64,000 nt of DNA from NCBI GenBank assembly GCA_973895155.1, contig OZ316895.1, positions 18,237,880 through 18,301,879 on the forward strand. The letters run 5' to 3'. This DNA is from Marsupella aquatica. Lineage: Eukaryota; Plantae; Marchantiophyta. A model generated the notes under the pieces. That model was not told the origin of the DNA, made no database searches, and saw only the letters and a list, made by a program, of their open reading frames with translations. Both the position numbers and the translations under genes were made by a program. Within the stretch, counting starts at the first letter, position 1, and each line of letters begins with the position of its first letter. This document shows, piece by piece, positions 1 through 64,000 of this stretch.

Positions 1-1525
1 GAGGTAGAAGACCTGAATGCGGCCAAGAAAGCCCAAAATGAGCTGCGGATTAAGCGGCATGAGCTAAACATCATGCAGGGGCAATTGGATACCGCGCAGT
101 CTGATAATCAAATTATCAAGGATAAACTGACTCGGACCCAAGGAGAGTTGGCCCTCGGGGGTTTCACTTCCACAAAAATGGCATATCGCGTGCGACGAAT
201 GATAGGGTCATTTTCTTGGTTCTAAGGGAAGACTTAAGAATTTTTGTAGAAGAACAATAGGACCTTTTAAATTCAATTTTGAGACTTATAAGAACGTTAG
301 GGTCTTTTTAATCCAATTTTTAGAATATTCCAAGAATATTCCAACTTTATAGGGGTTAAAAAATTTTAAAAAATCTTACATTTTAGGGGGTCCGAGGCCT
401 AAAAACGTCGCAGGCGATGGGGAGGTCCCCATATAGTGAGACCCCCGAGAGTTGGCTGATGCGATCAAGGAGAAGGAGAAGTGGAAGCGAGAGTTGAGAA
501 ACGCAGAGGAGGCCCACATAGCAGCCAACAACCGGGCCATGGCGGAGACCCAGAGAAGGGAGAGGGTGTTGAAGGGGGAGCTCGAGGATATCCACGGAGC
601 CCTTGAGCAGAAGGAGACCGAGTTAGGAAAATCCTATCAGGCGATCATTGTGCTACGACAAGAGCTTGCATCCCTGACGGCCAGCTTCAAGGCCGACCTC
701 CGTGAGAAAGACGACCAGCTCGACCAGACTTATGCCAAGATGAATAAAATGGAGTCTGAGGTCGTAACGGAGCTCAACAAGGAGCTAAGAGCAACCCAGG
801 AAGAGAGGGCTACCTTAAAAAAGAAGCTAGAGGAAGCCCAAAGAGAATTGGAGGAAGCCCAGAAGGAATGGGAGGAGGCGTGCAAGGACCTGGACGAATT
901 GCAGGAGGAGTTGGAGGAAAGCACACGGAAGATGGAGAACTTACAGCGGCGAGCCGACAACCAAACAAAGTGGCTGAAGAAATAGGCCGCAATATTTAAG
1001 TGCTTGGCTTCCTCAAGTCCAACTCCAATAGGGGCAACCAAGTTGCCAGAAGTAGTACTGGCCAAAGGACAAGCCGAGACACTCGCACCGGTGCCAGAGG
1101 TAAGTGGCAAGGGGAAGGGACCAGCTGCCGAAACAAGGAAGAAGAAAAAGCAAAAACCTTTTGGGTTGAGGAGTAACACGGCTTCTCAAGCCATCGTGAC
1201 CAAGGAGGTAATCCCGGCACCAACCTCAGGCAGGGTCACGGTACAGGATCCAACTATCCTACAAGGCGGGAATGGCAAGGGCGAAGCCGGAATGCTCAGT
1301 GATGAGGCCAGTGTACCGAATCCACCACTAGAACAGGTCGGGGAAGCCGTAACCATATCAGAGGCCGTGGCCAATGCTGAGGCCGAAGCCGAGGGTGGAC
1401 CCAATCAGGCCGATGGAGAGTTGACTCAGTCCAGAGCAGGTAATCTGTCAGAGGACGGACCTACGGTAGTGGCTATGGAGGAAGTGTTGGGGGCGTCCAT
1501 TGAGGATCAGCCACCACTACCATGA
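1..1525 (+). pseudogene. C-terminal coiled-coil and low-complexity part of the family A LTR-encoded protein, disrupted
   Basis: ORFs 452-985 and 1004-1525 align with the C-terminus of the 1208-aa ORF at 35304-38930. Interrupted by the insertion at 154-449 and a TAG at 983-985. Confidence 0.85.
154..449. mobile_element. 296-bp MITE-like non-autonomous DNA transposon
   Basis: Absent from the other two LTR copies. TIRs CTCGGGGGTTTCACT / AGTGAGACCCCCGAG; 8-bp TSD AGTTGGCC (146-153) / AGTTGGCT (450-457); AT-rich non-coding interior. Confidence 0.85.
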
Positions 1526-2421
1526 CGGTGGTGGAGGGCTGCTCCTTTCAAGGAGGGCGGACGTGGAGGGAGGAGGCGTGAGTGGGCAGGGCGGGCTCAG
1601 ATCTCCAAGTTTAGAATTAGGATCAAGACCGGGAGGCGGCCCTGACACTTAGCTTAGTGGGATTGCGGATCCACTGGTAAGAGCAACACTTGTGCTCCTG
1701 CCTCGCTGTACATAGGTAGATTACGGTCAGGTTAGATTAAGCTTACGCTGCAAGGAATTGGGCGGATCCACTGCCAGGATAAGTACCTGGGCAGCGGGGG
1801 GGTTCAGGGCCTTCTTCCTTAGCAAGTTTTTAGTGCACCAGTAGGGCTGGGATCAAGTAGTTAAAGAAGCTCTCGGTTAGTTATGTTGTGACCCGTGTGT
1901 ATATTCATGTTTCCTCATACCTAAGAGATGAATAGAGTTGGCCTCACGGCTTAGTTCGTAGATCTTGTGTATGAGAAGTACTGTTTGTATGGCAAGTGCA
2001 TGGTATAACTCAGTCAGAAGGAATCATTTTGCTATTTGTGTGTCGCATTAACTTGTTTGAAGATTGCCCACATCAACCAAGAAGGGAGTAAGCAAGGTAG
2101 TAAGAGTTGGATGTGTCAAGCTGAGAGAGGTCTTAGCGGCTTACCCAAGCCAGTTGGGGATCATTCCGGCGGCGGAATCCAAACATACCTAAAGGGAGAC
2201 CAGGAGAGGAGGACAATGGAAGGCATAGAAGAGGCCGGCTACACATCTCATGACCCGATGAAGGATCTGTCCAGTATATGTGTGTAAAATGTTAGTCAAA
2301 GTTAGCAGCGTCCCATGCCGCTAAGCCTCAAAACCGGCCTCGCCAAGAGCGAAACCTGCGGGAATCGGCTTGTGCAGGGGGGTTTCTTGGGTTCAGGGAG
2401 CCATGGGAAGCACCACATTTT

Positions 2422-2439
2422 TGGCGCTAGATGGAGGGG
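2422..2439 (+). promoter_or_regulatory. Primer-binding site of element A, tRNA-Asn type
   Basis: TGGCGCTAGATGGAGGGG lies 4 nt after the LTR end. It is complementary, with one mismatch, to the plant tRNA-Asn 3' end CCCTCCTTCTAGCGCCA (recalled, not searched). Confidence 0.75.
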
Positions 2440-2652
2440 GCATTTCTTAAGCCGTGAGATATGAAGTTAGGAAGCAGCGTAGGTAATGACTGAACCTACG
2501 CCAAGGGAGGAAAGAGCGATTCAATGGGAGAGAGCTCGTCTGTAGTAGCTCTCCGGGTGGCATGATACACAACGACTGAGAGGGGCAGAAAGAGCTAGTA
2601 GCTCTAAAATTGAGAGTGGCATCAAAGAAGAAATACCAGAAGAGGAGTCGGT

Positions 2653-3954
2653 ATGGAGAGTGAGTCCCCAACCGACATGGGGGAACCGGAGGCACGGCCA
2701 AAAGAGAGGCTAGGAACCAGACTGAGCCAAAGGTTGCGCATTCATTACAAGGCATTTCATGGGAGAGGAGATGAGGATCCAGACGAATGGTTGGATGACT
2801 TCGAGGGAACCGCTACAGCAAATGGAGAATCGGCCATCAAGATGCAAATTCTTCCCGGCCTATTCAAGGGTGAGGCTAGGCCCTGGTATAGAGCATTGGA
2901 TGTGGAATATCAAGCCATCTGGCATACCTTCAAATCACTATTTGTAAAGGAGTTTCGACCCATTGGAACCTCAGAGCTAGCAGTGTTGAAGTTGGGACGA
3001 CTTCGGTTCAATGAGAACAAATCCTTCAGGAAGTTCTTGCATTGACGCTTCCAAAAGCTGGTAAAACGTACAAAGATCAACAACTTCAATGGTTGGTGAA
3101 TGCTTTACCGCAGAAGATGATTTTTGCAATTAGGAAGGAGAACCCAGAGACTTTAGCCGAGGCAATTAGGGATATTCAATTGTACATTAATGCAGATATC
3201 ACAAGCCGGAAGAAACAACTCAAGTCTGAGAGTTCCTCATCGGAGGAAGGATCACCACATAAGAAAAAAGATAAGAAAAAGAAACATTCTAAGAAGTCAA
3301 GAAATGATAACTCAAGCTCGGATAGTGGAAGTAGCAAGAGTGAGTCGTCTTCTAGTTCTGAAGAAGAAAAATCCAGGAAAAAGAAGGGCAGAAGGAGGGG
3401 GAAGTTGAAAGTCAAGCTAGAGGCTAAAATGCCAGATAACATCATAGCTCTTACCGAGCAGCTTAAGGCTATAATATCAGAGGTAAAGCCAAAGAAGAAA
3501 GTAGTATTGGAAGATAGCTCTGTATGGTGTGCCTTATGTTATAAAACTGGACACCATAAAGATGCATGTCCTAAACTCACTACTAGTCATGTTCGGCATA
3601 TAGTTGAGGTCAGACCGTGTCACAGAGAAGTAGAGTACTTTCTAGGGGATGCCGCTGATAGTGTTTTTGGCATCAGTGAGACTGGAGCACGAGACCTATC
3701 CAACCGACCTGCATCTCTCTGGTCAAGATTAAGGAACAATCCGGGAGAGATGTATTCTCGGATTATTCAGAATCCATCAGTACCTCCTAGGCCAAATGTG
3801 CAAAGATTTGCGGCATGCTATAATTGTGGTCAACCTGGCCATTTTGCTAGAGGATGCTCGAATGCACGCAAACAAGGTGATGGACAACCAGCTCAGCTAT
3901 GTATGGGATGCCGCCAGGAGGGTCACATCCTAGGACAATGTCCTACTTGGTTGG
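2653..3954 (+). pseudogene. gag: Element A gag, N-terminal part (frameshifted), with three CCHC zinc knuckles
   Basis: Gag core FHGRGDEDPDEWLDDFE, a K/S-rich tract, and knuckles CALCYKTGHHKDAC, CYNCGQPGHFARGC and CMGCRQEGHILGQC. Cut at 3954 by a solo LTR. Confidence 0.85.
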
Positions 3955-6900
3955 TGTGGTGCGTCCCATGGCTCCCTAAACCCAAGAAACCCCCCAGCTC
4001 AAGCCGATTCCCGCAGGTTTCGCGCTTGGCGAGGCCGTTTCCGTGGCTTAGCGGCATGGGACGCTGCTAACCTTCCACTACTACTATTAACATTTTACAC
4101 ACATATACTGGACAGATCCTTCATTGGGTCATGAGATACGTAGCCGGCCTAATCTAGGCCTTCCCCTCCATCTTGTTAGGTATGTTTGGATTCCGCCGCC
4201 GGAATGATCCCCAATAGGCTTGGTTAAGCCGCTAAGACCTCTCTCAGCTCGACACATCCAACTCTCACTCCCCTGCTTACTTTCCTTCCTTCTAGTTGAT
4301 GTGGGCACTCTTCACACAAGTTAATGCGACACACAAATAGCAAAATGACTCCTTCTGACTGAGTCATACCATGCACTTGCCATACAAACAGTACATCTCA
4401 TACACAAGCTCTGCGAACTAAGCCGTGAGGCCAACTCTATTCAGCTCTTAGGCATGAGGAAACATGAATATACACAAGGGTCACTGTATGACTAACCGAG
4501 AGCTTCTCTTACTACTTGATCCCAGCCTGGCTGGTGCAAACTAAAAACTTGCTAAAGAAGAGGCCCTGAGCTCCCCGCTGCCCAGGTACTTATCCTGGTA
4601 GTGGATCCGCCTAATTCCTTGCAGCTTAAGCCTAAACTACCTAACAGTAATCTACTTGCCCAGATCTACCTATGTACAGCAAGGCAGGAGCACAAGTGTT
4701 GCTCCTACCAGTGGAACCGCAATCCCACTAAGCTAAGTGTCAGGGCCGCCTCCTGGTCCTGATCCTAATCCTAAACTTGGAGATTAGCGCCCGCCCTGCC
4801 CACTCACGCCTCCTCCCTCCACGTCCGCCCTTCCTAAAAGGAACGGCGCCCTTGCACCGTCACGACACCGGTGGTGGATCCTCAATGGACGCCCCCAATG
4901 CTTCCTCCTCAGCCACTGCCGTAGGTTCGTTTTCTGACAGATTACCTGCCCTTGACTGAGTCAACTCTCCATCGGCCTGACTGGGTCCACCATCGGCGTC
5001 GGCATCGGCTCGGGAATCATTATCGGCTACGGCCTCAGCCTCGGCTACGGTCTCCCCGGCCTGCTCAAGAGGCGGATCTGGGATACCGGCCTCATTACTG
5101 AGTAGTTCTGCTTGGGCCGCACCATCCCCACCTTTCATGATAGCGGGATCTATTGCCGTGTTCATGCCGGAGGTTGGTGCTGGGTCTACCTCCTTGGTCA
5201 CCACGGCCTGTGGAGTCGGATTACTCCTTGACCCTGAAGGTTTCCGCTTCTTCTTCTTTTCTGGTTCAGCAGCTGGTCCCTTCCCCTTCCCACTTACTTC
5301 CGGCACTGGTGCAGGTGGCGCGGCTTTTTCTTCGGCCAGTACCACTCCTGGTAACTTGGTTGCCCCAATTGGAGTTGGGCCTGATGAAGACAAGCACCTA
5401 AATACTGCGGCTTGTTTCTTCAGCCGCTCTGTTTGGTTGTCGGCCCGCCGTTGGAGGTTCTCCATCTTCCTCGTGATTTCCTCCAACTCCTCCTGGGTCT
5501 CATCCTTGCGCGCCTCCTCTAGTTCCTTCTGGGCTTCCTCCCGTTCTTTCTTCAAGGTAGCCCTCTCCTCCCGGGTTGCTCTTAGCTCCTTGTCGAGCTC
5601 TGCAATGATGACAGACTCCATCTGGTTCATCTTGGCGTAAGTCTGATCGAGCATCTCGTCCTTCTCCCTTAGGTCGGCCTTGAAGCTGGCCGTCAGGGAC
5701 GCAAGCTCTTGCTGCAGCGCCATAATCCCTTGATAGGATTTTCCTAACTCGGCCTCCTTCTACTCAAGGGCTCTGCGGATTTTCTCGAGCTCCCCCTTCA
5801 ACGCCCATTCCTTTCTTTGGGTCTCCGCCATGGCCCGGCTGTTGGCTGTTATGTGGGCCTCCTCTGCATTCCTCAGCTCTCGCTTCCATTTCTCCCTCTC
5901 TTTGATCGTATCGGCCAACTCTCCCTGCGTCTGAGTCAGTTTATCCTTGATATTCTGATTATCAGCCTACGCGGTGTCCAATTGTCCAATTGCCCCTGCA
6001 TAATGTTCAGCTCATGCCGTTTAATCCGCAGTTCATCTTGGGCTTTCTTGGCCGCCCTTAGATCTTCAATCTCGGCTTCCATCCTCCTAAGCCGCCGAAT
6101 GACCTCGTCCTTCTTGCTTCTCTCTAAAGCCACCGCTTCTTCTAATTGGTGCTTCTCCAACTGCTCCCTATGGAAAAAGGGTCCTACCTCCAACTCCTCT
6201 CCAAAGATGCCGAGCGCAAGTTCCCCACACATCTCACCATACTCCATGGCTCTATTCTTAGCGTAGGTGGAGTAAGTAGAAGTGATCGGCATCGCCCATC
6301 GCGGCCTCTGCTCCCAAGCCGTCTTGCGGATCTCTTCAATCGTGGCTAGAGGTTTGCTTCCTTTTTCGGCTAGCCGCCTGATGTCCTCCGGCCAATCTCC
6401 TCCTGGCAAATCCTTTTCCCTGGCCAAGGCTGCCTTCTCTTCCTGCCTGATTCGCTCCTGAAATTCCTGCGCCGTCTGTTTTATGCCGTCGAAGCTCGGG
6501 GGAGCAACATCTGGTGGGGGAGACTCAGGGCTACTTTGCTGGTTGGGGTCCCCTCGTACTACCCTTGGAAGTGTGGGGACAAACCGGCCACAGGTCCTTA
6601 CTCCTGGAACGTGATGGTCCGACCCATAGCCGGAGTTATCATGGCTAAAGTCCTCCACTACCTCCTCTACTTCTTGGACGTCCGGCTTCTCCCTCTCCTC
6701 TTCGTCGGTAGGAGCTTCAGGCAATTCTGCCTCAGATTCAGAGCTTGAGACTCCCACATACATTTGAACACCTGGCTTGGATTCCGGCCTGATTCTCTCC
6801 TTGTCTCCAGCAAAGGGGTTTTCTCTTGTGAGCCGGTGTAGGCCTACCTCTGGAGTAGTGTCCTGCATTGTTGCCGTTGCCGTTGTCATTGCCGATGCCG

Positions 6901-8618
6901 ATCTCTTTTCTTTCTCCAATAGTTTCAGCAGACTCTGCATGCCTGGTTGCTGCATCGGCAAGTCCTCCTTCCTTGGCCTAAACACCTGCTCGATCGTAGG
7001 GCTAACAGGTGGTTGAGGCTTCTCTGCTACCGGCCTCGGTGCTGGAGCTTCCTCGTGTGCCCTTACCTGCAGGGGAAGTACTGGGGCAAAAGTCTGACCT
7101 CTGGCATACCGGCACAACAGCGGCATGTGATAGCCAAGTTGCGACACGCTCCCCATGCCGATTACCTGCTGCTCCTCCTTTAAGATCTTCTTCAATTGGT
7201 TGAGGAGGTACCCGTTGTAGTCCCGGCTTGGGTCTGGCCTCTCTGCCAGATAGACCTGTGCCTTGCCGATCTCTACCCTCGGCAAGTTACAATGCATGGT
7301 CACCCTCAAGAAGTCGATCATCTCTCCTATGTGCGGGTTGGTGCAGGTGTTTCGGAAGAAGCCATTCTTCGTTGATGGCCCGGGGAACGACCGGAACTCC
7401 TTGTCAGGCAAGGTCTTCCTGGTATCAACTTTGGTCTTATTGCCTATCGGCAAGCCAAACACTTCGGCAATCACTTTGGGAGTAAGATAGAAATCCTTCC
7501 CATATATCCTCGTGCAATTGGTCTCGGGTTCCCATGACCCCACGAATTCTAATAGGTCTGACTCCGGTACCTCCGGCTTCAGCCATGGTAATCTTACAAA
7601 GGCCTCTAAGCCGGATCCGGCCATGAAGCCTTGGTACTTCTTGGTCTGCATGGCCGTAAAGCATGCATCCTCCTCCCGTGCAAAATGTAGTTGCACCTCC
7701 ACCGGTAGGGTTGCCGCCCAGCCCTTCCAGGTGTCATCCCTGGTTGGAATGGCCTTGATGGGATCAACCTCCTCCTCTTCGGCTTCTCCCTGCCTCCTGC
7801 TCTGCTTCTCGGCTGGCTTCTTTGGTGTCGCCGACCTCGTTCATTTTGCCGGGGTGGCTTCATCGTTGACGGCTCCCTTCCTCTTCATCTCTGCTGCCGT
7901 GGAGGTTTCTCCTAGCACCGTTGCCTGGGTCCACCTTTCCGTGCTACCCTTCAATTCCCAGTGTATGTCGTTGCAGTTCTTGATGGCCTCTCGGATGCCG
8001 ACGATGCTGTCTTTGCAAAACAGAAGATCGTCGAGCTGATTGGAAGTAGGAGTCCACAAGAACTCATCCTTGATGAGTTTGCCTCCTAAGAAAGCCGTCT
8101 TCTGTAGCTCCCACAATCGAGCGAGCTCCTGCCGTTCTCGAGCTGCCCTTTCTAATTCCTCGTCCTTGTAAGTCTTGATGTACTCAGTTGCCCGTTCAAA
8201 CAGGCATCCCCAGAAATGTGCCGCTTGATTGACGTTGCTCATACCCTCCTTAGGTTGCTCGTTGGTATCTACTCTCTCCCCGAGTGCTTGCCTAAGCAGT
8301 TGACAGTAGTTGGCCTCCCGTAGTCGTCTGCCTAGTTCGTGCTCGCAAATGAGCCACCATCTCCTGCAAGCGCTCCTTACCCCTCCGGCCTTCCGGTCCT
8401 TCCTCCCGTTGATCCTTCCTAGCCGCCGACGCTTAACGCGCCCTAACCCTAATCAAGTTTTCACCCCCAGCGTCCTTACCTCCGGCCTCGGCCCGGGTTC
8501 CATGGTCGCCCCTAATTGTTTATATTTTCCTTGTTTTGTCCCTATACTAAGGTGTTTCTAGGGTGCCTTCCTGCTCTACCCCCTTAACTGGCCGAGTGAT
8601 TCCTGTCTAGGCATCACA
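3955..8618 (-). mobile_element. Family A solo LTR copy 2 (4664 bp), inverted inside the gag of its own family
   Basis: Termini TGTGGTGC...GCATCACA; 5-bp TSD GTTGG at 3950-3954 and 8619-8623; colinear with 34383-39006. Confidence 0.93.
4860..8242 (-). pseudogene. Disrupted copy of the LTR-encoded accessory protein
   Basis: ORFs 7841-8242, 5936-7702 and 4860-5723 tile the intact ORF of copy 3. Broken by nonsense changes and a short duplication near 5980. Confidence 0.9.
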
Positions 8619-10774
8619 GTTGGCAGGACTGGCCGCAAATCATAAGCTCTTGCCAGTCAAGGTCTTGCCACCAGGTACTACCCCAGGAGGAGTTCAAATC
8701 AACCACATCAAACTCGGATGGCAAACGGATGCCAAGGCAGAGTTTGGACCATCTGATGATGAGGCCGAGGCCCTATCAACATTTTCAAAAGAGGATTTGG
8801 ATCATGATTGCTACCGGGTTTCTACTCAATCCACCAGAAGAAAGGAAAGGTGGGATGGGCTGGCCAAAAATAAAGGGAAGGTTAAAGAAGAAAAGATTGA
8901 CTCTTCGTCAACATCAACGGAAGGAGAAGGAAGGGCGCTGGCAACACAGGTAAGCCATGAGCCCACCAGTGAGCCCAATCCTTCACAGGACAACGACTTC
9001 AATCGAGACCACCCTAAGTTGTTCTACCCCTCTATTACGGCTAGTGTTAAGGAACAACTGCGAGAATTGGAAACCCTGGAGAATACCAAAGCCATAGCTA
9101 AGGATGTGAAACGAGCAAAACCGTTGTTTGCTTTGGAAGATCCAAGGGCTGTGGAAACTAGCGTGAAAAAATAGGCCAAAGCCAATATGAAGACACGGGC
9201 AAAAGAAAAGCCGATAGTCCCCTACGACCTGGCTAAAGATGTACTAGAATCTAGAGTCTCGGCAACAGTAGGTCAATTGTTGAAAAATAGCACTTATTTC
9301 CGGAAGCAATTAAGGAAGGCCATTCTTGGCAAGCCGAGATTACCCAAGGTAGCAACCAGATCCGAGTGCTGATGATAGAAGAAGATCAAGTAGCCCCAGC
9401 ATTACCATTAATGATTCAAGGAGAAATATTACTAAGGGTACCCATCGATGGAGGATCAGGGGTATGTATTATGATTGATTCAACAGCAAAAGGATGGGGA
9501 CTAATGCTAGAGATGACTGGAAGAGTGTTGAACATGGCCAATGGGTATCAAGTCATTCCCACGGGAGTGTTAACCGGCATCAAGACTGAGATAGGAGGGA
9601 TCTTCTTTAGCATTAACTATGTAGTAATGAAGCCGGTAAACCCTACGTCATTTTGGCTATTGATTGGCAGGCCATGGCTGTATCTAGCCAAGGTAATAGA
9701 AGATTGGGAGAAGAAGGAGTTCACTTTTGGAACCCCCGCTATCACGGTATCTTGGGACACCAAGGATGACCATAGGAGAAGCATCAGGGAGGTAGACGGG
9801 TATGATAGTGGACTGGAGTCAGCAGATGAGGTACGTTGGCTAGAATGCCTCACTAACCTGACCGAAGAAAGTATCTTTGGACCATAAGTGTCCCCCAGCA
9901 GACTATGGCAAGAACCTCTAGAGAGTGACTTGGAGGAATGTGAAGTGGAAACCGAGGACTGCTTTGCCATAGAGTCCACCTTCTTAGCTTCAATTCCAGA
10001 GGAAGCACAAGAGGTGGATCAGTTGGATGAAACGGCTAAGTGGGGAGCTGCACTCGAGACAGTGGATTTTCCTCAGGCGTTGTGGCAGAGCCGGCAGGAT
10101 CCACAACGCCGTCTATCATCGGCAATAAATTAAATACCAAGGAATCGGCATACAAGCCGATTACAAGGGCAGAACAAATTGAGACCCTATTAGAAGCCGG
10201 AAGAGCACGGTGGCCTGACCCTTAGGAGGCAGGAATGGATGAGATGCACAGAAACAAGCTAGAGCCGAGGCTGGAAGGGAAGCCGAGCACCAATTCAAAA
10301 CTGAATAGTCCGGCAAGGGGACAATCTGCGGATAACAAGGGAGAAACCAATTCGGCTAGTACAACCAAGATTCCAATTTATGGAGGTATGAGACTAGAAA
10401 GGCTGGAGGCCGAATTGGACCCAAACTTGAAGAAGCAGATTAATATGATCCAAGCACGGCAATACCAAAAGCTCGACTTAGGAGAAGGAAGGGAACTGAA
10501 CTTAGGACGGGACCTAGCACTTGAGCTTGAAAAAGAAATCAGTGAATTACTGATTGAATTTCAGGATGTGTTCGCTTGGAGTCACCAAAACCTGAAGGGA
10601 GTAGACCCAAAATTAGGAGAACATCAAATTGATCTCATGTTAGGGGCCAAATCATTTCGACAACCAATTCAAAGGATGAACCCTAAGTATTCCCTGATGG
10701 TCAAAACTGAAATCGACAAACTAGTGGAAGCCGGATTCATCACTCCAGTCCTACGTTGATGCGAATGGATTACC
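8619..10774 (+). pseudogene. pol: Element A gag C-terminus, aspartic protease and start of RT, decayed and truncated
   Basis: Protease VPIDGGSGVCIM...LLIGRPWL (9366-9887). RT N-terminus FQDVFAWSHQNLKGVDPKLGEHQIDL...GFITPVLR*CEWIT, then an abrupt switch to element C near 10775. Confidence 0.85.
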
Positions 10775-12949
10775 GAAGGAGCCACCTTGTATTCCATTAT
10801 GCCGTCTCGTTCATATGGAGGTCGTCCGCACTCTTCAAAGGAATAGTCAATCAATCGAGAAGCTGAAGGACTCCTTCAGGACATCTGGGTACAATTCGTC
10901 CATAGGCATGCGGTTTTTTGTCCAACCTTCCAACGCCAAAGGTGCTCCACAGTTGTGTACAGATGAAATTAGGAGCACCTGGGATCCGATTTGGGTTGCG
11001 GAGAACCAATTGTTTGAAGCCAAATGTGAAGCAGACCCCGCTTTCTTGGTCCTCAAGGACAAAATGTTCTCAGTTTTTGATGGGAATCATCGACTATTTT
11101 CGTGGACACAAGTTACTAGTGAGAGTCCAGAGAATCCAAAGTATCATCCTCGAGTGCAATGCACAATCTTCAAGGGGGACAAGGAATCTATCATCGAGAT
11201 TGAAGCAGCGATGCACATTGTGAACAAATGAGTTGTCTCTCACCAGTGATTGAAACTCTCAAATTTGTTGGTTTTTGTCTGTGAATTCTATGTTCTTTCT
11301 GGTTTAAGGGTCTATGTTAGCGCCAGGCGCTATTTCTAAAATGCTGAATTTCACAGGATGGGGCAAGCAGTTGTAGAGTCTTCTTGGATTCTGGACACGG
11401 ACAGAATTAGGAGGATTTTGGCACATGATCTTGAATATTATAAACCCATCATAGACGAAGCAAATTATGCCAAATTTGAGAAGACTCAGAAAGGGACCCA
11501 AAAAGGTTCTTGGTTTACTAAGAAGATGCCAATGGAGGCCTTGGTCTATATCCTGTGTGAGAATAAGATCAAGTCCTACTCGCAGCAGTTCTAGGTGATG
11601 AAGACCCAGGCAAGCAATTCCGGTGCACCGTGGTCTGTCGAAGAGACCAGTCTTTGTCACAATCAGATGATGAAGGAAGCAACTAAGGAGTGGACTGTGA
11701 AAACTCCAAAGCTCACTTCCTTGCTGAGCCCAAAGTTTGAAGATTTCATGGACACTTGTGCCGAAATGTATAGTTTTACTGATCGGCTGAAATGCGAGAA
11801 GGTCCCTGATGCCGTATTCTACACGATGGATAGAGCTCGCTTGTTCACTGCCAATTTGGCATTAGATCCAAAGCTGCAAAGTACACTTCTCGTTGCTCAT
11901 TGTACTCCCAACTTACGGAAATAGTTTTTTCATCCCTTTGGCATTTCTGATGACCCCGTCAAGCAGTGGTGTCACACCTGGCATGTTTGGAATACAATTG
12001 AGGGGATAGCCACTGCTCTCTTAGATGCGTCTTTGAACAAAGTTATGGCTTCATGTACAGAACAACGTCTTTCAACACTGGTCGGAGAGGTCATGACATT
12101 TGAGAAGTTGAGGGAAGTGATTTTAGAGGATTTTAGAAAGTACGGTGATTCCATAAGGGCCAAGTTCTTCAACAACATTTGGGAATCCAAGTACGCTGAT
12201 AAGGAGGATTTGAGTGATGTCAACCGCAAGATAGCAAAGAGATATTTGTATCAATATTACATGAAAATGGAGAGGAGTGACCCTTCCTATTTTTGGGCCT
12301 ATCCTAGTGCCTTCCAAAAGTGGGCCGTTGTAATTTTGAGGTCTAAAGCGTCTGGGGACTTTCTTGGGTACTCGATGTACCCAGCCGAAGGGAAGTTTCC
12401 CCCAAGAAAGATGACAAACTGGGAGGTTTTGCACTGTCCATGGTATCTTGACACGGACAAGTGGAGTTCCCCATTTGATGATACGGAGAAGGATGCTTTC
12501 CAGAAGTTATCGAAGAATATAGTTCCAAGAAATATTTTGTCGGAGATGAAGCAAGCGACCAATGAAGAGATAGATCGATCGGCCATAGAGCTACAAAGAA
12601 TTTGCGAGACCTGAGTCATCCAAGTTGCAAGGAGTCGGAAACCCAAAGCGAAAGCCAAGCAAGAAACAACCCCAAGTGGATCTCATAAAGAGACCCGAAA
12701 GAGTGACTTCCTATGTTTGTTTGTCTATTTCTGCCTAGTTGTCAAAGCTTAATGTTGGCTAGCGCCCGGTGCTATTATTAACCACAATTTTGTTTGTTAG
12801 CAGGGTCTCAAAAATCAGACGCGGGGTTGGTTTCTGGTAATACTGGAACTGCAACACCAGAGCCCTCTCGTGAAATTAGTGTCAAGGGATGAGGAGCCGC
12901 CTAAAGGGTCGGCAACGCCTGAGGATGTGAGTGTTCCACCCGTGGATAA
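10775..12949 (+). pseudogene. Element C copy 1: internal fragment of the spliced ParB-like/methyltransferase-like gene (ParB-like and middle domains)
   Basis: ORFs 10815-11231, 11358-11594, 11595-11924 and 12033-12614 align with 60206-62473. FSVFDGNHRL motif; two T-rich introns ending in AG (near 11356 and 12803), each containing the palindrome. Confidence 0.8.
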
Positions 12950-13247
12950 CAAGAATAGTGCGTCCTATGAAAGAAAGAAAACGGGTGGCCCAAGCAGAAA
13001 GTCAAGAACTAATCTTGTCAAGACAGAAGGTGTGGAGTTGCGAGGAAGAAAGGTCCCATCCCATAGGCGCACCAAGGTATCTCTGAATTTCCCCTTTCCC
13101 GCTGATCTTGCAACCAGTGTTAACCAGCCATTCCAGAATCTCCTCCAACGCAAGTGGAATGACAGTAGACTTACGTAAGTTGAGCCGAGCACAAGATGCA
13201 AGTTCGTAACAAGCAATTGCTTCCGTGACCTTATTGAAATCTTCTTC
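12950..13247 (-). pseudogene. LINE-2 ORF2 RT continuation, 3'-truncated
   Basis: Minus strand reads EEDFNKVTEAIACYELASCARLNLRKSTVIPLALEE...YLGAPMG...FCLDKI. This continues FADDLGLFIPAS from 33912-33950 and aligns with LINE-1 ORF2. Confidence 0.85.
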
Positions 13248-13626
13248 CTTGGAATGGTAGCCATAAATAAATCATTTCAGTTCCCCCGTGAAAAGCCCCA
13301 CGGGGAGGGCGCACAAACAGACCAGGTTTCCCGGGAGGTAGCCAAGAAAGAACAAAGGGCCAAACCTCAAAAAACCAACCCAAATCCACCTAAGGCAAGG
13401 AATTACTCTCCCCGGAGACACCTACCAGCAACCCAAACCCACACCACACAAACTCACAACCAGCTTGAGGGCATCAGTGCCCCCAGAACCAAACATCCAT
13501 TGGTCTCAACGTTCAAACATCACCGCAAAATCAAAGTCACCCAGCGGAAGTGAAACTGATCCCCCCGCTGCCAAGCCAGCTCCTTCAAAGCCCATCGATA
13601 CATGATTTGGCGCGCAGTAGGCGAGT

Positions 13627-16600
13627 TCACTTCTTGCCCGGGGGGCAACGCCGACCAGCAACGAATAAGTTTTCCACTACCTCTGACAGTACAAGTCCCA
13701 GGTCAAACACACGTCTCCCCCCCGTCTGAAACATGTGAGTGTTTCTCCCAATCCAGAGCCTCCAGAGAATCTGGTGCAAGACAAAAAGTTGCGCCACTCG
13801 GATCGGCTCCCTCCCACAGGCTACATCTAAAAGGGCCATCAGCCCTTGTCCAATTGGCATATCCAGCGCACTCAACGAGGTCAAACAGAGACGCCAGCAA
13901 CAGACAGCATGTGCACATTGGAAAAAAAGGTGAGGGATGGTTTCCAGCCGTTCGCTGCACAACTTGCAGTCACCATTGCTCACCTCTAATCTAAGTGCAC
14001 GGGCCCCAGTGAACAAGCCTCCCACAATGATCCTCCATATAAAGGTCTTGCCTCTGGTTGGTAAATCCGATCTCCACAGTCTGGACCAGCTCTCATTCCA
14101 TCCTCTCTCCTCTCGGGTAAGAGACCAGATCCTATTCAGGCGTTCGTGATTTGAGGTCTTGGGCCGCAAGAAGTCATACACTCTGCAGTTCTGAATTCTG
14201 AAATCCTTCAATGGTTCAGGTCTATCTGTCCACCTCCACTGTTTGGCATACAGGAAGTACTCTGACCGGCAATGTGAAGCACTCCATATACTTTCCAAGA
14301 ACTTCCGTGCAAGCAATCGATGCTCTGCAGAGAATCCACGCATGTTGCTCCATCTAAGCGGGAGGTCCTTCCAACATCCTTCCTCCGCCGACCAACCATC
14401 ACCAATCGATCTCATTCCCAGCCGGCCACAGATCGTTGCAATGTCCATAATGGCCGAATTAGGAAGAGAATGAAAGCCCACCATACATCTGAGTGTGTCA
14501 GTGATGCTCCACCGGGCAGGCGGCCCCCCCCGGCCAGGCTCAAAGGATAGATGGGCTCTCACTAGCTCCCAGCATCGCCAGAGACCCGTAGTGTAGGGGA
14601 GCCCACTAAAGGAACGAGGTGTACATAAAAGCAACTGGTCCTGGAAGGAGTATCCATTTCTCCTAATAACCTTGTAGTTCATCCACCCCAACAATCCCAG
14701 ATTGGCCGCCAACATCTTGGACCATTCCAGTTCTGGCGAGTTCAGTGCCTTAGTGAACCATTGAGAGAGCAGGGCATCAGAGTGGCTGCGGAAATCCCGA
14801 AATCCCAATCCCCCCTCCACTCGTGGCAGTGCCATCCTGTCCCAAGCCACCAACGAGACCTTCTTCCCTCCTGAGTCATTGTATCCCCATAGAAACTCTC
14901 TACTGAGAGCAATAAGCTTCTTGGCTAGACCAGCAGACGCCTTGCAATACATATCATGGTAGATCGGAATAGCAAGCAGCACCTGTTTAACTAGTAATGA
15001 TCGGCCAGTAAAGGAAAGCAACTTGTTGGACCAAACAGCAAGCCTGGCACAAATTTTGTCGAGGCAGAATTTGTGCAGTTGCTCCGTGCTCAAGCCCACC
15101 CCAAATGGTGCACCAAGATATTTTTGCATCTCCCCCCTTTGACTGATATGGCAGCCCGTGTTATTCAGCCAAACAGGGACCTCCTCCATAGCCAATGGAA
15201 TCACAACTGATTTCTTCAAATTCAGTCGAGCACCGCTAGCCTTCTCATAACAGTCCAGAGCAGTTGTTGCTTCCTCAAAAGCATTCTCAGTTGCAGGGAT
15301 AAACATCCCCACATCATCCGCAAACAACCTGTAGCAAATAGTGAGATCAAGCGAGATCTGCAAGCCACACAGTCTACCCGCTGCTAGCTCTGCATCAAGA
15401 AAATCCATAAGTGGCTGCGTGGAGATAACAAACAGCAACGGTGATAAAGGGCAGCCCTGTCTTACCCCACGCTTGAGCTCAAACGTGTTAGATAGTAAAC
15501 CATTCACCAAGGCACGTGAAGATGCCTGCGCCAACAACGCTCTAACCAGTGAGATGAAACGTCCGCTTATCCCTAACAACTGCATACATTCCCATATATA
15601 TTCATGCGACACACGGTCAAAAGCCTTCTCAAAGTCTAATTTCAGAAACAGTGCCTCTCGTCTCCTTTTGTGAACCCAATCACAGGCAAGCCAAGCAAGG
15701 GAAATATTTTCTAAGATGTGGCGTCCAGGGATAAATCCAGTTTGTTGCGGACTGATTATCAGGTGTAGGATTGGTTTTAATCGCAAGGCGAGGATCTTGG
15801 CAATTAGCTTGTATATCGTATTTAGCATTGTCAATGGGCACCAGTCACTTAACAAACGTTTGTTCGGTTTCTTGGGTATGAATTTAACAATTCCTTCACA
15901 AATATCAGCATCGAGGGCACCCGTAAGCCAAAATTCCTGTATCATATCCACTAAATCCTGACCAATAAAACCCCAACATGCTCTATAAACCTCTGTTGTC
16001 ATACCGTCAGGCCCGGGTGTTTTGTCATTGGGCAAGAGCCACAGCACATCCTTCACCTCCTGGAATGTCGGGAGCTTCTCCATCTTTGAAATGTCCTCCC
16101 TTGAAAGGGAAAACCTTGTGTTGCTGAGCAGTCTATCACGAGCCAAACGTCTCTCTTCTGCCTCCGCTTCGGAAAAAGACTCAGGTGAGTACAATGTTTC
16201 ACAAAACTCTTCAACCTCCTTCAGAATCAATCCCGAGTCAGAGATCGAACTCACATCCACCCTGCTCAAGGAAGACATAGCCTCCCTGGATCTCTTGGCT
16301 TTCACTGTGGCAAAGAAAAATTTAGTCGATTCATCTCCTTCCCCCAACCACTTAACTCTGGCTAGCCTGCGTCCTCTGTGAGCTTCCTCCAATTCTGAAG
16401 CATGCAGCGTGTCCTCAACATCCATGAAATCAGCAATGTCCTCCTCCGATTGATTTTCTAGAATGGCCATCTTAAGTGTCCTCAGTTGAGCTCTCTGAAA
16501 AGCCAACTCCACCTCCGTCGTCCTTGGCTTGGCTTGTATCTCCTTAAGTGCTTGTCTCAGTCTCCAACTTCCATTAGTAAATCGATTACGCGGGTCCACA

Positions 16601-17457
16601 CAGTTCTCTCTTCCCACTCTCCAGGCTTCTTCGAGTAGTAGCATGTCCTCTCTTTTCCAAAGCACAGCCGAGTTGGCCATAAACAGTCTCACTTTCCCTC
16701 GCTCCACATTCTCAGTCAATCCTGCAATCCTCACATTCAGCAGGATCGGGTCGTGATCAGAAAGAGCCGATCCCCCATCGTGAATGAGTTCCACCTCGCT
16801 CAGCCATCCACCCATTTCACTTACATAAATCCTGTCAAGTCTGGACTATAGCATCACTCCATTACGCTTCCTCCTCCATGTGAAATGCGGGCCAGCCGCT
16901 CCACCTCTAAGGTCCCACGCATCTGTCAGGTTCAATCTCATCTTCAAAAATCTCCAGAACTCAGCCTCCCTACCTCGGATTAGTGGAGACGGTCCCGTTG
17001 AGTCATTTCTGCGTTCCGTCATGTTGAAGTCTCCACACAACAGCCAATCATTGTGCGGCAGCGTCATCTTTAAATCATGCCATAGAAGTGACCTTAATCT
17101 AGCTGAATTGGGAGCGTAAATGCAAGCAATCCCAAACGTCACATCTTCCTTCGCGACCATGGCCCATACTGCCCTTCCTAAATCCAGTGCTCCCGAGCAA
17201 ACCACCTTCAACTCAGGGTGTACCAGTAATGCAGTTCCTCCCCTACCCTCGTCAGGTTCTGAGGAAAAGTGTTGATACGAGGGGAGAATAGCCCTCAACG
17301 CCAAATCAAGCCAAAATTGATCAGCTTTTACCTCTTGTAAAGCCAACAGCGCCAATGGCACCTTCAGTGATCTTACCCAATTTTTAACAACATGCTTGCG
17401 GTTGGGCTCACACAGTCCGCAAACATTCCATGACGCCACTCTAATTATTCCATCCAT
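13627..17457 (-). pseudogene. LINE-1 ORF2: APE endonuclease, RT and zf-RVT; one in-frame TAG at 16846
   Basis: Motifs SWNVCGL, LQEVK, CGDFN, SDHDPI, PGPDG, KLDFEKAFD, GVRQGCPLSP, FADD and CKLCSERLETIPHLFFQC. The two track ORFs are in the same frame. Confidence 0.93.
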
Positions 17458-17513
17458 CCTCCCACTGTGCCCTTGTTAGTGCATAGCACAGCCACACACC
17501 TCCTCTGTCTCTC

Positions 17514-17950
17514 TCAGATCCTGGTGCGTCCACCCGGAGACCACCCTGTCAGCTCTCGGCCTATAGGTCCACTCATGTATCCACTGATTGATCCAGCGGG
17601 AGATACCCGCATGGGAGAGGCAAGATCAACCATCCCAACGCAGAGGGGAGCACTCCCCAGGCCCACAGTTGAATTTACTCTCCCTCCTTGGATGTCGCAC
17701 CGCTGCCCGTCGTCCCTCTCCAGGCCTTCCGCTCCGCCTGCATCAGACATAACACCTCGTGAGAATCTTAGTGATCTTTGCTTCTTGGCCTCTCCTTTGG
17801 CCTTCTCGGTCTTTTCAGAAGGCGGTGTGCGAAGCTCCTGTTTGCGGGCTCTAGCCTTGAATTTACTGTGTGAGATATAAGCCTCGTATTCCGACATCTC
17901 AGCATCAGATTCCGCATGAAATGAGAAGGTCTCATCGTTCCCAGCACACG
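17514..17950 (-). pseudogene. LINE-1 ORF1 C-terminal part, downstream of the element B insertion
   Basis: SDAEMSEYEAYIS...ELRTPP matches SDIEMSEYEEYIS...ELRTPP of LINE-2 ORF1. Joins 31165-32820 in frame across the ACACG TSD. Confidence 0.8.
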
Positions 17951-19342
17951 TGTGGTATGGGTGTCCCTGCAATTTTTTCTGGAAACTTGTTTATTTTTAG
18001 CATATCACAAGATTTACTTACACTTTAGACACCTTCCGGCCAACATTTACTTGTTCTGGACACTTATAGAAATATTTGACATCTCCGGCTTTCCTGACGA
18101 TTCCTAGTGTACTTTGCCCGACGCTGTGACCAGCGCCCGTTTCTTTTACTCAAGACGCTGCGGAAGCGTCCAACCTCCTCATGACGCTTTTGGCAGTGCC
18201 CGACCGCCACCAAGACTCTATGAGGATTTCGACCGACGCTGTGGAAAGCGTCAGCTTCAACACACGACGCTGTGAGCAGCGTCCACCCTAGTATTGACGC
18301 TGTGAGCAGTGTGAGCAGCGTCCGTTGGTTTTACTTAAGACGCTTCTAGCAGCGTCCAGATTCTCCCGACGCTTCTAGCAGCGTCCGCTCAACACTTAGT
18401 TTTTGAAGTAGATTACTAGTAAAGTAGTATTCTACCACCCTTGTTGAAGTACTTATGCTGTGCTTCTCCCTTGTTTAGTTTTAAGCTTGGAAAGGCACGA
18501 CTGTTCTTACCTCCTCCATTTTAGGATTCCAGCACTTATAAGACAGAGTAGAATGCTCATTTGAAGTAGAGAGAAATAGAGTTAATACTGTATTCAGAAT
18601 TGAGTCTTCTGAATAGTTTTCTCCTCCTTCCATTGTAACAAGGCATGCTGTGAGTGTTTTGTATGGAAGTAAAGCTATATTGATTGAAGTTAAGATTGAA
18701 TTCAAGAGATTCCTGTGGTGATTGAATTCAGTTGCAGATTTCTGAAACTCGTATTGAATTCACTGCTAGGCTTGCTTGCAGAGTCGGGATTCGCTAGCCA
18801 ATTCAAGAATAGTTAATGATAAATGAGAAGTAAATTCTGATTCTCAGAGTAGTTAGTACTGTTGCTTTGATTCTGGAATATGGTTTAGAGTTTGACTGAA
18901 TTGCGTATCGCTGATGTCAAACCATGTTGACGGCATTTTAAATCATATCATTCATTTGCAATCAGAAAGCTTCTGCTTCATCAGATTGAGAATTCCATTA
19001 TCATTAACCTTTGTGTTTTGAAGAGTGAGATGGATGAATTATGAGATAGATTTCATGTCTATACTGAGCCCAAATCCTTTCTGAAGGAGTGGCAGTAGCA
19101 GCTTGTAGTCTCTAAATCCTTACTCATTTCTTCTCTAATTCATAAATCAGAAGTTCAGTTACTTTGTTGTTTGTTTATTCGATTTTTTTTTATTGAGAAG
19201 TGAAGTCAACATAGAGCTCAAGACTCTAAATCACTCGGAGTGATAAAAGTTATACAATTCATTCTGAAATCTGTTCTTAAAGGGATCGAAACCCTGGTTT
19301 TAGGTGAGGAGAGTCACTTTTGATACTTAGCACTATACGACA
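17951..19342 (+). repeat. Element B 5' LTR
   Basis: TGTGGTAT...ATACGACA; direct repeat of 29773-31164 with no difference noticed by eye. Confidence 0.96.
18120..18385. repeat. Cluster of about 8 spaced palindromes GACGCT-N5/6-AGCGTC in the B LTR (also 29942-30207)
   Basis: Examples: GACGCTGTGGAAAGCGTC at 18235, GACGCTGTGAGCAGCGTC at 18266, GACGCTTCTAGCAGCGTC at 18339 and 18368. Confidence 0.85.
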
Positions 19343-19348
19343 TCTTTT

Positions 19349-19366
19349 TGGCGCCGCTGCCGGGGA
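19349..19366 (+). promoter_or_regulatory. Primer-binding site of element B, tRNA-Asp type
   Basis: TGGCGCCGCTGCCGGGGA just after the LTR; near match to the Athila PBS TGGCGCCGTTGCCGGGGA. Confidence 0.85.
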
Positions 19367-20560
19367 ACGAATTTAAGATTGAATTGACGTACAGGCAGTG
19401 TATGCCAGAAGGAGCTAGACGGGAGAGGAATTCACGTTCTACTATAATTGTGAAGATGCGTCATCACTCCAGTTAAAAAGATGAAGAGCTTCCATTTCGA
19501 GGTGATGCCGTACTCTATCCAAAGCGCCCCGGAAGCTCTCTTAAGAGTATTGGAAAAATTTGTGGTGCCAAACTTAAGAGAAGAAACCGCCCTCCCACCA
19601 GAAAAGGCCTCACAGAGAGGAGCTGTTGCTCGTCAAGTTGCTTTGGAGATAGTCGAAGACACCAAAGACACTTTGAGTGACAAGTGAAGTTATTCTAACG
19701 TTGCTCGGGACGTATGATTTGTAAAATTGTCCAACCATCCTGGTTCGTGTGACCGATGCCACCTATCCGATCTTTGGGAACATTAAGAATTAGGAATTTG
19801 AGGAATCGTTATGTTAATTCTTGGGTTCTGAGCCTGAGAGGGAGGAATGGCATACATTGGTTAACTATCACCTGGTGGGAAGATGAAAGTTTGCATTTAG
19901 TAATATTAAGGCTGAATGGTAGGATCACACAGGAGTGATATTTAGTCATTTCCATTCGGGAGTTAGCGGAAAGAATCATGCACCAGGAATTGCGTAGAAG
20001 ATTAGGAAGGAGTTAGACGTCTGATTAGTAGGATGGCCTAGTGTAGCGTACCATGTGGTAAAGAAATTTCAGGGTGAAGGAAGTCGGAGATTATGGGGAA
20101 CGCCCGGTTCCAGTAATCGCCACCGTAAAGGAGATAAGGAAGGACGCCGCGAAGAGCGTCCAATGCGATTCGTCCCAGAAGATTCCGCAAGTCAGGACGC
20201 TTCGAGTAGCGTCCGATCCCAGTGGACGCTGTGAGCAGCGTCCGGTGGAATCTGTGACGAACCAACGTGCGCGACGCTTCTGGTGTGCCTTTCCGCGTCT
20301 CAACCTGAAGGACGCACCAGAGAAAACGAGGTTTTAGAATCTCGGCTGGTCACTGAAGGGAAGTATTAGCTACGGGATAGCAAGGGGGAGGAATCATGCA
20401 AGGGATGTTGAACGACGCTACGGGAAGTCACTTTGAGGAAGCAGGTTCATATCTCCCGGAGTGGGGTGATAACGTCGCACCTAAATGGTGACTCCTTGCA
20501 TAAAGACTCCTGAGGAGCGGGTCTGGTGTCTCAAAATCACCCGTGCTTGGAGAATGAGGG

Positions 20561-21823
20561 ATGTCTGAGGGAGATCCACCGAATAAAAGAAAACCTACCA
20601 AGACCTCCAGTAATTCGGATGCTGCAAAATTAGTAGTGACCCCTCGCACATTGTTACCCGAATTCCAGTCACCAGGAGCACCTGCACCGGGTAGTGTGTG
20701 GAAACAAGTGGGATCTATTCAAGAGGCAAGTGGCTCTTTGGAAAGGCCCACGTCGACCCGACCCCTGTTTGTAAATCTTCGTTCAGGTCCAAAACTTATT
20801 GGTTCTCAAAAGACCAAGCTCCGCCAGCAGACAGTACGTTCGGTGAACCAAATTGACTCTGGTGTGGATAGTACCACTGAGAGGGCCTTATCTCATACCG
20901 AAGGAAGAAATTTGGGTTTGCCCGAGAATACAGTTGCAGAATCGCTGGCCCAAGATAATTCTGTCGATCTTTCACAATTGGATAATCCAGAACCACTGAG
21001 TGAAGCCGGTGGTTCGTCTTCTAGTGAGACAAGCAGCAGTTCAGGCTTGGGCAGCCCAAACCCATTTGCTACCCGATCAGCTCTTCCTTTCGTTACCCTC
21101 CTAGCTCCAACCACGATGGCTCGAAATAATGTGAGGTACGACCGGTTCTTCGGTACTTCCAAGGAGGATGCAGAGGTGTATTTGAAAGAATTTGAAGCTG
21201 CAGCTGCATCCAATGGACAGAGTCAAGACGCTGAAAAAGCCAATCTGTTTGGTGGTCTAATGAAAAAGGGTGCTCAGAAATGGTATGACCGTTTTCCGGA
21301 CAAGCAGGATTGGGGGAAATTGAAGGCTGCTTTCTTGGCCAAATATAAAGAAGAAGGAGCAGCTGCGCGTGCCTTTGCCCGAATCTCACATCTGCACATG
21401 AAGAAACATGGGTCTGTGAGGAAATATGCCGACAAATTATTGGATTTGGTAGATCAATATAATCCAGCTACCTCGAAATCTACTATCAAGGACTGGTTTA
21501 TTAACGGTTTACCCTCCAGGATTGCTCGTTACGTGAGACGAGAAGGTGGCACCACTTTGGAAGAAGTACAAGAGGCAGCCCAGAAGTACGTAGACTCGGA
21601 GATTTCAGAGAGAAAACGAGTTAAGAAGGACCTGAAGAAAGACAAAAGAAAGAAGAAGAAAACGTCCAGGTCTAAATCTGACTCGGAGACGGAATCAAGT
21701 GAAAGTAGCACTAGTGAGGAGGACGAGAGTACAAATTCGAGCACTAGTGATAGTTCAAGCTCAAGTTCCGACTCAGAATCCGTTGCTCCTAAAAAAAAAG
21801 AAATCCTCTGTAAAAGGGAATAA
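20561..21823 (+). CDS. gag: Element B gag, N-terminal part; frame changes at an A9 run (21791-21799)
   Basis: Gag core FFGTSKEDAEVYLKEFE...WFINGLP and a K/S-rich tract. Removing one A fuses it to the next ORF. Confidence 0.85.
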   Translation: MSEGDPPNKRKPTKTSSNSDAAKLVVTPRTLLPEFQSPGAPAPGSVWKQVGSIQEASGSLERPTSTRPLFVNLRSGPKLIGSQKTKLRQQTVRSVNQIDSGVDSTTERALSHTEGRNLGLPENTVAESLAQDNSVDLSQLDNPEPLSEAGGSSSSETSSSSGLGSPNPFATRSALPFVTLLAPTTMARNNVRYDRFFGTSKEDAEVYLKEFEAAAASNGQSQDAEKANLFGGLMKKGAQKWYDRFPDKQDWGKLKAAFLAKYKEEGAAARAFARISHLHMKKHGSVRKYADKLLDLVDQYNPATSKSTIKDWFINGLPSRIARYVRREGGTTLEEVQEAAQKYVDSEISERKRVKKDLKKDKRKKKKTSRSKSDSETESSESSTSEEDESTNSSTSDSSSSSSDSESVAPKKKEILCKRE

Positions 21824-23615
21824 TAAAGTTCCCAACCAGAAGAAGATGGATCGCATGATGGAAGAACTCTCTGGCCAATTGTCCAAGTTGAATGTCAATA
21901 TCGCCGCGGTAAAACCAGTACGAAGGTTGCCTGCTCCCATGAGAATGAACGTATGGTGCACCCGATGCAGTCAGCAGGGCCATTACCCGAACGAGTGCCC
22001 CACATTACGAACCCCGGTGAATTATGTAGATGGTCAAGAAGAGGCTGAGGAGTATGAGTACGATCCCACGTATACCGTCCAAACAGCACCCCCTGGACAG
22101 TATTTCCCACCACCTCCTGCTTCCAGACCGACTTGGGGACCACCTAAGCCCACTTTCAATAAACCAACGTCAAGACCACCCATGGGACCCCCGGGAGGAT
22201 ACCCACCACGAGGAATGCCGCGTCAAAAAGGGGCTTGTTGGAATTGTGGCCAACCTGATCATTATTCACCCCAGTGCCCTTATCCCAAACAGGAGGTGGG
22301 GTATACACCTGTCTGTGGGAACTGTGGAAAAGAAGGACACTTACCGGTGGAATGCCCGAATCCGGCTAAGCCTAGGCTGATGGTTCGATTTGCTCAAGAG
22401 CCAGTTAAAGAAGCAAGTCGACCTGAAGCCAAGATTCGGATGGTTTATTCTGAAGAGATGGAGCAATGCAGCTTCATTCAACATATGGATGTAAATCGGG
22501 TGGAATTAAAGCCAGATTCACTTTTTCATCAACCAGTATCCGGGGTGGTGCCTGATGTCTTGGTAAGTCATTTAGTGAAACCTGAAGTAGTTGGTATGCC
22601 GAATGATCGAGTTCAGAATCGGGATAAAGTTCTGACTAATATTTACGCAACTACTCGTTCGAAGAAAAAGGAGACCAAGAAGCACGAGCATCAGAAGGTC
22701 GCGAAAGCTCCCAAGGATGAAGGGCGCAAGCCATGTAAGGAAGGCCTCGACAAAGAAGACGACCCTGCTTATGACCGATATGACCCAAAATACTTCTTGC
22801 CCGACATCTCTTTGGAAGTGAAAGACCATCTGGAAGAGCTAGTTAAGGAGCAAGTGCAATCTCCTAACCCACCAGTAGTAGTCAAAGCTAAAGAGCCACT
22901 GAAAAATCCAGGTTATGATATTGTTGAAGATGTCAAGAATCATCCTGCACATATCACCATTGGGGAATTATTACAGGACAATCCGGTTTATAGGCGACAG
23001 CTGAGGAGCCTCCTTGCAGGAAAACGGAGGAAGAAGAAGTTACCTTCTGTGGATGTGCTACGAACAGAGTGGGAGGACAAAGGACCGATGGAAATTGAGG
23101 TTCAAATCCAGGGGTGTGTCATTCGGAGAGTTCCTGTGGATGGAGGAGCCAGCGTTAATCTGATTACACAGTCAGCAGCATTTAATTTGGGTTTCACTAA
23201 GTTTGAGCCCACTCCCAAGATTTTGCGCATGGCGGATCAGTCTCGTGTGGTACCCATAGGGAAGCTGACCAAAGTAGAAACTTTGATTGCTGGTGTCCCT
23301 TTTCTGTTGGATTATGTGGTTATTAATCCGGAAATACCATCCAGCTTTCCTGTTTTGTTAGGCCGACCATGGTTGTATAAGGCTCAAGTTCAGGTTAATT
23401 GGCAATCTCAAGAGCTTTCATTTGGGAAGCCTAAGGTGACTGTTAGTTGGGTTCCGGAACCACATTTTGGAGAAACACAAACAGATGATGGGTACACCTC
23501 GGATTTTTCGACCTCTTCGCTAGTCCTGCAGCCATTGGAATTTGAACTGGAGGAAGTTCGTTACTTGGAAGTTTATCTGTCTGATGCTCCCATAAAACCA
23601 ACTAGGCCCTCCTGA
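21699..23615 (+). CDS. Element B gag C-terminus (three CCHC knuckles) and aspartic protease
   Basis: Knuckles CTRCSQQGHYPNEC, CWNCGQPDHYSPQC and CGNCGKEGHLPVEC; protease VPVDGGASVNLI...LLGRPWL. Confidence 0.9.
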   Translation: MKVALVRRTRVQIRALVIVQAQVPTQNPLLLKKKKSSVKGNNKVPNQKKMDRMMEELSGQLSKLNVNIAAVKPVRRLPAPMRMNVWCTRCSQQGHYPNECPTLRTPVNYVDGQEEAEEYEYDPTYTVQTAPPGQYFPPPPASRPTWGPPKPTFNKPTSRPPMGPPGGYPPRGMPRQKGACWNCGQPDHYSPQCPYPKQEVGYTPVCGNCGKEGHLPVECPNPAKPRLMVRFAQEPVKEASRPEAKIRMVYSEEMEQCSFIQHMDVNRVELKPDSLFHQPVSGVVPDVLVSHLVKPEVVGMPNDRVQNRDKVLTNIYATTRSKKKETKKHEHQKVAKAPKDEGRKPCKEGLDKEDDPAYDRYDPKYFLPDISLEVKDHLEELVKEQVQSPNPPVVVKAKEPLKNPGYDIVEDVKNHPAHITIGELLQDNPVYRRQLRSLLAGKRRKKKLPSVDVLRTEWEDKGPMEIEVQIQGCVIRRVPVDGGASVNLITQSAAFNLGFTKFEPTPKILRMADQSRVVPIGKLTKVETLIAGVPFLLDYVVINPEIPSSFPVLLGRPWLYKAQVQVNWQSQELSFGKPKVTVSWVPEPHFGETQTDDGYTSDFSTSSLVLQPLEFELEEVRYLEVYLSDAPIKPTRPS

Positions 23616-26588
23616 CAATTAACTTTATCATCGGAAGTGGGCCCAGCAGCAGACGAACCTCCTAATACTGAGGCTAATAGGGATTTACACCATGATATGG
23701 GAGTGTCAGCTACCCTTGAGCCATTTGCACCAGAAGTATCCAAACTTGGACTTCAGCCGGCAAACCTCACGGATGGAATTGTGGATCCAAAAGCTTGTCA
23801 GAAAATCGAAATTGAGCCAGGCAAGTTTTTGAATATTGGTAAGCATATCGAAGGAGAGCTACGGGAACAGTATATCAGTTTATTAACCCAGTATAAAGAT
23901 GTCTTTGCCTGGAGTCATTCTGATTTAAAAGGTATCCATCCACATTTGGGCGAACATCGTATTGACCTTATGGAAGGAGCAGTACCTGTCCGACAGAGAC
24001 AGTACCGTTTGAATCCCAAATATTCCATCCTGGTTAAAGACGAGTTGGACAAGCTCACGACTGCTGGATTTATCTACCCGGTCTTGAGTAGTGAATGGGT
24101 CTCACCAATTGTCATTGTCCCCAAAAAGCCGGGACCCGATGGTAAAACGAAAATTCGCGTTTGTCAAGACTTCCGGAAGTTGAATGCTGCCACTCGGAAA
24201 GATCATTATCCTTTGCCATTTATTGATCTGGTACTTGATTCAGTGGCCTTGCATGAGTTATACAGTTTTTTAGATGGGTACTCTGGTTATAACCAGGTGT
24301 CCATTCGGAAGGAGGATCGCGACAAGACTACGTTCACCACCGACTGGGGTACATATGCATTTACCATGATGCCTTTTGGGCTGTGTAATGCCCCGGGTAC
24401 TTTTCAGCGCATTATGATGATTATTTTTCAAGAATATTTGCGGCATTTCATGGAGATTTTTATTGACGACTTTTGTGTTTACGGGTCAGCGGCTGAACAC
24501 CTCGTCCATTTGGAGAAGACATTTCAGAAGTGTAGAGAGGCTCAGTTGTGTCTTCATCCAGAAAAGTGCTTTATTGGTATGAAGGAGGGAATTTTGTTAG
24601 GCCATGTTATTTCACAACGCGGCATTGAGGTTGATACAGAGAAGGTTAGAGTAATTATGGAGTTGCAACCACCGACCGATTTAAAGCAGCTTCGTGCTTT
24701 TCTGGGACATGTGGGGTATTATCGTCGGTTCATTTATAAACATGCTAATATTGCCTTACCCTTAACCCAACTGTTAAAAAGTGATGTGGAATATACATGG
24801 AATGAGGAGCGGCAGCAAGCATTCCAGTTGCTCAAGGATCGGTTAATCTCTGCACCTATTTTGTCACCCCCAGATTGGACTAAGAAGTTTCATGTCTTCA
24901 TTGACTCTTCTGCGTTCTGCATTGGAGCTAATCTCAGTCAGAAGGATGTGGAAAACCGTGACCATCCAATTTACTATGCCAGCCGCCAAATGAGTGCAGC
25001 CGAGAAAAACTACTCCGTCACTGAACGGGAAGCTTTGGCCATCGTCTTTGCGTGTAAGAAATTTCGTCACTATTTGTTGGGGTATCAGGTTACTTTTCAC
25101 ACTGATCATAATTCCTTAAAATATTTGGTTAACCAAGTGGATCTCTCAGGACGAGTAGCCCGCTGGGTTTTACTACTCCAAGAATTTGATTATGAAGTTC
25201 ATGTCCGACCTGGCAAACATCATGAGAATGCAGACTTCCTATCTCGGTTACCTGGTCCGGAGAATCAGCATAATCTCTCCGATGAATTTCCTGACGAGCA
25301 TTTGTGGCACATTGAAGGGGAGTCTTCTCGATATTTTAATATTGTGCACATGCTGCTTCATGGAACGTTCCCTGAAGGCTTTAATGCGGAAGAACGAGCT
25401 GTCTTTGCTCATAAGGTGGGTCCCTATACCATTATTCGGGGCACTTTGTTTAAACAAGGTCCTGATCAACAATTGCGACGTTGTCTAGAGGATAGGGAAC
25501 TTCCCCAAGTAATTGAAGCTTTACATTCAGGAGAAACCGGTGGGCATTATGCAGTGAATACCACAGTTAAGAAAATTTTGGATGCTGGATACTGGTGGCC
25601 TACTATGCATCGAGATACTTACAATTTTATTAAGACCTGTGATCCCTGTCAAAGGATCGGGAAGCCCACTGCTAGTTCCAAATGGCCTCTTACGCCTATC
25701 CTTCCGTTGGCACCATTTGAGAAATGGGGGATTGATTTTATTGGCCCAATTTCTCCAGCAGCTCGGAAAAGCCGAAGCAAATATATTATTCTGGCCACTG
25801 ATTATGCCACCAAATGGGTAGAGGCGAAAGCTACTCGCAAGAATGATGCTATAACCGCAGCTGCATTTCTCTTTGAGCACATTATCACCCGGTTTGGTTG
25901 TCCTTTGGAGTTGGTAAGCGATAGGGGTTTGCATTTTCTTAACTCAACTATTGAGTTAATCACTGACCTTTATCTTATCAAGCATCGCAAAACTACTCCT
26001 TACAACCCCCGAGCTAATGGCTTAACCGAGAGAGCTAATGGCATTATGGGCAAGATTCTGAATAAAATGGTAGAATCTCACAAGACAGATTGGGATGTGA
26101 AGCTCCATTCTGCATTATGGGCTTACCGCACCGCTGAGAAGATTACAACTCTTCACACCCCCTTCTATCTGACCTATGGCCTGAATAGTATTATTCCAAT
26201 AGAATTTTCGTTACCAACGGAACGTATCTTGGTACCACACCGACTCTCTCCTTCAGATAGTCTCTCACATCGGTTTTCCAATATTGTTAAATTAGAAGAA
26301 GTTAGACTTTTAGCATTAGACCATACAGTCACCATTCAGAACCAGCGTAAACTTGCTTATGATAAGAAGCTGCGCGTAGTGCAGTTAGATGTTGGTGATT
26401 TAGCATTAGTCTTTGATTCTCGTTATATGCTATTTCCTGGGAAACTTCATACTCATTGGATTGGTCCTTACCGAGTTACACACATCTGGGATAATGGTTC
26501 AGTTTCATTGACTACCTTAGATGGTCACCCACTTAACACTAGAATCAATGGGTTTAGGATTAAACGGTACTATGAGTCTTCCATTTAG
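23616..26588 (+). CDS. pol: Element B pol: RT, RNase H and integrase; intact and in frame with the upstream TGA
   Basis: RT: LDGYSGYNQ, MPFGLCNAP, FIDDF. RNase H: FIDSS, TEREAL, TDH. Integrase: HHCC, WGIDF, SDRG, ERAN, GPY. Confidence 0.96.
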   Translation, partial: QLTLSSEVGPAADEPPNTEANRDLHHDMGVSATLEPFAPEVSKLGLQPANLTDGIVDPKACQKIEIEPGKFLNIGKHIEGELREQYISLLTQYKDVFAWSHSDLKGIHPHLGEHRIDLMEGAVPVRQRQYRLNPKYSILVKDELDKLTTAGFIYPVLSSEWVSPIVIVPKKPGPDGKTKIRVCQDFRKLNAATRKDHYPLPFIDLVLDSVALHELYSFLDGYSGYNQVSIRKEDRDKTTFTTDWGTYAFTMMPFGLCNAPGTFQRIMMIIFQEYLRHFMEIFIDDFCVYGSAAEHLVHLEKTFQKCREAQLCLHPEKCFIGMKEGILLGHVISQRGIEVDTEKVRVIMELQPPTDLKQLRAFLGHVGYYRRFIYKHANIALPLTQLLKSDVEYTWNEERQQAFQLLKDRLISAPILSPPDWTKKFHVFIDSSAFCIGANLSQKDVENRDHPIYYASRQMSAAEKNYSVTEREALAIVFACKKFRHYLLGYQVTFHTDHNSLKYLVNQVDLSGRVARWVLLLQEFDYEVHVRPGKHHENADFLSRLPGPENQHNLSDEFPDEHLWHIEGESSRYFNIVHMLLHGTFPEGFNAEERAVFAHKVGPYTIIRGTLFKQGPDQQLRRCLEDRELPQVIEALHSGETGGHYAVNTTVKKILDAGYWWPTMHRDTYNFIKTCDPCQRIGKPTASSKWPLTPILPLAPFEKWGIDFIGPISPAARKSRSKYIILATDYATKWVEAKATRKNDAITAAAFLFEHIITRFGCPLELVSDRGLHFLNSTIELITDLYLIKHRKTTPYNPRANGLTERANGIMGKILNKMVESHKTDWDVKLHSALWAYRTAEKITTLHTPFYLTYGLNSIIPIEFSLPTERILVPHRLSPSDSLSHRFSNIVKLEEVRLLALDHTVTIQNQRKLAYDKKLRVVQLDVGDLALVFDSRYMLFPGKLHTHWIGPYRVTHIWDNGSVSLTTLDGHPLNTRINGFRIKRYYESSI

Positions 26589-26610
26589 AATTCCACCTGG
26601 GACAGGTTGC

Positions 26611-26626
26611 AATTTAAGTGGAGGGC
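26611..26626 (+). promoter_or_regulatory. Internal duplicate polypurine tract after pol
   Basis: AATTTAAGTGGAGGGC, identical to 29755-29770. Confidence 0.75.
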
Positions 26627-26971
26627 GGTAGTTATACTTAGTTAGAATTAGTGACCCTCCCTAGTAAGTATTCGGCATATTTTTTTAATTTTTTTTAGTT
26701 ACTTTCAGTTTTTACATTGGACGCTGTGAAAAGCGTCCATTGTAACTCGACACTGGGGAAGCGTCCACTTAGTTTACAAAGGACGTTGTGCAGAGGTCCG
26801 CTTTTGTATTAGTTCAGTTGCATGAGACGCTGTGAGCCGATGACTAGGCATCTTGTACAATGGCGGATTGCGACAGCTCAACGGGACGCTGAGGAGTAAG
26901 CAGTCGCGCTTCGCCCTAGTTCACTATGGAACACGATTCTCACTGAGCTTACGGAGCTAACAAGTCACGCG

Positions 26972-29206
26972 ATGGCGGAGACTGAGCTGACGACGCGACC
27001 AATACTCGCAGACATTCCATCGAATGCAGTGCATAGGCGGCAGTTGAAGACGGCTCTGGCAAAAATGGGCTTGAAGAAGCTGCTTCAACTTCCTTGGAAG
27101 ATTTGCGAATTCAGCCTTATCGATCAAGGTGTCTGGGACGCTGAAGAAAGGATTGGTGTGCGCTCGCGTCCCAGTGTTTGGACTGAAGCGCTCATAGCGA
27201 AGGTCTATTCGACGCCGATGGAGGGCGAGGATTTACAGAGGGTTGATTGTGAGCCTCGGGTTTATGTAGAATCCTTCTTCGCTCCAGGATCTTTCAAGAG
27301 GCGGAATGGATGGCTAGCGGCGGACTGCTTAGATAATTCTCTGCAGCGTCTATTTCGATTTCTGGCACCAATTTTCTACCCAGAAAGCCAGACGCGCATC
27401 ACTCTTTCGTTCGCTGCAACGGTGATCTGTTCATTAGAACAGACGCAGTCTATCAATTGGACGAAGGTTTTGCACCGAGTAATTCATACTCAGGTCAAAA
27501 ATTTTCGTAGCAGGCTGAAAACGGGGAAAATAAGGTGTACCTACTTGGCCCCTTATTTAGCTCACATTTACCATAAGTATGACTGTCTGCTTGTCTTGGA
27601 AAAAGATTTTTATCGCAACAATCAGAGAGCATCTACCGGTGAAGCAAATTATATGCCTGAAGTACGAGAAGTCCGAGCCAATTCCACAGTGGTAGAGCTA
27701 TGTGCAATACTCGACTGTGAGGAACCTGAACTGGTGGGTGAAGTTCGGAAATTGAAAGAGACAAGAGCATCAGCTGAAGGGAGTGACGATCCGATTCTTC
27801 ACCAACCAAGAGAGGCTCAAGTTGCCGAAGATGTTCCTTCAGCAATGCCAACAGGGTTGGAGCATTCTATGTCACCTCGACTCTCGTGTTCACCTTGTGC
27901 TGCCGAGCCTATTTATGATGTTGATCAGGATAATTCTGCTTCTCGGATGAATGTTGAAGATGAGGTGAGGGTGGATGAAGAAGGTTTTTCAGGGGAACCT
28001 CTTCAACATTCTACTGCTGAGGACGAGTATGATGGATTTACTTCTACCCCTGTTTTGGTTCCCATAGAGGCAAATAGTGATGCTTTGCAGGCTTTACAGG
28101 AGTATGATTCGTCCGACTCTCTTAGTTCTAGCCCAAATATAGGTGAAATCCCTCTGGTCCAGGAGTCAGAAATATTAAGCTCAGCACCAGTTTCATTGGC
28201 TACAAACGAGGATAAAAACATTCGGGAGGAGTTTTCAGTGACGTATACTCGAAAATCTTGGAAACGGTTGCGCCATGCTATCAGTCGACAGATCTTTCCT
28301 GAAGCATCTTCCCAGGATTTTGAACAGGGAGAAGCACCTGTCGGAACAGACGAGCTACCCCTTCCTGTACTTTTGACAGATCGAACTAACCAGGAAGTCT
28401 CTTTACCTAGCGATAATTTTAAAGAAGAACTTCCTGTTTTAGTACCAATGCATCCCATTGCAGATCAACCAGCTACTGTTGCAAGAGAAGAATTTGAACC
28501 ATTGGAGCCCGAACCTTCTGCTCCTTCGTCTCCTGTTACATTGCCAATTCGACCAGTTAAGGAGTCAGTGATTCCTTCCGCTATGCCAGATGTAATTTTC
28601 CGTTGGATAGGAGCACCAAGTGATGGAGAAGAAGACGAAGACCCTCGCATTATCAGAGTACCTCCTCGACTTCGGCATACAGTGGATTTGCCACCCCGAA
28701 ATCCTATCCCTAATTTGGCTTCAATTCACAGGTGGGAGAAGAAACATTTTCGAGTAGCTTTTCGACATCTGGAGATGGAGAGCATTTTGCAGCAGCAGCA
28801 GATTTTGCCAATGACATCCCATCCGAGGATTCGTAGTTTGATTCGCACATATGAACCTGGGAAGGCGGTTCCTCCCATTGATAAGGACAGACGACATAAG
28901 TTTTCGGAGTTCGAAATTTGGTGTTGGGTGTATATGCTTCGACGAGCTCAAGCTCCATTTCCGCCCCTTGTGCCGGAAATTCCATGGCCCTATCCATACT
29001 ATGTTTGGGTTTGTCCTGGTGGGTTTGCTATTCCAATTAAATATGAGAAGAAGCTTGTTAAGCTAAGGGAGCAGTTGATTACAAAACAATGTATGCTACC
29101 GGCTTCCCAAGGGTTCAAGTCGCTTAGGTGTTTAGCGTTCCTACCTATTATTCCTTCTTATCCGGATGTGATTATTCAAGGTGTTTTATCTAGGACACAG
29201 ATTTGA
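26972..29206 (+). CDS. Element B additional ORF (744 aa): plant-transposon accessory-type N-terminal domain with acidic and Pro-rich tail
   Basis: Intact sense ORF between pol and the 3' LTR. Shares the GL...LPW, T..IA.V...P and NG(W/F)...C pattern with the family A LTR protein. Confidence 0.8.
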   Translation: MAETELTTRPILADIPSNAVHRRQLKTALAKMGLKKLLQLPWKICEFSLIDQGVWDAEERIGVRSRPSVWTEALIAKVYSTPMEGEDLQRVDCEPRVYVESFFAPGSFKRRNGWLAADCLDNSLQRLFRFLAPIFYPESQTRITLSFAATVICSLEQTQSINWTKVLHRVIHTQVKNFRSRLKTGKIRCTYLAPYLAHIYHKYDCLLVLEKDFYRNNQRASTGEANYMPEVREVRANSTVVELCAILDCEEPELVGEVRKLKETRASAEGSDDPILHQPREAQVAEDVPSAMPTGLEHSMSPRLSCSPCAAEPIYDVDQDNSASRMNVEDEVRVDEEGFSGEPLQHSTAEDEYDGFTSTPVLVPIEANSDALQALQEYDSSDSLSSSPNIGEIPLVQESEILSSAPVSLATNEDKNIREEFSVTYTRKSWKRLRHAISRQIFPEASSQDFEQGEAPVGTDELPLPVLLTDRTNQEVSLPSDNFKEELPVLVPMHPIADQPATVAREEFEPLEPEPSAPSSPVTLPIRPVKESVIPSAMPDVIFRWIGAPSDGEEDEDPRIIRVPPRLRHTVDLPPRNPIPNLASIHRWEKKHFRVAFRHLEMESILQQQQILPMTSHPRIRSLIRTYEPGKAVPPIDKDRRHKFSEFEIWCWVYMLRRAQAPFPPLVPEIPWPYPYYVWVCPGGFAIPIKYEKKLVKLREQLITKQCMLPASQGFKSLRCLAFLPIIPSYPDVIIQGVLSRTQI

Positions 29207-29218
29207 AGAACACCATTT

Positions 29219-29695
29219 ATGAGAGATATCAAACGGTGTTGTCATTTATATGTATATAAGCCGTTACTTTTGCAGCATCCTGCAATTGTTTCCTTCTTTC
29301 TCCTTCGAATTGATATTTATCTGCTCATGTGGGACATCAAAGCTACTATGGATTGTTGGAATTCTTTACCCCGTGCTTTCCAACATTCCTTTGAAGGCAA
29401 GATCAAACTGGGAGGACATGCTATTCAACACTTTGTTATTGATCCAGGCTCTCGAATTAATTTCCTCTCCCACAGACTGTGCCAGCAATTTGTTCATCAA
29501 GAAGTACAACCGATATCTGCTCAGATATCAATCGATGGACGAATCATTAATCTTTGGGGAAGAGTTAAAGGAGTCCCAATACAGATCGGAGAAGAATTCC
29601 ATGACCTCGATTTTTATATTCTGGATTCGGATATCTCCCAACTCCCGTCAATGATTTTGAGCACTACTTGGATTATTAAGCCAGAATATTATTAA
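29219..29695 (+). CDS. Second retropepsin-like (aspartic protease fold) ORF of element B
   Basis: FVIDPGSRINFLS...GRVKGVPIQIGE...LDFYILD...MILSTTWI parallels the element's own protease. Confidence 0.65.
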   Translation: MRDIKRCCHLYVYKPLLLQHPAIVSFFLLRIDIYLLMWDIKATMDCWNSLPRAFQHSFEGKIKLGGHAIQHFVIDPGSRINFLSHRLCQQFVHQEVQPISAQISIDGRIINLWGRVKGVPIQIGEEFHDLDFYILDSDISQLPSMILSTTWIIKPEYY

Positions 29696-29754
29696 TGAAG
29701 AACATGTCACTCGCTTCTGATTCAATTCGGTCATGTCTTGTGGGGACACGGCGA

Positions 29755-29770
29755 AATTTAAGTGGAGGGC
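29755..29770 (+). promoter_or_regulatory. Element B polypurine tract
   Basis: AAGTGGAGGGC ends 2 nt before the TG of the 3' LTR. Confidence 0.85.
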
Positions 29771-29772
29771 TA

Positions 29773-31164
29773 TGTGGTATGGGTGTCCCTGCAATTTTTT
29801 CTGGAAACTTGTTTATTTTTAGCATATCACAAGATTTACTTACACTTTAGACACCTTCCGGCCAACATTTACTTGTTCTGGACACTTATAGAAATATTTG
29901 ACATCTCCGGCTTTCCTGACGATTCCTAGTGTACTTTGCCCGACGCTGTGACCAGCGCCCGTTTCTTTTACTCAAGACGCTGCGGAAGCGTCCAACCTCC
30001 TCATGACGCTTTTGGCAGTGCCCGACCGCCACCAAGACTCTATGAGGATTTCGACCGACGCTGTGGAAAGCGTCAGCTTCAACACACGACGCTGTGAGCA
30101 GCGTCCACCCTAGTATTGACGCTGTGAGCAGTGTGAGCAGCGTCCGTTGGTTTTACTTAAGACGCTTCTAGCAGCGTCCAGATTCTCCCGACGCTTCTAG
30201 CAGCGTCCGCTCAACACTTAGTTTTTGAAGTAGATTACTAGTAAAGTAGTATTCTACCACCCTTGTTGAAGTACTTATGCTGTGCTTCTCCCTTGTTTAG
30301 TTTTAAGCTTGGAAAGGCACGACTGTTCTTACCTCCTCCATTTTAGGATTCCAGCACTTATAAGACAGAGTAGAATGCTCATTTGAAGTAGAGAGAAATA
30401 GAGTTAATACTGTATTCAGAATTGAGTCTTCTGAATAGTTTTCTCCTCCTTCCATTGTAACAAGGCATGCTGTGAGTGTTTTGTATGGAAGTAAAGCTAT
30501 ATTGATTGAAGTTAAGATTGAATTCAAGAGATTCCTGTGGTGATTGAATTCAGTTGCAGATTTCTGAAACTCGTATTGAATTCACTGCTAGGCTTGCTTG
30601 CAGAGTCGGGATTCGCTAGCCAATTCAAGAATAGTTAATGATAAATGAGAAGTAAATTCTGATTCTCAGAGTAGTTAGTACTGTTGCTTTGATTCTGGAA
30701 TATGGTTTAGAGTTTGACTGAATTGCGTATCGCTGATGTCAAACCATGTTGACGGCATTTTAAATCATATCATTCATTTGCAATCAGAAAGCTTCTGCTT
30801 CATCAGATTGAGAATTCCATTATCATTAACCTTTGTGTTTTGAAGAGTGAGATGGATGAATTATGAGATAGATTTCATGTCTATACTGAGCCCAAATCCT
30901 TTCTGAAGGAGTGGCAGTAGCAGCTTGTAGTCTCTAAATCCTTACTCATTTCTTCTCTAATTCATAAATCAGAAGTTCAGTTACTTTGTTGTTTGTTTAT
31001 TCGATTTTTTTTTATTGAGAAGTGAAGTCAACATAGAGCTCAAGACTCTAAATCACTCGGAGTGATAAAAGTTATACAATTCATTCTGAAATCTGTTCTT
31101 AAAGGGATCGAAACCCTGGTTTTAGGTGAGGAGAGTCACTTTTGATACTTAGCACTATACGACA
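29773..31164 (+). repeat. Element B 3' LTR
   Basis: Direct repeat of 17951-19342, followed by the TSD ACACG. Confidence 0.96.
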
Positions 31165-32820
31165 ACACGAAATGGCAGCCGGGGGGACATCTTGAACTCT
31201 GTCCGTTGCATTATTAGGAGTATAACTAGGCCCCAGTGCAGGGGCGATGGTAACATGCAGAGGACACAGGGTCGCAGTGAGCTCCTGTGAGTCAGTAATG
31301 CAGCCAGCAGCTCCCAAGGATGGAGGCAGTCCCAGGTGAGCGGTCTCAACCCGAAAGTCATTTTTCTCCTTCTGCAACCCCACAGGGGCCAGCAGCTCAA
31401 CCCCCCAGGGCTCCGGGTGTTCCAAAAGCTGCTCCACCTGAGCAAAATCCTCCACCACCGAGAAGGGAATAACCTCGAGTGGGGGCACATTAGCCTCCCA
31501 AAACCGAGCCCTTGCTTCAGCATTGGCTTCCGCACGAAGCACCTCCTCATGGTCCGCCTCAGAGTGTCTCTCGTCGTCTTTCTCCTCCGGGGGGTCCACA
31601 ACCGTTCTCCGTGCTCCAACAGCCTCCACGTCTTCTTTACAGTTCCTGGCCAGGTGACCTCTTTGGTTGCATCGATAGCAGTGATAAGGAATGTTTTTAA
31701 AAGTTACAGGTTGCCAAATTACAATGTCTTCACGAATCCGAATCTTAACGCTGGCAGGCACTTCTCTATCCGTATCCCAGAGTATGCAGGCCCGATCGTG
31801 AGGGTATGAGCTAAATTCGTGTCCCTGGATATAGTAAAGCAGAGTCCCTAAAGAGCTAGCTATCTTTCTTCTGCAGCCCTCCAATGCCAGGTCACGAAAC
31901 GGGATCTCAATCCATACAGGAAGTTTAGTAAAGTTCTCACATTTTACATCAAATGACGGCTCCCATGGGAAAGTGTAGACAAATCGTCTCTCCATGAACC
32001 AGGGCGCGTAATTGAGAGCTAGATCTCTATGGTCCGGGTTTTCAAAGACAATCATGTAGAAATTCTTCCCTATGAATTTAACTTGTAAGACAGGCCAATT
32101 CTCTTGATTCGTCATCACCTCATCAACCCAAGCTCTGAAGTCAGTGAGGAGCGGCGTTCTTCCGGTAAAGTAACAGATCAGCGCACAATTATAAAGCTGC
32201 CTCACATTCCGTGCTGCTTCCGGTAGGTTCCATTCCACCTCTGTAAACAAACGTTTGTCCAGATCACCCTTTGATCTGATCGCAATTTCACGTAGGATCC
32301 TAATGCAGTCTTCAGGTTCTTCCTCCTCTAGAGATGCAGCTCGCCTCTCCTCATTCTCTCGTGGCCCCGCTCTCCCCTTTGGTGCGCAACCGAAGCCCTC
32401 AGTTGCGCCTCTCCTCTCATTTCCCCAATCCCTGGGCTGAAAAACATCTCTTTTCGTCCCAGTTCCCTCCGTCTCCTCCAGGGTCCTTGGTAGTCTTGTT
32501 CCCCTCTCCGCGTTGAGCTCAGGCCTGGTTTCCATGGCAGGACGCTTAATGTCCATCATATTATCACTCAATGAGTCCCGGGCAGCGGTAGGTGTAGTCA
32601 AGGCCGGGTCAATCCACCCCGAACGCGCATCTTGCGCAGAGAATTCCACAGGAGGTCCCCTGCCCTCACTTTCCAGCACCGGTGTTCGCTCCATTGCTAC
32701 CTCGTTATAAGCACTAGGAGGCGCTTGCATCATCCTCGCAGCTCGTCCACCAGCAAGGCGCCCCCCACGAGAGAATCTACGCCCAGAGGATCCGTAATAG
32801 TCTATCCCCTGATCACCCAT
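31165..32820 (-). pseudogene. LINE-1 ORF1 N-terminal part (DUF4283-type RRM plus CCHC knuckle), interrupted by B
   Basis: FIGKNFYMIVF...PW...LPVWIEIP...CYRCNQRGHLARNC, the typical plant L1 ORF1 pattern. Confidence 0.88.
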
Positions 32821-33911
32821 CTTACTAACTTCTTCTATTAATCGATTGCCGTGTCATCCACTCAGGAAACAAAGAGTCAAAGTCTTCTCTTACTTACCCA
32901 TGATTCAGTCGACAGTCCGCAGCCTCACGCAGCACACAGCGCCCGAATCGCCATTCTTCCCCTCGGCAGCGCTTAGACAATTCTCTTCCTGGTTATTCCT
33001 TACATATCCCAACAATCACAGAAGAAACAGTCTCCCCGACAAGGATGGCATTTTTCCCCACGATCTTCGTGGCTCACCGTGGTACCCCAAAGAGATCCTA
33101 GTGAAAATTGCCACACCTCCTTCAACACTCTGAGGTCGAGCAAAGTAGATTCCAGTACTTCTCCGCAAACACCTTCCTCTTCACCCTCCTTTCTCAAATG
33201 CAATGAGGTCCAACTCCTACGTCCCTCCGCACGACGCACGGTCACCAGAGTGTCCGTCCGCCATTTTTTGCGCAGGCACCCGAAACGCCAGTGCTTGACT
33301 CAGAGCTCCCGCGACCAAAAGATAAAGGGGTCATACGAGAGCCCGCCACTATTTACTGAACCAAATCCCCTCCTCCAACCTCAATCCCGCAGAACCAACA
33401 TCCTCCTGCTAGAATTTACTGTAACAATCCGTCCCCTCCCCTCCCCTCCCCCCAAAACCAAAGCAGAGGATCTCACAGTAAGTCCTTAAGTGTAGACACA
33501 GCCAGAGCCAGAGCCGCTGACTCGATTCAGCTCAGCCATTTCCAATCCTCTTTGACTTCCCGCTATTCTCTCCCCCCGCCAACCTCGTTGTAAAACTGCC
33601 TTCCCATGCTCTGTTCCCACCGCTGCCAAAACTGAGAGCACACAGTGTGCCTTAATACTCAGTCTCGACTTTGATCGCGCTCGTTTGCAGCTATAGCAGT
33701 ACCGATTCCAAACTGTTAACAGCCCCAACAACTTCACTTGAATGCCAACGTAACCTACTTCATGATTCCTCTCGGATATCCAAGGTCCCTCCCGATCCCG
33801 CAGGGATCAAAACAAAACCACAAAAGGGAGAGCACTTCTCAGTTCCGCCAATGCGCTTTCCAAGCTTTCTCCTTAGTTCTTCAGTGGCAAATTATTATTG
33901 AAATCTTCTTC

Positions 33912-34382
33912 AGATGCAGGAATGAACAATCCAAGATCATCTGCAAATAATCTGTAACAGATCATGAGGGCCTCAGAGATTTGAATACCTCTCAGTCGTC
34001 CATGCAGAATCTCCTAATCCAGATAGTCCATGAGAGGTTGAGTAGCAATCGCAAATAAAAGAGGAGATAACGGGCAACTGGATTTCCTTCGAGAACATGC
34101 CATTCAAATGAACCCTGGAGCCCGCGCCAGTGAGTAAGGATCTCACTAAACTAATGTAGTGACTACAGAGTCCAAGCAAATGCATAGCTTCCCAGATGTA
34201 GGAGTGGCAGACTCTGTCGAAGGCCTTCTCAAAGTCCAACATAAGAAAAAGAGAGTTTTTCTTGTTAACTCATATCCAGTCGACAGTCAACCAGGCAACC
34301 GAGATGTTTTCTAAACTGTGCCTGCCCAGAATGAATCCGGTTTGCTGAGGACTAATAAGCTTGTGTAGAAGTGGTTTAAGGC
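33912..34382 (-). pseudogene. LINE-2 ORF2 RT core fragment
   Basis: LKPLLHKLISPQQTGFILGR, LDFEKAFDRV, CYRLFADD. Confidence 0.88.
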
Positions 34383-37300
34383 TGTGGTGCGTCCCATGGC
34401 TCCCTAAACCCAAGAAACCCCCCAGCTCAAGCCGATTCCCGCAGGTTTCGTGCTTGGCGAGGCCGTCTCCGCGGCTTAGCGGCATGGGACGTTGCTAACC
34501 TTCTACTACTACTATTAACATTTTACACACATATACTGGACAGATCCTTCATCGGGTCATGAGATACGTAGCCGGCCTAATATAGGCCTTCCCCTGTCTT
34601 CCCCTGTCTTCCCCTCCGTCTTGTTAGGTATGTTTGGATTCCGCCGCCGGAATGATCCCCAATAGGCTTGGTTAAGCCGCTAAGACCTCTCTCAGCTCGA
34701 CACATCCAACTCTCACTCCCCTGCTTACTTTCCTTCCTTCTGTTGATGTGGGCACTCTTCACACAAGTTAATGCGACACACAAATAGCAAAATGACTCAT
34801 TCTGACTGAGTCATACCATGCACTTGCCATACAAACAGTACATCTCATACACAAGTTCTGCGAACTAAGCCGTGAGGCCAACTCTATTCAGCTCTTAGGC
34901 ATGAGGAAACATGAATATACACAAGGGTCACTGTATGACTAACCGAGAGCTTCTCGTACTACTTGATCCCAGCCCGGCTGGTGCAAACTAAAAACTTGCT
35001 AAAGAAGAGGCCCTGAGCTCCCCGCTGCCCAGGTACTTATCCTGGTAGTGGATCCGCCATTCTTTGCATCGTAAGCCTAATCTACTTAACAGTAATCTAC
35101 TTGCCCGAATCTACCTATGTACAGCAAGGCAAGAGCACAAGTGTTGCTCCTACCAGTGGGACCGCAATCCCACTAAGCTAAGTGTCAGGGCCGCTCCTGG
35201 TTCTGATCCTAATCCTAAACGTGGAGATCCGTGCCCGCCCTGCCCACTCACGCCTCCTCCCTCCACGTCCGCCCTCCCTAAAAGGAACGGCGCCCTTGCA
35301 CCGTCACGACACCGGGGGTGGATCCTCAATGGACGCCCCCAACACTTCCTCCTCAGCCACTGCCGTTGGCCCGCCTACTGACAGATTACCTGCCCTTGAC
35401 CGAGTCAACTCTCCATCGGCCTGACTGGGTCCACCTTCGGCTTCAGCCTCGACAACTCCCACGGCTTCGGCTTCAGCCACCCCCACGGCTTCGGCTTCCC
35501 CTTCCCCTAGGGTAGTTGGATCCTTAGCCGTGACCCTGTCTGGGGTCGGTGCTGGGTCTACCTCCTTGATCACCACGGCCTGTGAAGTCGTATTACTCCT
35601 TGACCCTGAAGGTTTTCGCTTCTTCTTCGTTGGTGGCTCGGCAGCTGGTCCCTTCCCCTTCCCACTTACCTCCGGCACTGGTGCAGGTGGGGCGGCTTGT
35701 CCTTCGGCAATTACCACCCCTGGTAACTGGTTTGTCCCAACAGGAGATGGACCTGCTGCAGCTAAGCATTTAAATACTGCGGCTTGTTTCTTCAGCCGCT
35801 CTGTTTGGTTGTCGGCCCGCCGCTGTAGGTTCTCCATCTTCCTCGTGATTTCCTCCAACTCCTCTTGGGTTTCATCCAGGTCCTTACGTGCCCCCTCCAG
35901 CTCGTTTTTGGCCTCCTCCTGCTCCCTGTGGGCTTCCTCCAATTCCTTCTTCAAGGTAGCCTTCTCCTCCTGGGTTGCTCTTAGCTCCTTGTCGAGCTCT
36001 GCAATGATGACAGACTCCATCTGGTTCATCTTGGCGTAAGTCTGTTCGAGCATCTCGTCCTTCTCCCTTAGGTCGGCCTTGAAGCTGGCCGTCAGGGACG
36101 CAAGCTCCTGCTGCAGCGCCATAATCCCTTGATAGGATTTCCCTAACTTGACTTCCTTCTGCTCAAGGGCTCCGCGGATTTTCTCGAGCTCCCCTTTCAA
36201 CGCCCATTCCTTTCTTTGGGTCTCCGCCATGGCCCGGCTGTTGGTTGTTATGTGGGCCTCCTCTGTATTCTTCAGCTCTTGCTTCCACTTTTCCCTTTCT
36301 TTGATCGTGTCGGCCAACTCTTCCTGCGTCTGAGTCAGTTTATCCTTGATATTCTGATTATCAGCCTGCGCGGCGTCCAACTGCCCCTGCATGATGTTCA
36401 GCTCATGTCGTTTAATCCGCAGTTCATCTTGGGCTTTCTTGGCCGCCCTTAGATCTTCAATCTCGGCTCCCATCCTCCTAAGCCGCCGAATGACCTCGTC
36501 CTTCTTGCTTCTCTCTAAAGCCACCGCTTCTTCTAATTGGTGCTTCTCCAACTGCTCCCTATGGAAAAAGGGTCCTACCTCCAACTCCTCTCCAAAGATG
36601 CCGAGCGCAAGTTCCCCACACATCTCACCATACTCCATGGCTCTATTCTTAGCGTAGGTGGAGTAAGTAGAAGTGATCGGCATCGCCCATCGTGGCCTCT
36701 GCTCCCAAGCCGTCCTGCGGATCTCTTCAATCGTGGCTAGAGGTTTGCTTCCTTTTTCGGCTAGCCGCCTGATGTCCTCCGGCCAATCTCCTCCTGGTAA
36801 ATCCTTTTCCTTAGCCAGGGCGGCCTCTTCCTCCTGCTTGATTCGCTCCTGAAATTCCTGCACCGTCTGTTTTATGCCGTCGAAGCTCGGGGGAGCAACA
36901 TCTGGTGGGGGAGACTCAGGGCTACTCTGTTGGTTGGGGTCCCCTCGCACTACCCTTGGAAGTGTGGGGACAAACCGGCCATAGGTCCTTACTCCTGGAA
37001 CGTGATGGTCCGACCCATAGCCGGAATTATCATGGCTGCAGTCCTCCACTGCCTCCTCTACCTCTTGGATTTCCGGCTTCTCCCTCTCCTCTTCCTCGGT
37101 AGGAGCTTCAAGCAATTCTGCCTCAGATTCGGAGCTTGAGGTTCCCACGTACATTCGAACACCTGGCTTGGATTCCGGCCTGATTCTCTCCTTGTCTCCA
37201 GCAAAGGGGTTTTCTCTTGTGAGCCGGTGTAGGCCTACCTCTGTAGTAGTGTCCTGCATTGTTGCCGTTGCCGTTGTCGTTGCCGATGCCGATTTCTTTT

Positions 37301-39006
37301 CTTTCTCCAGTAGTTTCAGCAGACTCTGCATGCCTGGTTGCTGCATCGGCAAGTCTTCCTTCCTGGGCCTAAACACCTGCTCGATCGTAGGACTAACAGG
37401 TGGTTGAGGCTTCTCAGCCAACGGCCTCGGCGTTGGAGCTTCCTCGGGTGCCCTTACCTGCAGGGGAAGTACCGGGGCAAAAGTCTGACCTCTGGCATAC
37501 CAGCACAACAGCGGCATGTGATAGCCAAGCCGCGACACGCTCCCCATGCCGATTACCTGCTGCTCCTCCTTTAAGATCTTCTTCAATTGGTTGAGGAGGT
37601 ACCCGTTGTAGTCCCGGCTTGGGTCTGGCCTTTCTACCAGATAGACCTGTGCCTTGCCGATCTCTGCCCTCGGCAAGTTACAATGCATGGTCACCCGCAA
37701 GAAGTCGATCATCTCTCCTATGTGCGGGTTGGTGCAGGTGTTCCGGAAGAAGCCATTCTTCGTTGATGGCCCGGGGAACGACCGGAACTCCTTGTCAGGC
37801 AAGGTCTTCCTGGTATCAACTTTGGTCTTATTGCCCATCGGCAAGCCAAACACTTCGGCAATCACCTTGGGAGTAAGATAGAAATCCTTCCCATATATCC
37901 TCGTGCAATTGGTCTCGGGTTCCCATGACCCCACGAATTCTAATAGGTCTGACTCCGGTACCTCCGGCTTCAGCCATGGTAATCTTACAAAGGCCTCCAA
38001 GCCGGATCCGGCCATGAAGCCTTGGTACTTCTTGGTCTGCATGGCCGTAAAGCATGCATCCTCCTCCCGTGCAAAATGTAGTTGCACCTCCACCGGTAGG
38101 GTTGCCGCCCAGCCCTTCCAGGTGTCATCCCTGGTTGGAATGGCCTTGATGGGATCGACCTCCTCCTCTTCGGCTTCTCCCTGCCTCCTGCTCTGCTGCT
38201 CGGCTGGCTTCTTTGGTGCCGCCGACCTCGTTCTTTTTGCCGGGGTGGCTTCATCGTTGACGGCTCCCTTCCTCTTCATCTCTGCTGCCGTGGAGGTTTC
38301 TCCTAGCACCGTTGCCTGGGTCCACCTTTCCGTGCTACCCTTTAATTCCCAGTGTATGTCGTTGCAGTTCTTGATGGCCTCTCGGATGCCGACGACGCTG
38401 TCTTTGCAAAACAGAAGATCGTCGAGTTGATTGGAAGTAGGCGTCCACAGGAACTCGTCCTTGATGAGTTCGCCTCCTAAGAAAGCCGTCTTCTGCAGCT
38501 CCCACAATCGAGCGAGCTCCTGCCGTTCTCGAGCTGCCCTTTCTGACTCCTCGTCCTCGTAAGTCTTGATGTACTCAGTTGCCCGTTCGAACAGGCATCC
38601 CCAGAAATGTGCCGCTTGATTGACGTTGCTCATACCCTCCTTAGGTTGATCGTCGGTATCTACTCTCTCCCCGAGTGCTTGCCTAAGCAGCTGACAGTAG
38701 TTGGCCTCCCGTAGTCGTCTGCCTAGTTCGTGCTCGCAAATGAGCCACCATCTCCTGCAAGCGCTCCTTACCCCTCTCCTCTGCCGGTCCTTCTTCCCGT
38801 TGATCCTTCCTAGCCGCCGACGCTTAACGCGCCCTAACCCTAATCGGGTTTTCACCCTCAGCCTTACCTCCGGCCTCTGCCCGGGTTCCATGGTTGCCCC
38901 TAATTGTTTATATTTTCCTTGTTTTGTCACTATACTAAGGTGTTCCTAGGGTGCCTTCCTGCTTTACCCACTTAACCGGCCGAGTGATTCCTGTCTAGGC
39001 ATCACA
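34383..39006 (-). mobile_element. Family A solo LTR copy 3 (4624 bp)
   Basis: Termini TGTGGTGC...GCATCACA; 5-bp TSD AAGGC (34378-34382, 39007-39011); splits KILALR|LKPLL of the LINE-2 RT. Confidence 0.94.
35304..38891 (-). CDS. Intact LTR-encoded protein (about 1100-1200 aa depending on start): accessory-type domain, acidic linker, long coiled coil
   Basis: Uninterrupted ORF filling about three quarters of the LTR; ATGs at 38891 and 38633. LLEFVGSW...IYGKDFYLTPKVIAEVFGLP resembles plant-transposon accessory domains. Synonymous changes and in-frame indels occur between copies. Confidence 0.85.
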   Translation of the reverse strand: MEPGQRPEVRLRVKTRLGLGRVKRRRLGRINGKKDRQRRGVRSACRRWWLICEHELGRRLREANYCQLLRQALGERVDTDDQPKEGMSNVNQAAHFWGCLFERATEYIKTYEDEESERAARERQELARLWELQKTAFLGGELIKDEFLWTPTSNQLDDLLFCKDSVVGIREAIKNCNDIHWELKGSTERWTQATVLGETSTAAEMKRKGAVNDEATPAKRTRSAAPKKPAEQQSRRQGEAEEEEVDPIKAIPTRDDTWKGWAATLPVEVQLHFAREEDACFTAMQTKKYQGFMAGSGLEAFVRLPWLKPEVPESDLLEFVGSWEPETNCTRIYGKDFYLTPKVIAEVFGLPMGNKTKVDTRKTLPDKEFRSFPGPSTKNGFFRNTCTNPHIGEMIDFLRVTMHCNLPRAEIGKAQVYLVERPDPSRDYNGYLLNQLKKILKEEQQVIGMGSVSRLGYHMPLLCWYARGQTFAPVLPLQVRAPEEAPTPRPLAEKPQPPVSPTIEQVFRPRKEDLPMQQPGMQSLLKLLEKEKKSASATTTATATMQDTTTEVGLHRLTRENPFAGDKERIRPESKPGVRMYVGTSSSESEAELLEAPTEEEEREKPEIQEVEEAVEDCSHDNSGYGSDHHVPGVRTYGRFVPTLPRVVRGDPNQQSSPESPPPDVAPPSFDGIKQTVQEFQERIKQEEEAALAKEKDLPGGDWPEDIRRLAEKGSKPLATIEEIRRTAWEQRPRWAMPITSTYSTYAKNRAMEYGEMCGELALGIFGEELEVGPFFHREQLEKHQLEEAVALERSKKDEVIRRLRRMGAEIEDLRAAKKAQDELRIKRHELNIMQGQLDAAQADNQNIKDKLTQTQEELADTIKEREKWKQELKNTEEAHITTNSRAMAETQRKEWALKGELEKIRGALEQKEVKLGKSYQGIMALQQELASLTASFKADLREKDEMLEQTYAKMNQMESVIIAELDKELRATQEEKATLKKELEEAHREQEEAKNELEGARKDLDETQEELEEITRKMENLQRRADNQTERLKKQAAVFKCLAAAGPSPVGTNQLPGVVIAEGQAAPPAPVPEVSGKGKGPAAEPPTKKKRKPSGSRSNTTSQAVVIKEVDPAPTPDRVTAKDPTTLGEGEAEAVGVAEAEAVGVVEAEAEGGPSQADGELTRSRAGNLSVGGPTAVAEEEVLGASIEDPPPVS

Positions 39007-40691
39007 AAGGCGTAAAGCCAAGATCTTAGCCACAACCTTGTAGATGGTATTGAGCATAGTAAGAGGGCGCCAGTCCTTCAAACATCTTTTATCGGGTTTC
39101 TCCGGGATCAATTTGATCACACCTTCCTTCATGTTAGCCGAAAATTTTCCAGTTCTCCAGAAATCCAGAATCATCTCATAAATGTCTTCTTTCATAAAGT
39201 GCCAACAGGATCTGTACACTTCGGAAGTGATACCATCAGGTCCCGGTGCTTTGTCAGCCGGAAGTAACCAAAGAGTAGAACGAATCTCCTCCATCAATGG
39301 GGGGGATTCCAGTTGCCTAATTTCAGCTACCGTAAGCGACTTACCAGTGTTAGCAAAGAGTTTGCGTCTAGCTTCTCTGACTTCAAACGAAGTACTAAAA
39401 GCCAAATCCTCCGGCGCCTCGTAAAGAGCACAGTATTGTTTTTCTACTTCTTTCAAAATACTATCTTCTTGAGTTAGTATGTCGCCATTATCAAGAAGTA
39501 GCATAGACATGTTTTCTCTGAGTCTTTTAGCCTTGACCATAGCAAAGTAGAACTAAGATGGTTCGTCTCCCTGCCCCAGCCATTTGATCCGTGAGAGTCT
39601 CCTGCCCATTTGTGCCTCTTCATGTTCAGCTATTCTTACCTGATCGTCCACAATAGCAAAATCAGCGATGTTTGATTCAGATAGTGAACTAATCAGGGCT
39701 ACCTTAAGTGTTCGCAGACGATTCCTCAAGAGAGAGATTTCCACCTCTCGGGCAAGTGGTGCGGATTGTAATTCCTTGTATTTTTCCCGCAGCCTTAAAC
39801 TAGCCAGATAAAAACAAAGGTGAGGATCCACCACCCAATCTTCTTGTACCTCCCATGCACCGCAAAGTTTTTCCAAACAGCCTTCAACTCTGAGCAGCCC
39901 CACATTGGCCTTGAAATAGGAGGATTTGTGTGAGGTTGTTCCCGACTCCACATTAGAAAGACGGAAGTGAAGAACGATAGGATCGTGATCCGAAAGTGCA
40001 GATCCTCCTTCGTGACAAAGTTCTACAACCAAATCTGTCCACCAGCTTTTTCCACTAAGGTAAAATTGGTCAAGTTTAGACTGCACCACAGACCCATTAA
40101 TTTTCTGTCGCCAAGTGAAGTTTGCGCCATGAAAGCTCCGAGTAACACCAATAGCATCCTCCAAATCAAGTCTCATTTTAAAAACCTCCAGAATTCTGCC
40201 TCCCTTCCTCTGATCAGTGGCGATGAACCAGACGAATCATTTCTGCTTTCAGTCATATTGAAATCCCCACAGATAATCCAGTTGTTGTGAGGAAGGGATA
40301 TTTTGAGTTCATGCCACAGTAGAGCACGGTCTTGAGGGAGATTAGGTGCATACACACTTACTAGACCAAAGTTTCCCAAAGGGTGAGAAACACGCACCCA
40401 CACAGCGCGGCCTTTGTCTACTACTCTAGATTGGGTGATAGAAAGAGAGGGGTGAATAAGTAACAAAGTACCCCCGCGTCCGTCATCTGGCTCAGCAGAT
40501 AGATATTGATAGGAAGGTAGAATCAATTGAAGCGCTAGACCTAGTCTAAAACTATCAGCTTTAACCTCTTGTAATGCTAAGGCAGTCAATGTTGTCTTGA
40601 GCGAAATAATCCAATTTTTCACCACATGTTTCCTGTTCGATTCGCACAGACCACAGACATTCCATGAAGCTATATACAATTCATTATCCAT
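39007..40691 (-). pseudogene. LINE-2 ORF2 endonuclease and RT N-terminus, with nonsense changes
   Basis: SWNVCGL, CGDFN, SDHDPI, APGPDG, WRPLTMLN. Confidence 0.9.
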
Positions 40692-40864
40692 TTTAGTTTT
40701 CAAAATGTTCTTCCAACTCTCATAAGAATCAGGAGACGAGAGAGGCCATCCCAACAGAAAATGCAGATCAGCAGATAAGCAGATCTTGAGGAAAGCCCAA
40801 AACAGATTCTCGAAGCACTTATTTGGCATGGCGCCCCAGGGAAGTCAGGACGACCAAATTGGAG

Positions 40865-43153
40865 TTAGCAGCCGAGCGCATCCGAATTAAAAGAGTCCGG
40901 AGCAGGAGGTTCTCGAGCAGGGTAATGGAGAGAGCGTCCCTTCTTGTTGTCACCCTTTTTGTCCTTCTTCTTCTGGTCGGTAGGTGGAGTTCGAAGTTCT
41001 AGTTTTCTTGCTCGCTCCTTCTTTAACTGGCTCTTAGAAATATATTCCTCATATTCTGACATCTCTATATCAGATCCACCCCGTAGAGAAGCCTCCTCGA
41101 CATTAGTGGTAGGTTGAATATCCATGTAATCTATGTTTGAAGTTGGCTCCACTGCAAGAGAGGAAGGGCTCGGTACAGCAACTAGGGAGTCCTGCTTGTC
41201 AATTTCTGCTGCTCCATGCTTCCTCAAAGCCTGCGAATCAGATATTCTCTCTATAGCAGGCCAATCCACTACGCTAGGGATAACATCCTGTGAACTATGA
41301 TCTTCAAAGAGAGCATTGTCTCTGAGAAGCGGAGGACGATTTTCAGTGGAACGATCAGCCAGGGGAGTCGGAAGGATGGTGGTAGAAGGAGAAGATTCTT
41401 CAATCCCCACCGGGGTGCCAATACTGGGAGAACGCACTTTATCAATCAAAACAGCAGCCAGGGACGAAGTCTGATATTGATTCAAAGGTGACCTGGGGCT
41501 AATAACACTACCCCCTCTAGAAAGGGCAATGATATTACCAATGTTAAGGGTATTTCTCTCAACCGTAGGATCAAGAGGATCGACCCCTGGAGGGCTAGCA
41601 GCCGAAGATCACCTAGCCACGCCAGCACCAGTTGTCGCAAGGATCTCTTCCGGTGCCCGAGGAGAGGGACCCAAAGGGACCCCCCCAAAATCAACATGAA
41701 TAGAGTCAGAGGACCGAGGAACCACCCTGTCAGAAGCATACGTCTCGTCCGCCTCATTGTGTGTCCTATCTGGTTCAGGTTCGTCGTTTTTAATCTCCTA
41801 TGTTTTAAAGGCTTTGCACTGTCTGGCTAAATGGCCCCGTTCATTACATCTAAAACAGTGGTAGGGAATATTCTTGAACGTGATTGGCTGCCAGATAGTG
41901 ATATCATCGGTGATCTCAATTCCAACACTTTGAGGGATCTTGCGACACATATCCCAAAGTATACATGCACGATCATGAGGAAAAGAGCTTCGAACATCTC
42001 CCTGGATATAATAAAGGAGTGTCCCAAGGGATTCCGCGATTCTTTTCCGACAACCTTCAAGAACCAGAGCATGGAAAGGGATCTCAATCCAGACAGGTAA
42101 TTTGGTGTAAGTTTCACTTTGCACATCAAAAGAAGGCTCCCACGGGAAAGTGTGGACAAATTTCCGATCCATGAAAAATGGGGCCAGCTCTAAAGCTACA
42201 TCTTTGTGTTCCGGGTGAACAAACGAAATCATGTAAAAATTCTTGCCCACAAATTTAATCTGCAAAACCGGCCAACCCATGTCGCTGATAAAGATGCCTT
42301 CAACCCAATCACGAAAGACTGGAAGCAGAGGAGTGCGGTCAGTGAAGTAGCACATCATGGTGCAATTGTAGAGCTCCAAAACTGAAAGGGCCGCCTCATC
42401 GAATGACCACTTGAAAGTAGTGTGGAGCTTATTCGGCCAATCTTCCCTAGAATTGTTCAAGATTGTCTTTAGAATATCCAAACATGCTTCTGAATTTTCC
42501 CCAAAAAAGTCGTCGTGTTCATGGATGGGAGCAAACGTGTTCTAGTGAGCCTGCTGACGGCTGGAAGTAGGTTCAACATTGTTTTCCAATCCCCTGTAAT
42601 TCCTCGATATTCCAAGATCAGGATCTCTACGTTCATCCCAGCGCTCACGTGAAGATTCAGGCTGCACAGGGTCGTTCTGGCGATCTCCAAAGACAGGGTG
42701 AGGTCCCAAGTGAGGAGCAGCATCCGCATCCGGCGGGGAAGCAAGAGGTCTCTCCTCAACGACAACAACTTCTTGAAAATCTGCATCCATTTGATCAGCC
42801 CACGAAGGACCATTTCTAGGAATGAATCGAGAAATCCTTGGAGGCTGTTCAGCTGGTGGTCTTCGGTCATGCTTTGCCAAGTTGTCAAAAAGGTTGTAGG
42901 GTGCATTCTTCGGTCCTCCGCGCGCATCCTGCATAGAGAATCTACTGGGCACATTTCCTCCTATACCCCTCCTGATTTCATCTCCATCACGTGTATTACC
43001 CCCCTCAGACAAGGGTGAGCCATCATTCCTCCAAGAAGTGCCATGATACCGATTCCTGCCAAATCCTCTTCCAGACAAAGCAGCACCGAGTCTACCAGGC
43101 CCTCGACCGGCATATGCACGAGTATCCATTCCAGTGCGCCAATTGTAATCCAT
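40865..43153 (-). pseudogene. LINE-2 ORF1, several in-frame stops
   Basis: Track ORFs 42542-43153, 41798-42481 and 40865-41485 share one frame; knuckle CFRCNERGHLARQC. Confidence 0.85.
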
Positions 43154-43767
43154 AGTTCAATGTTGCTTCAAAATAGGGAGCGCAAAGGATCCAAGGACCA
43201 TAACGAATGTCTGTGTTGAGACTACCAAGACCAGAGACTCCGCTACAGCATCGTCCTACCTCAAATGCTCAGAAGTTAGTCTGAATGCAATCTATCACAG
43301 CGCAAAAGGTGTCGAGAAAAAGCTCTAACGCTCCTGTATCCAATGAGACTGACGACGTATTTACCAAAAATCTTAAACTTGTGTAAACCCAGAACGCAAA
43401 TGTGAGATGCTCAAGCTCTCACCGCTCTCACCGCTCTTCTTCGCTCCTTCAGCTCGCTACCCTTTTTGCTTTTGTCTGGGATGAAAGTCCAATCAAAGAA
43501 TGCCATCTGTACTTGGGACCGTTGTTCGAATGGCTGGGTACATTGTATCGGTGTCTTAATACGAGGTTGAGATCGCTCGTTGGGGATAATTTAGTCCGTC
43601 TAATTGCTCAGACCTCGGACTGTACGAGTTTGTCATGTGCGTATGTGCATCCTTTATTGGTCCCGTACATTTTGAGACGTGATCGTCACAAGAACTGCAT
43701 GGCACGTATGACAGTGCTGGGTGGTCGAGTCGCTCTCCATGGCAACTTTTGGCTGGGTGATACGAGA

Positions 43768-44133
43768 ATGGGGGAGGCTGATGGTGGTCATTCTGAGTCC
43801 TCTCAGTCTTCGTTTGCTGGTTCAGTATACACCCGTCGCGTCACTCGATCGACTGCGACCCTGTCAACTTCCAAAGCTGAATCTGCACAGCCCTTCCCGA
43901 GGTCGAGGAGAGGGAGAATGGACCCTAAGGAGGTTTCCATGGGTGAAGTCAGTGACATAGGCTTATCGATGGACGAGGTAATATCAAAGCATGCATTGTC
44001 GTTTGGGAAGGATTTTCGAGGATTCGATAAGGAGCCACCTCAAATTCCTCTGTGTAGATTGCTCCCCATGGAGGTTGTTCGAACCTTACAGAAAGAAAGT
44101 GCATCGATCGAGAAGTTGAAAGAATCATTCCGG
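43768..44133 (+). pseudogene. Element C copy 2: N-terminus of the ParB-like gene, cut by element D
   Basis: GSVYTRRVTRSTA...SFGKDFRGFDKEPPQIPLCRLLPMEVVRTLQ matches 62126-62473. Confidence 0.8.
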
Positions 44134-44556
44134 TGTCCAAGGAACCGTTTAAAGCAGTCTGAAAAAACTAGTTTCAACAATGTCTTAAGGGACTTACATT
44201 TACTTTAATATCGTGTATTTTTGTTTTCTTAATATGTTTCAATTCGTGTTATGAGGCTCTACTTAACATTAATTCAGTTAATTTTATTTCTTCCTTTCAT
44301 TCTTCCTTCCTTTTAAGCTCTGATATAAAGTTCCTTAGGAAAATTAAATAAACAGGTCATTTTAAACTAAAGGTTTTAGTAAATCACTCTCATTCATCCA
44401 TTGATAACTTTTAAACAAAGCATAGCATGTTATAAGTGTGTTTAAGACCCATTCTTTATTTCCTTGTTGAGATTCACTCTTCATCTTTAGGTTTCCATGT
44501 ACTATTCATCTTTGCTTTCATTCATATCTGGTTTTTCTGAATTCAAAACTTTGATA

Positions 44557-45462
44557 CTCTCCTTTATTCAAAGATCTCTAAAGTTTAGAGATTACAAACA
44601 ATAATTTTATGTCCTTTGCAGTTTGGTCATTCTTCAGCTGGGGTTTCAGCCTCGGTTCAGATCAACTCAGGTCATTCAATTGGGTCAGGTTTGGCCAGTC
44701 GTGCTTTCAAGTTCCAATTCTAATGGGGTTGTCCTTTGGAATTAGTTTCTCCAGGATTCGGGGTTCATTCATGATTGCTTCCAGAGTTCCTCAAACTCAT
44801 CCTTGACTCTTTCTTTGAGTTAGGGATCTTTTTTATTTCATGTCTTTAAATTTCTCCATTTTTCACTTTCCTTATCCACTATAGTACAATTCAGTTGTCC
44901 TTGACTGAATAATTTGGATCTTTCTTTTCCTGCTTCTTGTTCTCTGCTGCCAATTTGCCTTGCTTCACCCAAAAAAAGCCAAAACCTCATTAACAACGTT
45001 GTTTCTTGAGTTACCCCTCTTTCGAGTTTAGCTTTCTTCAGCAGCCGAGCACCTCCGCAGCACCACAAAATCCATTACCCAACAATCCCTCTCTTCCCGT
45101 TCTGTCACTTCCGGTCCTACTTCTTCAGAATTCCTCACGTGCTTCCGCCTTCACCCGAAGTTTCCATTTCCAAATTCCAATTTGTTCGGCCACATCTCTC
45201 TTCTTCCCCACTCGAATTCCTATCGAAAGCTCTCATTTTTTTCCTGCTTCATTCCTTCACTTTCTAATCCCCACTTGTGAATCGCCCCTCCTTTTCATGT
45301 CACCTGGAGCCTCATTGCCCTTTTCATTCGAAAACGAGACCCACAGCGATCAACAACTTTCAGCTCCAAACGGCTGTCTTCCATTCGGCAGCACATCACT
45401 TTCTCAATTTCTTCCTAAATTTCACACGTCATGTAGTCAAAGATCAGTCGTTACTCTCACTT
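44557..45462 (-). repeat. Part of the element D 3' LTR shared with the 5' LTR remnant
   Basis: High-identity direct repeat of ~55357-56260. Confidence 0.88.
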
Positions 45463-45782
45463 AGCATCTGGATCATCATTAGCTCAAACCTTTGGCAGCG
45501 TTCCTCAGCTTCAATTCCTCCCCGGTTCACTTCAATTGCTTATCGTCTTTTCTTCTCATTTCCTCTCTTCTGATGAAGTCTCCAATTCACTCGAAAAGCC
45601 CGACTCTGATCACGCACGCACACTTTTCCTTGAAAAGTGTTCGCCTCAAAAATCCCTGTCCTCCGCTGTTAAATTCCTTCTCTTTCCTTATGAGTTCTCC
45701 CTAGCGTCCTTTCTCACGACATCAACTTTTTTGTGAACTCCTTATCCCCTTCTTCACCTGAACACTGTGCAACCTCCGCCGA

Positions 45783-48024
45783 TGTCCTGAGGATAAGCAA
45801 AGAGGTGGGAAAGGGCCTCAAGGGACACGCAGGGTGTATGGCTGCTTGAGATAGGAAACGGTTGCAAACAAGACAAAGTATCTACCCTAACCTTTCATCC
45901 ACATCATCACAAGCAAGCAAGCATGCATGCTTTCGAAACTCAAGCCATTTACATACTCATATCCAATCACAATCAAAATAACTAGTTCAAGCTTCCCAAT
46001 GTAATCCTCACAAGTCTAAGCCCAACATTCAATTGGTCACCATTCCTTTTCCAACACTTGATTGCACACAATCCCTTGCAACCCTCTAAGGTACACAAGT
46101 TCAAGCTTACATCAATGTGGTCAAGTTAAGGGTCACTCTTGGTTGTGGCTAAGACAAGTGGGACATCCAAAGGTATGCAAGGCATCTCTATGCACCATTC
46201 AAACATCCAACTTTCAAAACATGGGAAACTACTTTCGAAAAGTGACCTAGGGTTGGTCAACAAACTCCTTAACAAACATGGAATTGACCTTAGTCCCTTC
46301 CTCTAGTAGAACCACCAAGTATAATCCACAAACAACCCATTCCATCAATCGAAAATGCCTTCACTCTTTACTCTTGCAACTTCCCTCATGCATAATAACT
46401 ACTTTCGAAAGTACCTTCATTCAACCCATCTACTTTCAAAAACACCTTCAAGCTCACAACAACATTCGAAAATGGCATGAAGACATTCATTCTAACCATT
46501 CCATCACTCATAGCCAAAGCAAGGCATCAACACACATCTCAAAAACGAGGATACCTCTCCTCTAAATGCATAGCAAGAAGGCACTTGTAGCATCATGGCC
46601 TCCAAGTAAAAACATGGGTCACAAGCAAGACCCTCCTAGCAAAAATGAATCATCACCAAGTCTAATCATCAACCAAGCATTCAAAATCCCTCCATAGCCT
46701 ATCCAAGCTTCAAAACCCTAGTCTCCTTCTCTCATACTTCCTTCTTTCAACCAAATCTACTTTCGAAGCTTCAAGTCAAGGAGTTTACAAGAGAGTAGGC
46801 CTTCTTAGTGAGCCATCTCTAATGCAAGACTCCCAAGCTTCAACAAGATTAGGTCTCATCTCCTCTAAGCTTTCGAAAATCTCCTACAAGTCCATTCTCC
46901 TCAAAACTTGAAGCAACAAACCTACATTCGAGTATGCCTTCTTGTGGGCAATCTCTCATGCAAGCTCCTTATACTTCCTACTCACATCCTACCTCCTTCC
47001 TAAGGCTTCGAGTCAGCCTCTCCTACATTCGAAACCTCTCTCCAAATCCTTAGAAAAACCGTCACAAAACTCAATCTCTTCACATTCAAAGCTTCTACTC
47101 CATCTATCTCTTCACAAAATTGCCTCTACATCTCCTACCCTCAAAATCCTAAGGCCATGGCCAAGGAGGAGGGCTCCCCCTTCACTCATGCCTCATGCTC
47201 GAGCTCCCCTCAAGAGGTTCGCTCCTACCTATTCAAAACTTACTCAAAGACTCAAAAACTGCCAAAAGCGGCAGCACTTTAGCAGCATCACGGTGTGAGA
47301 GAGAGCCCTTGCCCTTCGAACTCTCCTCTTTAGTACTCTCGTGGGAAGGCCTGGGGCAAGGCACAAGCCCTCCACTTATGGTTTAAGTCCTCGACAATTT
47401 TCAGCCCTTGATCATCCATCAAAAAGATCTAAGGGTAAAAAATGAGCCAAAATACCATCCTTTGTAACTTTGTAACCAAATGAGGCTTCGCACTTTCGAA
47501 AAAACCTCGACCTCCTCCAAACCCTAAGGCATGTCCTCATCCTCAATCCTATCCATTCATCCATTGACTCAACCAAGATCCACCATTGATGTAGGTTCAA
47601 TGAATCTAGTCCTTATTTCACAAAACTAGGAATCTGGCCCATATCTCACAAAACTGATGCACTTGGACCAAACCCTCTTACATGCCTTGAACCTGGTCAC
47701 CTCCTCCATGTATTCAATGAACCTGGTCACCATGTCGCCAAAACCCTAGATACCTTGCTTGTTGAGCAAGCAACCTCCATTCCGCCAATCCGCCAAATGA
47801 TAACTTAATCGCTGGTCACAAATGAAAAACATACCCCACAATAGTAACAAGGGTGGGTAGGCTCGACCTCATCCCTACCTTGACCCTCATAACTCTACTT
47901 CCTCCTTCACATTGGTCAAGTTAGCTCAAGTCAAGTCAACTTGCCCAAGTTAGAAGCAAAAATTGGTTTCAACTTCCTTCACAAAACATGAGGATTCCTC
48001 CTTTAGGATGGAAACCTCATGACA
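45783..48024. mobile_element. Element E: 2242-bp solo LTR-like insertion
   Basis: Termini TGTCCTGAGG...CCTCATGACA (9/10 inverted match); 4-bp TSD CCGA (45779-45782, 48025-48028); no convincing ORF. Confidence 0.75.
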
Positions 48025-49175
48025 CCGATGAGAGTTTTTACTACTTTGCTTGTCAAGGAATTCAAATCAAACCAAGTCAATCAATCCTTCAATCAACCAA
48101 ACGATGGTCTCTCTTGTGTTCCATTGAATTGAAAAATCCTGAGCCGGTCTACAGTGAGCAGTGGTAGCGCCGCGGCGATGTTCTCGATGACTGACCCACC
48201 TCGCACCACCACGGTCGAAGGCTGACTGGTGAGAGATTTTCACAACAAAAACCACACCAAAAATTTAATCCCCTACTCCCTCTCTTGCCCCTGCTCCTTC
48301 TCGATTTCTCTTCCCCAATCTCAAATCCTGCCTGCTTCGCCACACTCGCTCGACAGCCCAACTCTTTCAATAGTAACCCTTCTCCCCCCCCCCTCGCAGA
48401 CACTCGGCCGTTTTCCTTTTCCTCCCCTGAACCTTCATCGCACGCATCACCATTTCATCCTCATGACCCTTATGAATTGGAATCCTCCCAGGCCGCCACA
48501 TGTCACTTCCACAATAAAAGTCTCAATTTTCTTTAATCTAAGCTCCAACTTTCACCCTTTTATTCCTCTTTTGTCTCACTAGCCTTCATCTCAAGTTCAG
48601 TTAACTCTTTGTTTCTTTCTTTCACAAACAGAGAACTATAACATTCTGAGCCGGACAAAAGCAAGTCGACTAGATCCAGCACACTCCACTTCAATTGTCA
48701 AACATTTTTCCCGATGACATTCACCCCCACCGAACCTGTGTAGCCTCTGGCCTACACCACCATCATCTCCGGAGTCCCATCTCAAATTACATGATCCATG
48801 AGCCTGAGTGACCTGAGTTGAGCTGAGCTGAACCGAGTCGAGTAAACCTCAAGCCAAGCAATGAACAACCTGAAATAATCTTCCCTTACCAATAATGGTA
48901 CTCTAAATGAATCTAAAAAAATTGAGCAAAAATAAACCCTAATATGATAACATAAGCCTAAGTCTACATTCTCTCATTAATTCTAAAGGTGAAAACATTC
49001 TTCCACCAAAACTCAATTCATAGGAAAACTCTAAACCAGAATTTTAAATCCAAATAAGTTCCTTAACTCTCAATTAGACTATCATATGAATAAATTTCTA
49101 ATTTTATCTCTCTTTCCTACTTCTCTCAATTTCAAAACCAGATTCCTATAAACAAGATAAACAAGACTCAAAATT

Positions 49176-52100
49176 TCATCTCTCTTCGCCTCGAATGCCA
49201 CTCTCCCGAACTGCACCTTCACCATGTTCGCCATCAGAATCCTCCAAGGTGTCCTCCAATTCCTGCTGCCTTCGCTTGAAAATCTTCACTCTCTTGCCGG
49301 CGTATCTTCCATGATGTTCTGTCCCGTCGAGCTCTCGAATGGAGTAAGTGGCATTGGGATGAACTCTCGTCACCACAAACGGTCCTTGCCACCTCTGCGC
49401 AAACTTCTTCTCCGTAGAATGCTGATTCTCAAGGTTGCTCTCATAAATAAGCACCCAATCACCCTCCTCAATCGCTCGTGGTTGAATTCGATGTTTCCGG
49501 TCGAAGTAGTCCTTGTTCTTCATGCGCGCCACCCTCATTTTCTCTAACGCCTCTCAAATCTTCTCAGGTGTCTGATTCAAACGGTCGATCCTGGTAGCAA
49601 GCAACTCTTCACGGCTGACATGGTCCCTCCATCCAATCGTTCTCCAACTCTTCACGTCCTCCTCTATCGGCATCAAGGGCAGATGTCCCATCATCAACTT
49701 AGCTGGCGCATATCCTGTGACTGAACTGCACGTCAGTCTATCCGCCATCAAAGCGAGTGGTAAATAGTCTGGCCACTCTCTGAATCTCCATCGACATGAC
49801 TTGACTAGTGCATTAACAATTGGTGGGTGCCCTCTCTCACTCTTCCCGTTTCCCTTCGGGTTGTACGCACAAGTAAGACTCAATCTAATATGGAACTTCC
49901 TAAAAAAAAGATCGGCTTCCTCCGTATTGAGTTCTCTTATGTCAGCTCTCAACCGATCAAAACACCCATGTCTCGCTATCATATCCTCCAAAATAAACCT
50001 ACAAATAAACTCAGTCTTATTCGATGGTAATGCTCGACCCTTGACATAAGATGACAACTCTTCTCTTGACAAAACCAAAAACTTTAAACCTCTAACCCCT
50101 CTCGGCATATAGACAACATCTAAGACCCATTGTAACCTCATTGCTAAAGGATAAGTTGGACAAAGACCATCTCGATGCTTGACTTTCAAATAATATTGGC
50201 AAACTAGACAACTCTCAACATACTCTCGAACCTCTGTATAACAACTCGGCCACCAATATAAGCCCTTGACCCTCTTGTATGTTGTCTGGACTCCTCTATG
50301 TCCTGCAGACTCATCGTCATGACTCTCTCTCAAGACTCTCAACTTGGACTCATTGTCACCAATGACCCTTAATGGAATTCCTCCTCGTGTCTTGGGTCGC
50401 CTCCATAGAAGTCCGTCTTGCAGTAGGTATCCAAAAGCCTTCCTTCGGATTCTCTCAAATTTGTCTCGTGTCCATTCAGTTCTCCTTTCAAGTGTGCTCA
50501 AATATCTTCCAAGAGTAAGCAGCTCGCCTGAGTAAAGCGCCTCTTTAAATTCTACCTTCTCAACCTCCAATGTCTCGATACTATGTACACCTGCGCTCTC
50601 CTCCTCTCCAAAACCATCCTCAAATCTTGCTCTCAAAAGCATATCCGCAATAGGATTATCTTTCCCTGCAATGTGTCTCAACTCCAGGTTAATCATCCGA
50701 ATAAATGCAATCCATCTCAGCATTGCAATGTCTGGTGTATCACAGTTCGCAATCATTCCCAAAAGTGGTTGACAATCCATCTCAAGTATCACATAGGCCC
50801 CTATCGGGTAATCTTTCTCTTGGCAAAGTGATGACTTAGCTCCCCACAACTCTCTCTTAATCTGTGGGTACCGCCTCTGTCGCTCTGTAAAAATCTTCAC
50901 CCCAAAACGTGTAGCAAACCGTCGGCCTTCTTCGTCATCCTGTCCAACAGCCCATCCAGCAGCTGTGGGACTCGAATCAACTGTGACAATGATCGGCCTC
51001 CCGCAAGTGTAGTCCAACGGTCGTAGTACAGGCAGGCTCAGCAAAGCTTTCTTCAATCTCATCATCGCCTCCGTGTGTCTCTCTGTCCAGACAAACCTGC
51101 GCCCTTTTCTCAACAACTCATACAAAGGCTCAGCGGTATGGGAAAAATGAGGAATCCAAATACGATAAAATATACAAGCTCCTAAAAATCTCCTAACCTC
51201 TATAGGCGAAGTACAATCTCCTAATTTACTAATAGCATTAACTTTTTCTACACTAGGACTTCGCCCATAAGAACCACAATGTTGTCCCACTACCATTACT
51301 TCTTTTAACCCAAATGCAGATTTCTCTCCTGAAAGCGTTACTCTAGCCTCTATCATGCGCTGCAAAATTGCCTCAACATCCTGCATATGATCCCCAAAAA
51401 AATTCCTTATCCCATCCTCTCGTACCATCTCATCTTTCTTTAGTTCCAAACATCCTTTAATAGGTATGTCATCAAGGAAGGGTCGGGTCTTGTCAGGAAT
51501 AAAACGCTGCAGGATCAAATTCATGGCGTTTTGCATATGTGCTACCGAGTTTGTAGCACCTTGAGGCAAGGTACACATTTTAACTAATCCCAACAGTGTT
51601 CACATCGTTGTTATGTCTCGGCTACACTCAGACAACTGGAATTGATCGTACCCCAAATAAAGGTCTCCTATCGAGTAAATCGCCCTACCAACAAACTCTT
51701 ATGCAAATTCATCTACAACCGGCCCAGTACCAACATTCCTAATTGTAACCCTATTAGGTGGTTGCATATCTTGGATGAAACGCAATTTCCCATTTTTCTT
51801 CTTAACAATAAACCACCGATTTGAGTATGGGGCTTCAGATCGCTCAAGAATCTTTGCCTTCAACTTCTCCTTAAGTAATTCCATAAGCTTTGGCATTAGT
51901 GCCCGTGGAACCGGAAGTGGTCTCAAATCCCATGGAATATGTGGTACTATAAAAATAATCATTGGGGTTACCTCTCTTGGGTTAACACAACCAATCTCAT
52001 CTAAATTAAAGGAAAAAGCTTTCCCATGCCTACTAATAATCTCCTTAAACCTTTCTTTCTCTACTTCCCAAAGCAACCCATCATCCCCTATACTAATCTG

Positions 52101-52613
52101 AGCAAGAGTCTCCTCAGTGAACACATGCCCAATCCCTTCTGGGTCTCTTAAGCTAGGTTCCTCTCTAGCTTTCTCTATCAACCCTCGAGCATCTAAATGT
52201 AAAGGTATAGCTGCGGGTCTCACCTTCTTGTTGACTGTCTTATACTTTGTATCCACATTAATTTGACTCCCCACAAAATTGCTAATCACTCCATACAAAT
52301 CCTTTCCAATTTCAATCTCACCCACTCCTCTCTCCATCAGTTCTAAGGTTCGCTCAACTGTTTCCCCTATCCCAAACTCATCTATATAGCCCTCTAAACA
52401 CTCATCTGGTCCTATTCCTAATCCCTTATGTAACTTAGCTTCCTCTCTACATAACCCACGCACAATCCTTCTACAACATTTGTCCCTCTTAACGTGAACT
52501 ACAACTCTCCCAAATCCAAATCCAACAAAGGATAAAACTAAAAACCTCTCTAATTCCCCTAATGTGGACGATTTCCCTGCCATGGCGCCTTGTTCAGTCG
52601 TCTCCCTATCCAA
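49176..52613 (-). pseudogene. pol: Element D pol: RT, RNase H and integrase with stops
   Basis: YSNRWFIVKKKNGKLRFIQD, LPQGATNS, PFLDDIPIKG, VTVDSS, GHRG...CLVCQ, WVLDVV, SERGH, WQGPF. Confidence 0.92.
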
Positions 52614-52618
52614 GGCGC

Positions 52619-55054
52619 CTAGTCAAAATCCTCAAATTTCCCTTCGTTCTTCTTCCCTTCCCGTAACTCTATACGATTTCTAGGATGGGCAGCTTGTACT
52701 GTTGGAAACTGAATCATCTTAGATCCATCTCTACTCCGGATCAAGGCCACATGCGTCCCATCGTCTAATACCTGTGTCGCCATCCTCATCTCAGTGATAA
52801 ATGGCTGCCCTAAAATCATCTACATGGGAAGACTCTCATGAACAAAAACATTCATTGGTTCCACAATGTCCCCAATTCAGAGCTTAACTCCGGGACAAGC
52901 TCCCCAAAAACTGTTCTTGTCCGCACTAATAGATCTAACTCCCCATCCACTGTGTCGATCTACTGCCCATTGTCCCTCCTCATAAATGCGCATCGAAATA
53001 ATATTTACTTCAGAACCTGAATCTAATAAAGCTCTCACAGGACTCTTAATTCTATCTAACTCCACCTCACATTCACTACACCCCCGTGCCCAATGCATTT
53101 TTCTGACATCCATGGCAATCGAGCACCAAGCTAAACCTCTCTCTCTCTCATCTGCCCTCATAACCTCCACCCCCACCTGCTTTTGACTCGAGGATTCTCC
53201 TTTCTCAAAGCCCTCTCGTTCCCCACTCACTTTACCCACAAATGGCATCACTCTATCTTCCCCTTCGTCCTCCGAGTCAAAACTCCCTTCTTCTGCCAAG
53301 GTACATGCCACCCCTTGCGGCCCTTCTTTTAGGATGCGTTTTCTCTTGACCTGCGTCAAGATAACATCTTGTACATCTCTCCTCATACACCCTATTACCT
53401 CCTTGTTTGTTAGACCTCTCACCTCTTGATTCCAAAATTTGGCACCAACCGCATTAAAGTCAACCTCCCATTCAATTTCCCTCCCTAATACCCATCCTGG
53501 TTTCTTCCCTCCTATCTTCCCTCTCCCCTTTTGCTCTACCCTAGAACTCATCCCTGGTTCTTCCCTCTTAATCTCCCCTGACTCTCCTTCTTTCTTTTCC
53601 CCCTCTTTACTACTAAATGATTCTCTCGAATCCCTTTGTTTCACCTCTACTATTACCTCGGAACTACCCTTCCCTTGCTGAATAGAGTTCACAAAAACTG
53701 GTGCTTTCCAACCAGTTTCACTCCGCAAATACTCAGCATATCTCTTCTCACTCACCTCATCAAAACTAGACCTGGTACCACCACTCGCCTCTACCCTATC
53801 TCGTTCAGCTACATAAACCCTAGGCTCATACATCATTGCCCCAACCATTGCCTTCCCTCTATGCTTTTCAACAAGCATCTTCATCCCTCCCTTCCCAAAG
53901 TTTAATGGAACCCCTTCCCCATCATCAAAGTATGCTAGTCTTTTCTTCCCTGGTTCCCCCACAAACTTGACCCATTGTTCTTTTAGGGCCTCCGTCAACT
54001 CCCTACACTCATTTCTGGTGTGATCCTTTGAATCACACCACATACACAAAGCATTTGGCCTCCTCTCAGCTGGTTCCCTTCTTGGAATCTCAGTTCTCTG
54101 AGACCTCTGCTCTATTACATGGGAGGTTAAAAGCCTTATCCCTTCAGCAATTTTCTCTAGGTCAGTCGTGCTCGACCCTTCCACCTGCACCCTCCTCTCA
54201 GTATCTTCTCTCCTCCCAACTACATCCCTGGTGACCTCTCTCTCACTCTCCCTCCTCCTTACCACCTCTCTTGTGGCCTCTCTGTCGTTCTCTCTTCTCC
54301 TCCTACGCTCATTTACTCTCATTACTGCCCTCTCGACCAGACTCCAATCCGCTGGTCCTTCCGCCCAAGTGGGTTTTAGTAGATCCATGGCATTTTCTAG
54401 TTCATCCCTAAGCTGCTCCCCTGCTGCTCTCAAAAACAGCTCTGACTTTTGGAGCTCAATGATTCTCACATCACGCCAAGGGAGCTGGCTCATCCTTCGA
54501 GTGAACTCTCGAAGTAATTGTTGCGGCTCAAGCCTCTTCTCTCTCTCATTAACCCAATCCAGGAAGGAAGTGTGAGTTTCCCTACTCGAATCCTCTAACT
54601 GAAATTCCTCCTTTGTTCGACACTCAAAGTCCCTCCAAGTCCTATCCTCTACTGACTTATCAACTAATACCTGAACTGACCCCTTTAAACTCATCTCAAC
54701 AACCGTGACAAACTTTCGGATCGCCACAACCTCATCCACCATTTGTATCTCGACTTGTGTCTTATACTCTTCTAAAAATCAGGTAACATCCCGCCCATCA
54801 AACCTACCTCTATTTGTGAGTACCGCTTGAAGGCATCTTGATGCCCTCATCTCCTGGTCTCTCTCCCTCCTTTCTACTGTTTCCCTCTCTCTCCTTTCAC
54901 GTTCACTAATCGCATCCTCTCTCTTCATTAGCTGCATGGCAGCCACCATCATCCTAATCATATCCTCCATAGTCTCTTCTTTTCTGAAAGCCTCAGAAAA
55001 ACTCTCTATATTAGGACCCGCGTCTGAATCCATGCACAAGTTGACAATCCTCAA
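52619..55054 (-). pseudogene. gag: Element D gag (CCHC) and protease
   Basis: GRFDGRDVT, CMWCDSKDHTRNEC, ALLDSGSEVNII, ILGQPF. Confidence 0.85.
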
Positions 55055-55356
55055 ACTGTGGTTTCACTCTCTCTTCCCTCGAAAGTTTGGTCACAACAAA
55101 TCAGTTGTTTCCAACCATTCATAGTTGATCAGCCTCTCAGCTCTTTGAGCTGCCACTGTCGAACTGCCTCTCAAGAGATTAAGAAACCTAGTTCATCCTC
55201 TATCAATCAATCAATCTCTCATCCAATCAATCATTCATATTAAGCAACCCTAATTATCTATTTTCATATTTAATTCCCTCGACCCATGGCTGCCCTTCTG
55301 CTCGCCTCTCTTAAGTTCTCAACCCTAAATGAACCTATGGTCCTCAACGATCGTTC

Positions 55357-56260
55357 CTCTCGTTTATTCAAAGATCTCTAAAGTTTAGAGATTACAAACA
55401 ATAATTTTATGTCCTTTGCAGTTTGGTCATTCTTCAGCTGGGGTTTCAGCCTCGGTTCAGATCAACTCAGGTCATTCAATTGGGTCAGGTTTGGCCAGTC
55501 GTGCTTTCAAGTTCCAATTCTAATGGGGTTGTCCTTTGGAATTAGTTTCTTCCAGGATTCGGGGTTCATTCATGATTGCTTCCAGAGTTCCTCAAACTCA
55601 TCCTTGACTCTTTCTTTGAGTTAGGGATCTTTTTTATTTCATGTCTTTAAATTTCTCCATTTTTCACTTTCCTTATCCACTATAGTACAATTCAGTTGTC
55701 CTTGACTGAATAATTTGGATCTTTCTTTTCCTGCTTCTTGTTCTCTGCTGCCAATTTGCCTTGCTTCACCCAAAAAAAGCCAAAACCTCATTAACAACGT
55801 CGTTTCTTGAGTTACCCCTCTTTCGAGTTTAGCTTTCTTCAGCAGCTGAGCACCTCCGCAGCACCACAAAATCCATTACCAACAATCCCTCTCTTCCCGT
55901 TCTATCACTTCCGGTCCTACTTCTTCAGAATTCCTCACGTGCTTCCGCCTTCACCCGAAGTTCCGTTTCCAAATTCCAATTTGTTCGGCCACATCTCTCT
56001 TCTTCCCCACTCGAATTCCTATCGAAAGCTCTCATTTTTTCCTGCTTCATTCCTTCACTTTCTAATCCCCACCTGTGAATCGCCTCTCCTTTTCATGTCA
56101 CTTGGAGCCTCATTGCCCTTTTCATTCGAAAATGAGACCCACAGCGATCAACAACTTTCAGCTCCAAACGGCTATCTTCCATTTGGCAGCACATCACTTT
56201 CTCAATTTCTTCCTAAATTTCACACGTCATGTAGTCAAAGATCAGTCGTTACTCTCACTT
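55357..56260 (-). repeat. Element D 5' LTR remnant: PBS-proximal end deleted, other side cut by element C
   Basis: Homology to the 3' LTR begins at CTCTC near 55357 and stops after CTCTCACTT at 56260. Confidence 0.85.
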
Positions 56261-58634
56261 GGGGTATTTACAAACGACAGGAACCAGGAAACAGTAACTA
56301 TTTGCTGTTACTGTTACAAGGAGAAATGGAAAAAACAACATGGGATTGAGCTCCATTATTTGGTCAAGAAGTTAAAAAAACACCATCAATAAATCCCATT
56401 TTCAGTCATTTTCAATACCACCATCCAATTGTGAAGGAAAGTAGGGGCCATTAGAATAAAGGTGTTGCCAAAAACCGGTGATGGCCAGCGCACAACGCTA
56501 GTGTGCCGGCAGGGAAGGGCCAAAATTTAGGTATTCATAAAATAATGAAAAAGATAGAGATTCTACGTAACGTCAATCGAGAAGAGAACAGTAAACTTAA
56601 CGGCCATTAGAAAAAGGCGTTGCCAAAACATGCGGATATTAGCAACACCCAGCGCTAGTATGCTGGAAGAGATTTCCGTCACATCAATCGAGAAGTGAAC
56701 ACAGGAAACTCAATTTGAAGCATTTCCAACAAAGAGAGGCAATGGCAGACGTTGAATATTTTTAGTGATGGGCACTACATTAAATGTTGGACCTCAAGAA
56801 ATCAATGTCAGCGCCTAAACACGGAACACAATGACCATAGGCAACGCTCGGCGCTAGCTCAAATCTAGGAATCAATGAATGACCATGAAAGAACAAGAGA
56901 GCCGATCCAAAAGTGCATTCCTTACTTCCAAAATTGGTCAAAACATATAACCGGTATTACACCATCCGCAGATCATCTTCAAAGCAACCCATGGCATAAC
57001 ATGAACATAAGCAACGCTCGGCGCTAGCTTAAATCTAGCTATCTTAAATGTAAACTAAAACTGGACATCTGTTACTAAAAGCACCCCCACCACGAGCACT
57101 AGAATCTGCCAAAGCCCGCCGAAGCCCGCCCTGGCTCGTATGTGCTTTATCTCGACCTGAGCCGCACATAACAGGGCCGCTGATCCAAAATGGGCCAAAG
57201 ATGTCGCCGGAAATACATGAACTTTGAATCACCCATAGAAGAAATCCCACGGTCCAAGACGAACAAAAGCAGCGCTCGGTGCTAGCTTAAATGGCAAGCC
57301 TATGGCCACTGAAGCTTGTGTCACTAAAACCATCTTCATCGTGAATAACTTTAGCTTTGTGATTGGCAGTCGTCGTCAATGCCCGCCCTGGCACATCTGT
57401 GGTTTTGCTTGAAACCTAGACCCCTGAGCCGCACATAAGAAGAGGAGGGGCACCAAAACTCCAAACTCTGATTCTCGGGGTCTGGATCATTTGTATCTAG
57501 GAAGTCAACACGTCCCAGTCACTCTTGTACTCGTCGCTCAATAGGCTGAATACCATCAGCAGGAATGACAGAATGAAACAAAAACCGATCAACAACTGCG
57601 AGCGGAGTGTCCCGGTCATTAATCCAAGGTAAGTTCCTCTCCCTGGGACTAATCGCCTCATCATAAGGAAGAGCAAAATGATTCCGGAAGGTTGAGGTCT
57701 TGCTGGATGTGTCACCATGAACGGACTTGAAAGAGCTAAAGTGACTCTCGTCCGGTTGAACTCTGGAAGGAGCGAAGAAGGCAAGCATCTCCTCCAAAGA
57801 CATGATCTCCTTCTTCTCCATTTGGTGGGCACTGTTAAACGCAATCGAGGCTAATGACAAGACCGGTGTTGTTGAAATGACTCGACTTCGAGAGAGGTTG
57901 TGTCTGAAATAACTTGCAAGAGTGACCCAATGGAGAGTTTAGGTTCGGAGATCAGCAAAAATGTATCACAAAAAGGTTCAACGAAAAAAGGACCGTTGAG
58001 AAAGAGATGACTGTTCCGGTAGCGACAAAATATGCGGGGCCAAGGAACGGACGGAGGATTCAAAATTCGCAATTAGACAAATAGACGTTTAGGGAGCGCC
58101 CGACGCTAGTAAGGGAAATGAGGAATTTAATCCATTTTATTATCAATGTAATGTAAACAAATCATATCTAATATAATAAATACATGTATTAAGATAACAG
58201 CGCCCGGCGCTGGTAAAATCTAAGCCGCAAAAACGCTTTAAGAATTGGACGATTCCGATTCGGAGCTCTGTGACCTCTCGATAGAGACTACCTCATCATC
58301 TACATACTTGCTCCTACAAACGTCATCTACATAAGGATTTCGGACAAATTTTCTATCAACTCCTCTCCGTAGGCGAAGACCTTTGTTTTCCCAACAAAGA
58401 GTCCTTTGATTGTCTTCCATTCTTGCAGCATTCTCAACGTAAGAGGGTAAAACAAATGGTTTCTCCGGAGTGACAATTTCAAAACGAGCTACTTTTCTTC
58501 TGAGATTGAAGCGTCTTCTCGTATTTCATTCGGACCTGGGTGAGAACAGAAGTTCGTCAACCGATTGTATGAATGGATATCACAAAAGCATGAAGGAACT
58601 GGAAAGGAGAAAGAAGCTTACGAGTTTCAGAACA

Positions 58635-61600
58635 TTATTGGGAAGAGTCATCGCTGTCACTCTGGCCAGCGGATTGTTCCTGACCCTTCCCCTCAGGTGT
58701 GCCATCCTCATCTTCGTCTGCTGTACCACCACTTGACTCATCGTCAGAGTCAAAATTGAGTACAGAACGGAGCTTGTTCCTCTTTTTCTTTTCGGGTGGC
58801 TGAATTGGGGGTGGCAAAGTTTCAACTTCCTTTGGAGAAAGTAGATCTAAGAACACCTTGGAACCAGTCTCAACAAAATCTTTCCTATTCTCCACTCCAA
58901 TTACAAACCTCCCAGAATAGTCTCTAGCTACAAAAGAGCTACTCGACCCCACTGTCCAATCCATGAAAATATCCCTAGGACGAGTGATGAGCTCAATCAC
59001 AGATTGCATGAATCCAACCGACAAACGGGCATTTCTAGCAAATTCCATCTCAGGTGTTGGATCGACTTTGAGAGAGGGAAGTCCAATTAAATTTGTTATT
59101 GAGGGATCTTCTGTGGCAGACAGAGGTCTAAACCTTGAGTCTTTTGGCACCTTCCCTTTTTCAGACACTCGAGAGAAGACGTCCAGCCTCAGCGTGAAGA
59201 TCTATAATATAACCCAAGCAAGGTATGTCAATGGATGCATTCGTAGACATTTTTTTAACGGCAAACCAGATGTCACGATGAGAAATTTACCTGTCGATCA
59301 GTCTTCGGCGCGTACATTGGAACTGACATGACAACATTGTGTGACGAGATGCAATGAAACTTCTTTGAATCTTGACAAGCCAATATAACCTGAGACATCG
59401 GATCGTACTCCTCGTTATGTAAAATGGCCAGCATTCCGTCATCAGATAAAAATGGATCCATTCCACGAAAGAAAGATGTGGCCAAAGTGTGGTCAGGGAC
59501 ATTCCATTTAGGAACTTTTTTGTCTAGCAGAGATGGTTTAAGTCCTGTCGGAAGGTAGATAAAACCCGCGTGGACCCCAAATGATCTCTCCTTTCCACCA
59601 TGCACAATGCCCTTCTCTCGAAAGCCAGACTTCATGAGATCCTTTCCCCACTTCTCTACACCATTCACCCAGTCAGGCTTCTCCCCTTTGTTAAACATTG
59701 AGTCGTAGAATTCTGAGATGCTAGATTCAACAAGGCAATGCCTTGAAAGTCTACTCTTGAAGTCCCCAACTTCGTGTTGAAGACCTACAGCAGCAGCACT
59801 TTCTCGAGAGGAAGATCCACCTTCAATGGTCCTTTTTCTCTTCTTCCTTGTACTGGTCGCATCCACCGGAGCGATCGCCTTCCCTTTGTCGGTGGGAGTA
59901 ATTGGATCGGATGGTGCTCCGGTATTGGCTTCAGAAGCCTCTGGGGTGGCATCTATCTTTGTATCTCCGCTCCCCACGGCGTCCAACTTTCTCCTTGTTC
60001 AAATGGATGCCAACGTGATATCCGTCAATATAGAGACAACGACAATGCTAACGCCCAACGTTGGCCAAACTATCATAAGACTTGGCCTTAAATATACACC
60101 TTTTCGAGTAATAAATACCAATTCAGTTTCTAAAAAATTGACTCTCATAACAGCGCCTGGCGCTAACAATGTAACAGATATTGAATGTCAGAGCAGCGCC
60201 GTGCGCTAACAATGTGACATATATTGAATTCCATACCAGCATCGGGCGCTAACCAAAGGAAACAAATTATACTTACGTTTTTTCCCAGATCTTGTTGATT
60301 CACTTGGGGCCGCAGTATCTGCTTTTGCTTTGGCGCGAGGCTTCCTGCTTCGGTCAACATGAACAATTGTTGTCTCGCATATTGTTTGCAATTCTGTTGT
60401 GGATTGATCCACATCATCCAGAAGCCCCTGCTTCATGTTAGAAACAACATTGACTGGGATCTGGGACTTAGACAGCTTATGGAAAGCATCCTTTTCTCTG
60501 TGATCAAAGGGCGAGTCCCATCTATCTGTATCTAGGTACCATGGACAATGGGTTCTCTCCCATTCACTCAAAGGTCTTGCTGGGAAAATTCCCTCGGCAG
60601 GATACATAGAATACAATTCAGCTAAAGAATTACTCTCCGGTATGACAGTCCACTTGAGGAAGGCGGCGGGATACGCCCAGAAGTAATCAGGTTTGGTAGC
60701 CTCCATGTGGATGTAAAAACGGTAGAGATACCGTTTTGCTTGCTTTTGGTTCTTCAAAGAGTAATCCTCTTTGTCAGGATACTTCGAGGGCCACATTGTA
60801 TTAAAAAACTTACCCTTGACAGAGTCACCGTATTTCCTAAAATCATTCGTGACTATGTCAATGAGAGATTCAAATGATTCACATGCCCAATCTTGTAAAC
60901 GATTCACGGGAATGGTTTGTTGGACCTCTCGTAAAGCACATTGCAACATCCCCACCGCAATCCCTTCTACATTATTCCATGTAATCCAAGTGTGACACCA
61001 CTGTTTTACTGGATCATCATTGACGCTATTCGGATGGAAGAATTGTCTCTGGAGCTCTGGATTGCAATGTGCTACAAGCAAAGTACTTTGTAGCTTGGCG
61101 TCAAGAGTCGAGTAAAAAGCCTGGCCCGGTCCATGGTACACAACACGGTATCTGGCTTCTTCTCCCGCTTATTCCTCTCCGTGACAGCATACATTTCTGC
61201 GCACGTAGATAGAAAGTCCTCAAACTCTGGACTCAACAAAGGAGTGATTTTCGAGGTCTTAACTGCCCATTCCTTGGTTGCTTCCTTCATCATAACAGCA
61301 TGCCTTCTGGAAACCTCCTCGACCGACCAAGGGGTACCGAGGGCCGCAGCGGACTCCATGTCAATCTTGAACTGGTTCGAATACAACTTAATCTTATCCT
61401 GACATAGAATGTACTAAAGAGCCTCCTGAGGCATCTTCTTTGTGTACCAGGATCCTTTTCGCGTCTTCATCCTGATATGCTCAAACTTCTTGTAATTTGC
61501 AGGGTCGATGAGCTTACTATAGTACTCCAGGTCGTGCATCAAGATCCGCTTAATTCGATCGGCGTCTAGGATCTAGGAGGGTTCCACAACTGCTTGTCCT

Positions 61601-62473
61601 AGCCTGAAATAAAAGAACAAAATGAGAACATATAAGCAGCGCCGGGCGCTCGCAAAACATGGCCTCGGAAAGTTATGCTAGAAAGAATAAACAATTCACA
61701 ATGACTCACGAAGTTATGCACAAAAGAGTATCTTACTAGTTAACGGTGTGCATAGCCACTTTGATTTCTATCAGCGAACCCTTGTCACCATTGAAAACAA
61801 TACAAAGCACACGCAAGTGGTACTTTGGGTTTTCGAGACTCTCTTGAGTGACAAGAGTCCACGAGTAAAGCCTATGGTTCCCGTCAAAAATTGAGAACAT
61901 TTTGTCCTTCAAAACCAGAAAATCTGGGTCGGCAGCACATTCTTCCTCGAGTTTCTCATTCTCAGATGTCCATATTGGATCCCAACTCTCACAAATTTCT
62001 TGAGTACAAGTGAGAAGCGCTCCCTCAACATTGGTAGGCTGAACGTAAAACCTCATTCCAATCGAAGAATTGTATCCCATGCTACGGAAAGAGTCTTTTA
62101 GCTTGTCGATGGAAGAACTGTCTTTCTATAGAGTTCGGACAACCTCCATATGCACCAATCGACATAGTGGAATTCGTGGAGGCTCTTTGTCAAACCCTCT
62201 GAAATCCTTCCCAAATGACATGACATGTTTCGAAATAAGATCCGTCTCGGAAAACGAAACATCTTGAATCGCAAATGTGTCAAGATTCTCCATCTTCTTT
62301 CTCGCTGGTTTGGCAAACGAAATACTTGAGATTGGAACAAGCGATGCGGTGGACCTCGTTACTCGACGCGTATACACTGAACCAGAGAATGAAGACTCAG
62401 AAGACTCGCAATACCCACGATCCTGATCCCCAACCACACTATACACCCTCGACAAGGAGGGGATTGCATCCAT
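58635..62473 (-). pseudogene. Four-exon gene: ParB/Srx-like N-domain, helical domain, linker, and beta-class N4/N6 DNA-methyltransferase-like C-domain; carries nonsense changes and a frameshift
   Basis: Exons approx. 62473-61737, 61603-60277, ~59995-59291 and 59201-58635, with GT-AG introns (acceptor of intron 2 uncertain). Motifs FSIFDGNHRL; GFIYLPTG...PKWN...FLSDDGMLAI; VIELITRPRDIFMDWTVGSSSSFVA...GRFVIGVE. Confidence 0.7.
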
Positions 62474-62789
62474 TGTCTTTACGATGAAAGGTGTATGAAC
62501 GGAATCCTCACGACTGATTACCAGTTCTCTGTACCATATTAACAGTTGGGTCCGTATTATATCCTATCAATGAGCGTTATTCCCCTCTTTGTAATCGGTT
62601 GGAGAGACGTTACTCATTGCGAATGACGAGATTCAATTTTATTTATCCGTGACAGAAAGCGACAATTTAGAAATTGCGATAAGTATTAATGTGAATTACG
62701 CTAAAATGTTGTCGTGGTCATCATGCTAAACATTAGTTACCGTTAAATGTTACCGTTGTCTCAGCACCTTTCAGACAAACATGCAATGC

Positions 62790-63550
62790 CAACGTCGGGC
62801 GCTAACGAATAAGAGACTACCAAATTCAAGAACTTATTGGTGAACAAATGCTAGCGCCCGGCGCTAGCCATTTGAATAATTTCATTAACATTCTTTTTTA
62901 GTAACAGATATTGTCAACAAACTTCCAAATGTACCTGTTTCACCCGTAGTAACTAAACTTTACTTGATATTATGATATTAAGTATATTGTATCAATACTA
63001 GCGCCTGGCGCTAGTAACAATTTATTGTATTTGAGCTTAAAAATGTTTGTGATGCAATATTTTGAAAAAACATTGCATCAATATTTTGTGTGTGATTATG
63101 CTAGCGCCAGGCGCTAGTCACAAGACTTTTCAAATTATGTCATTGTTATTCCAATGGCTTTTAGGTAGCGCCCGACGCTAATGCAATGGACGAGTATAAC
63201 CACCGTGACAGCAAATAGTAAATAGATTTGCTGTTATGAGCAAATTTTTTGCTCGTACGAGCAAAAATTTACTCATATGAGGCTTTCAATTACTCATAGC
63301 AGAAAATCTGTTTACTCATACGAGAAACTATTTACTTGTACAAGTTTTATAGGTTATTCAAAGTTCAAAAAAATGGCTCGATGTTAAAAAATAACAACCA
63401 TATAAGCGCTCTCTGAAATGCTAACATAATTGGGCCCACCATTCAATGATAATAAACGGGCAATATAAAGGTCATTATAAGAAGACGCGCTTTATTTAAC
63501 AATCAATATATTTGCTATCTGTTTCAAATTTTGGCTAGCGCCAGGCGCTA
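62790..63550. repeat. Intergenic cluster of TAGCGCCNGGCGCTA palindromes
   Basis: Copies at 62790, 62850 (19-bp), 62996 (21-bp), 63101, 63166 and 63536. Confidence 0.9.
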
Positions 63551-63649
63551 CCAACAAACAACACATTTTTCTAGATAAGAAACGGGTACATCTTCTGCCC
63601 GTTAGAAAAGACAAATGCCACTTAAAGTTGTTGAACGGCACCAAATTGA

Positions 63650-64000
63650 CTACATGTCCGTTCCATTTTGTCGATCAAGCAGGTAACGGACTTCGCCCAA
63701 TGTCATATCTGGTTGACTAGATAGTGTCGAATCGTGAAGACTCAACTTTAACACAGTCCTGAATACCCAATATAGATGTTTGCAAGGCATGTAAGGTTTC
63801 CTATAAATGTGCCTCCGATAGAAATCCTCACATGAACAGCAAGGGAAACAACAAATCTGCACCCAATAAGAGGCAGCATTCCTCTCATGTTCATGTGTTC
63901 TGATACAATACTGCTTCCCCCACGCATTCCCACTCGTGACATCTCTCTCGCATATGAGCCTCATTACTTCTGTTTTGGATGCTTCGATCTTCTTGTAAAG
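63650..64000 (-). CDS. C-terminus of a SWIM zinc-finger protein, open to the window edge
   Basis: YWVQI...CSCEDF...PCKHLYWVF fits the SWIM CxC-xn-CxH pattern. Confidence 0.75.
   Translation of the reverse strand, partial: LYKKIEASKTEVMRLICERDVTSGNAWGKQYCIRTHEHERNAASYWVQICCFPCCSCEDFYRRHIYRKPYMPCKHLYWVFRTVLKLSLHDSTLSSQPDMTLGEVRYLLDRQNGTDM

Follow-up and report, generated by a model that had tools for sequence, protein, structure and literature searches.

Palindromes in the non-coding DNA of a liverwort transposon as putative self-recognition sites of its ParB-fold accessory protein

Background

The window analyzed here, a 64,000 nt stretch of DNA from the liverwort Marsupella aquatica, contains a palindrome, TAGCGCC-N-GGCGCTA, that recurs in one repeated element, termed element C. 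The question is what recognizes this palindrome and to what effect. The design considered below, a ParB-type protein with its own sites on a transposon, has already been proposed for algal transposons. A literature search, in which a minority of subscription journals was covered, found no report of such a system from land plants.

Results and discussion

The palindrome and its conservation

A scan of the window reveals five perfect copies of the 15-mer, 12 copies at ≤2 mismatches and 17 at ≤3. At ≤2 mismatches only 0.02 copies are expected, and none of 100 shuffles reaches 12; the palindrome is a real motif and not a product of chance. The original prediction listed about 19 copies, and the motif is present at 19 of 19, with four starts corrected by 1–3 bases (58094, 62852, 62999 and 63102). 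The weakest copies of the 15-mer are at 56486 and 56643, with 4 mismatches each. The 15-mer as the unit has to be given up. Its position 1 is mostly C (11 of 19 copies) or T (7 of 19), and the conserved unit is therefore the 13-bp core, AGCGCCNGGCGCT. At ≤2 mismatches this core has 17 matches in the window, all 17 within element C copies 1 and 3 and none in exons, which bears out the proposed restriction to the introns and spacers of this element. At ≤3 mismatches there are 29 matches, 19 inside element C and 10 outside.

In copy 3, all 17 motif sites fall outside the exon model, in which 4,005 of 7,740 bp are coding (chance about 4e-6). Cover by tblastn scored four window sites as coding, solely because the alignments crossed introns. 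The possibility that the motif is the end of a MITE is ruled out, since the sites have unrelated flanks and no common ends or duplications.

Copies 1 and 3 show pS values of 0.82–0.87 and pN values of 0.19–0.29 in three blocks, and the motif is retained in both introns. Equivalent introns had been described as diverged except for the motif; the motif is indeed kept, but intron 1 keeps one further short similar stretch. Among family contigs from three sequencing runs, 24 positions differ at ≥30%, 22 of 346 in the flanks and 2 of 70 in the motif, and both variable motif positions change toward the consensus. With these two reversions left out, the motif is less variable than its flanks (0/70 vs 22/346, p = 0.015; p = 0.20 if they are counted), in a comparison with an ascertainment bias, i.e., contigs frequently stop at the motif, which masks differences there. 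The motif thus outlasts synonymous saturation and varies less than its flanks, and it appears to be under selection, as originally suggested.

The copies of element C in the window are dead, and their motifs are decaying via C>T and G>A changes. These changes account for 18 of 20 deviations in the core but merely 18 of 34 overall, so the predicted predominance holds for the core only. Such decay would fit ordinary host 5mC acting on a dead copy.

Table 1. Features of element C in the window
Position	Strand	Feature	Basis
10752..12950	+	Copy 1, a fragment with ParB and middle exons from a sister family that has diverged; motif at 11318 (intron 1) and 12760 (intron 2)	sequence comparison
43768..44136	+	Copy 2, exon 1 fragment alone; motif absent	sequence comparison
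56261..56298	.	Copy 3 end, of which the first ~38 bp are probably a terminal inverted repeat	contig ends, LTR-like copy comparison
56486..57284	.	Decayed motif, five copies within subterminal repeat units (56486, 56643, 56842, 57012, 57270)	2–3 core mismatches
58094..58212	.	Pair of motif copies downstream of the ParB/methyltransferase-like gene	motif scan
58242..58535	-	Short coding segment, conserved, that follows the methyltransferase-like gene	by-eye similarity
58635..59201	-	Exon 4: beta-class amino-methyltransferase-like domain, SAM-binding half; ends in an acidic tail and a stop	profile matches
59291..60003	-	Exon 3 (uncertain at its 5' boundary): low-complexity linker, then a segment resembling a catalytic half with a non-canonical motif	alignment
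60151..60251	.	Intron 2: motif present three times in a 43-bp tandem	motif scan
60277..61603	-	Exon 2: helical middle domain, matches no known fold; stops and frameshift	alignment, fold search
61637..61651	.	Motif in intron 1 (61604-61736)	motif scan, copy 1/copy 3 comparison
61737..62476	-	Exon 1: ParB/Srx-fold domain (DGNHR) preceded by a Ser-rich N-terminus; contains one in-frame stop	model, fold search
62790..63550	.	Six motif copies in the spacer separating the transposase tail from the ParB gene (62790, 62852, 62999, 63102, 63166, 63536)	motif scan
63653..64000	-	SWIM-type finger at the C-terminus of a transposase, probably Mutator-like; truncated by the window edge	tblastn, alignment

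Element C and its genes

Element C is a multi-copy DNA transposon that ends at 56261 and extends beyond 64000. Before 56261, loose contig ends have heterogeneous flanks (14 and 24 contigs, agreement 0.4); behind 56298 a common alternative continuation is found in 33–42 contigs. The match between two LTR-like copies ends at 56260. A second sequence shares about 38 bp at this end, and the opposite end lies beyond the window. A different 12-mer is found exactly at 56297 and inverted at 63208. Among 19 long loci there is no clear pair of terminal inverted repeats, nor one accompanied by a target duplication, which in Mutator-like elements (MULEs) is 8–11 bp (PMC6446971).

The transposase is probably Mutator-like, judging from its sequence. 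Its tail is similar to a transposase-like gene of a related locus (L030, tblastn E = 6e-6), and GFMxDxAxAN, CFFHW and SWIM-like motifs are present across L066, L077, L030 and the window, with no match in Pfam/PDB searches. The signatures of MULEs are a DDE transposase with D/CxxH and a C-terminal SWIM finger. A Pfam search has no match for the tail, and a PDB profile search with the transposase N-terminus returned nothing relevant.

On the same strand is a decayed gene for a protein of ~1,100 aa, with homologues in liverworts and ferns. Its order is a ParB/Srx fold, a helical domain and a beta-class methyltransferase-like domain. The N-terminal domain is assigned to the ParB/Srx fold from a confident structure model (pLDDT 92). 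The top fold matches of the model are KorB (Z 7.7, rmsd 3.0, 95 aligned), PadC (7.0) and Srx (6.8), and the best eight are all ParB/Srx-type chains with Z 7.7–5.2, i.e., all below 8. Noc, ParB, KorB and Srx lead the Foldseek results, at E ≥ 0.012. The sequence DGNHR, presumably the counterpart of the GxxR nucleotide-binding arginine patch, is invariant in 54 of 54 aligned rows found by a word-based search that favours the motif. Pfam searches gave no ParB, MULE, SWIM or DUF3723 match; an Anthrax_toxA match (E = 0.19) was taken as chance. The ParB alignment matched 0 of 86 viral and 0 of 29 prokaryote contigs.

In the middle domain no helix-turn-helix or other DNA-binding fold was found, and a 456-aa model of a homologue (P0081), searched whole, is without a clear fold match. 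The middle exon matched none of 1,841 candidates among longer proteins, its alignment matched none of 125 metagenome stretches, and its scores in an Atlas search are all ≤0.87. An LPSYVE-like stretch of the small segment that follows the gene is also seen by eye in L011, L032, L049 and L068.

Palindromes of related elements

The element C motif occurs in 0 of 80 related loci. As predicted, several related elements have different palindromes in non-coding DNA. These are AGGTGCC-N6-GGCACCT in L007 (17 copies), GGGCTT-N6-AAGCCC in L001 (16 copies) and GTATTGGCGG-N2-CCGCCAATAC in L033 (7–8 copies), none of them in detected coding sequence. In L007 the right arm is present at 17 of 18 sites chosen by the left arm alone. 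In addition, a 22-bp dyad has 43 occurrences in 11 of 52 loci vs 0 in resampled DNA. The pattern leaves positions 2 and 21 of the dyad unspecified; 20 occurrences have T/A there and 19 have A/T. A GGCGCC-like hexamer recurs across several family motifs. A blind search of 39 non-redundant loci of ≥1.9 kb revealed a strong array in 3 and a moderate one in 8; in L011, which has a nearly complete gene, an array was absent.

Motif classes require 6 changes on the ParB tree, which is the minimum (shuffled mean 10.1, 0/200), and one both-arm change, that of the 22-bp dyad, follows a ParB clade. However, a transposase would track the tree too, so the fit to the tree indicates shared descent only, and the both-arm switch is a single event.

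The methyltransferase-like domain

Exon 4 has weak but agreeing matches to Pfam N6_N4_Mtase (E = 0.002, below the cut-off), PHROG 3008 (E = 2e-4) and PRK13699 (E = 1e-4). These concordant profile matches point to a SAM-binding half located C-terminal to the catalytic half, as in beta-class N4C/N6A methyltransferases. The canonical catalytic motif of this class is (D/N/S)PP(Y/F/W). It is found in 0 of 9 methyltransferase-like domains; the corresponding segment, assigned by position, reads YLPT, DYPE, DIPE, DVPR, NVPG, NIPR, EVLG, DLPT or HLPT and follows a D/N-x-P-x-N or FIYLPT pattern in all nine sequences. A PDB profile search with the catalytic half returned nothing relevant.

The original prediction took CCNGG as the motif core and as the site class of m4C enzymes such as M.MvaI and M.BcnI. 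On this model, the element would encode an active m4C methyltransferase that targets CCNGG. The gene does have a beta-class amino-methyltransferase-like half, with the acidic residue after the SAM-binding strand retained, and among eukaryotes Marchantia and bdelloids do have 4mC enzymes (10.1101/2021.02.12.428880, PMC8885841). Nevertheless, CCNGG is intact in just 9 of 19 motif copies and is missing from the palindromes of relatives, and with the catalytic motif non-canonical throughout, this model is very improbable. CCWGG/CCSGG occurs 204 times across the window, and therefore CCNGG confers no specificity.

Candidate binders of the palindrome

On balance we favour the palindrome as a family-specific site of the accessory protein that the transposon itself encodes. 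Dimeric binding is predicted for this ParB-fold protein, which would then mark or shield the element against host silencing. Another candidate is the Mutator-like transposase, with the palindromes as its own sites for synapsis or self-activation. Of 19 loci of ≥8 kb, 10 have a linked transposase-like gene. Five motif copies belong to subterminal repeats no more than about 1 kb from the end, and the AtMu1 transposase is described as activating cognate copies sequence-specifically (10.64898/2026.08.24.746577). The placement of the other sites makes this rather unlikely: many are in accessory-gene introns several kb from the end (in the window, L001, L007, L026 and L046), the terminal 200 bp of element C have 0 motif copies, and the 12-mer near the end may be the transposase site.

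That the element has gathered sites of a host transcription factor to drive its own expression is improbable. The window also contains a Gypsy LTR element that is unrelated and has no ParB domain; it carries a dyad of its own with a near-identical half-site, GACGCT-N6-AGCGTC (14 copies), and the recurring GGCGCC-like hexamer is in keeping with a host factor. Near relatives nevertheless differ in motif and spacing, e.g., L001, of all loci the closest on the tree to the window copies, has a different motif, and the concerted both-arm change in one clade is easier to explain with an element-encoded binder. Least credible of all are RNA hairpins or neutral by-products of tandem duplication. Many copies do lie within tandem units and any dyad is able to form a short stem, but the folding of three motif-bearing introns does not exceed that of shuffles (z -0.11 to -0.49), and a central spacer of 1 base separates the arms. 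Sites are also found beyond the transcription unit and in unrelated flanks, and the arms are better conserved than the remainder of the units.

Proposed self-recognition system and known counterparts

In the best reading, the sites would serve in self-recognition, in the manner of parS or of VANC motifs. The palindrome would be bound by the ParB protein and not by the transposase, probably as a dimer, with the helical middle domain possibly reading the DNA sequence. The ParB protein may load at the sites and then spread as ParB does at parS. The methyltransferase-like domain, atypical or inactive, could serve as a scaffold or reader. By analogy with VANC, the outcome may be anti-silencing or activation; the transposon would recognize copies of itself and probably keep them from being silenced.

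The bacterial systems are ParB-parS, Noc-NBS and KorB-OB, in which ParB loads CTP-dependently at a palindrome and spreads. Element C shares with them the N-terminal fold, an arginine-patch-like motif and clustered palindromic sites. It differs in that no helix-turn-helix or ParA partner was found and in the addition of a large helical domain and a methyltransferase-like fusion. In Arabidopsis VANDAL elements, the motifs of VANC occur in introns, spacers and ends and have spread via tandem repeats, as far as the available text of the reports goes (PMC5735166, PMC10398659). These are likewise Mutator-like elements with an accessory gene and family-specific non-coding motifs, and in element C too a family-specific motif has accumulated in non-coding regions, often via tandem repeats. 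By the same text, VANC motifs are 8–9 bp and non-palindromic, and VANC binding and demethylation are demonstrated, whereas the function of element C is predicted.

Two algal transposons are close in design, both compared from the accessible parts of their papers. The accessory gene of Ectocarpus Sola1-1_Ec32 encodes a ParB-like domain and an N4C/N6A methyltransferase in 1,104 aa, for which self-binding and self-modification are proposed (PMC12477816). By description it is similar in being transposon-borne, in size and in having both domains; it differs in that it is from a brown alga with a Sola transposase, and the accessible text has 0 occurrences of 'palindrom'. Bostrychia PAG3 (Plavaka) has a ParB-type domain on a DNA transposon, and tandem inverted-repeat arrays that adjoin the gene are proposed as binding sites (10.1101/2025.02.11.637652). 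This element is from a red alga and of the EnSpm/Plavaka type, its ParB domain is fused to a 2OG oxygenase with the methylase encoded separately, and the part available contains no test of motif turnover. Host enzymes with demonstrated 4mC activity, MpDN4MT1 of Marchantia and N4CMT of bdelloid rotifers, share a eukaryotic amino-methyltransferase fold of bacterial type; the accessible text of the papers cited above mentions no ParB, and the element C family is without the canonical catalytic motif. Green-algal examples are reportedly given by Iyer et al. in 2011.

DUF3723 is a conserved cargo of giant mobile elements, the fungal Starships, according to the available part of its description (10.1101/2021.12.13.472469). 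Pfam DUF3723 has 0 matches among 54 ParB-domain members; by language-model features, residues 120–473 of a fern homologue (P0183) compare with DUF3723 clusters at 0.95–0.96. Kinship with DUF3723 is a lead only. A wider proposal, possible but doubtful, is that transposons of early land plants (liverwort, fern and other) run a true nuclear parS/ParB-like system. A nucleotide-gated dimer would load at family-specific palindromes, slide along the element and bring with it an amino-methyltransferase fold, repurposed for marking or shielding self DNA; protein and palindrome would change together between families, and the module may reach algal transposons and Starships.

If the self-recognition model is right, element C would have an anti-silencing system of bacterial origin, independent of VANC and TnpA, and a sliding clamp would answer how one protein reaches over kilobases of element. 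It might also yield sequence-specific chromatin tools for bryophytes. From the locus and its relatives, five or more candidate pairs of protein and site are available in land plants. The sites of two sister families differ by one symmetric base pair, so that cognate and non-cognate binding can be compared directly.

Palindrome copies in element C

The palindrome TAGCGCC-N-GGCGCTA (15-mer) has 12 matches in the window at ≤2 mismatches, compared to 0.02 expected, and 17 at ≤3 mismatches. The original prediction was of about 19 copies, confined to element C, a multi-copy DNA transposon, and absent from its exons. All 19 sites are present, with four starts shifted by 1–3 bases and two sites with 4 mismatches. 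As 11 of the 19 copies have C at position 1, the part that is conserved is the 13-bp core AGCGCCNGGCGCT. The predicted confinement holds for all 17 core matches at ≤2 mismatches; at ≤3 mismatches there are 19 inside element C and 10 outside. No exon of the gene model overlaps any of the 17 sites of copy 3 (chance approximately 4e-6). Of the 20 core deviations, 18 are C>T or G>A. Both results are as predicted.

Between copies 1 and 3, synonymous sites are saturated (pS 0.82–0.87, pN 0.19–0.29). Both introns common to them nevertheless retain the motif, in agreement with the prediction, and intron 1 also retains one other short stretch. Variation was compared over positions 62760–63200 between the window and family contigs of three runs, for differences at a share of at least 30%. 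There are 24 differing places. The flanks have 22 of these in 346 positions and the motif has 2 in 70; at these two, the family contigs restore the consensus. The motif is less variable than its flanks (p = 0.015), but p is 0.20 if the two consensus-restoring places count as variation, and the test is biased towards the motif because contigs often stop there and differences are filtered out.

The element and its accessory gene

LINE and Gypsy elements are nested in the window. When contigs from four public runs were placed on positions 55500–64000, three runs gave 1,996–2,972 divergent contigs each and the fourth gave 126. Ahead of position 56261 the flanks are heterogeneous among contigs, and a second sequence has the first ~38 bp in common, which indicates that a multi-copy element ends here. 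At the same position, a 98% match between two LTR-like copies breaks off. A SWIM-type finger is encoded in the final 348 bp of the window and matches the transposase-like gene of L030, a related metagenomic locus (E = 6e-6). Of 19 loci of at least 8 kb, 10 have a gene of this kind next to that for the ParB protein. Its motifs are presumably Mutator-like; profile searches gave no match confirming this identity. Near the element end lies a 12-mer with an exact inverted copy in the spacer ahead of the transposase tail; it is possibly a transposase site or an old inner end.

Of 321 candidates, 80 are homologues of the first (ParB) domain of the accessory gene; they include Calypogeia fissa, Riccia sorocarpa and Adiantum, which makes a liverwort or another bryophyte the probable host. 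The predicted model of this domain (pLDDT 92) has KorB as best fold match (Z 7.7, rmsd 3.0, 95 aligned) and also matches PadC, sulfiredoxin, Noc and ParB. DGNHR is invariant in all 54 aligned rows (52 of the 80 homologues and two window copies). The middle domain has 78 homologues and a confidently predicted structure, and a fold search with this model gave no clear match. The C-terminal part has weak but concordant matches to beta-class amino-methyltransferases; the segment at the catalytic-motif position deviates from the canonical form in all 9 sequences compared. In several families, a short coding segment lies 3' of the gene and contains an LPxYVE-like stretch. An Adiantum capillus-veneris homologue of 1,387 aa (P0184) has ParB-like, middle and methyltransferase-like parts, then a C-terminal NIF/FCP1 phosphatase domain, representing either a real fusion or a merged annotation.

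Palindromes in related elements

A metagenome scan gave 103 relatives among 232 stretches; 80 loci were kept, 52 of them non-redundant. The window motif is present in none of the 80. A blind dyad search of 39 non-redundant loci of at least 1.9 kb reveals strong arrays in L001, L007 and L033 (log10 P -30, -30 and -17), compared to -24 for element C and -5.8 for the best of 21 resampled controls. Several related families carry different palindromes, as anticipated. Eight loci have moderate signals (log10 P -6 to -10), some of which are probably unrelated repeats, and the search found nothing in the remaining loci, including L011 with its nearly complete gene. L008, a sister of L007, has the same motif. 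The arrays lie upstream of the ParB exon or in introns, outside the coding sequence detected (coding cover is incomplete), and their arms are more conserved than spacers and flanks. In the upstream region of L024, CAAGCT-N2-AGCTTG occurs seven times beside the main motif, and that of L023 has further dyad-like repeats.

A dyad pattern built from four AT-rich loci (L026, L046, L034 and L035) has 43 matches in 11 of the 52 loci and never occurs in resampled DNA. At positions 2 and 21, which the pattern leaves free, 20 matches have T/A, 19 have A/T and 4 have other bases, showing that both arms changed together. A ParB tree of 16 motif-bearing rows places the T/A form in a single clade. The seven motif classes fit this tree with six changes, the fewest possible (10.1 on average after shuffling; 0 of 200 shuffles as low). 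The motifs are therefore specific to families and keep their symmetry, but this fit does not demonstrate co-evolution with the protein, since kin share labels.

Possible function

The placement, conservation and family specificity of the motif, and the ParB fold, are observed features. We lean toward the view that the ParB-fold protein of the element itself recognizes the palindrome. It would do so as a dimer through the helical domain, perhaps with nucleotide gating, and the bound protein would act on the element's chromatin as an anti-silencing factor in the manner of VANC from Arabidopsis VANDAL elements. VANC is described as binding short motifs within introns and spacers of these elements (excerpts of PMC5735166, PMC10398659). 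Transposases can also act this way, according to part of one report (10.64898/2026.08.24.746577), and it is conceivable, if somewhat unlikely, that the palindromes are transposase sites. Host factor sites are unlikely. This explanation is kept alive by a Gypsy element that has no ParB domain. Its two LTRs, its leader and the spacer that precedes an extra ORF together contain 14 copies of the dyad GACGCT-N6-AGCGTC, whose half-site resembles that of the element C motif. Elements that lack ParB can therefore have recurrent dyads as well, and this dyad is a candidate second self-recognition system.

An m4C target is improbable: CCNGG, originally claimed as the motif core, is intact in only 9 of the 19 copies, and the catalytic-position segment is non-canonical. 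RNA hairpins or neutral repeats are very improbable, and motif introns fold no better than shuffles, which argues against hairpins. Recognition by the ParB-fold protein has proposed parallels, as far as the cited excerpts go. For Ectocarpus Sola1-1_Ec32, binding and modification of the element by the product of its 1,104-aa ParB and methyltransferase gene have been proposed (PMC12477816), and Bostrychia Plavaka elements have inverted-repeat arrays adjoining a ParB-type gene (10.1101/2025.02.11.637652). DUF3723 is described as a conserved Starship cargo gene (10.1101/2021.12.13.472469). Language-model features of residues 120–473 of P0183, an Adiantum capillus-veneris homologue, match Ascomycota DUF3723 at 0.95–0.96; as a lead only, the Starship gene may be a related ParB-type module. 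A literature search found no report of such a system in land plants. The palindrome is a real feature. Judged from sequence, the element C system is a putative variant of the proposed kind, land-plant and probably Mutator-like with family-specific palindromes, which make the self-recognition hypothesis directly testable.

Other elements

A Pfam search of the 1,213-aa ORF found in two copies of one element gave no convincing domain. Coordinates of this and other features are listed below.

Features of the window and of related loci
Feature	Position	Strand	Remarks
Accessory gene, copy 3	62476 to 58635	minus	four exons, ~1,100 codons, stops and a frameshift
LPxYVE-like small coding segment	window 58242-58535; L011:4121-4486; L032, L049, L068		downstream of methyltransferase-like exons
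Exact 12-mer	56297-56308; 63208-63219		second copy inverted
Second motif of L007, CATACTTAGCCGCT	L007:2119-5752		non-palindromic, 15 times alongside dyad
CTCTTGA-N6-TCAAGAG	L027:6748-7932		five times beside main motif
Gypsy LTR element	17951-31164		LTRs 100% identical; no ParB domain
Extra ORF of this Gypsy element	26900-29206		768 aa, without Pfam match
Element with 1,213-aa ORF	35304-38945; 5146-8618 (minus strand)		two copies, 94% identical
Partial copy of the same element	447-2417	opposite	more diverged
ACTTTCGAAAGT in second Gypsy-like element	45900-47000		seven times at ≤2 mismatches; marginal

Follow-up and report, generated by a model that had tools for sequence, protein, structure and literature searches.

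Long terminal repeats (LTRs) do not normally code for protein, and hosts rid themselves of retrotransposon genes through solo-LTR formation. A stretch of the liverwort Marsupella aquatica genome (assembly GCA_973895155.1, contig OZ316895.1, positions 18,237,880 to 18,301,879; 64,000 nucleotides, hereafter the window) raises the question of whether a gene of about 1,100 codons can reside inside an LTR, and what its product might do. The 4.6-kb unit examined here is very probably a true LTR that carries a selected gene.

Three copies of the unit occur in the window. Copy 3 (34383..39006, minus strand, to which all features of this copy given below also belong) is a 4,624-bp solo LTR-like unit with TG...CA ends, a 7/8 inverted terminal match, and the termini TGTGATGC (5′) and GCACCACA (3′). 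It is flanked by the target site duplication (TSD) AAGGC at 34378..34382 and 39007..39011 (plus strand) and lies in a LINE-like repeat, the empty form of which was present in a contig of sequencing run X2 that joins 34377 to 39007. Copy 2 (3955..8618, minus strand) is a 4,664-bp solo LTR-like unit, 94% identical to copy 3, that sits within gag of a neighboring element (element 1) between two copies of the TSD GTTGG. A random 5-bp TSD match has a probability of about 0.001 for each of these copies. Both consist of a single unit with neither a primer binding site (PBS) nor a polypurine tract adjoining, as expected of the solo LTRs with perfect 5-bp TSDs that a preliminary description had reported. 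Copy 1 (1..2417, plus strand) is what the window start leaves of a diverged 5′ LTR, namely its 3′ part; it represents a subfamily 81–83% identical to the others, carries a 293-bp insertion at 154-446, and shows just the last third of the ORF (residues 828-1212).

The preliminary description had also placed a PBS and gag after copy 1, and both were found there. Directly 3′ of copy 1 comes TTTTTGGCGCTAGATGGAGGGG, followed by Retrotrans_gag and zf-CCHC matches, a protease-like ORF, and the start of the reverse transcriptase (RT). The PBS-like TGGCGCTAGATGGAGGGG occupies 2422..2439 (plus strand), and the matching tRNA is presumably that for Asn. Gag of element 1 (2614..3953, plus strand; Retrotrans_gag and zf-CCHC) is interrupted by copy 2, and the remainder of gag, the protease, and the RT start continue at 8619..10774 (plus strand), after which the element is truncated. 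The visible order is therefore gag-PR-start of RT only; an intact Ty3 sister element at 17951-31164 has RT-RH-INT, and the protease and pol of element 1 are 38% and 49% identical to those of the sister. The PBSs of both elements start with TGGCG, i.e., a non-Met primer site, and Pfam gave no chromodomain match in the sister's pol; together with an extra ORF, these are the marks of the OTA (Ogre/Tat/Athila) non-chromoviruses (PMC6317226). The unit is likely a true LTR of a non-chromovirus Ty3/gypsy plant retrotransposon.

As described earlier, about 3.6 kb of the unit is one sense ORF that is intact in copy 3. The stop-to-stop frame 35304-38945 comprises 1,213 codons and is open in copy 3 only. 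The proposed comparison across copies demonstrated that the ORF is under purifying selection, with a dN/dS of 0.36 over codons 105-1060. Codons 1-104 gave a dN/dS of 1.3, and copy 2 has a stop at codon 34; the protein is therefore likely about 1,109 aa long and starts at Met105 (38633), near which the homologues also begin. Thus, the gene claimed earlier is there, but the probable CDS (35304..38633) is shorter than the roughly 1200 aa first given. Met19 was rejected as the start in the dN/dS analysis. The unselected open frame upstream of Met105 (38634..38945, ATG at 38891) is likely a 5′ leader, in which unit positions 140 and 236 resemble splice donors. The sole antisense frame with a low dN/dS (0.38) was discarded as a shadow that shares third positions with the ORF.

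Two of the three copies are already broken: copy 2 carries an 8-nt duplication near 5992 besides stops near 7842 and 5761, and copy 1 has one stop and one insertion. Accordingly, the in-frame indels stated earlier are only a part of the indels in the ORF, and the cited 3-nt indel near 8470 is present but falls inside the unselected codons 1-104. The idea that solo-LTR formation leaves the accessory gene behind held for its physical retention; continued function in solo LTRs would not follow from the low dN/dS, which among copies at separate sites tells of the lineage that replicates. Differences between copies were enriched at CG and CHG sites (6.3% and 5.0% versus 2.5%), indicating that the copies have been methylated.

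The predicted protein begins with a helical domain (38265..38633; residues ~105-227), for which only generic helical-bundle fold matches were obtained, followed by an NLS-like basic stretch (residues ~224-240), a globular domain (37446..38111; residues 279-500) with a predicted VANC/PMD/ATHILA-like fold, and a predicted long coiled-coil region (35766..36563; residues 795-1060). The latter has heptad windows, consists of 68% E/K/Q/R/L/A, and includes 7 P or G in 266 residues; a Fourier test across the entire stretch was flat. The predicted fold was confident. Its structural match to VANC21 extended over ~200 residues with an rmsd of 4.3–4.6 and 7–8% identity, at a Z level that the tool calls common. 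VANC21 was absent among the 179 Foldseek matches listed, Foldseek searches of PDB and of viral models produced nothing at E 0.001 (the top viral row had E 0.019 and TM 0.34), and the PDB sequence profile returned no VANC21 chain but one row at E 0.72. No DUF1985, DUF287, PMD, Transposase_28/32, or ATHILA match was detected by Pfam in the protein at E values up to 0.1, nor in 25 relatives. The nearest neighbors in a language-model atlas were Transposase_32 and ATHILA clusters (scores 0.89 and 0.87), which serve as leads only. The PMD/Transposase_28/32 link suggested beforehand therefore failed with Pfam HMMs but persists as a lead through the fold and these neighbors. No relative was found by word-seeded protein searches (one covering only proteins of 1,303–3,720 aa) or by metagenome scans of proteins; three exact 18-mer metagenome matches were dismissed as chance, with no further similarity around any of them. 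No transmembrane segment was predicted (highest 19-residue Kyte-Doolittle mean, 0.86), and an env-like role was rejected for that reason. It is moderately probable that the protein is a DNA-binding regulator, predicted to act in the nucleus and to fold like VANC/PMD proteins. Its assignment as an anti-silencing factor specifically is more tentative, as likeness in fold is not likeness in function and host PMD proteins take part in silencing too.

A homologue of the LTR gene was found in the sister element, where an internal 3′ extra ORF (26900..29206, plus strand; 768 codons) has the homologous domain in the ordinary position (leave-out profile E 1.4e-7; blastp E 3e-4). The LTR of the sister element carries a clear palindromic motif array. 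Unlike in VANC targets, no over-represented 6- or 8-mer was detected in the unit's own non-coding parts, which may count against a VANC-like role.

Overall, we slightly favor an LTR-resident selected gene for a predicted VANC/PMD-like regulator, which may shield the element from silencing, as the best explanation. An accessory gene of the 3′ kind, equipped with a TATA promoter of its own, may have ended up downstream of the polypurine tract in use, where reverse transcription would carry it along with U3 into both LTRs. Each LTR would form a self-contained unit of TATA at +95, leader, ORF, and 3′ UTR. The globular domain might bind element DNA and the coiled coil oligomerize, and the protein would raise the transcription of other members of the family in trans. 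In the solo LTRs that recombination between the two long LTRs leaves, the gene would persist until lost to decay. In a somewhat unlikely alternative, the LTR and the gene are real, but the protein is a structural, trafficking, or integration-targeting accessory of the ATHILA-ORF kind, such as a coiled-coil scaffold or chromatin tether, or keeps the element in check as a negative regulator. This would fit the unknown function of the Transposase_32 and ATHILA clusters, the more than half of the protein that is low-complexity or coiled coil, the moderate VANC match, the 4.6-kb LTR lacking a motif array, and the CG/CHG-biased decay. It fits less well that, among solved structures, only a DNA-bound anti-silencing factor resembles the domain, that NLS-like motifs occur without a transmembrane helix, and that the sister element pairs the homologue with a palindromic motif array.

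The gene probably lies in U3 rather than in R/U5. The only TATAWA in the unit is TATAAA at 38907..38912 (position +95), a candidate promoter that is the same in copy 2. The 921-bp non-coding tail (34383..35303), a candidate for the 3′ UTR, poly(A) region, R, and U5, is T-rich at unit positions 4001-4200 and has no canonical TATA; it differs from copy 1 at 11.8% of positions against a dS of 0.43, and is thus conserved beyond synonymous sites. Given this distribution of TATA motifs and the donor-like sites downstream of the TATA in both copies, the gene could instead lie in a very long R or U5, with the TATA at +95 as main promoter, the ORF first on the genomic RNA, much as the 5′ extra ORFs of Ogre or Retrosat2 are but within the repeat, and gag-pol expressed by splicing from +140 or +236. 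This arrangement is unlikely: it requires strong-stop DNA 4.5 kb long and transcription past the poly(A) region in the 5′ LTR, the tail is strongly conserved, which would be expected if it held the LTR promoter and poly(A) site, and the position of the sister's homologous gene 3′ of pol points to a 3′ origin. Just past the stop, a purine-rich block followed by TG (35231..35275; 45 nt, one difference among the three copies) is possibly what remains of a former polypurine tract; the same degree of conservation occurs in other blocks of the tail.

No element with two 4.6-kb LTRs was recovered from the truncated element 1 or the short run contigs, which counts against the unit being an LTR. This, the purine block and TG about 870 bp from the end, and one X2 contig that joins 35237 back to 34383 would suit a complete small non-autonomous element, or a true LTR restricted to the last 0.9 kb, with copy 1 shared between two tandem elements. 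We regard both as quite improbable, since the 4,624-bp unit (copy 3) contains no terminal direct repeat, TSDs occur at the 4.6-kb ends in two independent copies, and contig cover from the sequencing runs is unbroken across the whole unit and falls at both ends. Furthermore, PBS-like loose ends were found at the unit boundary in runs X2 and X3, and loose ends stopping at 39006/39007 were present in X2, X3, and X6. Beyond this point, one of them goes on into a stretch that resembles a polypurine tract; this flank was seen in a single contig of X6, a run labeled as another species (chance ~0.001 per site). Run X7 yielded no contig at the 5′ end, which carries no weight either way. Apparent internal "deletion" joints in X1 and X2 were not accepted as evidence because the end points that recur among them, 36720, 37707, and 38005, coincide with GATC sites; most joints in the X runs are of this kind and look like ligation artefacts, as in proximity-ligation libraries. 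Finally, that the ORF is a passively copied relic without present function is extremely improbable, since, even with two of three copies broken, dN/dS is low even for copies 2 and 3, which are 94% identical, and by sub-region of codons 105-1060 (p < 0.025 each in four of five), in-frame indels occur, and the fold is confident.

A gene of ~1,100 codons inside an LTR would escape removal by solo-LTR formation, and the predicted VANC-like fold shared with the sister's ordinary 3′ extra ORF would offer a concrete answer to what OTA extra ORFs do. If true, retrotransposons of non-seed plants would join dicot DNA transposons as users of sequence-specific anti-silencing. A bolder version is decidedly doubtful: the LTR would be a self-contained anti-silencing cassette, its gene transcribed from intact and solo LTRs alike and desilencing the family in trans, so that the chief host mechanism for deleting retrotransposons would leave desilencing genes in place. 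OTA extra ORFs, back to liverworts, would then represent the VANC/PMD fold in retrotransposons and likely be the older source from which it came.

Among known systems, MMTV encodes the sag protein of ~320 aa. In the available text of PMC4667437, sag lies mostly in U3 of the betaretroviral LTR, 490 of 527 sag contigs are solo LTRs, and its low dN/dS reflects the replicating phase, orthologous insertions being neutral. To that extent, the two cases share an accessory gene within the LTR that occurs largely as solo LTRs; the present unit differs in being a plant retrotransposon sequence, with a whole gene and candidate promoter inside the LTR and an unrelated protein of ~1,100 aa. Our literature searches found no plant retrotransposon LTR with a gene of this size. 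Rice Retrosat2/RIRE3/RIRE8, listed with Tekay chromoviruses (PMC6317226), resemble it, as far as the text available goes, in an extra ORF of unknown function, LTRs >3 kb, and many solo LTRs (429 versus 162 complete; PMC3485330), but their ORF0 is described there as lying upstream of gag-pol and not inside the LTR. PMD-A clades are encoded by Gypsy elements, and PMD-motif modules oppose Polycomb silencing (PMC5418596; 10.1101/2024.09.27.615353). Via VANC, MAIN/MAIL1/MAIL2 and PMD-A share the predicted fold family, but they were described from angiosperms and are host genes or internal ORFs, and the unit's protein has no PMD Pfam match. VANC proteins are encoded by Mutator-like DNA transposons and have been called dicot-specific (PMC13547354). 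VANC21 of Arabidopsis VANDAL21 (PDB 9LNK; PMC5735166, in the text available) may be alike in predicted fold, and is alike in being a transposon accessory protein and in its variable low-complexity regions and coiled coil; the protein described here is LTR-encoded, 8% identical, and without a DUF1985 match or a target motif array in this LTR. The extra ORFs of OTA elements, namely PMD (PF10536), Transposase_28 (PF04195), and ATHILA ORF-1 (PF03078), are placed in the internal region, either ahead of gag or in the interval from pol to the 3′ LTR (PMC6317226, PMC7264820, PMC11963269). The present gene differs in lying inside the repeat and in lacking a Pfam match at the sequence level, whereas a non-chromovirus accessory gene, a non-Met PBS, LTRs of up to ~5 kb, and a predicted nuclear or DNA-binding role are common to both.

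Self-comparison found three copies of the 4.6-kb LTR-like unit: copy 3 (34383-39006), copy 2 (3955-8618; 94% identical to copy 3, same strand) and copy 1 (1-2417; 81-83% identical, opposite strand), which the window start truncates. In the element sense, copies 2 and 3 start with TGTGATGC and end with GCACCACA, and the 5-bp target duplications reported for both in the preliminary description were found as GTTGG and AAGGC, respectively (chance probability near 0.001 for each). Copy 2 is inserted in the gag of element 1, the probable Ty3/gypsy element headed by copy 1, and copy 3 in a LINE-like repeat; a contig of public sequencing run X2 connects 34377 with 39007, the empty form of a copy 3-type site. 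LINE-like elements hosting Ty3 insertions (DUF4283 + zf-CCHC ORF1, RT + zf-RVT ORF2) occur at 13627-17990, 31099-32853 and 39007-43156. Copy 1 carries an AT-rich, MITE-like insertion of 293 bp (154-446), whose ends are inverted (TCGGGGGT.TCAC) and whose target duplication (AGTTGGC) measures 7-8 bp. Copies 2 and 3 diverge by 10-27% at unit positions 3201-3600 (window 35407-35806) and by 1-7% elsewhere, and the extra sequence of copy 2 in this segment is common to copy 1, a pattern that likely reflects either recombination among subfamilies or fast evolution of the tail.

On the minus strand of copy 3, the frame 35304-38945 runs for 1,213 codons without a stop. Pairwise, transition-weighted counts over codons 105-1060 gave a dN/dS of 0.36 between copies 3 and 2 (57.5 synonymous and 54.5 non-synonymous changes, p 1.4e-7), with 0.24-0.43 in all five sub-regions, and 184 codons gave 0.30 between copies 3 and 1 (p 3e-7); both values are well below 1, in line with the many synonymous changes described earlier. 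The ratio was 0.67 for the C-terminal 153 codons (p 0.08), 1.3 for codons 1-104, and 1.0-1.4 in four of the five other reading frames; the fifth was rejected as a selected ORF, its third positions coinciding with those of the main ORF. From codon 105 on, five of six indels had a length divisible by three (with two of these five overlapping from one comparison to the other), against two of 12 in the tail, so the in-frame character first ascribed to the indels largely held, except for an 8-nt duplication inside the copy 2 gene. Given these two patterns, and because the alignment of the protein relatives P0008 and P0011 begins at about Met105, the protein is likely 1,109 aa long (38633-35304); the ~1200-aa protein proposed initially survives as an open frame, but its codons 1-104 appear unselected. 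The copy 2 gene also has two stops, and the copy 1 gene one stop and the 293-bp insertion. Low dN/dS beside such broken copies indicates that selection acted during replication of the family, and low dN/dS across codons 105-1060 makes it extremely unlikely that the ORF is a relic. C/G sites lying in a CG or CHG context differed at about twice the rate of the others.

TTTTTGGCGCTAGATGGAGGGG lies directly after copy 1; next come matches to Retrotrans_gag at E 8.8e-6 and to zf-CCHC at E 4.1e-6, followed by a protease and RT start 38% and 49% identical to those of the Ty3 element at 17951-31164. Element 1 breaks off near 10774, and thus its 3' LTR is unseen. From the 39006/39007 end of the unit, an X6 contig runs on into the polypurine-tract-like AAGGGGGA, which is placed one base ahead of the terminal TG (comparable runs at the same spacing: 139 of 127,976 window positions), and no such run lies upstream of copies 2 and 3, as expected for solo LTRs. 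No direct repeat was found between the unit's two ends, which argues against a small element with short LTRs and leaves it highly doubtful that the unit is not an LTR. We therefore regard it as quite probably a true 4.6-kb LTR; the primer site and gag adduced for this earlier were confirmed, although a full element with both LTRs was not recovered. One X2 contig joins the LTR 3' end at 34383 to 35237, ~855 bp from that end, and may represent a derivative with short LTRs, a nested insertion or an artefact. The length by itself is not new, since the LTRs of plant non-chromovirus elements can reach about 5 kb (PMC6317226).

The sole TATAWA of the unit, at +95, lies 21 nt ahead of Met19, whose ATG would consequently fall upstream of the transcription start; past the TATAWA lie donor-like sites, at +140 and +236. 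With 11.8% differences versus a dS of 0.43, the 921-bp tail is better conserved than the synonymous positions, indicating that it holds constrained elements. A purine block followed by TG, ~870 bp from the unit's end, may be an older polypurine tract, which we take as a lead only. Placement of the ORF in R/U5, behind the main promoter, is unlikely.

The sister element (17951-31164, +), inserted in a LINE, is an intact, very young Ty3 element with 1,392-bp, 100% identical LTRs, the TSD ACACG, the PBS TGGCGCCGCTGCCGGGG, gag, PR and RT-RH-INT. Its 768-codon sense 3' extra ORF is homologous to the LTR-resident domain; an Asp_protease_2-like short ORF (29207-29695, +; weak match, E 0.024) lies directly 3' of its stop. 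The gene inside the LTR-like unit is thus under selection and shares homology with a 3' extra ORF. Action like that of VANC anti-silencing proteins predicts repeated motifs in the element. No 6- or 8-mer was over-represented in the unit's non-coding parts (165-200 of 200 shuffles reached the observed count), which counts against such action and favors some other accessory role for the protein, a somewhat unlikely alternative. The LTR of the sister element carries 14 GACGCT/AGCGTC half-sites, most of which form spaced palindromes inside a 270-bp stretch (count reached in 0 of 200 shuffles). This GACGCT-N6-AGCGTC array, present in both LTRs (18120-18385 and 29942-30207), is a candidate binding array for the element's own extra-ORF protein and fits VANC-type action of that protein.

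Element 1 is truncated by one copy of an unclassified, multi-exon-looking gene region, whose two copies (10776-12600, +; about 58600-62600, -) share 65% DNA identity; a piece lies at 43981-44132. Pfam gave no match in this region except a weak N6_N4_Mtase (58638-59201, E 0.002). A 43-bp tandem repeat occupies 60137-60253. A second LTR element (44557-56260, -) has 907-bp, 98% identical repeats whose ends, as found, are not TG...CA, a broken gag-pol with RT, RH and integrase zinc finger matches, and strong C skew.

Part of the unit was present in 15 public runs from ten studies, under four organism labels, and six of the 15 held half or more of its words; none was recorded as RNA. Contigs were mapped onto the unit for five of 17 listed runs, and their cover spanned the whole unit and dropped at either end. 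At 34383, loose ends (35 contigs in X2, agreement 0.38; four in X3) partly spelled the reverse of the primer-binding site in both runs. At the other end, loose ends from 39006 or 39007 came from at least seven contigs in X2, four in X3 and one in X6; those of X2 and X3 were sequence mixtures, as from many insertion sites. Across runs X1-X6, which carry four organism labels, the sequence was nearly identical (59-79% of words), indicating a family common to related hosts or moved between them.

As a mechanism, we propose that plus-strand priming shifted to a purine tract upstream of the gene's own promoter, whereby promoter, gene and 3' UTR would have been included in U3. The protein would be a nuclear oligomeric DNA-binding regulator, most likely keeping family members transcribed against host silencing, and its gene would be retained in solo LTRs until decay. 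The gene's size and this testable anti-silencing lead make the unit notable. At title level and with few subscription papers covered, the literature on genes inside LTRs yielded MMTV sag and nothing evident on plant retrotransposons, and that on VANC, Athila, PMD and anti-silencing combined no title on LTR-resident genes. In PMC7264820, PMC6317226 and PMC11963269, extra ORFs are assigned to the internal region, whereas the gene here lies inside the repeat. PMC4667437 describes a like pattern, with selection in the replicating phase, in the MMTV-like sag genes that solo LTRs carry.

Follow-up and report, generated by a model that had tools for sequence, protein, structure and literature searches.

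Accessory proteins that pair a ParB-like domain with a DNA amino-methyltransferase are already in print for algal transposons. In Ectocarpus, the Sola1-1_Ec32 transposon encodes one of 1104 aa with ParB-like and N4C/N6A methyltransferase domains (PMC12477816), and the PAG2/PAG3 genes of Plavaka transposons from Bostrychia and other red algae include a ParB-like accessory gene for which self-binding is proposed (10.1101/2025.02.11.637652). In treating these genes, both reports suggest that ParB-like proteins of transposons bind the element that encodes them and modify it; the second names VANDAL as the only proven case of transposon self-action.

The locus described here lies in a window (the whole 64,000-nucleotide stretch of Marsupella aquatica DNA that was analysed) and had been presented in a first-pass annotation as a candidate new system. 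The kind of system is not new, because the algal reports hold both the domain pairing and the self-binding proposal. The protein resembles that of Ectocarpus Sola1 in having both domains, in its length (~1,200 against 1104 aa) and in apparently being borne by a DNA transposon, for which binding and modification of its own element is proposed in that case (PMC12477816). It differs in its land-plant rather than brown-algal host, in its altered catalytic motif and in the presence of dispersed palindromes, neither of the last two being mentioned in the sections on Ectocarpus Sola1, and in its termini (AACCG..CGGTT there, GGGGTATT here; PMC12477816). As in Plavaka, a ParB-like gene lies by inverted-repeat arrays, and the Plavaka cassette has a PF01555 methylase; in the account of that cassette, however, ParB + 2OG oxygenase and methylase + SET are separate genes (10.1101/2025.02.11.637652), whereas here ParB and methylase fold belong to a single protein, with sites scattered across introns and intergenic DNA.

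Positions 56261-64000 are one end of a multi-copy element sitting inside the LTR on the right-hand side of a Ty3/gypsy-like element, whose second LTR copy (44557-45462, 98.3% identical) is continuous without it. The match to other contigs breaks off 5' of 56261 with unlike flanks in 14 contigs (X2) and 24 (X3), with an agreement of 0.37-0.40. The first bases, 56261-56298, are common to 33-42 contigs per run and diverge jointly thereafter, which gives a terminal stretch of ~38 bp. This sharp terminus with its many different flanks supports a mobile element, as had been claimed, and the claim of a multi-copy gene is upheld by two paralogues in the window (10776-12515, ~65% identical, and 43981-44132) and by the 2046-3082 contigs per run that match 55000-64000 in three runs. 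In Riccia sorocarpa, dispersed paralogues lie on contigs of 8 different sizes. The copy here, one of many of a land-plant mobile element that is likely to be a cut-and-paste DNA transposon, is dead, with several stops, a frameshift and damaged splice sites; copies of the element differ mostly synonymously. Its CG observed/expected ratio, with palindromes masked, is 0.76 against 0.56-0.70 in six comparison regions, a weak and confounded difference. Its features are as follows.

56261 to 56298, no strand: left terminus of the element, beginning GGGGTATTTAC
56487 to 57284, no strand: subterminal non-coding DNA with five palindromes (56487, 56644, 56843, 57013, 57271)
57351 to 57938, minus strand: putative third ORF, ~190 aa, with a TGA at 57521 in the window copy
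58095 to 58212, no strand: two palindromes between the fusion gene and the third ORF
58241 to 58535, minus strand: probable exon 5, the C-terminal tail, ending near RNPYVDD and similar to the C-terminus of P0020 (pairwise E=1e-4)
58639 to 59201, minus strand: exon 4, predicted SAM-binding half, with motif I at ~58961 (DWTVGS) and motif II GVE
59291 to 59995, minus strand: exon 3, linker and predicted catalytic half of the methyltransferase fold, with Y-L-P-T-G at the motif IV position
59996 to 60276, minus strand: intron 2, with three palindromes at 43-bp spacing (60152, 60195, 60238) and, at 60050, a fourth that has decayed
60277 to 61603, minus strand: exon 2, all-helical central region (helical in the homologue model)
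61604 to 61736, minus strand: intron 1, with one palindrome (61638), at a position common to the gene family
61737 to 62473, minus strand: exon 1, low-complexity N-terminus and predicted ParB/Srx-fold domain; the start codon is a guess
62791 to 63550, no strand: intergenic DNA with six palindromes (62791, 62853, 63000, 63103, 63167, 63537)
63653 to 64000, minus strand: 3' part, up to the window edge, of an ORF whose product has a C-terminal SWIM zinc finger

The fusion gene has five exons on the minus strand, with borders set by GT-AG signals and homologues, and its predicted product combines a ParB/Srx fold at the N-terminus with a helical central part and, towards the C-terminus, a beta-class amino-methyltransferase fold. 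The motif order that had been read from it (FDGNHRL, FIYLPTG, LSDDGML, IELITRPRDIFMDWTVGS, GRFVIGVE) is present in full on the minus strand, with DGNHR in exon 1 at 61885-61871. A full-length fusion is found in a single gene model, P0154 (1207 aa), with which the window exons are collinear. Many homologous ORFs stop at the identical residue where intron 1 begins, and the intron also occurs in two related loci, L013 and L043. Damage in this copy comprises a stop at 62128 and another at the splice junction in exon 1, stops at 61575 and 61416 with a 7-base gap at 61111 in exon 2, and, for exon 5, a TGA at 58528 and a damaged donor at 58638, where other copies have a GT donor. Other copies also read DWTVGSG (58943).

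Homologues of the N-terminal region fall into 204 clusters at E<=0.001, and all 29 N-terminal sequences are invariant for G-N-H-R, as also for V-R and the terminal N. The ParB domain stayed below threshold in Pfam, PHROGs and PDB sequence searches, the strongest sequence hint being a ParB PHROG at E 0.23, obtained with a paralogue. In structural comparison, the homologue model matched the KorB CTP-binding domain in VIA (Z 8.2, rmsd 2.6, 95 aligned), a Z at the edge of background, and the other VIA matches to residues 2-177 were PadC (Z 7.5), pNOB8 ParB (6.7) and Srx (6.1). In Foldseek the N-terminal model was without match at E<=0.001 against PDB and BFVD; the top 10 rows were all ParB/Noc at E>0.3 (best 0.34), and the BFVD matches included a 479-aa phage protein named ‘DNA methylase’ (probability 0.99, E 0.33). 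These matches of Riccia homologue models, though modest, support a ParB/Srx fold with G-x-x-R at the N-terminus, in keeping with the ParB/Srx-type N-terminus first proposed; GNHR itself is equally near Srx/kinase-type members and ParB. The predicted N-terminal fold, G-x-x-R and palindromic sites are points of likeness to bacterial ParB/KorB.

In bacterial ParB, a helix-turn-helix domain reads parS. Here, unlike bacterial ParB, the gene is nuclear and intron-containing, and in the part of the element that lies in the window no ParA was seen. The homologue model of the central region, which is above the advised size, gave only generic helix matches, with no helix-turn-helix or known DNA-binding fold. 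A word-indexed search with exon 2 returned nothing, a false negative, since another search did find homologues.

The C-terminal part is predicted, from Riccia homologues, to be a beta-class N4C/N6A methyltransferase fold. Pfam N6_N4_Mtase matched exon 4 at E=0.002, short of the cut-off, and DpnA-type structures matched it at E=0.001; both methyltransferase halves matched CcrM in profile searches, and in Foldseek the P0155 model (pLDDT 54) matched CcrM at E 3.2e-9 and also M1.HpyAVI, MboIIa and RsrI. Matches of exon 3 to methyltransferase clusters in the Atlas (0.84-0.87) are leads only. Motif IV precedes motif I in a Rossmann-type fold, as is characteristic of the beta class, and the profile and Foldseek matches to CcrM back the beta-class order read at first. 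The family shares a eukaryotic, bacterial-type beta-class fold with MpDN4MT1 (10.1101/2021.02.12.428880) and N4CMT (PMC10406627). Those two enzymes, as described, have SPPY, whereas the fusion family is element-borne and has neither SPPY nor DPPY; the account of MpDN4MT1 mentions no ParB domain (10.1101/2021.02.12.428880).

The motif-IV-like FIYLPTG stood as to its position. The catalytic Asp is replaced in YLPT, a change that, like the broken state of this copy, the first-pass annotation did not mention. The Tyr codon (59557-59555) lies where YLPTG aligns to the D-L-P-T-G of Riccia homologues; YLPTG recurs in the homologue P0177, and 59557 is unchanged among the differences listed in four runs. 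A 6-base deletion as the source of the missing Asp was rejected, because the copies show no indel and P0177 aligns without gaps. The catalytic half is under purifying selection, because 29 of the 40 listed differences are synonymous, and 29 of the 40 fall at third codon positions (p=5e-7). Among relatives the motif reads DLPS, DMPT, DLPT, DVPF, DFPI or DIPE, so that liverwort, fern and metagenome relatives have D-x-P-(T/S/F/I/E) as against (D/S)PPY; the catalytic (D/N/S)PP(Y/F/W) of beta-class enzymes is absent here and in the relatives. Since motif IV is altered both in the YLPT subfamily and, as D-x-P-(non-Tyr), in all relatives seen, the proposal that the protein modifies element DNA is left unsupported.

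That the fusion protein works as an amino-methyltransferase with an unusual motif IV, marking the element by 4mC/6mA at or near its palindromes, is improbable in our judgement. Such an enzyme would fit the beta-class motif order and fold, the retained SAM motifs and the Asp kept in 21 of 22 motif-IV matches in homologue proteins; unusual strand-4 motifs are described in other eukaryotic clades (PMC4738411), and the report on Ectocarpus predicts methylating activity for its protein (PMC12477816). However, the Asp/Ser and Tyr of (D/S)PPY are described as contacting and stacking on the target base (PMC10406627), and in the subfamily, P0177 and other copies included, Tyr stands in place of Asp and Thr in place of Tyr, with the PPY form in none of the 22 matches.

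The palindrome has the core AGCGCC-N-GGCGCT (13 bp), and because its centre is a single base, a role as an RNA hairpin is unlikely; Rfam gave no match. At <=3 mismatches, the window contains 17 matches to TAGCGCCNGGCGCTA where 0.90 would be expected, and none of 100 shuffles gave as many as 17; 15 of the matches lie in 56261-64000 and two in paralogue introns (11318, 12760). The 13-bp core has 17 sites in the element at <=3 mismatches and 15 at <=2, none of the 17 being in the coding intervals that we defined ourselves and that cover 4654 of the 7740 bases. The ~17 copies in non-coding DNA first noted were thus recovered. Beyond the element and paralogue, the core has 10 window matches, every one at 3 mismatches, and in viral contigs the 17-mer turns up just 3 times, as single matches scattered among them. 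Deviations from the palindrome are C>T or G>A in 17 of 19 cases. In intron 1 of the 65%-identical paralogue the palindrome is a conserved island amid diverged sequence, and it is also present in that paralogue's intron 2. The intergenic palindromes of 62791-63550 are joined to both neighbouring genes by contigs of other copies.

Other lineages have other palindromes. The sister locus L013 (SH-aLRT 97 in a quick tree) carries AAGCCC-NN-GGGCTT 10 times in intron 1; it lacks the window motif at 1 mismatch, and the window element lacks the L013 motif. At least 4 copies of one palindrome occur in 11 of 36 related loci (1.7-8 kb; not independent, with motif labels chosen post hoc), against 2 of 22 control pieces from the window and none of 14 from far flanks; the other 25 related loci, many of them short or decayed, have no such array. 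Perfect palindromes with arms >=6 are found in 18 of 68 tandem-array units near relatives, where 4.0 were expected. The tie of palindromes to the gene family therefore holds, with lineages differing in motif. In its non-coding placement in introns, intergenic and terminal DNA, in the frequent amplification of motifs in tandem units and in the differences among related families, this pattern resembles the short family-specific motifs reported for VANDAL/VANC in Arabidopsis; those of VANC, unlike the sites here, are described as non-palindromic 9-mers in a single orientation (PMC5735166). No VANC-type Pfam domain was found in the window exons or homologues.

The gypsy LTR in the window has a palindrome of its own, GACGCT-N4-AGCGTC, six per LTR, so palindrome arrays are not exclusive to the fusion gene. 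This unrelated LTR, and the many relatives whose palindromes lie inside tandem units, which would multiply any motif, speak for palindromes that serve host transcription factors or arose as a side effect of tandem duplication, with the gene as unrelated cargo. We hold this to be quite unlikely, since most window sites are dispersed with unlike flanks, the site survives in the diverged introns of the 65% paralogue, palindromes in tandem units exceed chance and sister lineages have different motifs in the same intron.

The rest of the element is less well defined. The third ORF has no stop at 57521 in other copies; it had no Pfam family at threshold and no match in related loci. The SWIM ORF upstream, which Pfam alone did not match to SWIM, is supported by its best Atlas match (0.93), where PF04434 is on 29% of members, and is a candidate transposase or accessory gene; no homologues were found by word-indexed search or in relatives' loci. 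In 80 metagenome loci, tblastn showed no transposase, SWIM or ORF3 homologue next to the gene, and none appeared in a Pfam scan of 68 of the 313 listed ORFs from 18 loci. Long related loci are decayed and showed no TIR pair, and no second terminus, target-site duplication or transposase was found in the window and related loci. Of the Mutator/VANDAL features, which are a DDE transposase with SWIM, a long TIR and a 9-bp TSD, the element offers SWIM support on a cut ORF and the shared terminal stretch of ~38 bp.

The palindromes could instead bind another protein of the element, whether its transposase, ORF3 or the SWIM protein, leaving the fusion protein as a non-specific chromatin or nucleotide helper. 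This is unlikely on balance, though worth keeping in view: the fusion protein has no matched DNA-reading domain, the element has at least two further ORFs, lineage-specific motifs would track any co-inherited protein, and the AtMu1 transposase alone is reported in a 2026 preprint to activate cognate copies sequence-specifically (10.64898/2026.08.24.746577). Against it, the sites lie in introns and flanks of the ParB gene in several lineages, beyond the termini, and inverted-repeat arrays adjoin the ParB-like PAG3 across the red-algal Plavaka families described (10.1101/2025.02.11.637652).

The explanation that we favour, tentatively and with a probability of roughly 0.45, is that the fusion protein binds its own element's palindromes and acts by binding, not by methyl transfer. 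An intact copy would make a protein of ~1,200 aa, and two molecules of it would sit together on the two-fold symmetric site, where the ParB domain, by binding a nucleotide, would control loading or spreading. Bacterial ParB clamps show such nucleotide-gated loading and spreading. Through its dense sites in introns and in intergenic and subterminal DNA, the element would be marked as self and might stay transcribed, or be assembled for transposition, in the manner of VANC with VANDAL. Because the methyltransferase fold of the YLPT subfamily keeps the SAM motifs and has lost the catalytic Asp and stacking Tyr, it may serve as a DNA- or modified-base-binding module. Several observations count against the explanation: the palindromes here are decayed by C>T, as in methylated DNA; the central region matched no known DNA-binding fold; the ParB match is modest; the gypsy LTR has a repeated palindrome too; 25 of the 36 related loci lack an array; and the searches turned up neither a transposase nor a second terminus or target-site duplication. 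A broader version is speculative and rather unlikely: a large transposon-borne counterpart of ParB-parS in the nuclei of liverworts, ferns and other plants, with a palindromic loading site proper to each lineage, a nucleotide-gated spreading clamp and a methyltransferase fold, its catalytic motif lost, that reads DNA or shields it against silencing, in which protein and site co-evolve into many orthogonal pairs.

In the openly readable literature, no land-plant report of the family was found, and none of lineage-differing palindromes. Nearly complete gene models of the family exist in a liverwort genus that can be cultivated, and the family's candidate sites differ between sister lineages, so that a swap experiment is possible. 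The altered catalytic motif is a caution against annotating such genes as sources of plant 4mC/6mA. If the protein does bind the palindromes, plant transposons would have a second, unrelated route to sequence-specific self-recognition, and a ParB-type protein would be at work on nuclear chromatin.

The element at 56261-64000 carries, on the minus strand, a gene joining a ParB/Srx-type N-terminus to a beta-class amino-methyltransferase C-terminus. The feature is real, and is a dead copy of a known kind in a new lineage. In the accessible parts of the sources, an Ectocarpus paper (PMC12477816) already describes the kind, and in Bostrychia the ParB-like PAG3 adjoins tandem arrays of inverted repeats (10.1101/2025.02.11.637652), so the "new system" of the first-pass annotation is not new as a kind. 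A literature search found no land-plant report of such a ParB-methylase transposon system, and the eukaryotic ParB-linked methylases in the available part of PMC4738411 include no land-plant ones. The window as a whole is repeat-rich eukaryotic DNA: its frames include LINE and Ty3/gypsy-like ones, and its introns are of the GT-AG type. It contains the following features.

About 62473-61737, 61603-60277, 59995-59291, 59201-58639 and 58535-58241, minus strand: five exons of the fusion gene, about 1,200 codons
10757-12800, plus strand: second gene copy, more decayed and lacking both ends; each of its two remaining introns contains the palindrome
43760-44133, plus strand: third copy, a fragment from the 5' part of the gene; its end lies immediately left of a truncated LTR beginning at 44557
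17951-19342 and 29773-31164: LTR pair of a gypsy-like element, 100% identical over 1392 bases

Another repeat, with long coiled-coil-like ORFs, has several related copies that are 81-94% identical (447-8618, 34383-39006).

The proposal of a mobile element is borne out. The LTR at 55357-56260 matches 44557-45462 at 98.3%, and this other LTR copy runs past the junction point without the element. Four sequencing runs gave 2260, 2046, 3082 and 135 contigs aligned to 55000-64000. Matches start at 56261 in 14 contigs of run X2 and 24 of run X3, with flank agreement among them of only 0.37-0.40, and 56261-56298 is common to 33-42 contigs per run, which then diverge together. Such a picture is what one end of a mobile element leaves after landing at many sites, and the common stretch of about 38 bases would belong to a second end or a subfamily as well. 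Since contig cover reaches 64000, the other end lies outside the window. At 63200-63340 there is a 43-base imperfect palindrome (63235-63277) with repeated TTTACTCATA-like words, and 63202-63219 forms an 18-base inverted match to subterminal 56297-56314. In run X5 the SWIM region (63729-64000) is deeply covered and the remaining element barely, which suggests that in organism C another family has the SWIM ORF too.

The copy at 56261-64000 is evidently dead: it has stops at 62128, at the first splice junction and at 61575, 61416 and 58528, a gap of 7 bases at 61111, and splice sites that are damaged near 59996 and at 58638. Aligned contigs read the intact state at 61415, 61111 and 58638 and at the ORF3 stop 57521, and homologs have it at the remaining lesions. 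Although only 1.7% separates the host LTRs (44557-56260), about nine lesions are present in the inserted copy. This suggests a copy that had lost function before its move and was mobilised in trans. Over the 191 bases surrounding motif IV, 40 of 50 differences were listed; 29 of these 40 fall at third positions and 29 are synonymous. Thus the family, to judge from these codons, was under purifying selection in the past.

A search with exon 1 among 1.84 billion representatives gave 204 clusters at E<=0.001; the named ones among 30 looked up were all Riccia sorocarpa or Adiantum, and this liverwort and these ferns supply the nearest named relatives, which suggests a land-plant source for the window. 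The full architecture is present in the Riccia protein P0154 (R1sor_027256, 1207 aa), whose residues 144-774 link to window exons 1-2 by tblastn; for the methyltransferase halves, the motifs provide the alignment. With a methyltransferase profile, 25 of 27 matches were R. sorocarpa genes, spread over contigs of 8 different sizes. Both domain assignments made on first reading are supported by predicted structures of Riccia homologs, used as proxies for the protein that the window encodes. For P0155 the model (273 aa, built from 29 sequences, mean pLDDT 54) resembles beta-class N6-adenine methyltransferases: CcrM comes first at E 3.2e-9, followed by M1.HpyAVI, MboIIa, BceJIV and RsrI. Foldseek returned nothing at E<=0.001 for the N-terminal model of P0035 (residues 1-583, 90 sequences, pLDDT 84), but the ten highest rows are without exception ParB or Noc. 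VIA ranked KorB first (Z 8.2, near background for the library searched; rmsd 2.6, 95 aligned), with PadC, pNOB8 ParB and sulfiredoxin also among the rows for residues 2-177. A ParB fold is predicted because the methods agree and GNHR is invariant. The central 400 residues are modelled as helical and matched no known fold with confidence. WRGxxE(K/R) precedes motif I in the distant relatives L008 (3136-3504) and P0126, and is absent from the Riccia and window proteins.

The suggested modification of element DNA fares less well. Relatives have D-(L/M/V/F/I)-P-(S/T/F/I/E) or a variant at motif IV (DIPE in metagenome locus L008, DLPT in L027), and the Asp is kept in 21 of 22 motif-IV matches among the homologous proteins compared. 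The window protein and its homolog P0177 have Y-L-P-T, and the Tyr codon is unchanged among the differences listed from four runs. In CcrM and N4CMT, as the accessible part of PMC10406627 describes, the first motif residue forms a bond with the amino group of the target, and the Tyr stacks on the base. Judged from these motifs, methyltransferase activity is open to doubt in the family as a whole and improbable in the YLPT subfamily. We also rate as improbable an active methylase that marks the palindromes.

The palindrome of the window element, AGCGCC-N-GGCGCT, persists in a paralog whose exons are only about 65% identical, where both of the introns sampled contain it. Several of the 80 relatives surveyed (metagenome loci, the best 80 of 159) have a repeated palindrome of their own, unlike that of the window element, in non-coding sequence, as follows.

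Repeated palindromes in metagenome loci with a relative
TCTCGG-NN-CCGAGA, up to 15 copies
GTGCCT-N4-AGGCAC, 12 copies
TTGGCG-N4-CGCCAA, 7 copies
TTCGGCGCCGAA, 6 copies
ACTAAT-N4-ATTAGT, 22 copies

Among related loci of 1.7-8 kb, 11 of 36 have at least four copies of a palindrome; in the controls this was so for 2 of 22 pieces of the window, which belong to a single LTR pair, and for 0 of 14 far flanks. Perfect palindromes with arms of at least 6 were found in 18 of 68 tandem units against 4.0 expected, the loci behind these counts being related and hence not independent. Motif types cluster on a quick tree of 88 rows, built from HSPs of 100 aa or more, as kinship alone would make them do. The gypsy-like LTRs have their own palindrome, GACGCT-N4-AGCGTC, six copies per LTR inside about 260 bases, which weakens the specificity of palindromes to the gene family and lends something to the view that the motif is unrelated to the fusion gene. 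That view is nonetheless a poor prospect, as the window element and L013, the sister locus of both copies in the window, carry different palindromes: L013 has AAGCCC-NN-GGGCTT ten times in intron 1 and no window motif at one mismatch, and the L013 motif is absent from the window element. On sequence grounds this is the most telling pair for lineage-specific palindromes. The half-site of the LTR palindrome resembles that of the element, in the opposite arrangement.

Two differences from the known kind stand out: the catalytic motif is altered and has been kept so under selection, and the palindromes, though at homologous positions, are specific to each lineage. Elsewhere, in the accessible parts of the sources, VANC proteins bind family-specific motifs in their elements' non-coding DNA (PMC5735166), and fungal transposons carry TET/JBP enzymes (PMC12730594). 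A different protein of the element might bind the palindromes, which we consider rather unlikely. The reading that we favour, at a probability of about 45%, is that the fusion protein is an accessory protein that may bind its own element's palindromes and work by binding.
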